Shown here piece by piece: positions 1-51,614 of a stretch of DNA of 51,614 nucleotides (the first letter of the stretch is position 1; every line of letters starts with the position of its first letter). This DNA comes from Chiloscyllium plagiosum (Eukaryota), in assembly GCF_004010195.1 (NCBI RefSeq), contig NC_057752.1, positions 5,447,223 through 5,498,836 on the forward strand, given 5' to 3'. The notes under the pieces are model-generated. The model worked only from the letters and a program-made list of their open reading frames with translations. It was not told the origin of the DNA and ran no database searches. The position numbers and the translations under genes are program-made.

Positions 1-27
1 TTAATGTTTTTTAAAACGAATTTTTAG

Positions 28-115
28 GCAGCAGGTTTCATTGTTGGCACAGAGGTTGGCTGGGGCTCCAGGAACAAACGAGACGCAGACAAAATTGACA
101 CCTGGAAACAGTCAG
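28..115 (+). CDS. KMT2D: KMT2D internal coding exon (approx. human exon 36 equivalent), (R)QQVSLLAQRLAGAPGTNETQTKLTPGNSQ
   Basis: Acceptor tttttAG|G at 26-27 and donor CAG|GTact at 116. The peptide QQVSLLAQRL matches vertebrate KMT2D. Phase 0 end joins the next exon. Confidence 0.85.
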
Positions 116-1904
116 GTACTTTAAACTCTTTAAAACTGAAGTAAGGTGATATCTCACGTGTTTACAAAGAATAAGTATTCTGGAATGTTATTTCTGGAGC
201 AGCACTGACCTCTGAGCCTTGGAACTGTTTAAAAGGGCTTGAGGGTCTTATTGTTATGCTTTCGGTAAGTTCTACTGACCGAGACCATTCCTTTCATTGG
301 CAGTTCCATCCCACCCAGAGTATAGCAGTTCAGCCTTCCCCAACCCATCTGTCATCAGTTCACAAAACATCTTCAAATTACTCAAGTTCTTCCAACAACA
401 GATGTTTAAGCTGCTGTTTCTCTTCCATATATTTTCTAACTGTATGCCACATGCAGTTTGAAGAGCCACAACTAACAGCTCATGATAAAACATTGTTGAG
501 GAAGGACCTTTGACAGTGACAATTCAGGATGAAGGTGAACAAAGGGAAGAAAATAAAGCACGGGGTTTGGAAGAGGTGGGCAATGGTACAAGCGAGAGCA
601 ACAGTAGCAGGTGAGAAAAGAGGCAGGTTTAGAGGCCAAAAGGGTGGGAAAGCTGTGGTTTGGGGAAAGAAAGACTGGAGTGATACATCAGACTGAAAAA
701 TATTTTGCTGCAGAGCTTCCAGGGGTTTCATTCAGCTAGTGGAGTGTTTCCAGCAGCAGCAGCCTCTTGTAGGATATGCAAGAGTTCTTCATGGTATTGT
801 CTCCCCTCCTGAACTTCTGTCATCATTTAAAAGCATTTTTACAACCTATGCAACTGTTTTCTTTGTGGGCTGCTTGGAATGATTAATGCCCTGACTGAAT
901 TAAAATGTCTTGCCTTGCCAAGATCTGGTTTAGTGTGTGTAGTTTACCAAGTGGCCCTGGTCAATTTTCAACATCCATTTTTCTGCATTGGTGCTCCAAC
1001 TTTCCGTTTCCTCAGTAAGTGCTCTCACAACCAGTTCTGTTCCAGCGTACATACCTCCAGACCTCCACACGTCAGCCTACTGGAATGGTTCCATTTCCCA
1101 ATTCAGGTCTTTGCTTGCTCTCCTAAACTATCTACTCCATTGTCCACTGTTTTCCTCACCCAGGTCACCCAGCTTCATTGTGGTTTCACAGAAGGAGGCA
1201 TTTTAGTCTGTTGTGTCTGTGTCATCTCCCTTCTTGAACTTTCCCATTCTTCAGACTCTCCCCTTTTGACTGCAATCATCATTTGTCATTCCTTGAATTG
1301 CCTCATGCCCCAGGACACTCGCACTTCCAGTCAGAATCACATAGATTCCAAGACTTCATTCTCTTGACCTTTAAATCCTTATTTCTTTGAAGGCTCAGTC
1401 ATTGTTATGCTTGCTATTAGACCACAGTTCACCTGTTCCCTTTCATTATCCATTCTCAGTATCTATATTCCTTCATACTGAAGTGCATGTCTGTCTACCC
1501 CCTTGCCTGCCCCTCTCCTCTGCATTCTCTCTCAACAACCCGTCATCCAGTACCTCTTCCACAACGTCTCTTCATCCCCAGTCCAAACTTCAAATGTTAC
1601 TTTGCATATTCCGACGTCCCCTGACCTTTTTCTATTTAAAAGGGAAAAAAGTGGTTTTAGTGGATGTCGAATATGTCTATTTAAAACAAATTCAGGACTT
1701 TGACAAGAAATTATTGATAGGACAGTCAAAAAGCAGCATGACATTTTTTAAAAATCAGTATAGTCAGTCACAGAGAGAAAGGGAAGGAAGGTGAAGGTAG
1801 TGCTAAGCAAAGAGAATGAAAGAACTGCATAGAGCAAATCCTTGACATACTATAGCAAGGTTTTATTGATTTGATTTCTGCGTAACAAGAAAATTTGCTG
1901 ATTC

Positions 1905-4222
1905 AGTTTGTGGATGTACCTACTAGAGAAGGCGCAAAACTTGACCTACTCTTGAGAAATAAGGCAGGTGACTGAGTTGTCAGTGCGGGGAGCACTTTGG
2001 GGCCAGCGACCATCATTCTATTAGTTTTAAAATAGTGATGGAAAAGGATAGACCAGATCTAAAAGTTGAAGTTCTAAATTGGAGAAAGGGCAATTTTGGC
2101 GGTATTAGGCAAGAACTTCCAAAGACTGATTGGGGGCTGATGTTCGCAGGTAAAGGGACGGCTGGAAAATGGGAAGCCTTCAGCAATGAGATAACGCGAG
2201 TGCAGAGACAGTATGTTCCTGATAGGACGAAAGGAAAGTGTGATAGGTTTAGAGAATGCTGGATGACTGAAGAAATTGAGGGTTTGGTTAAGAAAAAGAA
2301 AGAAGCATACATCAGGTATAGACAGGATAGATCAAGTGAATCCTTAGAAGAGTATAAAGGCAGTAGGAGTATACTTAAGAAGGAAATCAGGAAGGAAAAA
2401 AGGGGACATGAGCGAGCTTTGGCAAGTAGAGTTAAGGAGAATCCAAAGGGTTTTTTACAAATACATTAAGGACAAAGGGTAACTAGGGAGAAAATAGGGC
2501 TCGTCAAAGATCAGCAAGGTGGCCTTTGTATGGAGCTGCAGGAGATGGGGGCGATACTAAACAAGCATTTTGTATCCGTATTTACTGTGGAAAAGGATAT
2601 GGCAGATATAGAATGTAGGGAAATAGATGGTGACATCTTGAAAAATGTCCATATTACAGAGGAGGAAGTGCTGAATGTCTTGAAATGCATGAAAATGGAT
2701 AAATCCCCAGGACCTGATCAGAATTCTGTGGGAAGCTAGGGAAGAGATTGCTGGGCCTCTTGCTGAGATATTTGTATCATCGATAGTCACAGGTGAGGTA
2801 CTGGAAGACTGGAGGTTGACTAACGTGGTGTCAATATTTAAGAAAGGTGGTGAGGACAAGCCAGGCAACTATAGACCGGTGAGCCTGACGTCGGTGCTAG
2901 GCAAGTTGTTGGAGGGAATCCAGAGTGACAGGATGTATGTGTATTTGGAAAGGCAAGGACTGATTAGGGATAGTCAACATGGCTTTGTGCATGGGAAATC
3001 ATGTGTCACGAATTTGAGTTTTTTGAAGAAGTAACAAAGAGGATTGATGAGGACAGAGCGGTAGATGTGATCTGTATGGACTTCAGTAAGGCGTTCGACA
3101 AGGTTCCCCATGGGAGACTGGTTAGCAAGGTTCGATCTTATGGAATACAGGGAGAACTAGCCATGTGGATACAGTGGAGAATTGTTTTTCAGATTGGAGG
3201 CCTGTGACCAGTGGAGTGCCACAAGGATCGGTGCTGGGTCCACCACTATTTGTCATTTTTATAAATGATTTGGTTGTGAGCATAAGAGGTATAGCTAGTA
3301 ACTTTGCAGATGACGCCAAAATTGGAGGTGTAGTGGACAGCGAAGAAGGTTTCCTCAGATTACAACAGGATCTTGACCAGATGGGCCAATGGGCTGAGAA
3401 GTGGCAGATGGATTTTAATTTAGATCAATGTGAGGTGCTGCATTTTGGGAAAGCAAATCTTAGCAGGACTGATACACTGAATGGTCAGGTCCCAGGGAGT
3501 GTTGCTGAACGAAGAGACCTTGGAGTACAGGTTCATAGCTCCTTGAAAGTAGAGTCGCGGGTAGTTAGGATAGTGAAGAAGGTGCTTGGTATGCTTTTCT
3601 TTATTGGTCAGAGTATTGAGTACAGGAGTTGGGAGGTCATGTTGCGGCTGTACAGGACATTGGTTAGGCCACTTTTGGAATATTGCATGCGATTTTGGTC
3701 TCCTTCCTATCGGAAAGATGTTGTGAAACTTGAAAGGGTTCAGAAACGATTTACAAGGATGTTGCCAGGGTTGGAGGATTTGAGCTATAGCGAGGGGTTG
3801 AATAGGTTGGGGCTGTTTCCCCTGGACCGTCGGAGGCTGAGAGGTGACCTTATAGAGGTTTGTAAAATCATGAGGGGCATGGATAGGATAAATGGACAAG
3901 GTCTTTTCCCCAGAGTAGGGGAGTCCAAAACTAGAGGGCCTAGGTTTAGGGTGAGAGGGGAAAAATTTAAAAGGGACCTAAGGGGCAACATTTTCATGCA
4001 GAGGGTGGTGCGTGTATGGAATGAGCTGCCAGAGGAAGTGGTGGAGGCTAGTACAATTGCAACATTTAAAAGGTATCTGAGTGGGTATATGAATAGGAAG
4101 GGTTTGGAGGGATATGGGTTGGGTGCTGGCGAATGGGAATAGATTAGTTTGGGATACCTGGTCGTCATGGACAAGTTGGACCAAAGGGTCTGTTTGTGTG
4201 CTGTACATCTCTATGACTGTAT
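1905..4222 (+). mobile_element. CR1-clade LINE, 5'-truncated and frameshifted ORF2 (endonuclease C-terminus, RT, 3' UTR)
   Basis: Fragments PGNYRPVSLTSV, MDFSKAFDKVPH, SGVPQGSVLGP, FADD, YRTLVRPLLEYC, LERVQKRFTRMLPGL. 3' tail ...ctgtacatctctatgact. Confidence 0.93.
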
Positions 4223-4290
4223 ATGCTTGCTTGTGAACTTTTCACATCAGTCTGAATTCATTAGTGATTGTAATGTTTTCCATTTGCCAG

Positions 4291-4357
4291 CAGGAGGCTA
4301 ATAGTGACCAAATGCAGGCTCGGCCAAATCCACCAACCTTTGTCCAAGGGTTTATCA
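4291..4357 (+). CDS. KMT2D: KMT2D coding exon (approx. human exon 37), QEANSDQMQARPNPPTFVQGFI(N)
   Basis: Acceptor ccAG|CAG (NAGNAG) and donor A|GTAAGT. 67 bp with the RPNPPTF motif of KMT2D. Phase 1 joins the exon at 6844 (A+AT = Asn). Confidence 0.88.
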
Positions 4358-4527
4358 GTAAGTCTTCAGCTTCTTTATTTGTGAACTGACTGTGATAATT
4401 GCAGGTTTTGTTGTTCAGACTTTTAAAATCTGGATTTAATGTCAATACAATACTGTATGAATAAGAATTTTCATTTGGAAACTGATAGCTTTGCAAGAAG
4501 CGTCGGAGCCCCATATTTAAGGACCTG

Positions 4528-4853
4528 ATCCTCAGCGGTTAGCATTGCTGCCTCACTGTACCAGGGACCCGGGTTCAATTTCAGCCTCGGGCGACTGTGT
4601 GTGGAGTTTGCACATCCTCCCCGTGTCTGCGTAGGTTTCCTCGGAGTGCTCCGGTTTCCTGTCACAGTCCAAAGGTGTGCAGGTTAGGTAAATTGGCCAT
4701 GCTAAATTGCCCATAGTGTTTGGGGATGTGACCCCAAATTTAAGAGTAGTAGGGTAGGGGAATGGGTCTAGGTGGGTTACTGTTCAGAGGGTCAGTGTGG
4801 ACTTGTTGGGCTGAATGGCTTTTTTCCACACTGTAGGGATTCTGTGATTCTAT
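4528..4853 (+). mobile_element. tRNA-derived V-domain SINE (HE1-like), 5' slightly truncated
   Basis: tRNA-like head (ggttagcattgctgcctca...gggttcaatt), V-domain (tgtgtggagtttgcacat...ggtttcct) and a CR1-like 3' tail ending in attct repeats. Confidence 0.85.
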
Positions 4854-6149
4854 AATACACCATATATTTTTGACTCAGTTGCAGTTTTTCTACTTTGTTT
4901 ATTGCTTTAAGCCTGTTATAACTATTGCACATTCTTCTAACTTTTTCCACAAGTTAAAGTTTCATTTGTTAAAAACCTGTGCCTTAACTTTGGCTAGTTT
5001 CAAAAACGTGCTACTTTAAGTTTTTCTGGCCTTCTCTGTACTAAATTATTATTCTTTTAAATATACGTTACAACTACACAGCAATTCTTGTAATTGTTGC
5101 AATTGTGGAAGCTGAATCCTTTTGACTTAACTCGAAAGGGTTCTAAACACCTTCTCTCAACCTTATTTTACTGAATGCCATTTGAACACAAATGTGTTTC
5201 TTCAACAGTTGTAGATTTTTAACTGACAGCCAGATCAAAACTAATGCTTGTCATCAACGTAGTTGGATTGCTTTTGTTTTTTGAGACTGAAGTCCAAATG
5301 TCAGTTTGAGCCATCTTTGCAGCATTGAGAGTTTAGACTGGAATCAAGGACTTTAAGTGATGTTACTTTTTAAAATTGTATTGTGACTATATCTGCCATA
5401 CGAGAGAAAAAAAACTCTTTGCTGTAGGTTTCTTCCCAGCATCTATATAAGTTGCGAACTGTCCTTTTATATAAAAGTCAATGAAGTTAAATCTTTTTAG
5501 AGCTTTTATTCATAGGTGTGTTCAGTAGTAACCCCAAGCTGAGAAGTTCTGCACACTATCAGTTGAGCTAATTGGTAATTCATTGGCAAGTGTTTGCTGT
5601 TGATTTCATGGCATGGGTCTTTGGTCCTTGCCCAAAGATTGCTAATCATTTCAGCATGGGAGTTTGTTCGATTTTATGGTATGCTTACTCTGCAAATTCA
5701 GCAAATTTTCGGACAAAGCTGAAATTTGTTTGCCAAATTGGCTATGACTTATTACCATTGCTGTCTTTTGTTCAGTGAGTTATTTGTTCAGTGCTGGGAT
5801 AAATGTAATCTTAGTTTGATTTCCCTTTTGGGCTGTCGACATGCAACCTGATTACATTTTCTTTTGATTATGGTAATAACGCTTAGACTGTGAAAGTTAA
5901 ATCTATGTAAATAGCCAAGAAAATTCCCTACTCCATTTTCATCTGGATTAAATATGCAGTAGTGTGCTTTACTAAATTTTAATTCTACCAGGTGGCACAG
6001 TGAATAGGCAAACTGCCTTGCTTTTCTGGGTTCGTATCCAGTCCAAAATTATGGGATTAATCCCTCCACTCTGCTATCATCAAGAGTCTGATGAAATTTC
6101 AATCAAGTAAAAGTCTAATACCAGCATGTAAAAATTGCTGTTCATTATA

Positions 6150-6350
6150 AATAGCCTTCTGGTTCACTAATGTCCTTTAAGGAAGGAAATATGCCACCCT
6201 TATTTGGTCTGGCTGACATGAGATTCCAGGCACACAGCAGGGTGGATGACTCACAGTCACCTTCTGAAATGGGTCTAGCAAGCCACTTATTTCAAGAGCA
6301 ATCAGGGCTGGGCAATACATGCTGGCCCAACCAATAATGTCCATATCCAA
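6150..6350 (+). mobile_element. Decayed partial copy of the second tRNA-SINE family (see 13812-14163)
   Basis: ctggttcactaatgtcctttaaggaaggaaat...gggctgggcaatacatgctggccca is the reverse complement of the 13.9 kb and 44.1 kb copies. Confidence 0.7.
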
Positions 6351-6843
6351 AGGGAAACTGCATTAGAAAAATGATTAATTTACATGGTTAAATGCCCAAG
6401 AGGTGTGAGTTTTATCGAGACCATGTGTTTGACATCCTGGTTCTAGGATTTATTCACAAAATTACAAAAGGACCATTTATTTTGAAGTGCGAAGAGGAAA
6501 AAAATTGCAGAAACGTTGTTCCATTTTTCATGTCAATCTCATTTATATGTTGATGCATAGCACATTAAAAATAATTTACATTTTAACAGCATTTTGACAC
6601 TCTTAAATTAAGCAGCCAAGTAGATGTTTGCGTGTTTCAACCTCCACTGTGACTTCTGGTTTATTTTTTTTTTGAAAAGTTATGAACAAATTTTCAACTT
6701 TTGTAAATGTGTAAAGAACTAAACCTCTGTCTTGTAGAATTACTTTCAAGACATTGTCATAAAATTGCACTCTAGATAATTTTAGTCTTTTGGATAAATC
6801 AATTGAATTATTTGCCAGTTTGTGTTTGGTTCTTGTATTGTAG

Positions 6844-7076
6844 ATGAGGCAGAGCACCGTCAATATGAAGAATGGCTGCTCCATACACAGCAGCTGCTTC
6901 AAATGCAGCTGAAGTTTTTAGAAGAACAAATTGGCGTCCATAGGAAGTCCAGGAAAGCATTATGTGCCAAGCAACGAACTGCTAAGAAGGCAGGGCGTGA
7001 GTTCCCCGAAGCAGATGCAGAAAAACTTAAACGGGTGACAGAGCAACAAAGTAAAATCCAGAAACAACTTGATCAG
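6844..7076 (+). CDS. KMT2D: KMT2D coding exon (approx. human exon 38), conserved coiled-coil EAEHRQYEEWLLHTQQLLQMQLKFLEEQIGVHRKSRKALCAKQRTAKKAGREFPEADAEKLKRVTEQQSKIQKQLDQ
   Basis: Acceptor ttgtAG at 6842-6843 and donor CAG|GTAG; 233 bp. The residues IGVHRKSRKALCAK and FPEADAEKLK match KMT2D rather than KMT2C. Confidence 0.95.
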
Positions 7077-7682
7077 GTAGGAATTGCAGAATAAATCTTG
7101 AATTTCAAAACCGAAGCTTGTTGGGTTTTGACTAATGAAGCCACTCCTCACCTTGATTTTTAAAATAATCTTGGGCAGCAGTGCCACGAGCATGGTAATA
7201 TATTACAAATAGGATTCTGGACTTAGCCATCCAATTATCCCTGTTGTGCCTAATAATACAGCTCTATGCATTTGTTTGCATGTATGTTTGGAAGCCAGGA
7301 ACTTGCCTCTTAACTTTAAGGTGTTTCAAAAATATTCTTTCCAAGAAATGAAACAACCTCCAGCTTTCTGAAGGAATGTTGTCTGGGTTTCCTTTTTACT
7401 TTCAGTTTAACCTTTACTGATGAATTCTGCATACCTCCTGGTTGCAATTCTGAATATATTAAAAACTTATTTTTCCAACTTATTGGACTGCTAAAACAAT
7501 TTTGGCTGCACAAAAAGAAAGTCCCTGTTTCTAAAACTGCCTTCCTGATGAAACAAATTGACTAAACTTGGTTTAGAATGAGTCGTGTCAATGTTGTGTT
7601 CTGGTCACATGGCTTGTTATGAAATTGTGCTGGCTAATTAAGTTTCATGATGTTTAGTTCGAAGTTTCATATTTTGTTTCAG

Positions 7683-10600
7683 GTCCGTAAACAACAAAAG
7701 GAGCATACAAATCTGATGACAGAATATCGGAATAAACAGCAACAGAAATGCTCTTTATCTCCTTCGGGGATGATGCCAACAACCTCATCACAGAATCCGA
7801 GAGTAATGCCCAAACTTTCAACACCCATGTTATCAGCAGCATTAGCCCAGCAAGGAGGCGCAATCCTTGGATCTCCAGCAATAGCTCAACAACCAAGTAC
7901 ACTAATAGGGCACACAGGAAATCTAAGAGTGCCACAAATTGGGGCTACAGTACCACTGCAGCAGGGCCCAGCATTCTTAACGTCAGCTGTGACCCAGCAA
8001 CCAGAATATCCCCCTTCCTCAGGAACTGTATCTTCTGCTCCTTCAACCAGTTTTTTTTCTGGAAATTCTGCTGCTCAAACGCTTACAAATGAAAGCAGAC
8101 TCCTGCAGGAGAGACAGCTTCAACTGCAACAAAGAATGCAACTTATTCAACAGCAAGGACTTGTTGGGCCATCTCAGCAGCAAAGCATCATGGGGAAGTT
8201 ACAGCAGCAAGGTATCATTGGGCAGCTTCAGCCAACAACGCAACAAAGTATTGTGGGTAATAAACCAACACAGCAGGGTATCATGGGTCAACAGCAGCAA
8301 GCCTTCATTGGCCAACAGCAAGGGATTGTTGTCCAGTCACAACATCAACCTGCTCAGCAGCAGCAAGTTCTTGCAGGGCAGCAGCTACCACAACAGCACA
8401 ATAACATTGGTCAAACACAGCAACAGTCAGCAACACAGCACCAACAGAATCTGGCACCTCAACAGCAGCATTTGAGATTGCTGAGTCAACAGCAAGGCCT
8501 CCTTGTGCATCAGCAACCCCACCAACAGGGTCTTGCAAGTCATCCAAAACCTCAACGACCCCAGCAAGGTCTTATGGCTCAGCAGTTGACGCATCAGCAA
8601 GGTCTTGCAGTTCAACAACAAGTGCTCACTTCCCAGCAGCAGCAACAGAATCTGGTTTTACAGCAGCAGACATCCAATGCTCCTTTGCAACAGCAAGGGC
8701 TCATAGGGCATCAACAAGGAGTTGTATCCCAGAATCAGCAATTGGGAACAATACCACTACAGCAGCATCACCTTCAGGCTGTATCAGGACAACTCCATCC
8801 ACAAAGTGTTATAAGACCAAACAATATCCTGAGACTTTCCACATCCTTCCAACAGCAAAGCACAATGGGGCATCAAGCTCGAATGCAGGGTATAATGAGG
8901 CAGCAATCTCAGGATGTTTTAGGCCAACATCTTGCAACACAAGGCATAATGGGACAGCAGACTCCTCTGCAAGTCATCAGGCACCAATTGCCAGGCATGA
9001 TAGGGCAGGGCATGAGGCAACAGCATCCACCCCAGGTCTCAGTGGAGCAAGGACAGCAGCCTCCAGGAACAATGGGACAGGGACAGCAGCATCAGCCCCA
9101 GAGCACAATTGGACAGGGACAGGAAAATCAGCCCCATGCTGTTTTGGGAATCGGACAGCAACCACAGCCTTCTCTCCAGCCGCAGGGAACAATGGGGATG
9201 GAGCAGCAGCAGCAACCTCTTCAAACCCAGGGAAGGATGGGGCAGCAGTCACAGCCACTATCCCAGCCCCAAGGTATGGTGGAGCAAGGAGTTGGACAGC
9301 AGAACTCAATGGGTCAGCAGCCTCCTCAGGGTCCACTAGGGCAAGGAATGCCACAACAACAGTCATCCCAAGGGACAGTGGGGATGGGACAGCAACAGCA
9401 GTCACCCCAGAGTACAGTGGGGCTGGGACAGCAGCAAACGCAGCCTCAGGTCACAATGGGGATGGGAAAGCAGCAGCCCCACCATCAGACTGCAATGGTG
9501 GTGGGACAGCAACATGCCCAGCCTCAGGTTGGGGTGGGCATGGGGCAGCAACAAGCCCAGCCTCAGGGCGTGGTGGGCATGGGACAGCAGCAGGCCCATC
9601 CTCAGGGCGTGGTGAGAATGGGGCAGCAACAGGCCCAGCCTCAGGGCGCATTGGGGATGGGGCAGCAGCAGGTCCAGCCTCCGGGCACAGTGGGAATGGG
9701 ACAGCAACAAGCCCAGCCTCAGGGCATGGTGGGAATGGGACAGCAACAAGCCCAGCCTCAGGCCTCAGTGGGAATGGGACAGCAACAGGCCCAGCCTCAG
9801 GCCTCGGTGGGAATGGGGCAGCAACAGGCCCAGCCTCAGGCCTCGGTGGGAATGGGGCAGCAACAGGCCCAGCCTCTCGTCTTGGGAATGGGGCAGCAGC
9901 AAGCCCAGCCTCAGGGTGCAGTGGGGATGGGGCAGCAACAGGCCCAGCCTCAGGGTGGGGCGGGGATGGGACAGCAACAGGCCCAGTCTCAGGGCGGGCT
10001 GGACATGGGACAACAACAGGCCCAGCCTCACAGCACATTGGGGATGGGACAGCAACAGGCCCAGTCTCACAGCACATTGGGGATGGGACAGCAACAGGCC
10101 CAGCCTCAGGGCGCGGTGGGGATGGGACAGCAACAGGCCCAGCCTCAGGGCGTGGTGGGGATGGGACAGCAACCGGCCCAGCCTCAGGGCGCGGTGGGGA
10201 TGGGACAGCAACCGGCCCAGCCTCAGGGCGCGGTGGGGATGGGACAGCAGCAGGCCCAGCCTCAAGGCGCGGTGGGGATGGGGCAGCAACAGGGTCAGCC
10301 TCCAGGCGCTGTTGGGATGGGACAGCAACAGGGTCAGCCTCAGGGCGCGGTGGGGATGGGACAGCAACAGGGTCAGCCTCAGGGCGCGGTGGGGATGGGA
10401 CAGCAACAGGCCCAGTCTCAGAGCATGGTGGGACTGGGGCAGAAACAGGCCCAGCCTCAGGGTGCAGTGGGAATGGGACAGCAACAGGCCCAGCCTCAGG
10501 GTGCAGTGGGAATGGGACAGCAGCAGGCTCAGTCTCAGGGCGCATTGGGAATGGGGCAGCAACAGGCCCGGCCTCTCAGCGCAGTGGGGATGGGACAACA

Positions 10601-13457
10601 ACAGTGTCAGCCTCAGAGCATGGTGGGGACAGGACAGCAAAAGGCGCAGCCTCAGGGCGCAGTGGGAATGGGACAGCAGCAGGCCCAGCCTCCAGGCGGG
10701 GTGAGCATGGGACAGCAGCAGGCCCAGCCTCCGGGCGGGGTGAGCATGGGACAGCAGCAGGCCCAGCCTCAGGGCGCGGTGGGAATGGGGCAGCAACAGC
10801 CCCAGCCTCAGGGCACATTGGAAATGGGGCAGCAACAGGCCCAGCCCCCCAGTACAGTGGGGATGGAACAGCAACAGATGCAGTCTCAGGCCGCAGTGGG
10901 AATGGGACGTCAACAGCCCCAGCCTCGTGGCACATTGGGGATGGGACAGCACCAGGCCCAGCCTCTGGGAACACTGGGGATGGAGCAGGTGCAGACCCAG
11001 CTTCAGGGCACGGTGGGGATGGGACAGCAACAGGCCCAGTCTCAGGGCACAGTGGGGATGGAGCAGGTGCAGGCCCAGCCTCTGGGCACTGTGGGGATGG
11101 GACAGCAGCAGGCCCATTATCAGGGTGCAGTGGGGTTGGAGCAGCAACAAGCCCAATCTCAGGTCACACTCGGAATAGGACACCAACAGCAATCGTCCCA
11201 GAATACGGTGGGGCTGGGACAGCCTCCGGGTACGTTGGGGGTGGTGCAGCAGCAGCAGCACTTATCTCAGGATGCACTGGGAATGGGGCAGCAACAGCCT
11301 CAGCTTCAAGGCACAGTGGGGATGGAACTGCAGCAGGTTCCGCCTCAGGGCACAGTGGGGATGGGACAGCAGCAGGCCCAGCCTCAGGGTACAATAGGAA
11401 TGGGACAGCAACAGGTCCAGTCTCAGGGCACGGTGGGAATGGGGCAGCAACAAGCCCAGCCTCCGGGCACGGTGGGGGTGGGACAGCAACAGCAGTCATC
11501 CCAGGGCCTAGTGGGTCAACAACGCCAGCCTCCGGGCATGGCAGGCGTTGTTCAGCAGCAGCCCCAGCCTCAGGGCACAATGGGGATGGGACATTCCCAG
11601 CTTCGGGGCACAGTGGGGATTGGACAGCAATCTCAGCCTGAGGGTCAGATGGGGCAGGTAAAGCAACAGCCTCGAGGTTTGATTGGGATGAGACAAGGAC
11701 AGCAGCAACAACTACTGCAGGGCCTGATGGGGCAGTGGCAATTTCAGCCTCAGGCTGGAATTCGGCAGGGGCAACCACAAAGCCTGATAGGGCAAGGGCA
11801 GTTGCCACAGAGCTTAATAGGTCAAGAACAGGGACAGCAACAGCCATGTCCACAGAGTATTTTGGTGCAGGGTCAGGGACAGCAACAATTGCAGAATCTG
11901 ATAGGACAGAGACAGTCACCAAGTACTATGGGGCAAGGACAGCGCATGCAGAGCTTAGTTACAGTTGGCGGGCAACAATCCCTCCAGGCTTCCGGTATGA
12001 TGGGGCAGGAGAAAGAGCAGGAACAACAACCCACAAGCACAGTGAGGCAAGGGCAACAGCAAGGCAAAATTGTAATGGAACAAGAGCCTTTGCTGCCTTC
12101 CCAGTGCATAATGGGGCAGGACCGTAACCAGCCATCAACTCAGAATATGGTGAGGCAGCAACAGCTATCCAAGAATGCAGCAGGACTTGTGCACACTCAG
12201 GGTATGATCTATCAGAATTTACAAACACGAGCAGTGACATCAGTGCAGCAACCAACGCAGCAAGGTGTTGCAGGGCAGCCGCGGCTTGTGAGTCAGCATG
12301 GTCAATTAATGAGACGTGTGCAACAACAAACTGTAGCAGGTCTACAACAAAACAATGGTCTCAGTTTGCAAGGAGTGGTGCGAGTCACAACATCTCAGCA
12401 GCATGGAACTTTGGGAGATCCAAGACATGGGGTACAAAACATCGTAACTTCACAGTCATTGCAACAGCATGCAGGTCTGCGTTCAGTTCATATAACTGGT
12501 CAGCAGATTGGTTTAGGCCATTTTCGTCCAGGCATGGTCTATGTTCAGCAGGTTAAAGCAGAACATGGCGGGAAGCCACAAGAGATGGCTCACCTACTTC
12601 AAAGCAAGCGCGCAAGGCAGAATGTGGGATCAGGAAGTGAATTAGTGTCTGGCCAGGCTCATTCCAATCATTCGCAAATGTCACGTCCAGAATTAAATCA
12701 AACTAATTTGGGAGATGTACCTCCACAAGGTGAAACTATGGAAACAGTAATACAGCTGCAACCAGAATTGCTTAAAGACAATGAGTCTGAAGAAAGTAGT
12801 GTTTGCGTGACAGACCCAGTAGCAATTATGCCTCAAAAGGTACCTGATTCAAACTCTGCTACGTCAGCAGTAAAACCACATGGGATTATTGGAAAAGCAA
12901 GTTCAGGTACTGAGGTGCAAACCAGTATTAATGTTGAGATCCATGAACAAAGTGACTTGAAGACCGCTTGTGCATTTGACTTCCCAATATCGCCTCAAAG
13001 CCATGCAGCAAAAGAGGAATGTGCTGGACTGAGATCAGAATCATCGCTGTTGAATCAATCCAACGGGCAAGAGGAATATGCACAGAAAGTCACAGGAAAG
13101 CAAGACAATTGTTCTAAATTACAGGAATGTGTTGCTAAGGACACCAACACAGGGGGTAAAGGTCACACAGTGAAACAGGAAAGCATTGATGCAATTCGCT
13201 GTGGATTTCCAGAAGGAACTGTGAAGCGAGAGTCAAATACTGACTGTATCAGTGCTTTGAATGCAGGGGATCATTCTTTTCTTGCTCCAAGGTCTGAGGC
13301 TGGACAGCTGCTGCTTCAGAAATTGTTACGCACTAAGAACTTGCAGCTTGTTGCACAGCGCTCTGGAGATGGAACACACTTGACTGTGAAAAGTCACATT
13401 GAAAGCAAAGCTGTGATGATTGATCGAAAACTACAAGGTGCAACTACAAATTCAGAG
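7683..13457 (+). CDS. KMT2D: KMT2D giant exon (approx. human exon 39), 1925 codons, Q/G/M/P-rich low-complexity (prion-like) region ending in the conserved EAGQLLLQKLLR (LxxLL) motif
   Basis: Uninterrupted ORF 7647-13466. Acceptor tttcAG|GTC begins VRKQQKEHTNLMTEYRNKQQ, continuing the previous exon. Donor GAG|GTTAGT. Confidence 0.95.
9381..11651 (+). repeat. Coding minisatellite: about 55-59 tandem copies of a 39-bp unit (consensus GGGATGGGACAGCAACAGGCCCAGCCTCAGGGCGCGGTG = GMGQQQAQPQGAV)
   Basis: Counted by eye in the translation. Most units are exactly 13 aa, a few are 9-14 aa, and all length changes are in frame. Confidence 0.97.
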
Positions 13458-13811
13458 GTTAGTTAAAAGACATGGTTTTCAGCGTTATCTCAATCTTTGT
13501 GTAGAAAAGGTCAGACTTTACATGAGTTGTATAATAATATCCATAGGCAAACGCTTGCTTTAAGTTTAATTGCTTAATGGAATTATGCTAGTCCAATGCT
13601 GCTTCCCGACTTCTATTTTAAATGTAATTACAAACCCAGAGTTCTTGCTGACTTTAGAACTAATTATACTATTGGGACACAAGAAAAATACTTAAATGCA
13701 GATTAATGTGATATTTTCATATTCTTAAGTATTTCGTACAGTTATTTGAAAAATTTTGTGTTCGTACGTCTTATGGAATTATAAGCAGGAGATGGTAGAA
13801 ACAATTTTTTT

Positions 13812-14163
13812 TTATTCATTCATGGGATGAGGGCATCGTTGGCTAGGACAAGATTTATTGCCCATCCCTAATTGCCCAGTGGGCAGTTAAGAGTCAAGCA
13901 CATTGCTGTGGATCTGGAGTCAAATGTAGGCCAGACCAGGTAAGGATGGCAGTTTCCTTCCCTAAAGGACATGAGTTAATCAGATGGGGTTTTTCCAACA
14001 ACTGACAATGGATTTATGGTCATCATTAGACCCTTAATTCAAGATTTTTTTGTTGAATTCAAATTCCAACATCTGCCATGGCAGGATTCAAACCAGAATC
14101 CCCAGAACATGACTTTGGTCTCTGGATTAACAGTCCAGCAATAATACCACTAGGCCATCGCCT
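13812..14163 (-). mobile_element. tRNA-derived SINE (second family) whose 3' tail matches the LINE at 30600-32316
   Basis: Minus-strand head ggcgatggcctagtggta...ggtttgaatcc (A/B boxes) and tail agggatgggcaataaat...ccatgaatgaataaa. Confidence 0.85.
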
Positions 14164-14861
14164 TCCCAAATGTGGGATGACCGGCTTGGGTGGAAGTTTA
14201 ACATTTCAAACCAGATATTGTAAGAAGTCCACATTTAGTGGAGGACGATTCTTGTAACAATTGGAATCTCTTTTACTTAGAGCAAAAGTGTGCAAGCCTG
14301 TACATAGCAGTCAATAGAGGGGGTCTGAAGTGGTCACAAAGGCATTTGTGGCATTTTATTTAGTATGCTGACCTACTATGCTAATGCTTGGGATGTGGGG
14401 AAACCAGGCAGATGAAAGTGCCTATCTAGTTGAGACTTCAGTGTTCATTACCTGGGAGGAGTGGAATCCATGGGACTTGTGTAAGGAGCTGTAAATGTGG
14501 TATTATTTTTAATTAAAGCCATATGCATTCTACAGGTGATTTTTCTTCTCTCCAAACTTCAATTCAATTTAACTTCTAAATGAGATTATGCCTCCCAGGA
14601 TTCCTGTTGTTTTCTAAGAAATGTTAGCCCAGTAGAATGGTCACATCAATGTTTATAGGCTCTTTGTGGTTTGCCAGGAACAATAAAGCTCCGATTGTGA
14701 CCACATTGTGTTGATCAATGTTCCTCCAGGATGAATAGCAGTCTAAAGTTCCTCATGCACATATATCACATGCGCATAGCCAAGCAAACAAAAATACTAA
14801 AGGGACCATGCTGGTAAATTACATGTGCCAAACCCTTTGAATTTCATTTTTTTTTAACAAG

Positions 14862-15014
14862 ATAAAGGAATTTCAGGAAATTAGCAAGAAAAACTTGGGC
14901 CCAAAAACAAAACGGACACAAAAATCAACTGATAGAGGCACCAACTCTCGAAAGAAGAATAAAAAGGATGAAGGAATAAAAACTACTGATGCCCTAATGA
15001 AGCAGTTACAACAG
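14862..15014 (+). CDS. KMT2D: KMT2D coding exon (approx. human exon 40), IKEFQEISKKNLGPKTKRTQKSTDRGTNSRKKNKKDEGIKTTDALMKQLQQ
   Basis: Poly-T tract then aAG at 14860-14861, with an alternative in-frame tttcAG giving a start at 14877. Donor CAG|GTAC. The basic patch and DALMKQL resemble KMT2C/D. Confidence 0.8.
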
Positions 15015-15682
15015 GTACCAGTGTGCATTTTGTTTTGAATAAATCGCGACAGAAATTAGAAACTCAGAACTGAGATTATATTGTAGAATCGCGTTCAGGA
15101 TATTTTCTGATATTTGCATGAAAGGGGGAACAAGGGCAACAGGTCCTTTCCAAAAAAATGACTTGATTCCTGTGTCAGAGAGCAGGCGACTGCAAATCAC
15201 CTAGAGTGTTAATGAAATGTCATTCTAAATCCAATGATATCAACAGGGAGTGTAAATATTGAAGGCATTAACTTTTGGTTTGGAATAATCGAGTACTGAT
15301 TTTAGCTCAGAATTCCCAGAAATTGAATGCTTTTATGGCAGTTTTGGAGCAGACCTGACTAGAGTCAGAAGTAAATATAGTTTCTCACCTAGAAAAGCAT
15401 AAAAGACAGTTCAGAAAAACCTAATGTCAAGGTTTAGCTTTTGAAACTTCCAGACCCAAGAGTGTTTGGTTAGAAATTGGCAGATCTGTAAAAGACTGAG
15501 AGTCTAAACTTGCACTTTCATTCATGTAAGAAGACTTCCTAGTTCATAGGACAAAACTAGAGAGAAGCAGTTGGATCAAACTTAAAAAAATTGATGTAGA
15601 AGGGTAATTTCTTCAGATTTGGGTCACTGAAATATTATGGTGTTGGGAATAAATGAGCCTTTGAATTTTAAAAAAATGAAAA

Positions 15683-16835
15683 CATTCATGGAATGTGTGC
15701 ATCACTGGCTGGGCCAACATGTGTTGCCCGTGAGAAGATGGTGGTAAGCTGACCTCTTCAACCCCTGCGATCATTTGGTGTAGGTACACCATCTTACTTT
15801 TGGGGAGGGAGCTTCAGGATGACCCAGGAGTATCAATATATTGCAAAGACAGGACGGTGAGTGGCTACTCATGTATCTACTCCCCTTGTCCTTCCAGATG
15901 GTACTGGTCTTTGGAAGGAGCCTTGGTGAATTTCTCCAGTGACTCTGTAGATAATACACACTGTTGCCTCTATGCATCAGTGGTGGAGAGAGTGAATGTT
16001 AACGGATGTGATGTCAATCAAATAGCAACTTTGTCTTGGATGGTATCAAGCCTGTTGAGTGCTGTTGAAGCTGCACACATCCAGGCAAGTGCAGAGTAGT
16101 CTGTCACATTTCTGGCTTATGTCTTGTCGATAGGGTGCAGACATCAGGGAGTCAGGAGGTGAGTTATTCACTGTAGTATTTCTCGTCTTTGATTTATTCT
16201 TGTAGCCACAGTATTCACATGGCTCATATAGTTCGGTTTCTAGTCAATAACAATCCCCAGAATTTTGATAATGCAGTTTTCTTCAATGGTAATTCTATTA
16301 AATGTCAAGGGGTGAAGGTTAAATTGTCTCTTGTTGGAGGTGGTCATTGCCTGGCACTTGTGTGACTTGAATATCATTTGCCACTTGTCAGCCCAAACCT
16401 GGATATTATACTGGTCTTGCTGCATGTGACATGGACTGCTTAAGAATCTGAAGTCTCAAATGGTGCTGACATTGTGCAATCATCAGTGAACATCCCTACT
16501 TCTGACCTTAGAATGGAGGGAAGGTCAATAATGAAGCAGCTGAAAATGGTTATGTCAAGGACACTATCCTGAGGAACTCTGGGTATAAATAACACATCTG
16601 ACCAGGTTAAGTTTTTAAAAATCTACCTGAGGAACTCCTGCAGAGATGTCCTGTGAGCTGAGATGTCTGACATCCAACGATCACAACCATCTTTCGTGCT
16701 GGGTATGGCTCCAAACAGCAGCGTTTTCCCATGATTCTCATTGAAATTGTTGGGGCTCCTTGATGTCACATGTTGTTGAATGTAGCCTCGATGTCAAGAA
16801 CAATCGCTCTCTCCTCACTTCTGGAATTCAATTCT
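15683..16835 (-). mobile_element. Decayed LINE (CR1/L2 superfamily), 3' part, same family as 30600-32316
   Basis: Minus-strand MQQDQYNIQVWADKWQMIFKSHKCQAMT and VLDIEATF; 3' end ...ccatgaatg. Confidence 0.8.
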
Positions 16836-16844
16836 TTTGTTGAT

Positions 16845-17088
16845 AGGTTTAGGGTGAGAGGAGAAAGACTTAAAATGGACCGAAGAGGCAGCTTTTCATG
16901 CAGGGGGAGGTGCGTGTTTGGAACGAGCTGCCAGAGGTAGTGGTGGAGACTAGTACAATTGCAACATTTAAAAGGCATCTGGGTGGATACGTGAAGAGGA
17001 GGGGTTTAGAGGAATATAGGCCAGATGCTGGCAAATGGGACTAGATTAATTTAGGATATCTGGTTAGCATGGACGATTTGGACCGATG
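16845..17088 (+). mobile_element. CR1 LINE 3'-end fragment
   Basis: Close match to 3940-4190 (aggtttagggtgagagg...gagctgccagagg...atggacga). Confidence 0.85.
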
Positions 17089-17279
17089 AGTGTGCTAATT
17101 ATGGATGTGTGCTCATGCCCATTATTAACAGGATTGAGAGTTGCATTAGTCATTTTGTATAGGATCATTAATGCTAGAAAATAAGAGAGATTGATTCCAT
17201 AATACTACAAATTTTATTTGGAACACCGTTGTAATGGATCTTGTGGCTTTTTGACTATATTAAAGGCACTATAAATGTA

Positions 17280-18780
17280 TAATAAAAATAGAGAATGTTG
17301 AAGAAATGTAGGTTGGGCAGCATTAGTGGAGAGAGCAATAGTGTTAACTTTCAAGTTTGATAAAACTTCAGAACTGAAAGGGGCTGGGCAATGGTGCTAT
17401 TTATGGTGTTGACCGAGGGGGAAGGAAAAGGTGAGTGGAGGTAAGGGTACCCAGAGGAGAAAATGAGGGCAGTATTAAGCTGGAAAAAGAGAAATAAAGA
17501 TATAAAATAAGTGGGAAATGAGAAAATGGATCCTCTTTGCTGAGAGCAAAGTCAACAAAGCATAAGCTTTGAGTTAGTAAGTTGTTAAACTCCATTTTGA
17601 ATCCTAGAAGCTGTCTCGTGTCTAAGCTGAAAATGAGGTGGTGGTCCTCCATTTTGTATTGAGTTTCAGTGAAACACTGCAGCAGGCCCGGGGTGGAAAT
17701 GTAAGCTTGAGGGCAAGATGGTCAATTAAAATGGTAAGCAACTGTAATGTTCGGATCTTTCCTACAAACAAATCAGTCACTCAGTCTACATTTGCTCTCA
17801 CCAGTTTAACAGAGAGTGCGTTGAGAGTAGTGAATACAGTGGACTAAATTTAAAGTATTACAAGGAAACCATTGCTTCACCTATAAGGTGTGTTTGGGAT
17901 CTTGAATAGTGAGAGTGTGAAAGGGCAAATGTTCCACCTACAATTGCATGGGAAGGTCCCATGAGGAGATAAAGAAGTGTTCCAAGTGATGAAGGAATAG
18001 ACCGGGGTGTCACGGAGGGAGCAGTCCCTGTGGATTCTGACAGTGGAGAGGGAGGGGATGGTTCATTTGGTGATATCCTGCGAGAGAGGCAGAACTGATG
18101 GATAGTGATGGGGTGCAAAGTGAGGACAAGGGGAACCCAATTGTCTGGGAAGGATGGCAAGGTATGAGGACAGAAATGCACGAAATAGGTTGGACATGGC
18201 TCAGGGTCCTGCCAACCTTGGTTGTGGGTCGGGGAGGCACGTTCCCATATTAGAATTAGAAACCCTACAGTTTGGAAACGGGCCCTTTGTCCCAACAAGT
18301 CCACACCGACCCTCCAAAGAGTAACCTACCCAAACCCATTCCCCTACCCTATATTTACCCCTGATTAATAACCTACACTATGGGCAATTTAGCATGGCCA
18401 GTTCACCTAACCTGAACATGTTTGGACTGTGGGAGGACAATGGAGCACCTGAAGGAAACCCATGCAGACACTGGGAGATTGTGCAAACTCCACACAGACA
18501 GTCAACTGAGGCTAGAATCGAACCTGGTTCCCTGGCGCTGTGAGGCAGCAGTGCTAACCACTGAGCCACCATGCCACTCTATTTGAGGATAAAGGACATG
18601 TCCAAAGCACTCTGATGGAAGGAGTTGTCATTGCAAAAGATGCAAAAGAGACTGGGAAAATGGAATGGAACCCTTGCAGGGAGGAGGTTGTGAAGTAGTG
18701 TAGTGAAGATAACTATGGGTTTGTAATGGATATTGTTGGACAGCGTATCTCCAGGAATGGGGACAGAAAAATTAAGGAAG
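17280..18780 (-). mobile_element. Old Penelope-like retroelement remnant, interrupted by a SINE at 18252-18576
   Basis: Minus-strand remnants WVPLVLTLHP and EDHHLIFSLDTRQLLGFKMEFNN resemble the PLE C-terminus. Degenerate PLE terminus near 17290-17370. Confidence 0.6.
18252..18576 (-). mobile_element. HE1-like V-SINE, near full length
   Basis: Minus strand tggcatggtggctcagtggttagcactgctgcctcacagcgccagggaaccaggttcgattct, then V-domain and tail. Confidence 0.9.
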
Positions 18781-18914
18781 GGAAGAATCAGAGAGGAACA
18801 AGAAATTCAGATGAAAACAGTTCAATGTTTAGAGCTGATAATAATCAGGATGTCAAACACAATCAGTGGAAGGCAAAAAACAGTCTCAATATTTCATCAG
18901 AAAAAAAGTTCTTG

Positions 18915-19790
18915 CAATGTTGTCATTTATATAAATGATTTAGATGAGCATATAGAAGGCATGGTTAGTAAGTTTGTGGGTGACACCAATTGGTATGGTG
19001 GATGGTGAAGAAGGTTAAGATTACAAAGAGATCTTGATCGTTTGGGTCAGTGGAATGGCAAATGGAGTTTAATTTGGATAAATGAGAGGTATTGCATTTG
19101 GTAACAATTGCAAGACTTATACAATTAATGGTGGGGTACTGGATAGTGCGTCACATTTCGACAGTAGCTAAGAAGGCATTTAGCACGCTTGCCTTCATTG
19201 CTCAGACCTTTGAGTATAGGAATTGGGACATCATGTTGAGGGTGTACAGGATATCTTCTGCAATACTGTGTCCAGTTCTTGTCGCCCTGTTATGGGAAGG
19301 GCATTAACAAGCTGGAGAGGGTTTAGAAGGATTTTACCAAGATGTTGCTGGGAATGGAAAGTTCGAGTTACAGGGATAGGCTGGGACTTTTTTCATTTGA
19401 ACGGAAACTGTTGAGGGCTGATTTTGAAGAGCTTTTTAAAATCATTAGAGGTATAAGTAAGGTGAATGGCAAGTATCCTTTCCCTCGGGTGGAGGATTTC
19501 AAGAGTAGGGGGCATATTTTTAAGATGAGAGGAGAAAGATTTTAAAAGGACATGAGCAACTTTTTTTACACAGAGGGTGGTTCATGTGTGGAATGAACTT
19601 CCAAAGGAAGTAGTGGATGCAGGTATAGTTACAATGTTTAAAAGACATTTGGATAAGTACATGAATAGGAAAGGTTTGTAGGGATATGGACCAAGTGGCG
19701 GCAAATGGGGTGAGTTTAGTCTGGGATTATGGTTGGCATGGAGTGGTTGGACCAGAGGGTCTGTTTCTGTGCTGTATGTCTCTATGACCA
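18915..19790 (+). mobile_element. CR1 LINE 3' portion, decayed with deletions
   Basis: IYINDLDE...SKFVGDT, RDRLGLFS and 3' UTR ...ctgtatgtctctatgac. Confidence 0.85.
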
Positions 19791-20031
19791 GATAATGTTG
19801 AAAGAAGGATGAAAATTGAAAGCAAAATTGATTTTTTTTTAAAATTCCAAAATGCATAAATGAATTAACCTATAAATACATTTTTTTTTGTTCTTCAGTG
19901 AGAATGACTTGGATTAAACCTTGCCTCTTAGTCCCCAAAAGGAACATGCTTTATCCTGAGACCTTAGCCTGGAAAATTGTGTATGTATTTCTGTGAAGTG
20001 ACCATTGCTTTATTGTCTTTTTTTGTTTTAG

Positions 20032-20196
20032 CAACTCTCCCTTCTTCCTTTGGTGGAACCTACCATTGAAGTGAACTTTGGTCTCTTTCCTCCATTTGGG
20101 AGCAGTCCATTCAACAGCAAAAATCAGCTGAAAGGGTCATTTGGGAATGCTGTGCTAGACAATGCACCAGATTACTACTCTCAGCTTCTCTACAAG
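20032..20196 (+). CDS. KMT2D: KMT2D coding exon (approx. human exon 41), QLSLLPLVEPTIEVNFGLFPPFGSSPFNSKNQLKGSFGNAVLDNAPDYYSQLLYK
   Basis: Acceptor ttttAG and donor AAG|GTAAAA. Conserved LSLLPLxEP...DYYSQL block. Confidence 0.92.
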
Positions 20197-21129
20197 GTAA
20201 AATGTAACTAAAGTATGAAGCATGTGTCTGGGTTCTGCATGGTCTTGCCTTTCGGTTATGTCATGTTATTATAAGGGATTAACAATGAGATTTATACACA
20301 GAAAATCATGTTCTTATTTATTCAGATTTAAAATGTTAGATTTTAACTGGATTGTCTCGAAGGAAAGCCAGTGAATTCACAAACAAATGTCTTGTGAGAT
20401 TTGTTAAAATATTTGGTTCTGATCACTTTCCAGGAAGTAACTTTAAGATCTTGCTATTAAACTTTGGGTGTCTGTGATGCTTCAGAGAGCGATGAGCTAG
20501 AAATCTTCATTGGATGTTGAGAAAGGGGAAGAGCCATTTACTTAATACAATATTATATAGGATTACAAAGGTTAAAAGCACAGAAACCTACCATTCAGCC
20601 CAACCAGTCCTTTGTTGTTTATGCTCCATTTGAGCCCCCCCCTTTTTTCCTCTTACTCAATAATCATAACCATGTAGTCTTTTTCTATCTTCTGCTGATC
20701 TAGTTTCCCTTTAAATGTAACTATACCATTCTTTTCAACCATGCCCTGTGGAGCAGATTCCATACTATTGTTACTCTTGGGGTAAATAAGTTTCTTTTAA
20801 TTTCCCAAATTAGTTTTTTTGGGGGCTTTCTTGTGTAATGACCTCTAGTTCTGTTATTTCCCACAAGTGTAAACATTCTTTCTGCCTAGTATGGTACATT
20901 TTGCTGTTTTCCAAAATTAAGAAAAACAATCATATATGTGAGTATCTGACAAAACCAGTAAATCAAAAGAATGAGCATAATTCTCTCTTTAATCCCTTTG
21001 TATGCTACTAATTTATTAATATCTGGACAAACGAAAATGCAAGTTGGTGAGTATTTGGAAGAAATGCAGTTTTTTCAGATCAGGTGGTCTCAACGTAATC
21101 ATTTTGTTGTTCTGTACATTCTTGTATTA

Positions 21130-21453
21130 TAGAATCCCTACAGTGTGGAAACAGGCCTTTCGGCCCAACAAGTCCACACTGACCCTCCGAAGAGAACCCA
21201 CCCAGACCCATTCCCCTACCCTATTATTTACATTTACCCCTGATTAATGCGCCTAACCCCCTACACATCCCTGAACACTATGGGCAATGTAGCATGGCCA
21301 ATCCACCTCACCTGCACATCTTTGGGCTGTTGGAGGAAACCGGAGCAGACACTGGGAGAATGTGCAAACTCCACACAGCCGCCCGAGGCTGTAATCAATC
21401 CCAGATCCCTGGTGCAGTGAGGCAGCAGTGCTAACCACTGAGCCACCATGCCA
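21130..21453 (-). mobile_element. HE1-like V-SINE
   Basis: Same head, V-domain and tail as 18252-18576. Confidence 0.9.
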
Positions 21454-21602
21454 AAGAGAATTGTGAAAGACAATTTTGCAGAGATTTGCTGCTTTATATG
21501 TCAATTAAAAAAATTACACTTGCAAACGAGTTAATTACTTTATGTAGGTTTTTTCCCTTAATACTCAATTCAATGGATTAATTTTCTACCATTCTTTAGC
21601 AG

Positions 21603-21741
21603 AACAATCTGAGTAATCCACCGACCCCGCCTTCCTCATTGCCTCCTACCCCTCCTCCCTCTGTCCAGCAGAAACTTGTGAATGGATTGGCCACTTCTGA
21701 GGAGCTGACAGAAGGGCAGAAAGAACTCGAAGGTCAAAAAG
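21603..21741 (+). CDS. KMT2D: KMT2D coding exon (approx. human exon 42), NNLSNPPTPPSSLPPTPPPSVQQKLVNGLATSEELTEGQKELEGQK
   Basis: TAG|CAG| tandem acceptor (start 21600 or 21603) and donor G|GTATAA. Conserved NNLSNPPTPPSSLPPTPPP. Confidence 0.9.
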
Positions 21742-22870
21742 GTATAAGAATTTGTTGGAGTTTTAATTGTTTGATACAATATATATGACTTGATACAATC
21801 TGGAATTCTTGGATTTAGGTCAATGCCTAACCTGATTGAAACTTGTAAGTGTGTATCCTGAATGCATACAATTATTGGAAAGGAACACAATTAGTTTTAA
21901 AACATTTGAATCCCAGTTATGAACAATTATCAATTACTTGCCCTTTTACAAGTGATGATGCTACAGTTCAGTAGAATTCTGCTTAGACTGCAGCTGAAAA
22001 AAATAGTTCCATTCAGAGTACTGCATCTCAGTCAGCATATGTTGGATTTGGAGAGGGTGCAGAACAGATCCATCCGAATAGTACCAGGGCTCAAAGTGTA
22101 AAATTCATGAGAAGAGGTTTCATAGGTTCAGCTTGTATTATCTTTAGCAGAGAAGATTACAAAGTAATCAAATTGAGATGCTGAAAATGGTCAAAGCAGT
22201 TGATAGAATTGTTGGACATTTACCATTTAATCTGGTGGAGTTATACAAAGCGCATCCTCTTTCTGTGATGAGCCTAGCTCTAATTTGGATATCAGGAAAC
22301 AGTTTTGCACATGAAAGGTGGTAGAAGTAGAGAGCTCCATGGAAAAAAAGGATGCTGAGGCTCGGTCAATGGAAAATTTCAAGACAGATAAAGTTTTGTT
22401 AGTTGAGAGTATTAATGAGTATGGAACCAAGGTAGGTAACTCAAGATGCAAATCAGCCATGATCTAATATTATAAAAAGTCTTGATACGCTGAATGGCCC
22501 ATACCCATTCTCCCCTTTAAGATGTGCTATACTGCCACTGATCCAAAATTATCAGTCTTTTGTTACAGTGAAATACCAGCAGGTATAACCTCTAGGAGAT
22601 GTGATAGCAGAATTCTGGGATTAAAAAGCCCGAGAATTGTACTCATTCTTGAAAAAATATATAACTTGCAGGTTATTTTGTTTAAAATATTGTAAATCTA
22701 GTTTTGAAGAAGTAGTTAAAGCTCTTCCCTTTAATGAAATGCAAGTCCCCATATTTGAGAAAGGATGAAGGGTTTGACTTACGAAGAATGGCTAAACAAT
22801 TTATGTCTTTAGTTATTGGAGCTTAGAAGTATTAGCAGAGATCTTATTAAAACATATAAGATTCTGAAGG

Positions 22871-23027
22871 AGAAAGTGAGGTCTGTAGATGCTGGAGATC
22901 AGAGCTGAAAATGTGTTGCTGGAAAAGCGCAGCAGGTCAGGCAGCATCCAGGGAACAGGAGAATCGACGTTTCGGGCATAAGCCCTTCTTCAGGGCTTAT
23001 TCCTGAAACGTCGATTCTCCTGTTCCC
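22871..23027 (-). mobile_element. Short non-coding Penelope-derived insert with partial inverted repeat, hammerhead motif and 13-bp TSD
   Basis: TSD aagattctgaagg at 22858-22870 and 23028-23040. 23-bp inverted repeat at 22951-22973 / 23005-23027. Confidence 0.85.
22962..22996 (-). ncRNA. Minimal type-I hammerhead ribozyme motif
   Basis: Minus strand reads CUGAAGA-a-gggc-uuau-gccc-GAAA-C-GUC. Intact core, stem II and palindromic ACGU stem III; stem I is poor. Confidence 0.75.
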
Positions 23028-23877
23028 AAGATTCTGAAGGGGCTTGACAGAGTAGACGTTGAGAAGATGTTCCCAGTAGTTGGGGAATCTCAAACTAGAG
23101 GATGTAGTTCCAGAATGTGGAGAGAGATACAAAACTGAGATATGAAGGAATTTCTTGAAACTAGTGAATGTCTGGAATTTTCTCCCCGAGAGTTATACGG
23201 GCTAGATCACTGAAAGTATTTAGAGACCTGGGAGATTTTTGAAATATTGGCTGAATGGCCTACTCCTGCTCCTAATCCTTCTGTTCTTGGGTCTTGGGGC
23301 TAATATGCAAAACTTTAATGAAGGAAAGGTAGTTTGGATATTCCACCATGAGATGTTACAGGTGCATGTTCAACCATTTGCACAAAATCAGCCTGAATCA
23401 AAATGACGAGATGCCAGTTGCATTCTGTACTGGCTCAAATCTGAAATAACAACAGTTAATCTCTCCAGTGGCTCTTTTCTAATTTTGTTCATTTGAATCT
23501 AGGATTCCCTATTTGCATTCTAATTGCTGCAGCAAGTAAATGATTAGATCACAATGTCAAGTGCATATGACAGTTACTGCTGTGCACACATGTGAGGCAA
23601 TGCCTCTGAAAGTCTGGCCAATAGCAGTGGTGGCACCCTGGTCAGATCATTACCATCCCTGCAGAAATCTCAAATTTGAAAAACTAATCAGCCATTGTTG
23701 CAAACAACAGTTATGCTTGAGACAGGTAACTACTGCTGAGCACCCTGCAGTAGTTCTTGTTTCCAAGTTCTGGTTGACCTATAATCAAAGATGAAGAAAT
23801 TTAATAATTGTAAGAGTATTGGCTCCTGAAAAGCCTGTCATTGTACAAACAGGAGCAAGTTACTTTTTCTTTTGTGT

Positions 23878-24168
23878 AGAATCCCAACAACGTGGAAAGA
23901 GGTCATTCGGCCTGTTGAGTCCACACCGACCATCTGAAGAGCATCCTATCCAGATCCACACACACACCCCCCTGCATACATGCATTCACCCCCCCACACA
24001 GACACACATCCCACCCCACACACACAGACAGACGTGCGCGCACACACTCTCACTCACTCTCTCAGCCTGACCCCCCACTTCCCACAGCTAACCTGTACAT
24101 CCCTGGACACTATGGGCAACTTAGCATGGCCAATCCACCTTAGCCTGCATATCTTTGGACTGTGGATC
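23878..24168 (-). mobile_element. HE1-like SINE 3' half containing a (CA)n/C-rich microsatellite expansion (about 23955-24060)
   Basis: Tail agaatccca...aagaggtcattcggcc and ctatgggcaacttagcatggccaatccacc flank a CA-rich tract. Confidence 0.7.
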
Positions 24169-24813
24169 TTCTGGATGCTTTTCTGTTTACCAATTGTGTC
24201 ACCTTGCCTGAAATTGGCTATGGTGGATTAATGGAGTTCTTTCAGTGGGAGATTGTCTGTTTTGAGAACTTAATGACATGCAAGGAATGCTCCCCTAGTA
24301 TTTTGTCTTTTAAGCTGTGAAACTAGAGTGCAGAGTTATTAATAAACCAAACCAGTGTTTGGAAAAAGTATGTAATATTTTCTATTAGAAATTGCCCTGA
24401 CTGAAATTCTACTTCAAAAAGGTTAATCTTTAAAATGGGAATGTAATACATGGTAAATGTACCGTTTGAGTCAAGTTGCAATGAAACTGAAATCTCTTTG
24501 GACAGGATTGTGCTTAATTGCAGAATAAAATGATTTTTTTTAAGAAGTAAGGAAGGTTCTAATGACCATCCTAGTATCAGTCAGAAGTATTGTTGAATTA
24601 CCATAACTGAATTAATAACTGGGATGTTTTTCAGCTACATTTTAAAGTTGACATTTAATGGAATGTATCATATTGTCATGTTAAATTTAATTTCTAATCT
24701 GTAAGTGACATAATATATGGATCACTGATTTAATTTGAGAAACAGTTAAATGTCATGTACTTGCTTTATAGTACAATGCAAGGTAATGCTGTTTTTGCTG
24801 TACTTCTTCACAG

Positions 24814-24895
24814 ATCTGCTAACAACAGAATTGAAGAATATGGATATGTTGGCTTCTTTGCCCACACCACCGCACAACCAAAATGAGGAGCTAAG
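24814..24895 (+). CDS. KMT2D: KMT2D coding exon (approx. human exon 43), DLLTTELKNMDMLASLPTPPHNQNEEL(R/S)
   Basis: Acceptor cacAG and weak donor AG|GTTTTT. Conserved LPTPPHNQ. Phases 1 and 2 fit the neighbouring exons. Confidence 0.88.
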
Positions 24896-25504
24896 GTTTT
24901 TATTCACAACTTTCACTTGTTCTTTCAACTATTTTCCTGAAAACCCTGCCCTGCGTTTGGTGGACCTCTTCTCACGTGTGACATTTTACTGCTTGGCACA
25001 TAAAGATTACACTATTTCAACACAATAGAAGGTGGAAGACATAACTGTCAGTACGGTCCTAATAAAGGCATTTCACTTTTATTACCTCTAATAGACCCCT
25101 AAATTATTTTTGAGTAAATATCATTTTACTGAAAACTTGGAGACCAACAATAAGGCGACAGTTAGTTGGAAAATGCTGTTTTCGTAAGTTTTCAGTTTCC
25201 ATTGTTTTTACCTGAGTAGAGATTGCTTATTTAAAAAGGGAAACAACTTTTACATCTTCTATTTTTTGTTTTCAAATTGAATCAAAACAAGTTAGATTGT
25301 TAAACTTTAAACTTCACTGTGAAACAGCCAGAACACATTGATCTTTAATGAATGTGAAGATGGACTAAAATTGAAAAATAAGTTCAGAGACAGGATCTAG
25401 TAAAAAAAAAATTGCATTATAACATTTCTGCTTACAACCCAGAATATTACAGCAGTTTTAAATCCTCCCAAAAAAAAATTAAGTTGTAATTTCTTTCTCA
25501 ACAG

Positions 25505-25683
25505 TAGAGCAGAGATAGAAGAGGACCGACGCACACCGGACAGCATTGTGCTCGCATCCTCACCGGAAAGTGTGTTTGGGCAAGAAACATCCAGGTTTCC
25601 CTTGCTGACTGAAATTAAGGAAGAGTCAATGGACCGTGCCCTTTCTCCTGTGATTCCCATAATTCCAGGAGCTTGTATTCCAG
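25505..25683 (+). CDS. KMT2D: KMT2D coding exon (approx. human exon 44), AEIEEDRRTPDSIVLASSPESVFGQETSRFPLLTEIKEESMDRALSPVIPIIPGACIP
   Basis: CAG|TAG| tandem acceptor (start 25505 or 25508) and donor G|GTTAGT. Conserved PDSIV.ASSPES and DRALSPVIP. Confidence 0.9.
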
Positions 25684-26369
25684 GTTAGTTCAAGAAATTA
25701 ATCATTACCATTCAAGGAAGACTCACTCATGTAAAGCAGTGCTTGATGAAAGTGATGGATTGTCATCAGAGGGGTTTAGATTCTAATTTTGCTCTTTATA
25801 ATGTTTAATTCAAGGAAGTTGCATGTCATCCAGACTAAATGTTTAAACAAGCAAGGCTGATAATATACAAATGGTGGCGGGTTCAAGAGAGGTGGTAAAG
25901 AGACAAAGTTTGCTGTCAGTGTACATGCGTTTGGTTAGTGTTAATAAGGGGCAACATGGAGATGAGAGATAAGAGAGGGCCAAAGATGGAAAGCTTGGAT
26001 GTATTAGTGCAAGAATGCAATGAAAAGCCATTTCATGAGAGTCCGTGGCTTCGACTGGAGAGAGAGAGTGAACCATGCAAGGGCAGTCCACTCAGCTGGA
26101 CAGGTGGACCAGATGTGCTGGATGCAGGGTGGTGTAATTAATTGTGTCAGAGGTTGCAGACAATTTGCAAAAGCTGAGCAATAATGCACCATGGACATAG
26201 AGGACATTGTTAGTGATTTTTGACCTGCGGCATCTGTGTTGTGGCAGGAGCAGGCAGTTGTCAAATATGATCAGAGAAAGATGGGGCATATGAAGTGACA
26301 AGGATAGTGGTGATGGGCTAGTAGTGTCAAAAGACAGAAGGCTAAGGTGGACTTTTTGAAGCTCTTATT

Positions 26370-26955
26370 TATTCCATGAAATGTTGACTTTGCTGTCTGG
26401 GCCAACATTTGTAGCCCATCTGGAATTTATCAGTGAGATGATGATGAGCTGCTGCTTTGAACCACTAGTCAATTTGCTGTAGGGACACCCACGATGCTAA
26501 TAGGAAAGGAGTTCCAGCATTGTGCCTAGCAACAGTGAAGGAACTGGGATATATTTCCAAGTCAGAAAAGTGTGTGGCTTGGAGAAGAGCTTTCAGATGT
26601 TGTATTCCCATATATCTACAGCCCTGGTTCTTCTTGATGGTACTGGTCATGGGTTTGGAAGGTACTGTCTCAGGTGCCTTGTGAATTTCTGCACTGCATC
26701 TTGTAGTGCTGGTTGTTGAGGGAGCGAATGTTTGTGGATGCGGTGCTAGTCAAGCAGCTGCTTTGTCCTGGTTGGTGTCAAGCTGCTTGTATTGTTGAAG
26801 CTTCACTCATCCAGGCAAGCGGAGGGTATTCCATCATTCTCCTGATTTGTGCCTTGTACATGGTGGATGGGATTTGGGGAGACGAGAGGTGTTGCATGCT
26901 GCAGGATTCCTAGCCTCTGACCTGCTTTTGTAGTCACAGTTCTTATTCGGCTGGC
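26370..26955 (-). mobile_element. Decayed 3' fragment of the LINE family at 30600-32316
   Basis: Similar to 15690-16200 and to the reverse complement of 31780-32310. Confidence 0.7.
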
Positions 26956-29134
26956 CAAGTACAGTATCAGGTTGACGATGCACGTGCCAGAATGGCACTT
27001 GGGTGGTCAGCAGTTTCGGGAGGATAAGGTCAAAAAAGCAGGAGATGGCTCTCGTAGAAAAGATGGCTCCGGAGAGGCTATGGGGGAAGAGAGAAATTTA
27101 AAGAAGGATGTGTGTGAAGAGCAAAGGAAATGGAATTGTTAACTTGGAGGAGTATACATTGGGAGAGGTGTGGCAGAGGCAGCCAAGCAGAGGGTCATGA
27201 TGTTTGTCACTCATACGAGGATTAGGTGGGTTTGGAATGAGGAACTGAGATATGTGACTGTTGAAGGATATGGGCACGTTGTCAGGGATGAACTTGTATG
27301 TAATTGCGATAAAGAAAATAGAAAGAAAAGTGGTGGGATCAAGGAGATGACCAGTTAAATGGGTTGGACTTTCATGTTCCACAAAGGGAGAGTTGGTCAT
27401 TGGGAGCACCCTAGTGCAAAATAAATTTCTACAGCATTTTTTCATCTTGACCCTTTATCATGACCATTTCTGTGTTTCAGGTTTTTCTGCAACAAAGTTG
27501 AGAGTCTAATCCTACTTGTTTGAAGGTCACTTTTTTCTTTGTAATCTAAATTTAGTGTTAAATTTATTTGCGCTCTGTTTGAACCTTTGTCCTTCTCTTG
27601 GAATTTATTGCATGAAGTACTACTATTACGACACAGACAGACAGCCAAATCAAATCAGCCTTTCCACCTCTGTATTCGCAATACAGTAAAAATAAAACCT
27701 TCAAAGACCCTCAGAATTGACCCCAGTGGTTTCTAACCAGACTTTTAAATAACTAATCCCAGACTCTGAAGTAGTCAATTCTAGCCACCAGTTCTGTAGT
27801 TTAAACACAGTACTGAACAATTTATTAGTAATACAGTAACTTCAGCAGGAAGAAAAATAATCTAATTGATCTGTGCTTTAAACCCAACAGCCTTACTTTT
27901 CAGTCACATTCTGACACAGGACAAACAGACAAACACAGTTAAGAGATAAATAGAAGACTGGCCAGATTATTTAAGTGGTTTTCACGAAGTGTTGTTCCAT
28001 GGGCATAGATGGTTTCTTGGTTGAATTTCTGAAGCTGTCGATCAGGATCATCTTTTCAGTTCACTCAGATAAAGGCGGTAATATTTAGTTTACTACTGAG
28101 CTTCCAAGAGCTGCTCATGAGAGGTTAGACAGGGAGCTTTCAAACCTTCATGCTGTAGCGCCAACAGATTCCTTTTTTCACAGAAAACAGTCCAAAACTT
28201 AATTCAAACTCTGACCCTCCCTGACAGACTGACCGTCTCTTCCATGATATCCCAGTTAACATTCAACACCTGCTATCTTCTTGAGCATGAAGTCTTTTCC
28301 AGACATGCTGGAACCAATTCCCAGCTGCTGATCTTGTGAATAGCCGACTTCTGCTATCCGTTTAAATATAATGTTCTTCCCCAGTGACGAAGCATCTCCA
28401 GAACCTTTTGGTTAGGAACCAGCCTGCAATTAACTTCCAAGCCTTGCCTCATGAATGAATAAAAGCAATTTGATCTGTTTTCCTTTTCCATAGAAGCTGT
28501 TACCCAGTGTCTTAAAAATCATGTTTAGCTCACAGTTCCCAGTTCACAGCTCCAAACCAAAAATGAAAACAACACTAAAAACAATGGAAAAAATCAGCAA
28601 GGATTCCACTACTATTCTTATGGTCATCCTCATAGCAGTCAGAAGAGTTGTTGAATGACCAGAACTGAATTATAGGCTACATTTTAAATACCTATTGAAG
28701 TTGACGCCTGAATGACCAAACCCGTCCCGATTCTCACAATTTAATTGGAATTTAAATTATACTATAGCAATGATATAATGACCACTCTGTGGTGGATTTT
28801 TCTTGAGTTCTGGCCTTCCTTCACACAAGTCATCACCAAGCTAGGCCCCCTCTAGGGGATTACCATAATTAGTCTTGTTCCTTGGTCTGAGATAAAAATG
28901 TTGTTGACCAGCAAAAGTACCTCTGTACTGTGCAGGCAAAGGATGTCTTGTAGGTCACGTCCGAGCAACGTAACAATGTCTGATCAACACATCTTAAGTT
29001 TGGCCTTGCACTTATGATAATGAAGAATGCCAAAGGGCATGCCAGGAAGGGCACCAGGGGTACCTGAAAATGAGGTCTCAACCTGGTAAAGCTACAAAAC
29101 AAGACTGCAATTTGTGCCAATAGCATTAGCGGCA

Positions 29135-30585
29135 AGTGATAGACAGGATGTGGAAGTTCTGTGGAACTCTGGAACCTATGGATTGGAGGGTAGCTAATTT
29201 AAACCCACTATTTTAAAAAGGAGGTAGAAAGAAAATAAGGAATTGTAGACCGGTTAACCTGACGTCAGTAGTGGGGAAAATGCTAGAATTCATTATAAAA
29301 GATTTAGAGCACTTGGGAAACAGTGACAGGATTAGACAGTCAGCATGGATTTACGAAAGGGAAATCATGCTTTACACATCTTCTGGAATTTTTCAAAAAT
29401 GTGTCTAGAGTTGATCAGGGGAGCCAGTGGATGTGGTTTACTTGGAATTTCAGAACACTTTCAATGATGTCCCATATCAGAGATTAGCGTGTAAAATATA
29501 AGCACATGGGAGTGGGAGTAGTGTACTGACATGGATAGAGAACTAGCAGCAGACAGCAAACCGAATAGAAATAAATGTCTTTTTCCAAGTGGCAGGCAGT
29601 GAGTAGTAAGTACCACAAGGATCAGTACTTGGACCCCAGCTATTCACAAAATATATTAATGATTTAGATGAGGGAACTAAATGGAGTGTCTGCAAGTTTG
29701 CAGATGACACAAAGTTGAGTGGGAGGGTGAGCTGTGAGGAGGATGCAGAGATGCTTCAGTGTGACTTGGACAAGTTGAGTGGGTAAATGCAACGTAGATG
29801 AAATATAATGTGGATAAATATGAGGTTATCCACTTTGGTCGCAAAATCAGGAAGGCAGATTATTATCCAAATGGTGATAGATTGGGAAAGTGGGAGGTGC
29901 ATCAAGACCTGAATATCCTTGTACACCAGTCGCTGAAGGTAAACTTGTAAGTACAACAGGTGGTGAAGAAGGCAAGTGTATGTTGGCCTTCATAGCGAAC
30001 AGATTCATGTACAGGAGTTGGGGTGTCTTGCTGCAATTGTGCAGGGCCTTGCTGAGACTACGCCTATCATATTGTGTGCAGTTTTGGTCTCCTTAGGAAG
30101 AAGATGGGCAATCTGGTTATGGAGGGAGTGAATGACGATTTACCAGACTGATTCCTGGGGTAATATGACTGATGGATGAAGATGGATGGATCAGTTAGGA
30201 CTGCAATTTAGAAGAATGAGAGGGGATCTCATCGAAAGCTATAAAAGCCTAATGAGACTAGACAGGGTAAATGCAGGAAGGATGTTCCCCATGACTAGGA
30301 AGTCCAAAACTGGGGGCACAGTCCAAGAATAATGGGTAGGCTATTTAGGATTGAGTTGAGGAGAAATGTCTTCACCCAGAGAGTGGTGAGCTTATGGAAT
30401 TCTCTGTTACAGACAGTAGCTGAGGTCAAGCTATTGAAAGTGTTCAAGAGTTAGATATCATTTTTTGGGCTAAAGGAGATGGGGTGAAAGCAGGAACAGG
30501 GTACTGAATGGATGATCAACCATGATCATCATGAATGACAGAACAGGCTTAAAGAGCCAAGTGGCCTGCTGCTGCTCCAGTTTTA
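29135..30585 (+). mobile_element. Older CR1 LINE ORF2 RT region and 3' end
   Basis: ccacaaggatcagtacttggacc (PQGSVLGP), aagtttgcagatgacaca (KFADDT) and YCVQFWSP. Confidence 0.88.
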
Positions 30586-30599
30586 TTGCGTTTTTATTC

Positions 30600-32316
30600 C
30601 ACAACCAATGGATAACATTGGCGTTCTGCAGTCCTGCCAAATTCAACAATTGGTGGTGCAGAATTAAACAAATCACCGGAGGAGTACACTCTACAAACAT
30701 CCCCATCTTCCATGATTGGGAAGTCCAGCCCATCAGTAAAAGATGAGGCTGAAGTGTTTGTCACAATTTTTTGCCAACTTGATTCACTCCACATGAAATT
30801 TAAAAAGCAGCTGGTGTCAGAGTTCTGCAAAGGCTCTGGGCCCTGACAACATTCTGGCAATGGTACTGAAGATGTGTTCTCCCAAACTTTCTGTGCCCTA
30901 GCCCTTAACCAAGCTGTTACCAGCACAGTGACAACATTGGCACCTAGCAGGTAAAGTGGAAAATTGCCCAGTTATGCCCTGATCAAAAAGTAGACAAATC
31001 CAATGTGGCCAGGTGTTGCCCAATCTATCTCCTCTCAGTCAGTAAATTGATGAAAGGGGGCATCAACAGTATTATCGCACAGCACTTAACAATAACCTGT
31101 TCACTGCTTGGTTTGGGTTCTGCAAGGACTACTCTGCTTTTGACCTGATTACAGTCTTGGTTCAAACATGTACAAAAGAGCTGACCTCCAGAGGTGGTGA
31201 GAGTACTTTCCTTGACATCAAATTAGCATTTGTTTATATGTGTCATCAAGGGCCCCTATCAAAACTAGAATCAGTGGGAATTGGGTGGAAAATTATTTTG
31301 CTGGTTGGAATCATGACAGCACAGAGGAACATTGTTGTGGCTGTTGGAGGTCAGTCATCTCAGCTGCAGGACTTCTCTGATGTTCCTCAGGGAAGTGTGC
31401 TCAGACCAGTCATCCTCAACTGCTTCATCAATGATGTTCCTTCCATCATAAGGTCAGAAGTAGGAATGTTTGCTGATGATTGGACAATGTTCACCATTTG
31501 TGACTTCTCATGTACTGAAGCAGTCCATGCCCAAATGCAGCAAGACCTGGACAATATCCAGGTTTGGACTGGCAAGTTGCATTTGCGCCACACAAGTGCG
31601 TGGGTTGCCAGTCTCCAACAAGAGAATCTAACCATTGCATCTTGATACTCAGTGGCAATACCATCACTGAAACCCCCACAATCAAAATCCTGTGGGGTCA
31701 ACATTTACCAGAAACTGAACTGGTCTATCTATATAAATACTATGACTATAAGAGCAGGTCAGAGGCTGAGAATTTTGAAGCGAGTGCTTTGCCTTCTGAT
31801 TCCCCAAAGCATGCCTGCCATCTACAAGGTACAAGTCAGGAATGTGGTGGAATTCACCCCACTTGCCTGGATGAGTGCCACTCCAACAACATTCAGGAAG
31901 CTTGACAAAACATCCACTTGATTGCCACCTTGTCTGCAAGAATTCATTCTCTCCACCACCCATGCACAGTGGCAGCAGTGTATTCGATCTATAAGATGCA
32001 CTATAAGAATTCACAAAGTCTCCTCAGACAGCAGCTTCTAAACCCACAACCACTCGCATCTAGAAGGTCAAGGGCAACCAATATATGGGAATGCTATCAC
32101 CTGCAAGTTGCCCTCCAAGCCATTCACCAACCTGACTTGGAAATGTATTGCATTGCCCAGATCCTGTTACTCCCTCCTTAGTGGCATTATGCAACTACCT
32201 AAAGCAAATGGACTGTTGCAGTTTAAGAAAGCAGCTTGCCACCATTTACTTGAGGGTAACTAGGGATGGGCAATAAATGCTGGCCCAGCCCGTAATGCGC
32301 ATATTCCATGAATGAA
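30600..32316 (+). mobile_element. LINE (CR1/L2 superfamily, family distinct from the main CR1), decayed RT and 3' tail
   Basis: FLDIKLAF, VPQGSVLRPVILNCFIND, GMFADD, MQQDLDNIQVW and IYKVQVRNVVEF; tail ...ccatgaatgaat. Confidence 0.88.
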
Positions 32317-32485
32317 TTTTTTTTAAAGACGTGGAGTGCATCTCTGTTCAAATAAATAAATATAACCTTGTGAATGGAGTAATCTTTTACAATTTAACAA
32401 AACAAGCCATGTTATTTGATCCGTACACTCTTGAGTTAGTTTGAATTACTAATTTGCACTTTTTATTCATTGTTTTTTCCCTTAG

Positions 32486-32628
32486 TATTTCCGGATGCAA
32501 AGCCATTTGTAAATATAGAGCCACTTGTGGAAAATACTGAGAAGGGTGGGTCTTTGCCTGAGCCATGGAAGAGTGGTAAAGGAAACCAAGTTGCAGTCAC
32601 ACTGGATGTCTCAGGAGCAGCTGCCAAG
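32486..32628 (+). CDS. KMT2D: KMT2D coding exon (approx. human exon 45), VFPDAKPFVNIEPLVENTEKGGSLPEPWKSGKGNQVAVTLDVSGAAAK
   Basis: Acceptor ccttAG and donor AAG|GTAGCT. VFPDxKP...W..GKG..V...VS.AAAK matches KMT2D. Confidence 0.88.
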
Positions 32629-32637
32629 GTAGCTATA

Positions 32638-33180
32638 TCATATACTGTGAAAGTCCTGCCCTGGTTTGTCTTTCCAAAATGTAACACCTCGCATTTATCT
32701 AAATGAAACTCCCATCTTCCATTCTTCGGCCCACTGGCTTAGTTGATCAAGATCCGTTGTACTCTGAGATAACCTCCTTCACTGTCCAATGTGCAATCAA
32801 TTTTAGTGTCATCTGCAAATTTGCTGACCATGCCTCCAATATTCTCATCCAAATTATTTATAGAAGTGATGACCAACAGTGGATGCAGCACATCGCTGGT
32901 CACAGGCCTTCAGTCTGAGCAACTCTCTCCTACCACCTCTGTCTCGTACCATCAAGCCAGTTTTGTATCCAGTTGGCAAGCTCTCCTTAAATCCCATGTG
33001 ATCTAACCTTACTAACCAGTCTACCATGCAGAACTTCGTCGAAGGCCTTGCTAAAGTCCATGTAGACAATGTCTCCCGCTCTGCCTCCATCTGTCGTCTT
33101 GGTCACCTCTTCAAAACATTCCACATTTGTGCAACATGATTTCCCACACACAAAATCATGCTGACTATCCTTAAACAATC
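32638..33180 (-). mobile_element. Antisense CR1 RT fragment beginning about 10 nt after an exon donor
   Basis: Minus strand DSQHDFVCGKSC, YMDFSKAFDEVLHGRLVSKVRSHGI and LHFGKTNQGRTFTV. Confidence 0.88.
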
Positions 33181-33249
33181 CTGATTAGTAGAAAAACTAA
33201 TGAGCTTGTTTTCAATAACAATGCATTTCTACTGTGTTTTTTTATATAG

Positions 33250-33391
33250 GACATAAACAGAATGATGACAACTTTTGCTCAGTTGCTTCAGATGAAGATC
33301 CCAACTTCTTATGAGGTTACATCTGTTCCTGACAGTCCACATTCTTTTTTACCTGATGGGAAAAAAACCATCTTGGATGCTCCAGATCAAG
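33250..33391 (+). CDS. KMT2D: KMT2D coding exon (approx. human exon 46), DINRMMTTFAQLLQMKIPTSYEVTSVPDSPHSFLPDGKKTILDAPDQ
   Basis: Acceptor tatAG after a T tract and donor G|GTAAGT. LL.MKIP.SYEV motif. Confidence 0.88.
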
Positions 33392-35081
33392 GTAAGTGAA
33401 AGGTTGTACCTTTCTTGGAGGAAGTCATCTATACCAGTCACCAGGAATCCGTTTAAAATAGGTTGATGTGCCCTTTCAGAATGGTGTTCCTTGCAGACTA
33501 TCTTGAATGCAGCACTCAACCTTTTAAGAATGAAATAAAAACAAAGTGCTAGCAATACTCAGGTGAGGCAGCATCCGTGAAGAGAGAAACAAAGTTAATG
33601 TTTAAGTCAATGGCCTTACATCAACATTTTCTGTTTTGACTTCAGGTTTTGAGCTTTTATTTCAGATTGAGATATTGTCTTTGGACGGTATGAGATCTAA
33701 CTTGCCTATAAGTCAAAAGCAATGGTCCAAGGACATGATCCATGTTCTTCTTAGGTTTTTCCCTGATTTTGTCCCAGCACCTTGTAAGTTGAAGTGCTAA
33801 TGTATACAAATTTGCCCTTTCCATTCTGTATTTTCACTAAGATTAGATCTTATTATGCCTCGGGATTCAAATGAAATTGCCATCTTGTAGCACTTTGTCC
33901 ATCTGCAAGTATTCTCTCACGAATTCATGAAAAAATGCTATTTGCATCTTCGCAGGCAACATACAAATTTTACCGATTATGCATTTGACCTCAGTGCCCT
34001 CAAAAGAAAATTGTGGAGAATATTTTCCCAAGCTTTCCACATCCAAAAAGATGGTGAAACAAATATTTATTTCAGAATACAGCATTTTAAAAAAAAATAT
34101 AGAAATTGTAGCACTGAAACAGACCTTTAAGCCCAGCCAGTCTTTGTTGCTGTTATCCTCCATGTAAACAGTAGCCTGAAACTCTCATGCTTGCTCAATC
34201 CCCATATGTCCATGCCACCTATTGAATTTGTTCTCTTTCAGGGATAATATCCTTGTGAAAGTTGTTAATTCCATATGTGTGGTGACTATATTGTGTGCCA
34301 GTGTGCAACTGATTCCTATCACTGATATTTGTATTGTCAAGTCTACAAACTAATGCATATTTTTTTCAAAACATTGGCTGATCTGCTGACCCCAGTAAGT
34401 GAGTGCCCTCAACTGTGCTGTTCACAAATTCTTTCAAGGTGGAAATGAGATAAATGAGGAAGAACATGCTTGCCCAAAGCTGTGATTGTAATTTTGATTC
34501 TTAACTGAATTTCAACATTAAACAAAAGAACTCTGCTGGAAATCCAAAACAAAATCACAAATTGCTGGAAAAACACGTCTGGCAGCATCTGTGGAGAGAA
34601 AGCAGAGTTAACATTTTTGTTCCTGTGACCCTTCTTTCAAACTAAAGCTCGTACATGAATGAGAGCTGGTGCAAGGCCACATGACACAGCAGCAACAACA
34701 GCAGCTCCCCCCCACGCCCCCCCCCCAAACAAAAGAAAGAGCCGCAAGAAAATGCGGTCCAACAATTATTCCATAGGGCCACCATTCCCTTTAAGATACA
34801 TAGAGTCATAGAGATGTACAACATGGAAACAGACCCTTCGGTCCAACCCGTCCATGCCGACCAGATATCTGCATGCCTCACTGCAGCAATCTAATGCTGT
34901 ATGCCGCACAGACAAAGAATAATTAGAAGGAACATTGGCTGTTAGTGTTGTGTAGTACAGTGTCCCAATTGCTGTCTCTTTGTGGGGTCGAGGATAGAAC
35001 TTGTTGAAACAAAGACTTGCCAACATTTTCAACCAGTTTGGGATGTTAGTTGGTCATTACTACTTTCTGGATTTCTTGTAG

Positions 35082-35215
35082 TGGGTTCCAAAGAAGAACC
35101 AATGGATCTGGAGAAACTGGTGCTGGAAAAACATAATTGGTTCAAACAGTATGATGTCTCATTACCAGGCTCTACTGTTAAAGCATCAGGAAAAGAGCTT
35201 GCAACTGTCACGCCG
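35082..35215 (+). CDS. KMT2D: KMT2D coding exon (approx. human exon 47), VGSKEEPMDLEKLVLEKHNWFKQYDVSLPGSTVKASGKELATVTP
   Basis: Acceptor ttgtAG and donor CCG|GTATGT. W.KQ.D..LPG.T.K motif. Phases 1 and 0 fit. Confidence 0.8.
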
Positions 35216-36101
35216 GTATGTATGTATTCTTGGTCATGGTGCTCCCGCTACTTTGGGGAAAGGGAAATTAAGTAAGTCTAGTGATGCATCATTGATATCC
35301 ATCATCTCTTGGAGCTTGCTTGTCTTCATTAGAGAAGCAATAAAGAATTTCCCAGTTTTCTTAAAATTGGGAACAGTGGTTAATTTTTTTTTTAGTCTTC
35401 CCCCAAGAGTTGACATTAGGAGGCTAGTAGGGAATCTGGTACATAATATCTGATCAATAGAACAACCATTAATGGGCTTTATGGTTTTACTTATCTTTAA
35501 TTCTTCGTGAGCTTAGATAGGTACGATAGGTTTTTAACAGCTTGACTTTGGGTCAATTCATTGTTCTAAATCCAGAATTCTCCTCTGAAATGGAAAAGAC
35601 CTGGAGTACCAAATCATGTGAGTAGCGATAGGAGTCATAAGCGACAGGTGGGTTTTACAGATCCTTCTGTCGGAAGGAGAACAGCAACACAGAAAGGATT
35701 AAGGAGAGTATTGAAGTATGGGCTCAATGCTGTGTTACCAATGAAGGAGCAGAGGGAATCAGGTAGGGAAATTAGGCCAGAGTTGGAAGAACTGAGGGTG
35801 CATGCTGAAACACACAGGTGAAGGTGGTGGCAGGGAAATGAAAAGACCAGGCATTGCAGGCAAGATCAAGAATTTGAAAGCAGTGCACTAGGAATTGGAA
35901 GCTGGTCCATACAAGATTGATTGAGATAGTGTTTTGGATGTGCAGTAGGGTGAGAGTGATGGAGTTTTAGATGATGCAATTTGCAAAGTTTTTTGATAGA
36001 GGACTTGATTATTGTTTTGACAATTATTTGGAAGAATTTATTGATAAGTAATGCTTTTGAGTCCATATATTATAATGGCCATTTTTTCTTTATCTTTTCA
36101 G

Positions 36102-37197
36102 GAAGCTTCCTCGGACTGTCCAATAAAGGAAAGAATTGTAGTGCATCATTATAGTAACAATATGTCTGTCCTAGATGTTCACCAGCTTCCCATATTACAA
36201 CCAGAGAGCTCTCCACTCTCATCCCCCAGTGTATCGTCACCTGGGACTCCAGCAGAGTCAAATAAACCTGATCCACCAGTCGAGTCACCAAAAATCAAAC
36301 ATTCTCTTCCACTGGATGAAAAGCAGTTTGAGGAACCTCCGCCACAACTGAAGAGGTGGAGGGGAATCCGTTGGAAACGTTTGGAGTTTAAAGTCTTATT
36401 TCACAAGGGGAAGTTTAAGCATGTGTTTCAGCATGAAATTGAAGAACTTATTCAGAAACTGGGAACATCATTAAAACCAGACCCCCTGCCCAAGGACACT
36501 AGGAGATGCTGCTTCTGTCATGAAGAAGGTGATGGAATGACAGATGGGCCTGCAAGACTCTTGAACCTTGATTTGGATTTGTGGGTCCACCTAAACTGTG
36601 CATTGTGGTCCTCTGAAGTGTATGAGACTCAGGCAGGGGCACTGATAAATGTGGAAGTGGCTTTTCACCGAGGACTCACCACAAAGTGTGCTTTTTGTCA
36701 GAAGACTGGAGCCACTACTGGTTGTCATCGGGTGCGATGCCCAAACACCTATCATTTTGCTTGTGCTATTCGTGCCCGTTGTATGTTTTTTAAGGACAAG
36801 ACGATGCTTTGCAGTCAACATAAACTGAAGGGAGCGAATGAGCAGGAAATTAGATGTTTTGCTGTTTACCGCCGTGTCTACATTCAGAGAGATGAAGTGA
36901 AGCAGATCGCTAGCATTGTACAGCGTGGCAAGCGCAGTCACATGTTTAGGGTTGGTGGACTGATTTTCCATACCATTGGTCAGTTGCTGCCCCATCAGAT
37001 GCAGGAATTCCACAGTGTGACAGCTCTTTATCCCATTGGATATGAAGCAACACGGATTTATTGGAGCATGCGATACACTAACAAGCGTTGCTGCTACCAC
37101 TGCACCATCAATGATACAAATGGGAAACCGGAGTTTGGCATCCAGGTTATTGAGCAAGGGCATGAGGATCTGATTGTTACTGATTGGACCCCACAAG
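36102..37197 (+). CDS. KMT2D: KMT2D coding exon (approx. human exon 48): extended PHD (C2HC pre-PHD + PHD) and FYRN, start of FYRC
   Basis: Contains DTRRCCFCHEEGDGMTDGPARLLNLDLDLWVHLNCALWSSEVYETQAGALINVE...MFFKDKTMLC...FRVGGLIFHTIGQLLPHQM...YPIGYEATRIYWS. Acceptor ttttcAG and donor G|GTAAGA. Confidence 0.97.
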
Positions 37198-37404
37198 GTA
37201 AGATCAGTTTGTGCTTGTCAGGGTAATTTTTTTTCACTGGACAATAGAATTATAATTATTTTCAACACTTTGTAATTCTGTGTAAATTTCACGTAGGTAA
37301 TGCTGTTGCTTTGTCCTTCTAATATAATATTGAACTTTATGTAGACTAAGTACAATGGACACCCCACCGCCCCGCCCCAACCACCACCACTGCCGTTCCA
37401 GTAG

Positions 37405-39358
37405 TCAGTAGGAAATTGAGAAACTAAACTTGAGGAGATCTCAATTAACTGTCAAAATAATAGGGTGGTTATGGTGGGGGATTTTAATTTTCCGAACAGA
37501 CTAGGACTGCCATTGTGTTAAAGGCTTGGATGGAGAGGAATTTAAGTGTGTACAAGAAACTTTTCTGATTCAGTATGTGGACGTACCTACTAGAGAAGGT
37601 GCAAAACTTGACCTACTCTTGGGAAATAAGGCAGGGCAGGTGTCAGTGGGGGAGAACTTTGGGACCAGCAACCATAATTCTACTAGTTTTAGAATAGTGA
37701 TGGGACAGGATAGACCAGATCTAAAAGTTAAAAAGTTATAAATTGGAGGAAGCTCGATTTTGACGGTATTAGGCAAGAACTTTCAAAAGTTGATTGGGGA
37801 CGGATGTTTGCAGGTAAAGGGACAGCTGAAAAATGGGAAGCCTTTAAAAATGAGATAAAGAGAGTCCAGGGACAGTGTGTTCCTATTCGGGTGAAGGGCA
37901 AGACTGGATGACTCAAGAAATTGAGGGTTTGGTCAAGAAAAACAAGTAAGCATATGTCAGATATAGACAGCACACGTTGAGCAAATCCTCAGAGTATAAA
38001 GGCAATAGGAATATACTTGAGGGAAATCAGGAGGGCAAAAAGGGACACTAGATAGCCTTAGCAAACTAGGTAAAGGAGAATCCAAAGGGATTTTGTTAGT
38101 ACATTAAGGACAAAAGAGTAACTAGGGAGAGAATAGAACCCCTCAAAGATCAGCAAGTCCACCTATGTGTGGAATCACAAGAGATGGGGAAGATCCTACA
38201 TGGGTATTTTGCATCAAGGTTAACTGGAGAAGGATGTGGAAGATACAGAATGTTGGGAAATAGATAGTGACATCTTGAAAAATGTCCATATTACAGAGGA
38301 GGTGGTGCTGGACAGCTTAAAATGCATAAAAGTGGATACCTGGGATCTGGTCAGGTGTACCTTAGAACTTTGTGGAACGCTAGGGGAATGATTGCTGGGT
38401 CCCTTGCTGAGATACTTGTATCATCAGTAGTCACAGGTGAGGTGCTGTAAGACTTGGAGGTTGGCTACCATGGTGCCACTATTTAAGGAAGGTGGTAAGG
38501 AAAAGCCAGGGAACTATAAACCAGTGAGCCTGACATCTGAGGTGTGCAAGTTGTTGGGGAGAATCCTGAGGGAACGTATTTACGTGTATTTGGAAAGGCA
38601 AGGACTGATTAAGGATAGTCAGCATGGTTTTGTGCATGAAAAGTTGTGTCTCACTAACTTGATTGAATTTTTTGAAGAAGTAACAAAGAGGATTGATGAG
38701 GACAGACTTCGTTTAAAAATTTTTTAGCTTTGTCTACCCCAGTCCAAGACCGGCACCTCCACACTATATGGACTTCAGTAAGACGTTCAACAAGGTTCCT
38801 CGTGGTAGACTGGTCAGCAAGGTTAGATTACATGGAATACAGGGAGAACTAGCCATTTAGATATAGAACTGGTTCGAAGGTAGAAGACAGGGTGATGATG
38901 GTTGCTTTTCAGACTGAAGAACATTGACCAGTGGTGTACCACAAGGATCGATGCTGAGTCCAGTGCTTTTTGACATTTATATAAATTATTTGGATGTGAG
39001 AAAATCATGAAGGGCATGGATAGGGTAAATTGACCAGGTCTTTTCCCCAGAGCACTGAGCAAGTCAAAAACTAGAGGGTATAGGTTTAAGGGGGGGTGAG
39101 AGGGTTTAAAAGGGACCTCGGGCAACTTCACACAGAGGGTGGTGCATGTATGGAATGAGCTGCCAGAGGAAGTGGTGGAGGTTGGTACAATTACAACATT
39201 TAAAAGGCATCTGGATGGGTTTGTGAATAGGAAGGGTTTAGAGGTATATGGGGGAAGTGCTGGCAAATGGGACGACGTTAATCTACAATATCTGTTCGAC
39301 ATGGACAAGTTGAACTGAAGGGTCTGTTTCTATACTGTCCATTTCTATGACTCTAACT
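37405..39358 (+). mobile_element. CR1 LINE copy (same family as 1905-4222) with a large internal deletion near 39000 and a small insert near 38705-38765
   Basis: QYVDVPTREGAKLDLLLGN and PGNYKPVSLTS. Sequence jumps from the RT INDL region directly to the 3' end. Tail ...tttctatgactcta. Confidence 0.9.
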
Positions 39359-39985
39359 GAATGGCTGCCTCCCGTGCTGTTCTATGATTTTAATGTTGCG
39401 AGCTAATTATTGTTCTGGTAATTTGGAAATATTATTCTTCCTCTTTAGTTATTTATGGAAATTAAACTAGTAATTTCAGTCATTACCCTGAATAGTCAGA
39501 TATCTCTTCATATATCTCTATGCTTCACAATGCAGTTTTATTTTAGACTACACTATTAGTTCTGTTTCTCATATCATTGACAGTTTATACACAAAGTCTA
39601 AATTGTAATTTATGATTTGCTTTTGTCTTAAACTGAAGTCTTGCTGACTAATTACTATTGAAGCAAAACTTAAATGGATTTTTTGCTCTTGACAAGTCAC
39701 CAAAGCTATCTTGAGTTTTGACAAACTATATCTTAACTTGGTCAAATGTGTTTGAGGTTACTTATCCCATTATCCAAGGTTTGGCAAAATGTTAGGTCTT
39801 CATTATATACTGCTGTAACCCCTCTCAATGGAATTCCAAAGCTAAGCACTTATCCAAAGGAACAAGCAGAGCCTTTTTATCGTGCTGAGTTCTTAATGAT
39901 AATGTGTTTCAGAGGTTTCCCTTGGATGTCAGAAACCTAACTGTGTGTAGTTAAACACTATTCAAAGCATAAAGATGATCTCTGG

Positions 39986-40592
39986 TGTTACAGACCAGAC
40001 TAAACCCCCTCGAAATATATTAAGATAATGTAGACCTTACATTTTTCTTATTTTAAAGATCAGTGTAAGGCATTCCGTTCCAGATGCAATTCAATTGATC
40101 AAACTATTTGACATTATGCATGACACTTTATTTTTGCACAACAGTTAAAATACAGACAAAATAAAAATAAAAGAATTGGCTTAACTGTAACTCTTCTGAA
40201 ATTCTTAACAAAATAATAGATATATTGACGCCTACTAATTAACTGTTCCTTTATAGTAACGTCCCATAAACACGCCCTTCGTAAAGGCAGATTTAGTAAA
40301 ACAGATTGAAGAGAACCCCAGCTTTTAGCTGTAACAGAGGTATACGAGCTTCCACATTCAGCTTCAAGACCCCAGCAACTGCAGAAAGCCTAAACTAAAA
40401 ATCCTGGTTCTGCGGTAGCTCGACACGACCTATTTAGGTTGCTTCTATTATTCTAATGTTTTTTAAAAACACCAAGGCCTCTTGAGCTGTTTACTTTATT
40501 GGCTTGAGTAGGCTGCTCGGTACCTCTGTCTCAACCTTTCTTCACTTTTAAAAAAAATGCTAAATACACCTTAAAACCATAGTATTGTCACG
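39986..40592. mobile_element. Possible solo LTR (about 600 bp)
   Basis: Starts TGTTAC and ends GTCAC(G). Imperfect flanking repeat ctctgg/ctcaga. Minus-strand AATAAA near 40127. Confidence 0.35.
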
Positions 40593-41119
40593 CTCAGACT
40601 TAACCAGTGATTTTATATTTCCTCTTTGTGAGTCTTCAATAGTCTCGCAGAAAATTTAAAAACAAACTCACTCTGTCAAGACAAATTGATTTGTCCAAGT
40701 TGTGGCCTTGGAGCTTGTGCTTATGACTTTGTAGACAAGTTAGTGATGCTTTATGTAGATGACACTTTGTCAGTACAGCGAAGGTTTATCCCACAATTTT
40801 TCAGTCCATTGTGTTACTGATCTCTGGACAATGGTACATTGTGTGCTTCCCTGGAAGTTGTTATGCTCATATACCTCCAAGTGACTCACTTAAGAGCAAC
40901 CTTAGCAGAGACTTAGGAACTAGTTGGTTGCTATTTCTACACATCAAGAGTTGGTGTGTTCACCACACAGTAGGAGTAAATAGCTTGACCTTGTTTTGGC
41001 AGGGAATGGTTGAGGAGATACATAAGCACTCTATGTTTGGTGTTTTGTAATTCTAATATTTCTGCAGAGCCCCGACAACATCCAAGCTATGTTTTCCATT
41101 TATTCCCTATATTTCTCAG

Positions 41120-41256
41120 GTGTTTGGAACCGAATTCTTGAACCAATTGTGCAACTGCGGAAAGAAGCGGAAATGTTACGACTTTTTCCTGATTACATTA
41201 AAGGAGAGGACATGTTTGGACTCACTATTCATGCTGTTCTAAGGATTGCAGAGTCG
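41120..41256 (+). CDS. KMT2D: KMT2D coding exon (approx. human exon 49), FYRC: GVWNRILEPIVQLRKEAEMLRLFPDYIKGEDMFGLTIHAVLRIAES
   Basis: Acceptor tctcAG and donor TCG|GTAAGA; 137 bp. Confidence 0.95.
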
Positions 41257-41485
41257 GTAAGAAGAAAGGCGCCAAGGAGAGCAAGACCTGCAAAAAAAAT
41301 GAATTTAATAGATTACAGGTTTTAAAATGTACATACTTAAGCCATGTCCAACCTGTAACTTAATGTAAGATTTAAATTCAGAAATATTTTGAATGGCTAT
41401 GCAGTTATCCCCCATCATGAAAAAGGCTATTAAACATGATTAAGTTTTGGATGTAGGTTTGCTCGCTGAGCTGGAAGGTTCATTT

Positions 41486-41525
41486 CCAGACGTTTCGTTA
41501 CCCTACTAGGTAACATCTTCAGTGG
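41486..41525 (-). ncRNA. Minimal hammerhead ribozyme motif (antisense copy)
   Basis: Minus strand reads cca-CUGAAGA-u-guuacc-uaguag-gguaac-GAAA-C-GUC-ugg. Confidence 0.85.
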
Positions 41526-42385
41526 GCCTCAGGCGAAGCAATGCTGAAAGTTCCTGCTTTCTATTTATACGTTTGGGTTTCTTTGGATTGGTGATGTCAT
41601 TTCCTGTGGTGAAGTCACTTCCTGTTCCTTTTCTCAGGGGGTGGTAAATGGGATCTAACTCAATGTCTTTGTTAAGTGTGTTCCGGTTGGAATGCCATGC
41701 TTCTAGGAATTCCCGTGCGTGTCTTTGTTTGGCTCGTCCTAGGATGGATGTGTTGTCCCAGTCGAAGTGGTGTCCTTCCTCATCTGTATCTAAAGATACT
41801 AGTGAGAGAGGTTGATGTCTTTTTGTGGCTAGTTGATGTTCAAGTATCCTGGTGGCTAGTTTTCTGCCTGTTTGTCCAATGTAGTGTTTGTTACAGTCCT
41901 TGCATGGTATTTTGTAAATGACGTTAGTTTTGCTCGTCTTTATAGGATTTTTCAAGTTCATTAGCTGCTGTTTTAGTGTGTTGGTGGGTTTGTGGGCTAC
42001 CATGATGCCAAGGGGTCTGCGTAGTCTGGCAGTGACAAACACTACATTGGACAAACAGGCAGAAAATTAGCCACCAGGATACATGGACACCAACTAGCCA
42101 CAAAAAGACATCAACCTCTCTCACTAGTATCCTTAGATACAGATTAGGAAGGACACCACTTCAACTGGGGCAACACATCCATCCTAGGACGAGCCAAACA
42201 AAGACATGCACGGGAATTCCTAGAAGCATGGCATTCCAACCGGAACACACTCAACAAAGACATTGAGTTAGACCCCATCTACCTGAGAAAAGGAACAGGA
42301 ACTGACTTCACCACAGGAAATGACATCACCACCCCAAACATATAAATTAGAAAGCAGGAATTTTCGGCATTGCTTCGCCTGAGGC

Positions 42386-42425
42386 CCACTGAAGATGTTA
42401 CCTAGTAGGGTAACGAAACGTCTGG
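42386..42425 (+). ncRNA. Minimal hammerhead ribozyme motif, sense to the KMT2D pre-mRNA
   Basis: Stem I cca/ugg, CUGAAGA at 42389-42395, stem II guuacc/gguaac, GAAA at 42415-42418 and cleavage triplet GUC at 42420-42422. Confidence 0.85.
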
Positions 42426-42639
42426 AAATGAACCTTCCAGCTCAGCGAGCAAACCTACATCTGAAACCTCAACCTGAGCTACAAATCTTCTAAAAGCTCG
42501 TTAACATGGTCAAGTGGGGCAAACATTGTTTACAATCATCTTCGCTTGAAGATTTATAAAATAAAGGTTGATTTATTTTCCAAACTTAGTGATTAATCTC
42601 AACATACCATCAGTAATACGCTTATATACATAGCACCTG

Positions 42640-43150
42640 TACCATCATCCGACTCCTCTCATGTGAGCATTGTAAAACATGATATGGCATTGAGCCACAA
42701 GGAGATAAATAACCAAGGTTAAATGACCAAAAGCTTGGTCAAAGAGGTATTTTTGGGGGGTTGTGGAATTCGAGGACTCAGAGAGATGTGGGGGTGTGGG
42801 AATTTTGAAATTATGATATTGCTGCACTGGGAGCTGGTATTGGTCAGGAAGCACCAGCATGATTGGTGAAAGGCTTGAGTTAAGACAAGAGGAGCAAAGT
42901 TTTAAGTAAAAAAAAAACATGGAATGAGTGCATCTGCTAGGAGCGGGTTGGAATAATCAAATCTAGTGATATCAAAGGTATTCTTGAGGGATTCAGCCAC
43001 AGATGAGCAGAGGTAAGGGCAAAGTTGTTGTGGGAGCAAGCAGTCTCAGTGATGCTGAAACACATTGGATCAGGTATAATGCCAAGGTTTCAAGTGTTCT
43101 GATTTAGTCTCAAGATGGTTGGATTCGGTTGCTCAAGAACAGAGTTTGGA
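42640..43150 (-). mobile_element. Very old LINE (L2-like) 3' remnant
   Basis: Minus strand acctctttgaccaagcttttggtca...tgtggctcaatg resembles L2 3' ends; no intact protein motif is visible. Confidence 0.4.
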
Positions 43151-43972
43151 GTGACGGCAAGGTAAATCTTGTAAGAGTATGATTTGCTGAAATGGGAGTT
43201 AAAAGTAGAGGGGGCCAGAAATTAGCCTGTTGGTTAGTGAGCTGAGACCTCACGGTGTATCTAAACTATATGCATACACAACAAGGTGCTACATAATAGG
43301 TTTAAGTTTCATAAATAGATACAAATGTGTCTAAAGCACAGCAAAATAAATTGTGTATAGGCATGAAATTGTTTGTCAAGAGCTCAGTCGCTGCTCTGGA
43401 TTATTGAGACAAGTAAAGGGCTGTGCAGAACTGATGGGATTTGTTGTATAGATAAAAGGTAATAGATGATGCAAAAGTTGTCCACTGCTTGGTGAAAATG
43501 ATGTGTAATTTGGGAATAGTCCTAAAATGGGCAATTGGTGTCAACAAAGCAATGGAATGAGGATTCAGGTTTTCATTTGCTATCACTAGCCATCGAGCCG
43601 ATAGTGCTGTACTCTGGGTGGCTTTCTCTGAGTTGTGCAGTGATGTTCCTAACAGCTGATCTATTCCTGCACACTCAGGATGAACCAGGCTTCAAAGTTG
43701 TGACCTATTGAATTGAGTGGGCGTTCTGAGATAGGTGTGGGATTGAAGGTTATGGCGTGAATTATCTGCTCGAAGACTGAGCAGGAAGTATTCATTTAGC
43801 CAATAGTGAGTTGCACGAAACTTTGGCTCATCCACGATCAGTCAGATAAGCAATGGGTAGCATGGTGACAGCTGTGGCGCAAGAATTATAGCAGATGAAT
43901 TTTGAAATTTGCTGTCTGCAAGTTAGGGGGAAGAAAGGCATTTACCCAATTATTTTATGGTGGGGGTTTCTT

Positions 43973-44297
43973 CACTCATTCACAGAGTGAGGATGTCTCT
44001 GGCATTTACTGCCCATCCTAATTTTTCAGAGGGCAGTTAAGAGTCAACCACATTGCTGTGGGTCTGGAGTCACATATAGGCCAGACCAAGTGAGGGTGGC
44101 TGTTTCCTTCCCTAAAGGACATCAGTGAACCAGATGGGTTTTTCTGGCAATCAACAATGGATTCATGGTCATTGTTAGACTTTTTTTTAATTACTAAATT
44201 CAAATTCCATCATCTGGCATGGCGGGATTTGAACCCGGATTCCCAGAACAATATCTGGATCTTTTAATTAAGCAATAACACCACTAGGCCATCATCT
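43973..44297 (-). mobile_element. tRNA-derived SINE, second family (paralog of 13812-14163)
   Basis: Collinear, highly similar sequence (gggcagttaagagtcaa.cacattgctgtgg...ccactaggccatc). Confidence 0.88.
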
Positions 44298-44376
44298 CCC
44301 ACTATTTGTAATCACCTTTTTAGTTAAAATACATTTTAGAAATTAGTTTTGTGAATTAATTTTGATTTCTCTCCAG

Positions 44377-44507
44377 TTGCCAGGTGTGGAGAGTTGTCAG
44401 AACTATATATTCAGGTATGGTCGGCACCCGCTTATGGAGCTCCCACTAGCTGTCAATCCAACAGGCTGTGCCCGATCTGAGCCGAAAATTATGACTCACT
44501 ACAAACG
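44377..44507 (+). CDS. KMT2D: KMT2D coding exon (approx. human exon 50): end of FYRC and WDR5-binding WIN motif, LPGVESCQNYIFRYGRHPLMELPLAVNPTGCARSEPKIMTHYK(R)
   Basis: Acceptor ctccAG and donor CG|GTGGGT; 131 bp. GCARSE WIN motif. Confidence 0.96.
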
Positions 44508-45050
44508 GTGGGTACAGGAAAAATGAAAGTGACTTGCTTGTGATAACTTTAAACTTATAAATTTTTTAAAGGCATTTTATTATCAAGTGATCTGTCACAA
44601 GATTTAAACTATGAATTTAACTGCCTTTTATATTTGAATATAATATCGTGCCTTTTATGTAAAATGTGATATTTTGATTCCTGCTGAGGAATCGACAGAT
44701 AGAAAACTGCTTTGGAGAAATATTCCATGGTAGCTGGCAAGTTCAGAAAGCCAAGACTGAATAATTTAAACTTGTAGCATTCTAGCAGTAGATTTACTGC
44801 AAAGAACTAAGAGGTCAAAAAAAGCCCAACTTGAAACACTAAGTGATGCAATATAACTTTATCATTCAACTGTAGCTTTATCATTTTTTGCCAGCCTATA
44901 TAAAGGTATAGATAGAAAGCACTAATACCTCAAGCATATTTTAAGTCTTTAGATCAGGTAATGACAATCATAACGGGCTTGGTTCTGGGGAGCCTTTTCA
45001 TTTTTGATCCAAGTACAGATATTAATCTTTTTCTCCGACGTACTTAACAG

Positions 45051-45219
45051 GCCGCACACCTTGAACAGCACCAGCACATCAAAAGCATTTCAGAGTACAG
45101 TAACTGGAGAAATTAACACTCCCTACAGCAAGCAGTTTGTTCACTCCAAATCTTCTCAGTACCGCCGACTGAAAACCGAGTGGAAAAATAATGTTTACCT
45201 GGCTCGATCTCGAATACAG
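45051..45219 (+). CDS. KMT2D: KMT2D coding exon, pre-SET: PHTLNSTSTSKAFQSTVTGEINTPYSKQFVHSKSSQYRRLKTEWKNNVYLARSRIQ
   Basis: Acceptor aacAG and donor CAG|GTGAGT; 169 bp. Confidence 0.96.
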
Positions 45220-46695
45220 GTGAGTCACTATCAGCAAGATGTAAAATGTCACTAATTATAACAGATTTTGTACTCTGAAATCAAATTAGTTGCTTGGTTT
45301 TTTTTTATTTATTTGCCATCCTCCAGCTTAGCATTGGTAGGTGAAGGGAAGACTAAAATTCAATTTGCTAGGAACGTCGTTTCAAGATATTCAGTTTTCT
45401 AATAATCTCACTTATTAATAGATTTCATTCATTCATCATATTCTCAGCTTTTCTGCTTGTGTCGATGCTTGTGTTCCTTATATATTGAAATCTACAGGGA
45501 AAGCCCTTCCTTTGGAATTTTTCTGTTTTGTCTCTAAGATAGTAGTGCTTTGTAGCTTATAGTGGCTTTAATTAGTTCTAGTCATAGGTTGACAGTTCTC
45601 TGTCACCTTCTCAACCAGTAGTGCACCTTGTTTTTGGTATTTTGATCTTGGCTCATTCATGCTTCTATCTTGGCCATTTTATTTCTAATTGAAGTGGCCT
45701 CCTGGCTTCAGGATGTGTATTAATTGTTATTAATTATTCTCTGCAGCCAATAACCATGATACCTGCATTTTTTTTGACCCACTTTTAATTTCAGAGTCTT
45801 AAACCCTGTCCAAAGTCAGCAAAACGATTCTTTGGTCTGCAGAAAAATTGCCAAATATGTCTAATCTCAGTTCTTGTACACAATTTTTGCATGATACCTA
45901 CGTTTGTCAATGTAAGTATCTAAAGCAATTGGCGAAAGAGAATGTTTTCAAGGATGATCCTGGCATAGAGAAACTTCTGGGGCATTATTCCTTGCTGGTT
46001 GATTTGGCTAGATTGAAGATGAAATATTGTCCTGTGGCCTTTGCCATCAGTAATTTTATAATTCTTCAGCTTCTGGTACCTCTGGACATGAGTGTCAATT
46101 TAAAATCAGACATGGTTTCCTTCAAACGGCAAGGATAGCAATCCTCAACTTCTGGGGTAGCTCTGTCACAAAAAAACTGGTAGATCAAATGGCCGTCATA
46201 AATTGACAAGAGCCATTTGAGCTCAAGTTATTTTCAAAGAGAGAGATCTTGATTGCAATACAAAGATGAGACTGTATCTGAAACTAGTCTAAATTGTCAG
46301 CTGTTTCTGTCAACCAAACAAAACTGACTGTGGACTGCTACATGTGTAAAGTTTTCATGTAGCAAAAGAAACGTATGACTTGATATCTAGAATGAAATTT
46401 GAGAATGATCACATCCATTTAGCTTGTTCACTTGATGACCCATGGCACAAGTACATGGAGCTTAAATTACACTTGAATGAGGGATGTGCTACACTGAATG
46501 TTTTAACATCTATCTGCTTTGATATCCTGGGACTTGAGATCTCCTCACTGAAAAATTATGGTGTATCCACAGGTTAAACCCGATGATACTCTGTCATGAG
46601 TAATGGAACCTGGACAGGAGTAGTTGAATTCTAAGGACTGTTTTAGAATTAATTTCAATGTTTCTTCTACCTTTGGTTATTTTTCTGCTCCATAG

Positions 46696-46812
46696 GGTCT
46701 GGGTCTCTACGCAGCCAAAGACCTTGAGAAGCACACAATGGTAATTGAATACATAGGGACAATCATTCGCAATGAGGTTGCAAACCGCAGGGAGAAATTG
46801 TACGAGACTCAG
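46696..46812 (+). CDS. KMT2D: KMT2D coding exon, SET domain N-terminal part: GLGLYAAKDLEKHTMVIEYIGTIIRNEVANRREKLYETQ
   Basis: Acceptor catAG and donor CAG|GTATGG; 117 bp. AAKDLEK and NRREK are KMT2D-type. The remaining SET exons were not found in the window. Confidence 0.96.
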
Positions 46813-46828
46813 GTATGGATTAACCATG

Positions 46829-47032
46829 GTAAAAACAATCACTGCAGATGCTGGAAACCAGATTCTGGATTAGTGGTGCTGGAAGAGCACAGCAGTTCAG
46901 GCAGCATCCAAGGAGCTTTGAAAGGCTCACTGCCTTTATTCTTGATGAAGGACTCTTGTCCGAAACGTCGATTTCAAAGCTCCTTGGATGCTGCCTGAAC
47001 TGCTGTGCTCTTCCAGCACCACTAATCCAGAA
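46829..47032. mobile_element. Palindromic non-coding Penelope-derived insert with 15-bp TSD
   Basis: TSD tatggattaaccatg at 46814-46828 and 47033-47047. Perfect 62-bp inverted repeat at 46862-46923 / 46972-47033. Terminal sequence is similar to 22871-23027. Confidence 0.9.
46938..46973 (+). ncRNA. Minimal hammerhead motif with a C3U core variant, in the loop of the 62-bp hairpin
   Basis: Reads auuc-UUGAUGA-a-ggac-ucuu-gucc-GAAA-C-GUC-gauu. Confidence 0.65.
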
Positions 47033-49949
47033 TATGGATTAACCATGTCACTGTGCACAATATTACATATTACAACCTTAATGAACGTGAATATCAGTGA
47101 AATTAATGCCTTTGCTTTTTGAGTCATTGCAATCTTCAGGTGCTAGTCTTGTTTTGCAATTATCCAAGATTTAAATTTTGGATTGAAATTCAATACCATG
47201 AGTTCCTATTGCCCCACAAAGTTCAAGTGGCTACCCAATTTGCATATTTCATTGCCAAATCATGGGTTTATGACTGCAATCCTCTTGTAAACTGAATTCT
47301 CAATTTCAGCCATATTCCTATGGCAAGTTCCATGTAGAACTTGGATACCTGCCTACTGGGGAAATGTGGTCATCATCTTTGACTTTGTTTTCCGCCGCAG
47401 TCAGCAACCAATTTCAGAACAACATTCAAGGCCTTGGAAACAGGTTGACTATTCTTAGTGAGAAGTAGATTTGGTACAGGAAAATTTCAACAAGATTTTA
47501 TGGATGGTAACATTGATTTGTTTCTGTCCATTACTTTCAAAATGGAAATGCATAAATATTTGGAAGTTAGGCATTTAAATTTGTGTCAGTAACCAAATGA
47601 GCATAAGTGAAATTATCCCTTCAGAGATCTCTCAAGCAGATGGGTTCATTGACAGACTCCTATGTTGTTGGATTCTATGCTTGTACTAAGTGGTATGTTA
47701 CTAACTTGAATTAATCAATGTCCGGTCTCTAAATCAGACAGCTACCCCAATATTATGACAGAATGATGACGTACTGTCCTTTAGATGTAATAATAAGTGC
47801 TGAACTAGTGCTTAAACTGTATGCTGGTGTATGATGTGTGATATAAGCATCAGTTAGTACAGGTGCTAAGTTAAATCAGTGTCATATAATCTCTACATGT
47901 TAGGTTGTGCGCTGTATGATCAAACTTGTTCAAGCTCGCATATCACCCAGTTGTATACTGAATGGTTGCCTCATTGCCATAATTGTGGTCATTCTGATCT
48001 GTCTTTGATTACCCTACAGATAATCCTGAGTGCCATCAGTTCCATTTCCTGGTGTCTAATCTGATTTAGATTTGAACTGATAAAAAGCTCTGAGAACCGA
48101 GAAAATAAAGTGAATAAGATACTATAGTAATTAGAATTATTGAAAGTAAACATCAATCAGCTTGTCTACAGGATACACAGGTTAATGTGCAAGGCATTCC
48201 TTCAAGACTCTGGTCTTGCACTGGAATATTGACCTTTATCTACACAAAGGGGCTGACTGACATTTATTTCCAGCATTTTCTCTCTACTCACAGTATTTGT
48301 TTTAAAACATAAATCTACTATGATGCTTAAGTTGTGCGTGTATGCAATAATGAAAACCAAAAAGGAGGGGAAAGACTATAAAAGAAAAACGGGTATGAAG
48401 CATTACATGTGGGGGCGGGTGAAGTAAAAATAAACAAGATTGCAAAACTATCCTTTAATTCGGGGCCTAAGTGTGCATCGTCTCAAGTTCCTTGGTGTGA
48501 AGGCAAAAATATGCTATAACCTCAATTTTTTAAAAAATTGTTGATGTTCTGTGATCCTATGCTGTATGGCGAAAAGACTACACCTTTTCTTTTTCTGTAT
48601 ATGTGAATGTAGACTGAAATGGGAAAACAATTGTTTTGAAGCCAATGATTGTAGAACAAATTGCTGCATTTTTTTAAAACCAAGTTATTGAATCTCATTG
48701 TAAGTTGTCTTTACACTGCTTGAAGCAGTGGGCAAGACTCTTTGTACACACCTGTTGGTGCTAGTCCATTGACAAAGTGAGATTCAGTTTGCAATAAATT
48801 GCTGTTTGTGGAGTGGCCTGACGACAACTATCTGACTCCTGGGTTCTCAACAGTTTTTGGCTGTAAATGATTCTGGCAGAAGCCTTCGGACCTCCAAAGG
48901 ACATGGTAGTGTGTTTTTGTCTGCAAGAAAATATCTGAAGAAAACACAGTTTGATTTCCTTCTACCAATTTATATATGAAGCAGCCTGTAAGCAGAAACT
49001 AAGAGACTTTGCAGTTAGTGTACAATCACCTGTGTCTCCTGCAAAAATGTGGAAAGGACATGGAGAAGAGAGATCAAAGAACCAAAAATCCTGGCAAATA
49101 CTAAGATCATCTCAGAGCCTTAGATCTGCTTTGCCAGTTTTTTTCTAGCACTCAAAATACCAAAGTTTTTTTGTTTGATGTGTGTAAGGGAGTTTTAGAA
49201 AGGGATTAGAGTTTTAACTGGAAGAATTATCCATTGACAATTCAAAGTCAGAATTTATTTATAGCAAATAGTAGTGGTTTTGTTAAGTACAGGACCCTGT
49301 TAATCTGGATCTATCAGACAGGTAAACTGGAGAATTTTGCGTAATTTGATGAAATCTTTAACTTTTGTGATGACTCCAGGGATAGTGAGGCTTGATTATC
49401 AGAGCTCTACCCCACTTGAGGCCTGACAGTAGGACTATTGTTGAGTTTGGTGAAAATTAAATGTTGGTTTCTGTATATAGAGCTGAAAGCAAAACAACAA
49501 AAGGAAATTTCATCTTATTGCTTTTTTGTTTGATTTGCAGTGTCCCTTAAATTACATATAAGAATCTTGTGGATTTTATTCACGTGGATGTTTGATAAGG
49601 TGTTCTTTGAGCTCAGGGCACATATTAACATTTCTGTTGTATTGGTCACACTCATCTTTCTGAAAGTGTTTTTCAATGTTAATACACAAAACCATGTTGT
49701 TGAATGTCACCATATATTTAATCTAGAGAGACTCTGGACGGTACATAATGGTTAATGTCCATCAGGGACTGGTTCAATTCAGCTTTCATTGCAATTTAGC
49801 AAAGCAAATGTGTCTGCTACTTGAACATACTAGAATAAATGTGCTGTGTAAATCTACAGTGTGTCATTATATCTATTCACTTCCCTTTGTTGTTCACTAA
49901 TTTATAGCCTAGTTTGAGATCTTGACACACAAGAACTATTGATATGAGC

Positions 49950-50715
49950 ATGTTGGATAACGGGGACCCAGCAGATGTGTATCTAGAATTTCAAAAGGCA
50001 TTCAACAAGGTGCCACACAAAAGGCTGCTGCATAAGATAAAGATGCGGGGCATTATGGGTCATGTATTAGCATGGATAGAGGATTGGTTGACTAACAGGA
50101 AGTAAAGTCTGGGGATAAATGAGTGCATTCCTGGTTGGCAATCAGTTACTAGTGGTGTGCCTCAGAGATCAGTCTTGGGACCGCAATTATTCACAATTTA
50201 CGTAGATGATTTGGAGTTGGGGACAAGTTTGCAGACGACACTAAGATGAGTGGTAAAGCAAAGTGTGCAGAGGACTGTGGAACTTTGTAGAAGGACGTAG
50301 TTTAAGTGAGTGAGCAACGGTCTGGCAGATGAAATACAATGTAATAAATGTGAAGTCATCCATTTTGGTAGGAATACCAGTTAAAAGGACGAGTACTTGA
50401 ATGTTAAAAATTGCAGCACGCTGCTGTGCAGAGGGACCTGTGTGTTCTTGTTCATGAATCACAGAAGGTTAGTCTGCAGATGCAACATATAATTAAGGCA
50501 GCATTTTGTCCTTCATTGCTACCGGAATTGAGTTTAAAAGCAGGGAGGGTTATGTTGCAGCTGTATAGGGTGCTGGTGAGGCCACACAGTACTGTGTGCA
50601 GTTTTGGTCTCCTGACTTGAGAAAGGATGTACTGGCACTAGAGGGGGTGCAGAGGAGGTTCCCTCGGTTGATTCCAGAGGTGAAGGGGTTGGCTTATGAA
50701 GAGAGATTGAGTAGA
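49950..50715 (+). mobile_element. CR1 LINE RT fragment
   Basis: YLEFQKAFNKVPH, SGVPQRSVLGP, KFADD and LYRVLVRPH. Confidence 0.85.
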
Positions 50716-51158
50716 TGGACAGGACTGGCAGCTTAACATTCCAGGATACAAATGCTACAGAAAGGGAGGCAAGAGAGGAGGGGGAGTGGTGTTTTTGATA
50801 AGGGATAACATTACAGCTGTACTAAGGGAGGATATTCCCAGAAATACATCCAGGGATGTTATTTGGGTGGAACTGAGAAATAAAAAGGGATGATCACCTT
50901 ATTGGGATTGCATTATAGACCCCTTAATAGTCAGAGAGAAATTGAGAAACAAATTTGTCAGATTTCAGTTGCCTGTAAGAATAATACGGTGGTTATTGAA
51001 AGGGATTTTAATTTTCCAAACATAGATTGGGACTGCTATAGTGTTAAGGGTTTAGATGGAGAGGAATTTGTTAAATGTGTGCAAGAAAATTTTCTGATTC
51101 GGTATGTGGATGTACCTACTAGAGAAGGTGCAAAACTTGACCTACTCTTGGGAAATAA
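50716..51158 (+). mobile_element. CR1 LINE endonuclease-region fragment, cut by the downstream Penelope insertions
   Basis: YRPLNS...DFNFPNIDW...YVDVPTREGAKLDLLLGNK. Confidence 0.85.
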
Positions 51159-51159
51159 G

Positions 51160-51293
51160 TTTAAAATCACACAACACCATGTTATAGTCCAACAGGTTTA
51201 ATTGGAAGCACACTAGCTTTCGGAGCGTCGCTCCTTCATCAGGTGATAGTGGAGGGCTCAATCTTAACACAGAATTTATAGCAAAAAGTTACA
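51160..51293 (-). mobile_element. Penelope-like terminal fragment with hammerhead motif (51211-51245)
   Basis: Minus strand reads cac-CUGAUGA-a-ggagc-gac-gcucc-GAAA-G-CUA-gug, with palindromic AGCU. Confidence 0.8.
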
Positions 51294-51614
51294 GTTGTTG
51301 TGGTTCTGTTCGCCGAGCTGGAAGTTTTTGTTGCAAACGTTTCGTCCCCTGGCTAGGCGACATCATCAGTGCTTGGGAGCCTCCTGCGAAGTGCTTCTTT
51401 GATGTTTCCTCCGGTGTTCATAGTGGTCTGTCCCTGCCGCTTCCGGTTGTCAGTTTCAGCTGTACGCTGTAGTGGTTGGTATATTGGGTCCAGGTCGATG
51501 TGTTTGTTGATGGAGTTTGTGGATGAATGCCATGCCTCTAGGAATTCCCTGGCTGTTCTCTGTCTGGCTTGACCTGTGATAGTAGTGTTGTCCCAGTCGA
51601 ATTCATGTTGCTAG
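51294..51614 (-). mobile_element. Penelope-like element 3' end: GIY-YIG C-terminus and hammerhead motif (51333-51372); runs off the window
   Basis: Minus strand QHEFDWDNTTITGQARQRTAREFLEAWHSSTNSINKHIDLDPIYQPL, followed by gca-CUGAUGA-u-gucgccu-agcc-aggggac-GAAA-C-GUU-ugc. Confidence 0.88.

Follow-up and report, generated by a model that had tools for sequence, protein, structure and literature searches.

We observed that, in the shark Chiloscyllium plagiosum, one long KMT2D exon contains a 39-bp coding minisatellite of 59 tandem units, and we propose, with a probability of about one half, that the encoded array is a disordered multivalent low-complexity chain which would aid the partition of KMT2D into enhancer condensates. 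KMT2D is a Kabuki-syndrome and cancer gene, and its low-complexity domain nucleates enhancer condensates. Because the human form of this domain lacks regularity, the rules that its sequence follows are ill defined. The regular 13-mer of the shark, together with the shorter, independent arrays of birds, sea turtles and tarpons, provides ready modules that lend themselves to clean changes of unit number or of one position at a time. Arrays able to substitute for the polyQ tract would reveal which features are needed for condensate function; inert ones would be one more example of the rapidly evolving repeats that are commonplace in disordered regions. In the literature searched, mostly non-subscription articles, no earlier description of KMT2D tandem repeats or low-complexity expansion in sharks or birds was found.

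The features of the window, that is the whole stretch of 51,614 nucleotides that was analysed, are collected in Table 1. The identity of the gene is fixed by the downstream exon carrying ePHD and FYRN; the remainder of the C-terminal set ePHD-FYRN-FYRC-SET, FYRC and SET, is found in protein P0001, whose residues 3691-4529 map onto exons of the window. Most relatives of the C-terminus of P0001 bear the name KMT2D, and among the 120 matches listed the named best matches were KMT2D or hypothetical proteins, never KMT2C, in agreement with the gene named in the first-pass annotation. A different contig carries a paralog with 60% identity. The exon with the array is open over its 1925 codons and matched no family in a Pfam search; its acceptor is supported by spliced contigs, and its donor is deduced from the GT and from the alignment with P0001. 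Near its end, the segment used as an anchor is one that we take to be an LxxLL/nuclear-receptor box. This exon follows the coiled-coil exon, which matches the place of the KMT2D prion-like domain, encoded by exon 39 behind the coiled coil of exons 38/39 (exon numbering from PMC7200597). Human exon 39 encodes aa 3581-4510 (2790 bp, 930 aa; PMC7200597), close to the 2.8 kb quoted in the first-pass annotation. The human and shark domains share gene, exon, conserved ends and a Gln-rich, aromatic-poor low complexity, but the shark exon reaches 1925 aa and is strictly periodic with Met-Gly.

Table 1. Features of the KMT2D locus in the window (positions counted from its first letter)
Feature	Position	Strand	Remarks
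KMT2D exon, as human exon 38 (conserved coiled-coil region)	6844..7076	+	97.5% to P0001 protein aa 1807-1886
Intron, 606 nt, GT..AG	7077..7682	+	joint in X5, X9, X17
Exon, as human exon 39, 5775 bp, 1925 aa, Gln-rich low-complexity domain	7683..13457	+	AG/GT borders, phase 0-0
Conserved RLLQERQLQ..RMQL segment, then loose QQ-[GS]-hydrophobic-hydrophobic-GQ copies	8097..8327	+	site of bird/sea-turtle/tarpon arrays
Tentative equivalent of bony-vertebrate conserved QGVIAKNPQLRHL block (KNPQLR)	8715..8804	+	best tile 20.1 bits
39-bp coding minisatellite	9381..11645	+	commonest unit GMGQQQAQPQG(A/T)V, in frame
Homogeneous core of array	9537..10820	+	unit number and type differ from Chiloscyllium punctatum (unit-level alignment)
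Conserved GQLLLQKLLR segment (LxxLL-type) near exon end	13302..13331	+	used as anchor
Downstream KMT2D exon, extended PHD (zf-HC5HC2H) and FYRN	36102..37199	+	Pfam; 99.5% to P0001

By protein parsing, the 59 units span 755 aa with no stop, and Tandem Repeats Finder (TRF) placed a repeat of 39-bp period at 9378-11492, with 54.5 copies, 78% matches and a score of 1960. The in-frame minisatellite within the 5775-bp exon, put at about 55-59 copies at first pass, is confirmed. With its 39-bp unit (within the 10-100 bp expected of such repeats), a preserved frame and a copy number that differs between two species, the array is a coding minisatellite (VNTR). Most units (52 of the 59) have 13 aa, the others having 12, 12, 11, 11, 9, 14 and 10 aa. 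Identity at period 13 is 0.72-0.87 in four 150-aa windows starting at 9483-10383 (about 9500-10800), compared with about 0.2 in shuffled sequences, and drops to 0.45 at either edge, so that the homogeneous centre and decaying flanks described earlier were recovered. The 757 array codons, 254 of which are CAA or CAG, contain no stop; a lone "stop" in the variant table was rejected as an artefact of classing a variant in the commonest codon. The earlier description of a chain nearly free of charged and aromatic residues also holds: the 757 aa comprise 33.6% Gln, 20.2% Gly and 7.4% Met, with 18 charged residues, a single aromatic (Tyr) and one Cys, a Met-rich and aromatic-poor composition as in Met-rich low-complexity domains. 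"One Met per unit" proved to be an approximation, roughly right in total (55 Met in 59 units) but not exact, since Met occupies position 2 in 47 of the 59 units (44 of the 50 full units); the other 6 full units have Leu, Ile, Val or Thr instead. Proline makes up 7.8%, and GRAVY is -0.81.

The long polyQ tract, a core feature of the KMT2D prion-like domain, is absent from the shark, where the region holds 513 Gln with a single run of 5 and no longer one, against 7 and 12 runs of at least 5 in two mammals. [MLVI]G[QE] motifs number 69 in the shark region versus 3 in the two mammals compared. In Pfam, the sole match of the array was Lysostaphin_N at 19.3 bits, below the cut-off of 60, and an ESM Atlas search was uninformative, its best match being 0.84 with low recognition. 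A genome search with one exact degenerate pattern, allowing no mismatches, gave five matches, all within the array, and no dispersed or mobile copy.

Could the array be an assembly over-expansion, or be removed from the mRNA by splicing? Taken together we consider these two possibilities extremely improbable. At the DNA level 48 of the 50 full units are distinct, and no exact repeat exceeds 58 bp; in addition, Chiloscyllium punctatum, an independent species, shares the array and the whale shark shares its first units. Over-expansion, which the first-pass annotation had named as a way of overturning its claim, is therefore excluded. As for splicing, skipping of a phase 0-0 exon would preserve the frame, there are GTGAG motifs at 9612, 10701 and 10740, and the RNA evidence covers the array in its 5' part. 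Against this, in contigs from three runs the 6844-7076 exon is joined to 7683, and spliced contigs reach 9380 and continue for 281, 300 and 378 letters, so that they would end at 9661, 9680 and 9758, where 30-mers first repeat. No loose contig end was seen after 7076, and none of the AGs in or just after the array follows an acceptor-like T-rich tract (at best 7 T in 20, against 11-12 in true acceptors). Removal of the array from the mRNA is thus unlikely, on contigs that cover its 5' part. A single-cell run (X22) gave only three reads, within 8192-8626, and the run index listed no matching run recorded as RNA.

We also compared the array with those of other species. In C. punctatum it has 50 units, including additional GLG/GIG units; in a unit-level alignment the edge units match and the core differs. 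The two species are 9 units apart, yet identical at 557 of 566 positions upstream. The whale-shark protein shows the first 4-5 units in register and then ends. Among cartilaginous fishes, searches yielded only C. punctatum and this partial protein, with no ray, chimaera or non-orectolobiform shark, and HMMER against cluster representatives gave nine KMT2D-like fragments that match the exon end only and two unrelated proteins.

In bony vertebrates, the equivalent exon carries a periodic array in 26 of 104 orthologs, and the 78 without one indicate that periodicity is not required for KMT2D function. Arrays of the Met/Gly/Gln kind, without any charged or aromatic residue, are present in 18 of the 104 (14 of the 16 birds, two of the five turtles and both tarpons), whereas periodic arrays of any kind were found in none of 5 squamates, in 1 of 58 other teleosts and in neither of the two mammals tested, the human sequence not being among the matches. 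The units are 11-mers in birds (QQPGVMGQASM type), 14-mers in sea turtles (QQPQQQSMLGQVSL type) and 7/14-mers in tarpons (QQQGMMG/QQQGVVA). Like the shark array, they are periodic, in frame, in the same exon, and built on a hydrophobic-hydrophobic-Gly-Gln core, but they have other periods and another site, directly after the QERQLQ segment. Bird arrays above threshold measure 43 to 214 aa with 12-18% Met; by the same measure the shark arrays reach 544-550 aa, at least 2.5 times longer than any bony-vertebrate array (at most 214 aa). An invention peculiar to one lineage, as first suggested, is therefore true only in part: such arrays are not general, but they recur in birds, sea turtles and tarpons, so that the shark array is the longest outcome of a process which vertebrates have undergone repeatedly. 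If the placement of the QGVIAKNPQLRHL block is right, which is tentative since its best tile scored 20.1 bits against a mean best of 16.1 and a highest of 20.5 in 30 shuffled sets, the shark array lies downstream of this block. With the same borderline placement, the place of the human polyQ tract is probably also upstream of the shark array, which may for that reason not be its functional equivalent.

Constraint within the unit is uneven. Over all pairs of the 50 full units, which share ancestry so that these counts are not independent, pN was 0.17 and pS 0.39. In the V-GMGQQQ half (positions 13 and 1-6) we obtained pN 0.054 and pS 0.33, and in the AQPQGA half (positions 7-12) pN 0.159 and pS 0.236. 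The V-GMGQQQ half is under purifying selection, with a stronger amino-acid constraint than the other, in line with the sticker/spacer pattern proposed earlier. Tree-parsimony changes by codon position (48/46/75) indicate moderate constraint. Transitions averaged 1.4 copies per possible change where a charged residue would result, 5.2 where another replacement would, and 8.9 where the change is silent; since it is chiefly the conserved half in which a change can give a charged residue, the signals of charge and position are confounded.

How might such a chain act? We suggest that the array grew by slippage or unequal exchange, its source being a Q-[GS]-hydrophobic-hydrophobic-G-Q motif of old vertebrate origin, which would have been amplified separately in other lineages. 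The evenly spaced Val/Met pairs would serve as weak stickers and Gln/Pro/Gly as spacers, the former taking the place of the extended polyQ stretches by which the human domain is made to cluster. Indeed, the human prion-like domain (aa 3561-4270) is described as clustering in cells in a manner that requires polyQ aa 3898-3974 (bioRxiv 2024.05.06.592652; PMC10731558), and the Met-rich, aromatic-poor domain of yeast Pbp1 as able to drive phase separation with Met as its main hydrophobic residue (PMC8394241). An excess of perfect repeats in RNA polymerase II's C-terminal domain (CTD) is reported to give static foci in flies (bioRxiv 448506). More speculatively, divergence among the shark units could spare the chain an aggregation-prone perfect repeat.

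The main rival is a tolerated expansion: a repeat-prone disordered linker whose length drifts, with selection acting only against loss of frame, charge and aggregation, and with a periodicity that does nothing. We consider this a real possibility, though short of probable. The selection signals described above fit a chain merely kept in frame, uncharged and soluble, and the scatter of arrays over lineages, with differing periods and absence from 78 of 104 orthologs, the 9-unit gap between close sequences, the variable length of bird arrays and the weakly constrained spacer half all speak for it. It accounts less well for a constraint centred on V-GMGQQQ, where silent sites vary freely, or for the amplification of a similar hydrophobic-Gly-Gln motif in three separate bony-vertebrate lineages and in sharks, although a shared old seed could explain the latter. 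By analogy with Pbp1 and TDP-43, a special case of the condensate model would be a methionine redox switch, in which oxidation of the 55 Met would dissolve KMT2D condensates. The regular position-2 Met, the Met content of bird arrays and the Pbp1 precedent point towards it, but the replacements of this Met and the GLG/GIG units of C. punctatum suit a hydrophobic rather than a sulfur-specific role, and we judge such a switch improbable. Folding into a beta-solenoid or an ordered cross-beta rod is very unlikely. Single-sequence AlphaFold2 did give a strand-rich model for 20 units (pLDDT 64.3, pTM 0.39), but a control translated out of frame from mostly the same DNA (9922-10701) outscored it (pLDDT 81.8, pTM 0.70) and a Foldseek search of the PDB gave no match at E<=0.001, on which grounds the model was rejected; the spread of the five models (36 to 64), the proline content and the GRAVY value argue in the same direction. 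A bias of AlphaFold2 towards solenoids for repeat sequences has been published (PMC11795689).

A bolder extension of the condensate model, which we hold to be rather unlikely, is that the KMT2D condensate domain was rebuilt several times in vertebrates with two interchangeable grammars, mammals using long polyQ runs, and sharks, birds, sea turtles and tarpons periodic Met-Gly-Gln sticker arrays. Selection would then act on unit number as a heritable setting of enhancer condensation, perhaps with redox gating, 59 units being its extreme, and the natural series of 0, 4-20, 50 and 59 units would permit a direct test of valence against enhancer function.

The shark array has partial likenesses elsewhere. 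Yeast Pbp1/ataxin-2, TDP-43 and Pab1 are likewise Met-rich, aromatic-poor and disordered (as predicted for the shark), but they are RNA-binding proteins without regular tandem arrays and with a demonstrated redox response; in a published census of Met-rich prion-like proteins of humans, the text makes no mention of KMT2D (PMC9312190). As in the CTD with its heptad array, a disordered tandem-repeat tail with consensus and divergent units is attached to a transcription enzyme, but the shark unit is lineage-restricted and has neither Tyr nor a fixed Ser. The CTD carries a Tyr-sticker phosphorylation code conserved across eukaryotes. High-molecular-weight (HMW) glutenin depends on Tyr-containing motifs and Cys cross-links, and the resemblance to glutenin and elastomeric Pro-Gly-Gln repeats put forward at first pass fails for the Pfam match and for Tyr and Cys (one of each), in a nuclear enzyme and not a storage or structural protein; it stands for composition, both being Gln/Gly/Pro-rich periodic chains.

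The first-pass annotation had described an in-frame minisatellite of 39-bp period, nearly free of charged and aromatic residues, inside a 5775-bp exon, and Tandem Repeats Finder and a parse of the protein agree with this description. All unit-length variants in the array keep the frame, and the period-13 identity of the core is 0.72-0.87 versus about 0.2 in shuffles. Gln makes up 33.6% of the residues, Gly 20.2% and Met 7.4%; charged residues number 18, and a single residue is aromatic. An exon farther downstream encodes ePHD and FYRN domains. The protein nearest to the window is P0001, a partial protein from Chiloscyllium punctatum (flank identity 98%), which also carries FYRC and SET domains and whose C-terminus has KMT2D proteins as named relatives. 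The flank identity makes a bamboo shark the probable source of the window. A paralogous ePHD-FYRN exon (60% identity) was also found in the genome searched and is probably KMT2C.

Features and their positions (window coordinates, unless another contig is given)
Feature	Position	Details
LINE-type retrotransposon fragments, intronic	1972-4142; 31046-31645	broken; reverse-transcriptase matches (RVT_1)
Host exon	7683-13457	phase 0-0; 1925 codons; no stops
C>T in run X17	7913	third position of a His codon
Second open frame (+)	8405-11641	1078 codons, across array; probably results from the codon pattern of the repeat
39-bp array, Tandem Repeats Finder	9378-11492	54.5 copies; score 1960
Array, protein parse	9381-11645	59 units, 755 aa; 52 units of 13 aa
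First repeated 30-mers	9616-9645; 9690-9723; 9729-9762	
Contig ends, if colinear	9758; 9680; 9661	X5; X9; X17
Weak GIY-YIG match (-)	41506-42066	under Pfam cut-off; possibly a Penelope-like element fragment
Paralogous exon	G000:C5:107855086-107856153	

Over-expansion by the assembly, a case raised against the array at first reading, is contradicted by the distinct DNA sequences of 48 of the 50 full 13-aa units tabulated (out of 59) and by the C. punctatum array (50 units, 636 aa); no exact repeat exceeds 58 bp. Upstream of the array, 557 of 566 aa are identical between the two species, and their edge units pair one to one while the core units are other variants. Assembly collapse could account for part of the difference between 59 and 50 units; judged from sequence, the differing core unit types indicate a true turnover of the array between the two species. 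In a partial whale-shark protein, the opening 4-5 units align in register up to the point where the sequence stops, and the array is therefore older than the split of the two shark genera. The unit pattern matched the genome at five places, all within the array.

Four of the 24 listed runs were compared with window 6800-9380, up to the array edge. In three of them, from three studies (X5, X9 and X17), contigs have a 606-nt GT..AG intron spliced out and follow the exon as far as 9380 (X9 through two overlapping contigs), extending past it by 378, 300 and 281 letters. From this region we infer that transcripts enter the array and that the assembly graph breaks where 30-mers repeat, which would fit contigs that, if colinear, end near the first repeated ones. 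The exon phase makes in-frame skipping possible; it was unseen in the three contig sets. No good acceptor lies within the array or just after, and no exon-skipping loose end was found in the contigs examined, from which rare forms drop out. An assembly artefact or a splicing-out of the array is unlikely.

AlphaFold2 gave a strand-rich model for 20 units (pLDDT 64), but a higher value, 82, came from translating much of this DNA out of frame, Foldseek found no match to the model at E<=0.001, and a solenoid-type bias for repeats is already published (PMC11795689). A folded solenoid is highly improbable, and the array is treated as disordered on the strength of its composition. Tandem repeats are known to gather generally in disordered regions (PMC2718493).

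Human exon 39 spans aa 3581-4510, or 930 aa (PMC7200597; PMC8386614); the shark exon exceeds this length by 995 aa, 755 of them in the array. bioRxiv 2024.05.06.592652 and PMC10731558 place the human prion-like domain at aa 3561-4270 and its polyQ tract at 3898-3974, deletion of which impairs clustering. A tentative placement puts the conserved KNPQLR block at shark exon aa 345-374, where it scores 20.1 bits against maxima from shuffled sets that average 16.1 and reach 20.5; the array would then lie downstream of the mammalian polyQ position.

For comparison, the anchor-to-anchor region was taken from the best 120 of 802 matches; 15 rows were removed, 7 as duplicate isoforms, 5 as unnamed and 3 for want of an anchor, which left P0001 and 104 bony-vertebrate orthologs, a biased sample without human, coelacanth, lungfish, lamprey, ray or chimaera. 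With a score of at least 20 as threshold (shuffles, 3-5), 26 of the 104 have periodic arrays: birds (14/16), turtles (2/5), tarpons (2/2), frogs (6/11), caecilians and salamander (1/3) and other teleosts (1/58). One frog match (Hymenochirus) resembles a frameshifted stretch. None was detected in the squamates (0/5), mammals (0/2), alligator and gar sampled. Eighteen of the 26 are of the Met/Gly/Gln kind and contain no charged or aromatic residue, so the proposal that one lineage built such a domain holds only in part. The shark arrays are the longest by the same measure, at 550 and 544 aa, against at most 214 aa for the Met-Gly arrays and 276 aa for frogs. The bird, sea-turtle and tarpon arrays all sit directly 3' of the conserved QERQLQ segment, where shark, gar and alligator share loose hydrophobic-hydrophobic-Gly-Gln copies; the pattern suggests that an ancient seed motif underwent amplification more than once. 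Frog arrays are Gln/Leu/Val types, farther downstream. No prior description of these KMT2D arrays was found in the literature searched, a set of incomplete coverage that included PMC13584762; the array of the shark is of value for its size, its regularity and its place in a natural comparative series.

Among the 50 units compared, pS was 0.39 and pN 0.17, values to be read with caution as the units share ancestry. The V-GMGQQQ half shows a pN of 0.054 and a pS of 0.33, the other half 0.159 and 0.236. Counted by tree parsimony, changes at the three codon positions number only 48/46/75, a further caution on selection. Per possible change, transitions that yield a charged residue occur in 1.4 copies, other replacements in 5.2 and silent changes in 8.9, charge avoidance being confounded with position in the unit; no stop has arisen from 254 CAA/CAG codons.

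We give a probability of roughly 0.5 to the array being a disordered multivalent segment. Val/Met pairs, one per 13 residues, would serve as weak stickers separated by Gln/Pro/Gly spacers, and this series could stand in for long polyQ runs: a single run of five Gln and 69 [MLVI]G[QE] motifs occur in the shark region, while two mammals have 7-12 runs but 3 motifs. In composition the array resembles the Met-rich, aromatic-poor domain of Pbp1, which phase-separates (PMC8394241), and it is a tandem repeat like the Pol II CTD, whose foci are affected by repeat number and divergence (bioRxiv 448506). A tolerated spacer expansion is possible at lower odds, and is the main rival because 78 of the 104 orthologs, from the best 120 of 802 matches, have no array. 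The support for a Met redox switch is compositional only, and 6 of the 50 units have Leu, Ile, Val or Thr in place of Met; we consider such a switch doubtful.

The bird arrays (KMT2D P0014, P0017, P0021, P0046 and others; exon aa ~156-372) are 11-mers of the QQPGVMGQASM type with 12-18% Met, 43-214 aa long in the 14 birds and absent from alligator. At the same site, sea turtles (P0005, P0027) have a 14-mer and tarpons (P0056, P0057) a 7/14-mer; the tortoise has about six loose copies at the post-QERQLQ site. In four frogs (P0022, P0031, P0032, P0050) the exon-equivalent region spans 1547-2070 aa, and its periodic arrays are rich in Gln and lie downstream of KNPQLR.

Follow-up and report, generated by a model that had tools for sequence, protein, structure and literature searches.

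Minimal hammerhead motifs in truncated repeat insertions within introns of a probable carpet-shark KMT2D gene

A 51,614-nucleotide stretch of Chiloscyllium plagiosum DNA (the window) carries six minimal hammerhead motifs in five truncated insertions, E1 to E5, within introns of a KMT2D gene. Three of the motifs lie behind a Penelope-type endonuclease frame and the other three are likely Penelope-derived, and all appear to be inert passengers of the gene. The probability of this reading as a whole is put at about 0.87.

The host gene is probably the carpet-shark KMT2D. A tblastn exon map places the 3' part of a KMT2D-type methyltransferase gene on the plus strand at 6930..46812, with Pfam PHD, FYRN, FYRC and SET domains; these coordinates give the span of the mapped exons, and the final intron extends beyond the window end. 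The GT..AG joints 44506-45050 and 45217-46694 are supported in runs X5 and X16, and the last SET exons lie outside the window, which the spliced contig exits after 46812. On this map all six motifs are intronic, as originally predicted: E1 lies between exons ~21663-21731 and ~24815-24896, E2 between exons 41120-41256 and 44377-44506, and the E3, E4 and E5 motifs are downstream of the exon end at 46812. With KMT2D on the plus strand, the only sense motifs are those at 42389 (E2b) and 46942 (E3), and four of the six are antisense. This 2:4 split (sense:antisense) is not significant (p 0.69).

A descriptor scan of the window finds motifs at all six predicted places. Each has a YUGANGA core, one extra nucleotide, stem II, GAAA, a 4-nt palindrome and an NUH triplet. 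Core position 3 is C in five motifs and U in E3, GAAA and U16.1-H17 are present in all six, and stem II, 4-7 bp long, always begins with G10.1-C11.1 following a single unpaired nucleotide. The palindrome predicted for stem III is indeed constant in kind (ACGU in five motifs, AGCU in one), and homodimer models form a 4-bp stem III in 5/5 cases. The statement that every stem II pairs does not hold for the E5 copy, whose fourth pair is a G·G mismatch (51369, minus strand). The predicted stem I is borne out in E2a, E2b, E4 and E5, with 3 bp each, but comes to 2 bp in E3 (46942) and 1 bp in E1 (22993). The count of six stands for motifs, though not for insertions, since 41486(-) and 42386(+) form the opposite arms of a single inverted insertion. 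The five insertions belong to three repeat families: E1/E3, E2/E5 and E4. When the six motifs were aligned with MAFFT the cores fell out of register, and the alignment was not used for covariation.

Motifs this small could arise by chance, and an Rfam search returned no hammerhead match at E<=5. In addition, four of the five distinct monomers are not clearly better folded than shuffles (z -0.04 to -1.68). Against this, a stricter descriptor (stem II at least 4 bp, stem I at least 3 bp), written before the scan, recovered 3/6 motifs, where 200 dinucleotide shuffles gave 0.015 on average. A looser descriptor, written with all six motifs already known, found exactly six in the window against a mean of 0.004, with one match each in 2/500 shuffles. 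The motifs also keep a constant place behind GIY-YIG frames, and two metagenome loci (L001 and L002, see below) share the core and have a longer stem I. Shuffling and element context together refute chance matching, which retains a vanishingly small probability. Two Rfam microRNA families that match the E1/E3 hairpins are below their gathering scores and are regarded as fold-back artefacts. A group of 120 viral loci, collected with a loose core pattern, were set aside, as stem II is present in 17 and an adjacent stem I of more than 2 bp in none.

E2 is a single inverted insertion of Penelope/Poseidon type at 41445..42500. Its arms (minus ~41445-42035, plus ~42036-42500) are 93-95% identical, and a tail of ~34 nt is found on the plus arm only. 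Its target-site duplication is degenerate only, with a longest exact match of 6 nt, and the contig of a related species (organism B) at this locus starts only ~23 nt inside the tail. The tblastn matches of E2 to P0001 are at 73% and 67%. On the minus strand, 41506..42066 is the 3' end of a frame encoding a GIY-YIG endonuclease with a CxxC between GIY and YIG; its Pfam GIY-YIG match (E 0.0034) is under the curated cut-off. A Stegostoma protein matches this frame at 73%, and RVT_1 is present in many of the 29 homologues. The antisense hammerhead E2a (41486..41525, minus) has a 3-bp stem I, a 7-bp stem II and a GUC triplet. The sense hammerhead E2b (42386..42425, plus) is identical to it in sequence, and is the sole sense copy that looks intact.

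E5 is a Penelope/Poseidon-type 3' end (51296..51614, minus) that runs off the window and has 73-76% DNA identity to E2. Its frame, 51353-51610, is the C-terminal part of a GIY-YIG protein, with 71/84 residues identical to P0002; the GIY-YIG motif proper is within the window for E2 only. The E5 hammerhead (51333..51372, minus, antisense) has a 3-bp stem I, 6/7 pairs in stem II and a GUU triplet. E2 and E5 both have a stop codon within hammerhead loop II, and in both a short frame of similar kind starts from an ATG at core position A9. E2a, E2b and E5 are directly behind the end of the endonuclease frame. E2 has no upstream CX2-5CxxC linker, which fits Penelope/Poseidon as that clade is described among endonuclease-bearing Penelope-like elements (Craig et al. 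2021, PMC8557442); linker and layout together suggest that E2 and E5 belong to it.

E1 is a 157-bp fold-back insertion (22871..23027, minus), with a short inverted 5' piece followed by a repeat end with a tail, and forms a hairpin of -67.2 kcal/mol (z -11.65). It is flanked by a 13-bp target-site duplication (22858-22870 / 23028-23040). Core and stem II sequence are present in its antisense hammerhead motif (22965..22994, minus). Because of the inversion stem I is down to 1 bp, and the predicted pair probabilities of stems I and II are 0.0, alone and in context. E3, which has 80% identity to E1 over 80 nt and so shares a family with it, is a 204-bp fold-back insertion (46829..47032, plus) with 69-bp arms, of which only the inverted one bears a 34-nt tail. 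It begins 16 nt past the SET-exon splice donor and has a 15-bp duplication (46814-46828 / 47033-47047). In organism B a contig runs directly from 46813 to 47033, giving an empty site for E3. The two duplications and this empty site show ordinary, lineage-specific insertion. In the sense motif of E3 (46940..46971, plus) U3 stands opposite G8 and stem I has 2 bp. The C3U change weakens hammerhead cleavage; a literature search on its effect found no paper. The predicted E3 fold gives stem I a probability of 0.007 and pairs the core strand with the cut-site strand within the hairpin. The E1/E3 pattern had no matches in metagenome and viral contigs. The stretch at 17.2 kb of the window showed no link to E1/E3 with nhmmer, and a profile search with 17401-17721(-) returned one unrelated Olduvai-domain protein.

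E4 is the 5'-truncated repeat end of the third family (51160..51295, minus), lying between a CR1-type remnant and E5. Its antisense hammerhead (51211..51245, minus) has a 3-bp stem I, a 5-bp stem II, the AGCU palindrome and a CUA triplet. A search with the E4 pattern found the metagenome loci L001 and L002 and gave no matches in prokaryote genomes. These relatives keep the core and stem II, have a stem I of 5 bp, and carry AATAAA where E4 has ATTAAA.

The E4 family also has a poly(A) site behind its hammerhead. The region 51182..51202 (minus) holds ATTAAA at 51202-51197, 12 nt past the predicted cut, with a GU-rich tract after it. Poly(A) addition at 51185 and 51182 is marked by 424 and 523 poly-T loose-end reads, counts that apply at the level of the family. 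In RNA of this family the poly(A) tail follows A(A/T)TAAA and starts ~30 nt past the predicted cut. A literature search did not find a Penelope-type hammerhead paired with a poly(A) site just after it. It is conceivable, though quite unlikely, that the terminal repeat of the E4 family is a module of ribozyme and poly(A) signal, very many copies of which would seed shark transcripts with switchable poly(A) sites. If so, the hammerhead cut would strip the family RNA of its tail, as an off switch gated by a dimer or a protein. The site offers a concrete way into the role that Penelope hammerheads play in the RNA life cycle. If E4-family copies show a strand bias in introns, the cause could be the poly(A) signal rather than cleavage, and this confounds the strand-bias test proposed with the original prediction.

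The attribution of the motifs to several Penelope families is upheld in part. Three of the six have the GIY-YIG link and two more show Penelope-type anatomy, namely inversion, one-sided tail and duplication in E3, and inversion with duplication in E1; E4 shows neither. A tblastn search with four Penelope-like-element proteins found no match beside E1, E3 or E4 in the window. These three insertions are likely Penelope-derived. The copies would arise by endonuclease-primed reverse transcription, which often leaves a tail on one end and adds a 5'-truncated copy in inverted orientation. The families are very abundant: in a DNA run of a related species, the summed contig depth over the repeats exceeds the depth of single-copy flanks by a factor of ~10^4-10^5, a figure that is not a copy number.

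E1/E3 and E4 may instead be short, non-autonomous families of retrozyme or SINE type that are mobile as such. They are 136-204 bp long and have no adjoining reading frame in the window, and E4-family RNA is polyadenylated at a constant place. Monomers of this kind are described as widespread, with one chondrichthyan included (Li et al. 2026, bioRxiv 10.64898/2026.07.22.740005). However, tandem units are absent from the window, the fold-back with a one-sided tail is Penelope anatomy as given in PMC8557442, and E4 ends at 51295 where the family reads run on upstream. Li et al. themselves trace such elements to Penelope terminal repeats, making this a variant of the same origin. Independent short families are therefore unlikely, and Penelope derivation is the preferred reading for E1, E3 and E4.

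The implication for the pre-mRNA of an essential gene is not supported, since four of the six are antisense and both sense copies, E2b and E3, are predicted to misfold. Cleavage in the parent element would require either strand-swapped dimerization via the 4-nt palindrome or the element's protein. E2b has an inverted copy of itself upstream, and the window offers it no compatible partner on the same strand. The double-hammerhead fold is 4.4-22 kcal/mol above the best cofold in 8/8 pairs, and E2b and E3 form no stem I between them. In the transcript E2b would pair with the upstream inverted arm and E3 would mispair its core. With four motifs on the wrong strand, E2b sequestered, E3 mispaired and no stem I between the two, KMT2D pre-mRNA is likely spliced uncut. 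These are equilibrium folds, which leave out co-transcriptional kinetics, proteins and Mg2+.

It is very improbable that low-rate cleavage of KMT2D pre-mRNA by E2b, or E3, through a dimer in trans with abundant family RNA or through the element's protein, tunes KMT2D output. E2b is intact, and both of its stems are predicted to fold when it is alone (stem I probability 0.74-0.85). The family RNA is present in element sense, ~3-5.5 fold over antisense, the PAc ribozyme of Anolis is reported to have cleaved once protein was added (PMC11167929), and amniotes have conserved intronic hammerheads (PMC6155905). Yet the inverted arm is made first in the transcript and is predicted to sequester E2b, whose stem I probability falls to 0.0 in a 311-nt context and all of whose pairs fall to 0.0 with the inverted arm included. 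E3 is missing in the related species and has C3U, and folding does not favour the dimer. In run X21 read starts and ends do not cluster anywhere, the cut sites included; this is a weak test, with 176/5728 reads at least 99% alike, an intronic single-copy depth of ~0, and an oligo-dT library that would miss short cut products. The inert reading shows a harmless outcome for such motifs in essential genes, through wrong strand, fold-back partners and lost stem I.

Minimal hammerheads in pseudo-LTRs of metazoan Penelope-like elements were described in 2014, with no monomer cleavage and low dimer cleavage (Cervera & de la Pena, PMC4209133), and opposite-strand pairs and intronic locations of such hammerheads are already in print. 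The motifs of the window add shark examples to that class; a term search of the 2014 main text finds no shark named. The shark motifs have a stem I of at most 3 bp, compared with 4-5 bp in PMC4209133, and E3 has U3 with G8, unlike the covarying U3-A8 of that paper.

The Anolis Poseidon element PAc (Frangieh et al. 2024, PMC11167929) is like E2 and E5 in that its start codon lies where stem II begins, with the cut shortly after it; the distance is 26 nt in PAc, and in E2 it is 28 nt when the A of the ATG is taken as the first position. A tail of 30-40 nt and RNA-seq without reads ending at the cut site are further likenesses. Unlike PAc, the window copies are dead 3' fragments only, with no tandem full-length unit. 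The elements of PMC8557442 have the fold-back anatomy of E1, E2 and E3 and the CxxC between GIY and YIG of the E2 frame.

The Clec2 3' UTR hammerhead (PMC6765202) resembles the E4 family in that the cut site is just upstream of a polyadenylation signal. It differs in being a discontinuous ribozyme of a mammalian host gene with activity shown, whereas E4 is a mobile-element repeat whose activity is putative. The animal non-LTR retrozymes of Li et al. carry type-I hammerheads from Penelope terminal repeats. Their preprint reports cleavage for one of nine dimer elements, and 42-44% of the Xenopus copies as intronic. Retrozymes are defined by head-to-tail tandem units, and the window has no adjacent same-strand copies of one family. 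The shark families in that preprint may be the same as those described here.

All six hammerhead motifs were located at the positions where the original prediction had placed them. A strict descriptor (core, stem II of at least 4 bp, stem I of at least 3 bp) recovered three of the six in the window, at 41489-41522 (minus strand), 42389-42422 (plus) and 51214-51242 (minus); in 200 dinucleotide shuffles it matched 0.015 times on average. A looser descriptor without stem I, composed after inspection of the six motifs, matched exactly these six, with one match each in 2 of 500 shuffles. Every copy has one unpaired base past A9, followed by a G10.1-C11.1 pair, and the 4-nt palindrome claimed for all is present in 6/6. 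The pairing claims fared less well: stem II of the motif at 51369 (minus) contains a G·G mismatch, and stem I is down to 2 bp in the motif at 46942 and to 1 bp in the one at 22993. Nor are there six separate insertions: 41486 (minus) and 42386 (plus) have identical hammerhead sequences and are the arms of a single inverted insertion. No Rfam model catches any of the six at E<=5. Among 120 viral loci with the core pattern, stem II pairs in 17 (including L040, L087, L095, L105 and L116, several with a similar upstream stretch) and an adjacent stem I of more than 2 bp in none of these; some of the 17 may be hammerheads of another topology.

On its plus strand the window contains the 3' portion of the host gene, a member of the KMT2 family, with PHD, FYRN, FYRC and SET exons mapped by tblastn with five homologues. 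KMT2D appears a likelier name than KMT2C: the SET exon matches KMT2D best among solved structures (E 2.7e-19; KMT2C 1.2e-18), and the middle exons are matched by a paddlefish protein named KMT2D. Against this, the exon before the SET exon matches KMT2C slightly better than KMT2D, which leaves the name only probable from these searches. A giant glutamine-rich exon is presumably a KMT2D trait. The one in the window (7638-13466, plus) is very large, with an open frame of 1942 codons, and holds a coding repeat of 39 bp (13 residues) that extends from about 9300 to beyond 10700, with about 49 offsets in register. Two GT..AG joints of the gene are present in sequencing runs X5 and X16. A spliced contig departs from the window past 46812, so the last host intron extends beyond the window end. 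The motifs are all intronic, as predicted, but only those at 42389 and 46942 lie on the gene strand; four of six copies are antisense to the gene. CR1/L2-type LINE remnants are abundant in the same introns (1875-4220, 37542-39355, 50884-51159 and others), based on RVT_1 and endonuclease domain matches and repeat detection.

Five insertions, E1-E5, from three sequence families carry the motifs. The proposed origin from several Penelope families is shown for E2 and E5, which have a GIY-YIG frame, and is likely for E1, E3 and E4; no reading frame is linked to E4 in the window. E2 (41445-42500) is a single inverted insertion. Both its arms (motifs E2a, minus, and E2b, plus) contain the end of the frame and then a hammerhead, with 73% and 67% identity to the Penelope-type protein P0001, and a tail of about 34 nt follows the plus arm only. 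The closest matches of the repeat's protein are from Stegostoma, Chiloscyllium and Hemiscyllium, so a carpet shark is the probable host. The related element E5 extends from 51296 to the window end, and its frame shares 71/84 residues with the homologous P0002. In E2 and E5 alike the frame's stop codon lies inside hammerhead loop II, and an ATG at core A9 starts similar short frames. A TATAAA box precedes the core by a few tens of bases in E2a (41560-41570, minus), E2b (42340-42350, plus) and E4 (51275-51285, minus) and could be part of a terminal-repeat promoter.

E1 (22871-23027) and E3 (46829-47032) are fold-back insertions, 80% alike; the target-site duplication is 13 bp long for E1 and 15 bp for E3. 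In a second species, a contig connects 46813 directly with 47033, an empty site for E3; a contig match still stops at 46812 beside E3, its sequence continuing outside the window. The E3 insertion point is 16 nt past the SET-exon splice donor and places a 69-bp hairpin in the pre-mRNA (46813-47047). Two more decayed relatives of this family, at 33559-33623 and 34562-34596 (both minus; nhmmer E about 0.004), have no intact core and were absent from the original prediction. E4 (51160-51295) belongs to the third family and is truncated at the E5 junction; its core and stem II are common to two marine-metagenome contigs, L001 and L002, where stem I has 5 bp. Summed contig depth in X10, a DNA run of a related species, is 0.5-2.3 million over the repeats vs about 12-24 in most single-copy bins, which is not equal to copy number and fits very abundant families. 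Read by eye, the translation of 17150-18250 (minus) resembles the remains of a Neptune-type endonuclease end, heavily decayed and containing a CxCxxxxC-like stretch, together with a repeat end that is decayed as well; Pfam and profile searches gave it no support.

In the parent element, cleavage by the minimal hammerhead would take place in a strand-swapped dimer joined through the palindrome. The copies in this gene are most probably inert passengers (close to nine in ten). In fold predictions, which are at equilibrium and leave out proteins and magnesium, E2b alone forms both stems (stem I probability 0.74-0.85), loses stem I in a 311-nt context and loses every hammerhead pair with the upstream inverted arm. 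E3 has U3 in its core, a predicted stem I probability of 0.007 and a cut-site strand paired with the core strand. Stem I between E2b and E3 is impossible in the model, and the double-hammerhead fold lies 4.4-22 kcal/mol above the best cofold in 8/8 pairs modelled. In raw reads of X21 (poly(A) RNA, same species label), read starts or ends were piled at no place, a weak test because short cut products would escape. Of 12,955,460 reads screened, 5728 were placed on the window and only 176 were at least 99% alike; nearly all the placed reads therefore derive from other copies of the families. Element-sense reads exceed antisense about 3-5.5-fold over all five covered motifs.

In RNAs of the E4 family, poly(A) is added about 30 nt past the hammerhead cut, with A(A/T)TAAA lying upstream of the tail (51182-51202, minus). 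On the element strand ATTAAA begins 12 nt past the predicted cut, tail addition is 12-15 nt past the hexamer and a GU-rich tract is next; AATAAA is at the corresponding place in L001 and L002. Poly-T loose ends in X21 number 523 reads at 51182 and 424 at 51185, with 151 more from an AATAAA-bearing subfamily and a depth of 1684 at 51209. These ends may instead come from A-tailed genomic copies elsewhere; the window has no A-run at these positions, and among the best-supported ends listed for X10 and X16 the sequence runs on without one. Many of these 150-nt reads, with loose parts of about 67-69 nt, would span an uncut ribozyme. Within 110 nt of the other five motifs there is no such hexamer. 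Being antisense, the E4 copy should not terminate KMT2D transcripts.

Poly(A) tails on transcripts of a Chlamys element are already described in PMC8557442. Literature listings and term searches in PMC2377424 and PMC8557442, which covered little of the subscription literature, turned up no Penelope-like element with a used poly(A) signal behind its hammerhead; the pairing may already be known. By sequence, the motifs have the features of minimal type-I hammerheads as outlined in PMC4209133. According to that paper, the genomes of fish, coelacanth and frog each carry such motifs by the thousand, some copies are truncated and stand alone, some form pairs on opposite strands, and cleavage is absent for the monomer and slight for the dimer; its main text names no shark. 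A 2026 preprint (bioRxiv 10.64898/2026.07.22.740005) has related elements in one chondrichthyan, 42-44% of Xenopus copies in introns and activity in 1/9 dimer elements. The E1 and E3 fold-backs resemble the inverted truncated copies that, with one-sided 30-40-bp tails, are typical of endonuclease-bearing elements according to PMC8557442. The E2/E5 layout, with the stop in loop II and the ATG at A9, is that of the Poseidon element described from Anolis in PMC11167929: its frame begins at stem II, the cut falls 26 nt downstream and cleavage requires protein.
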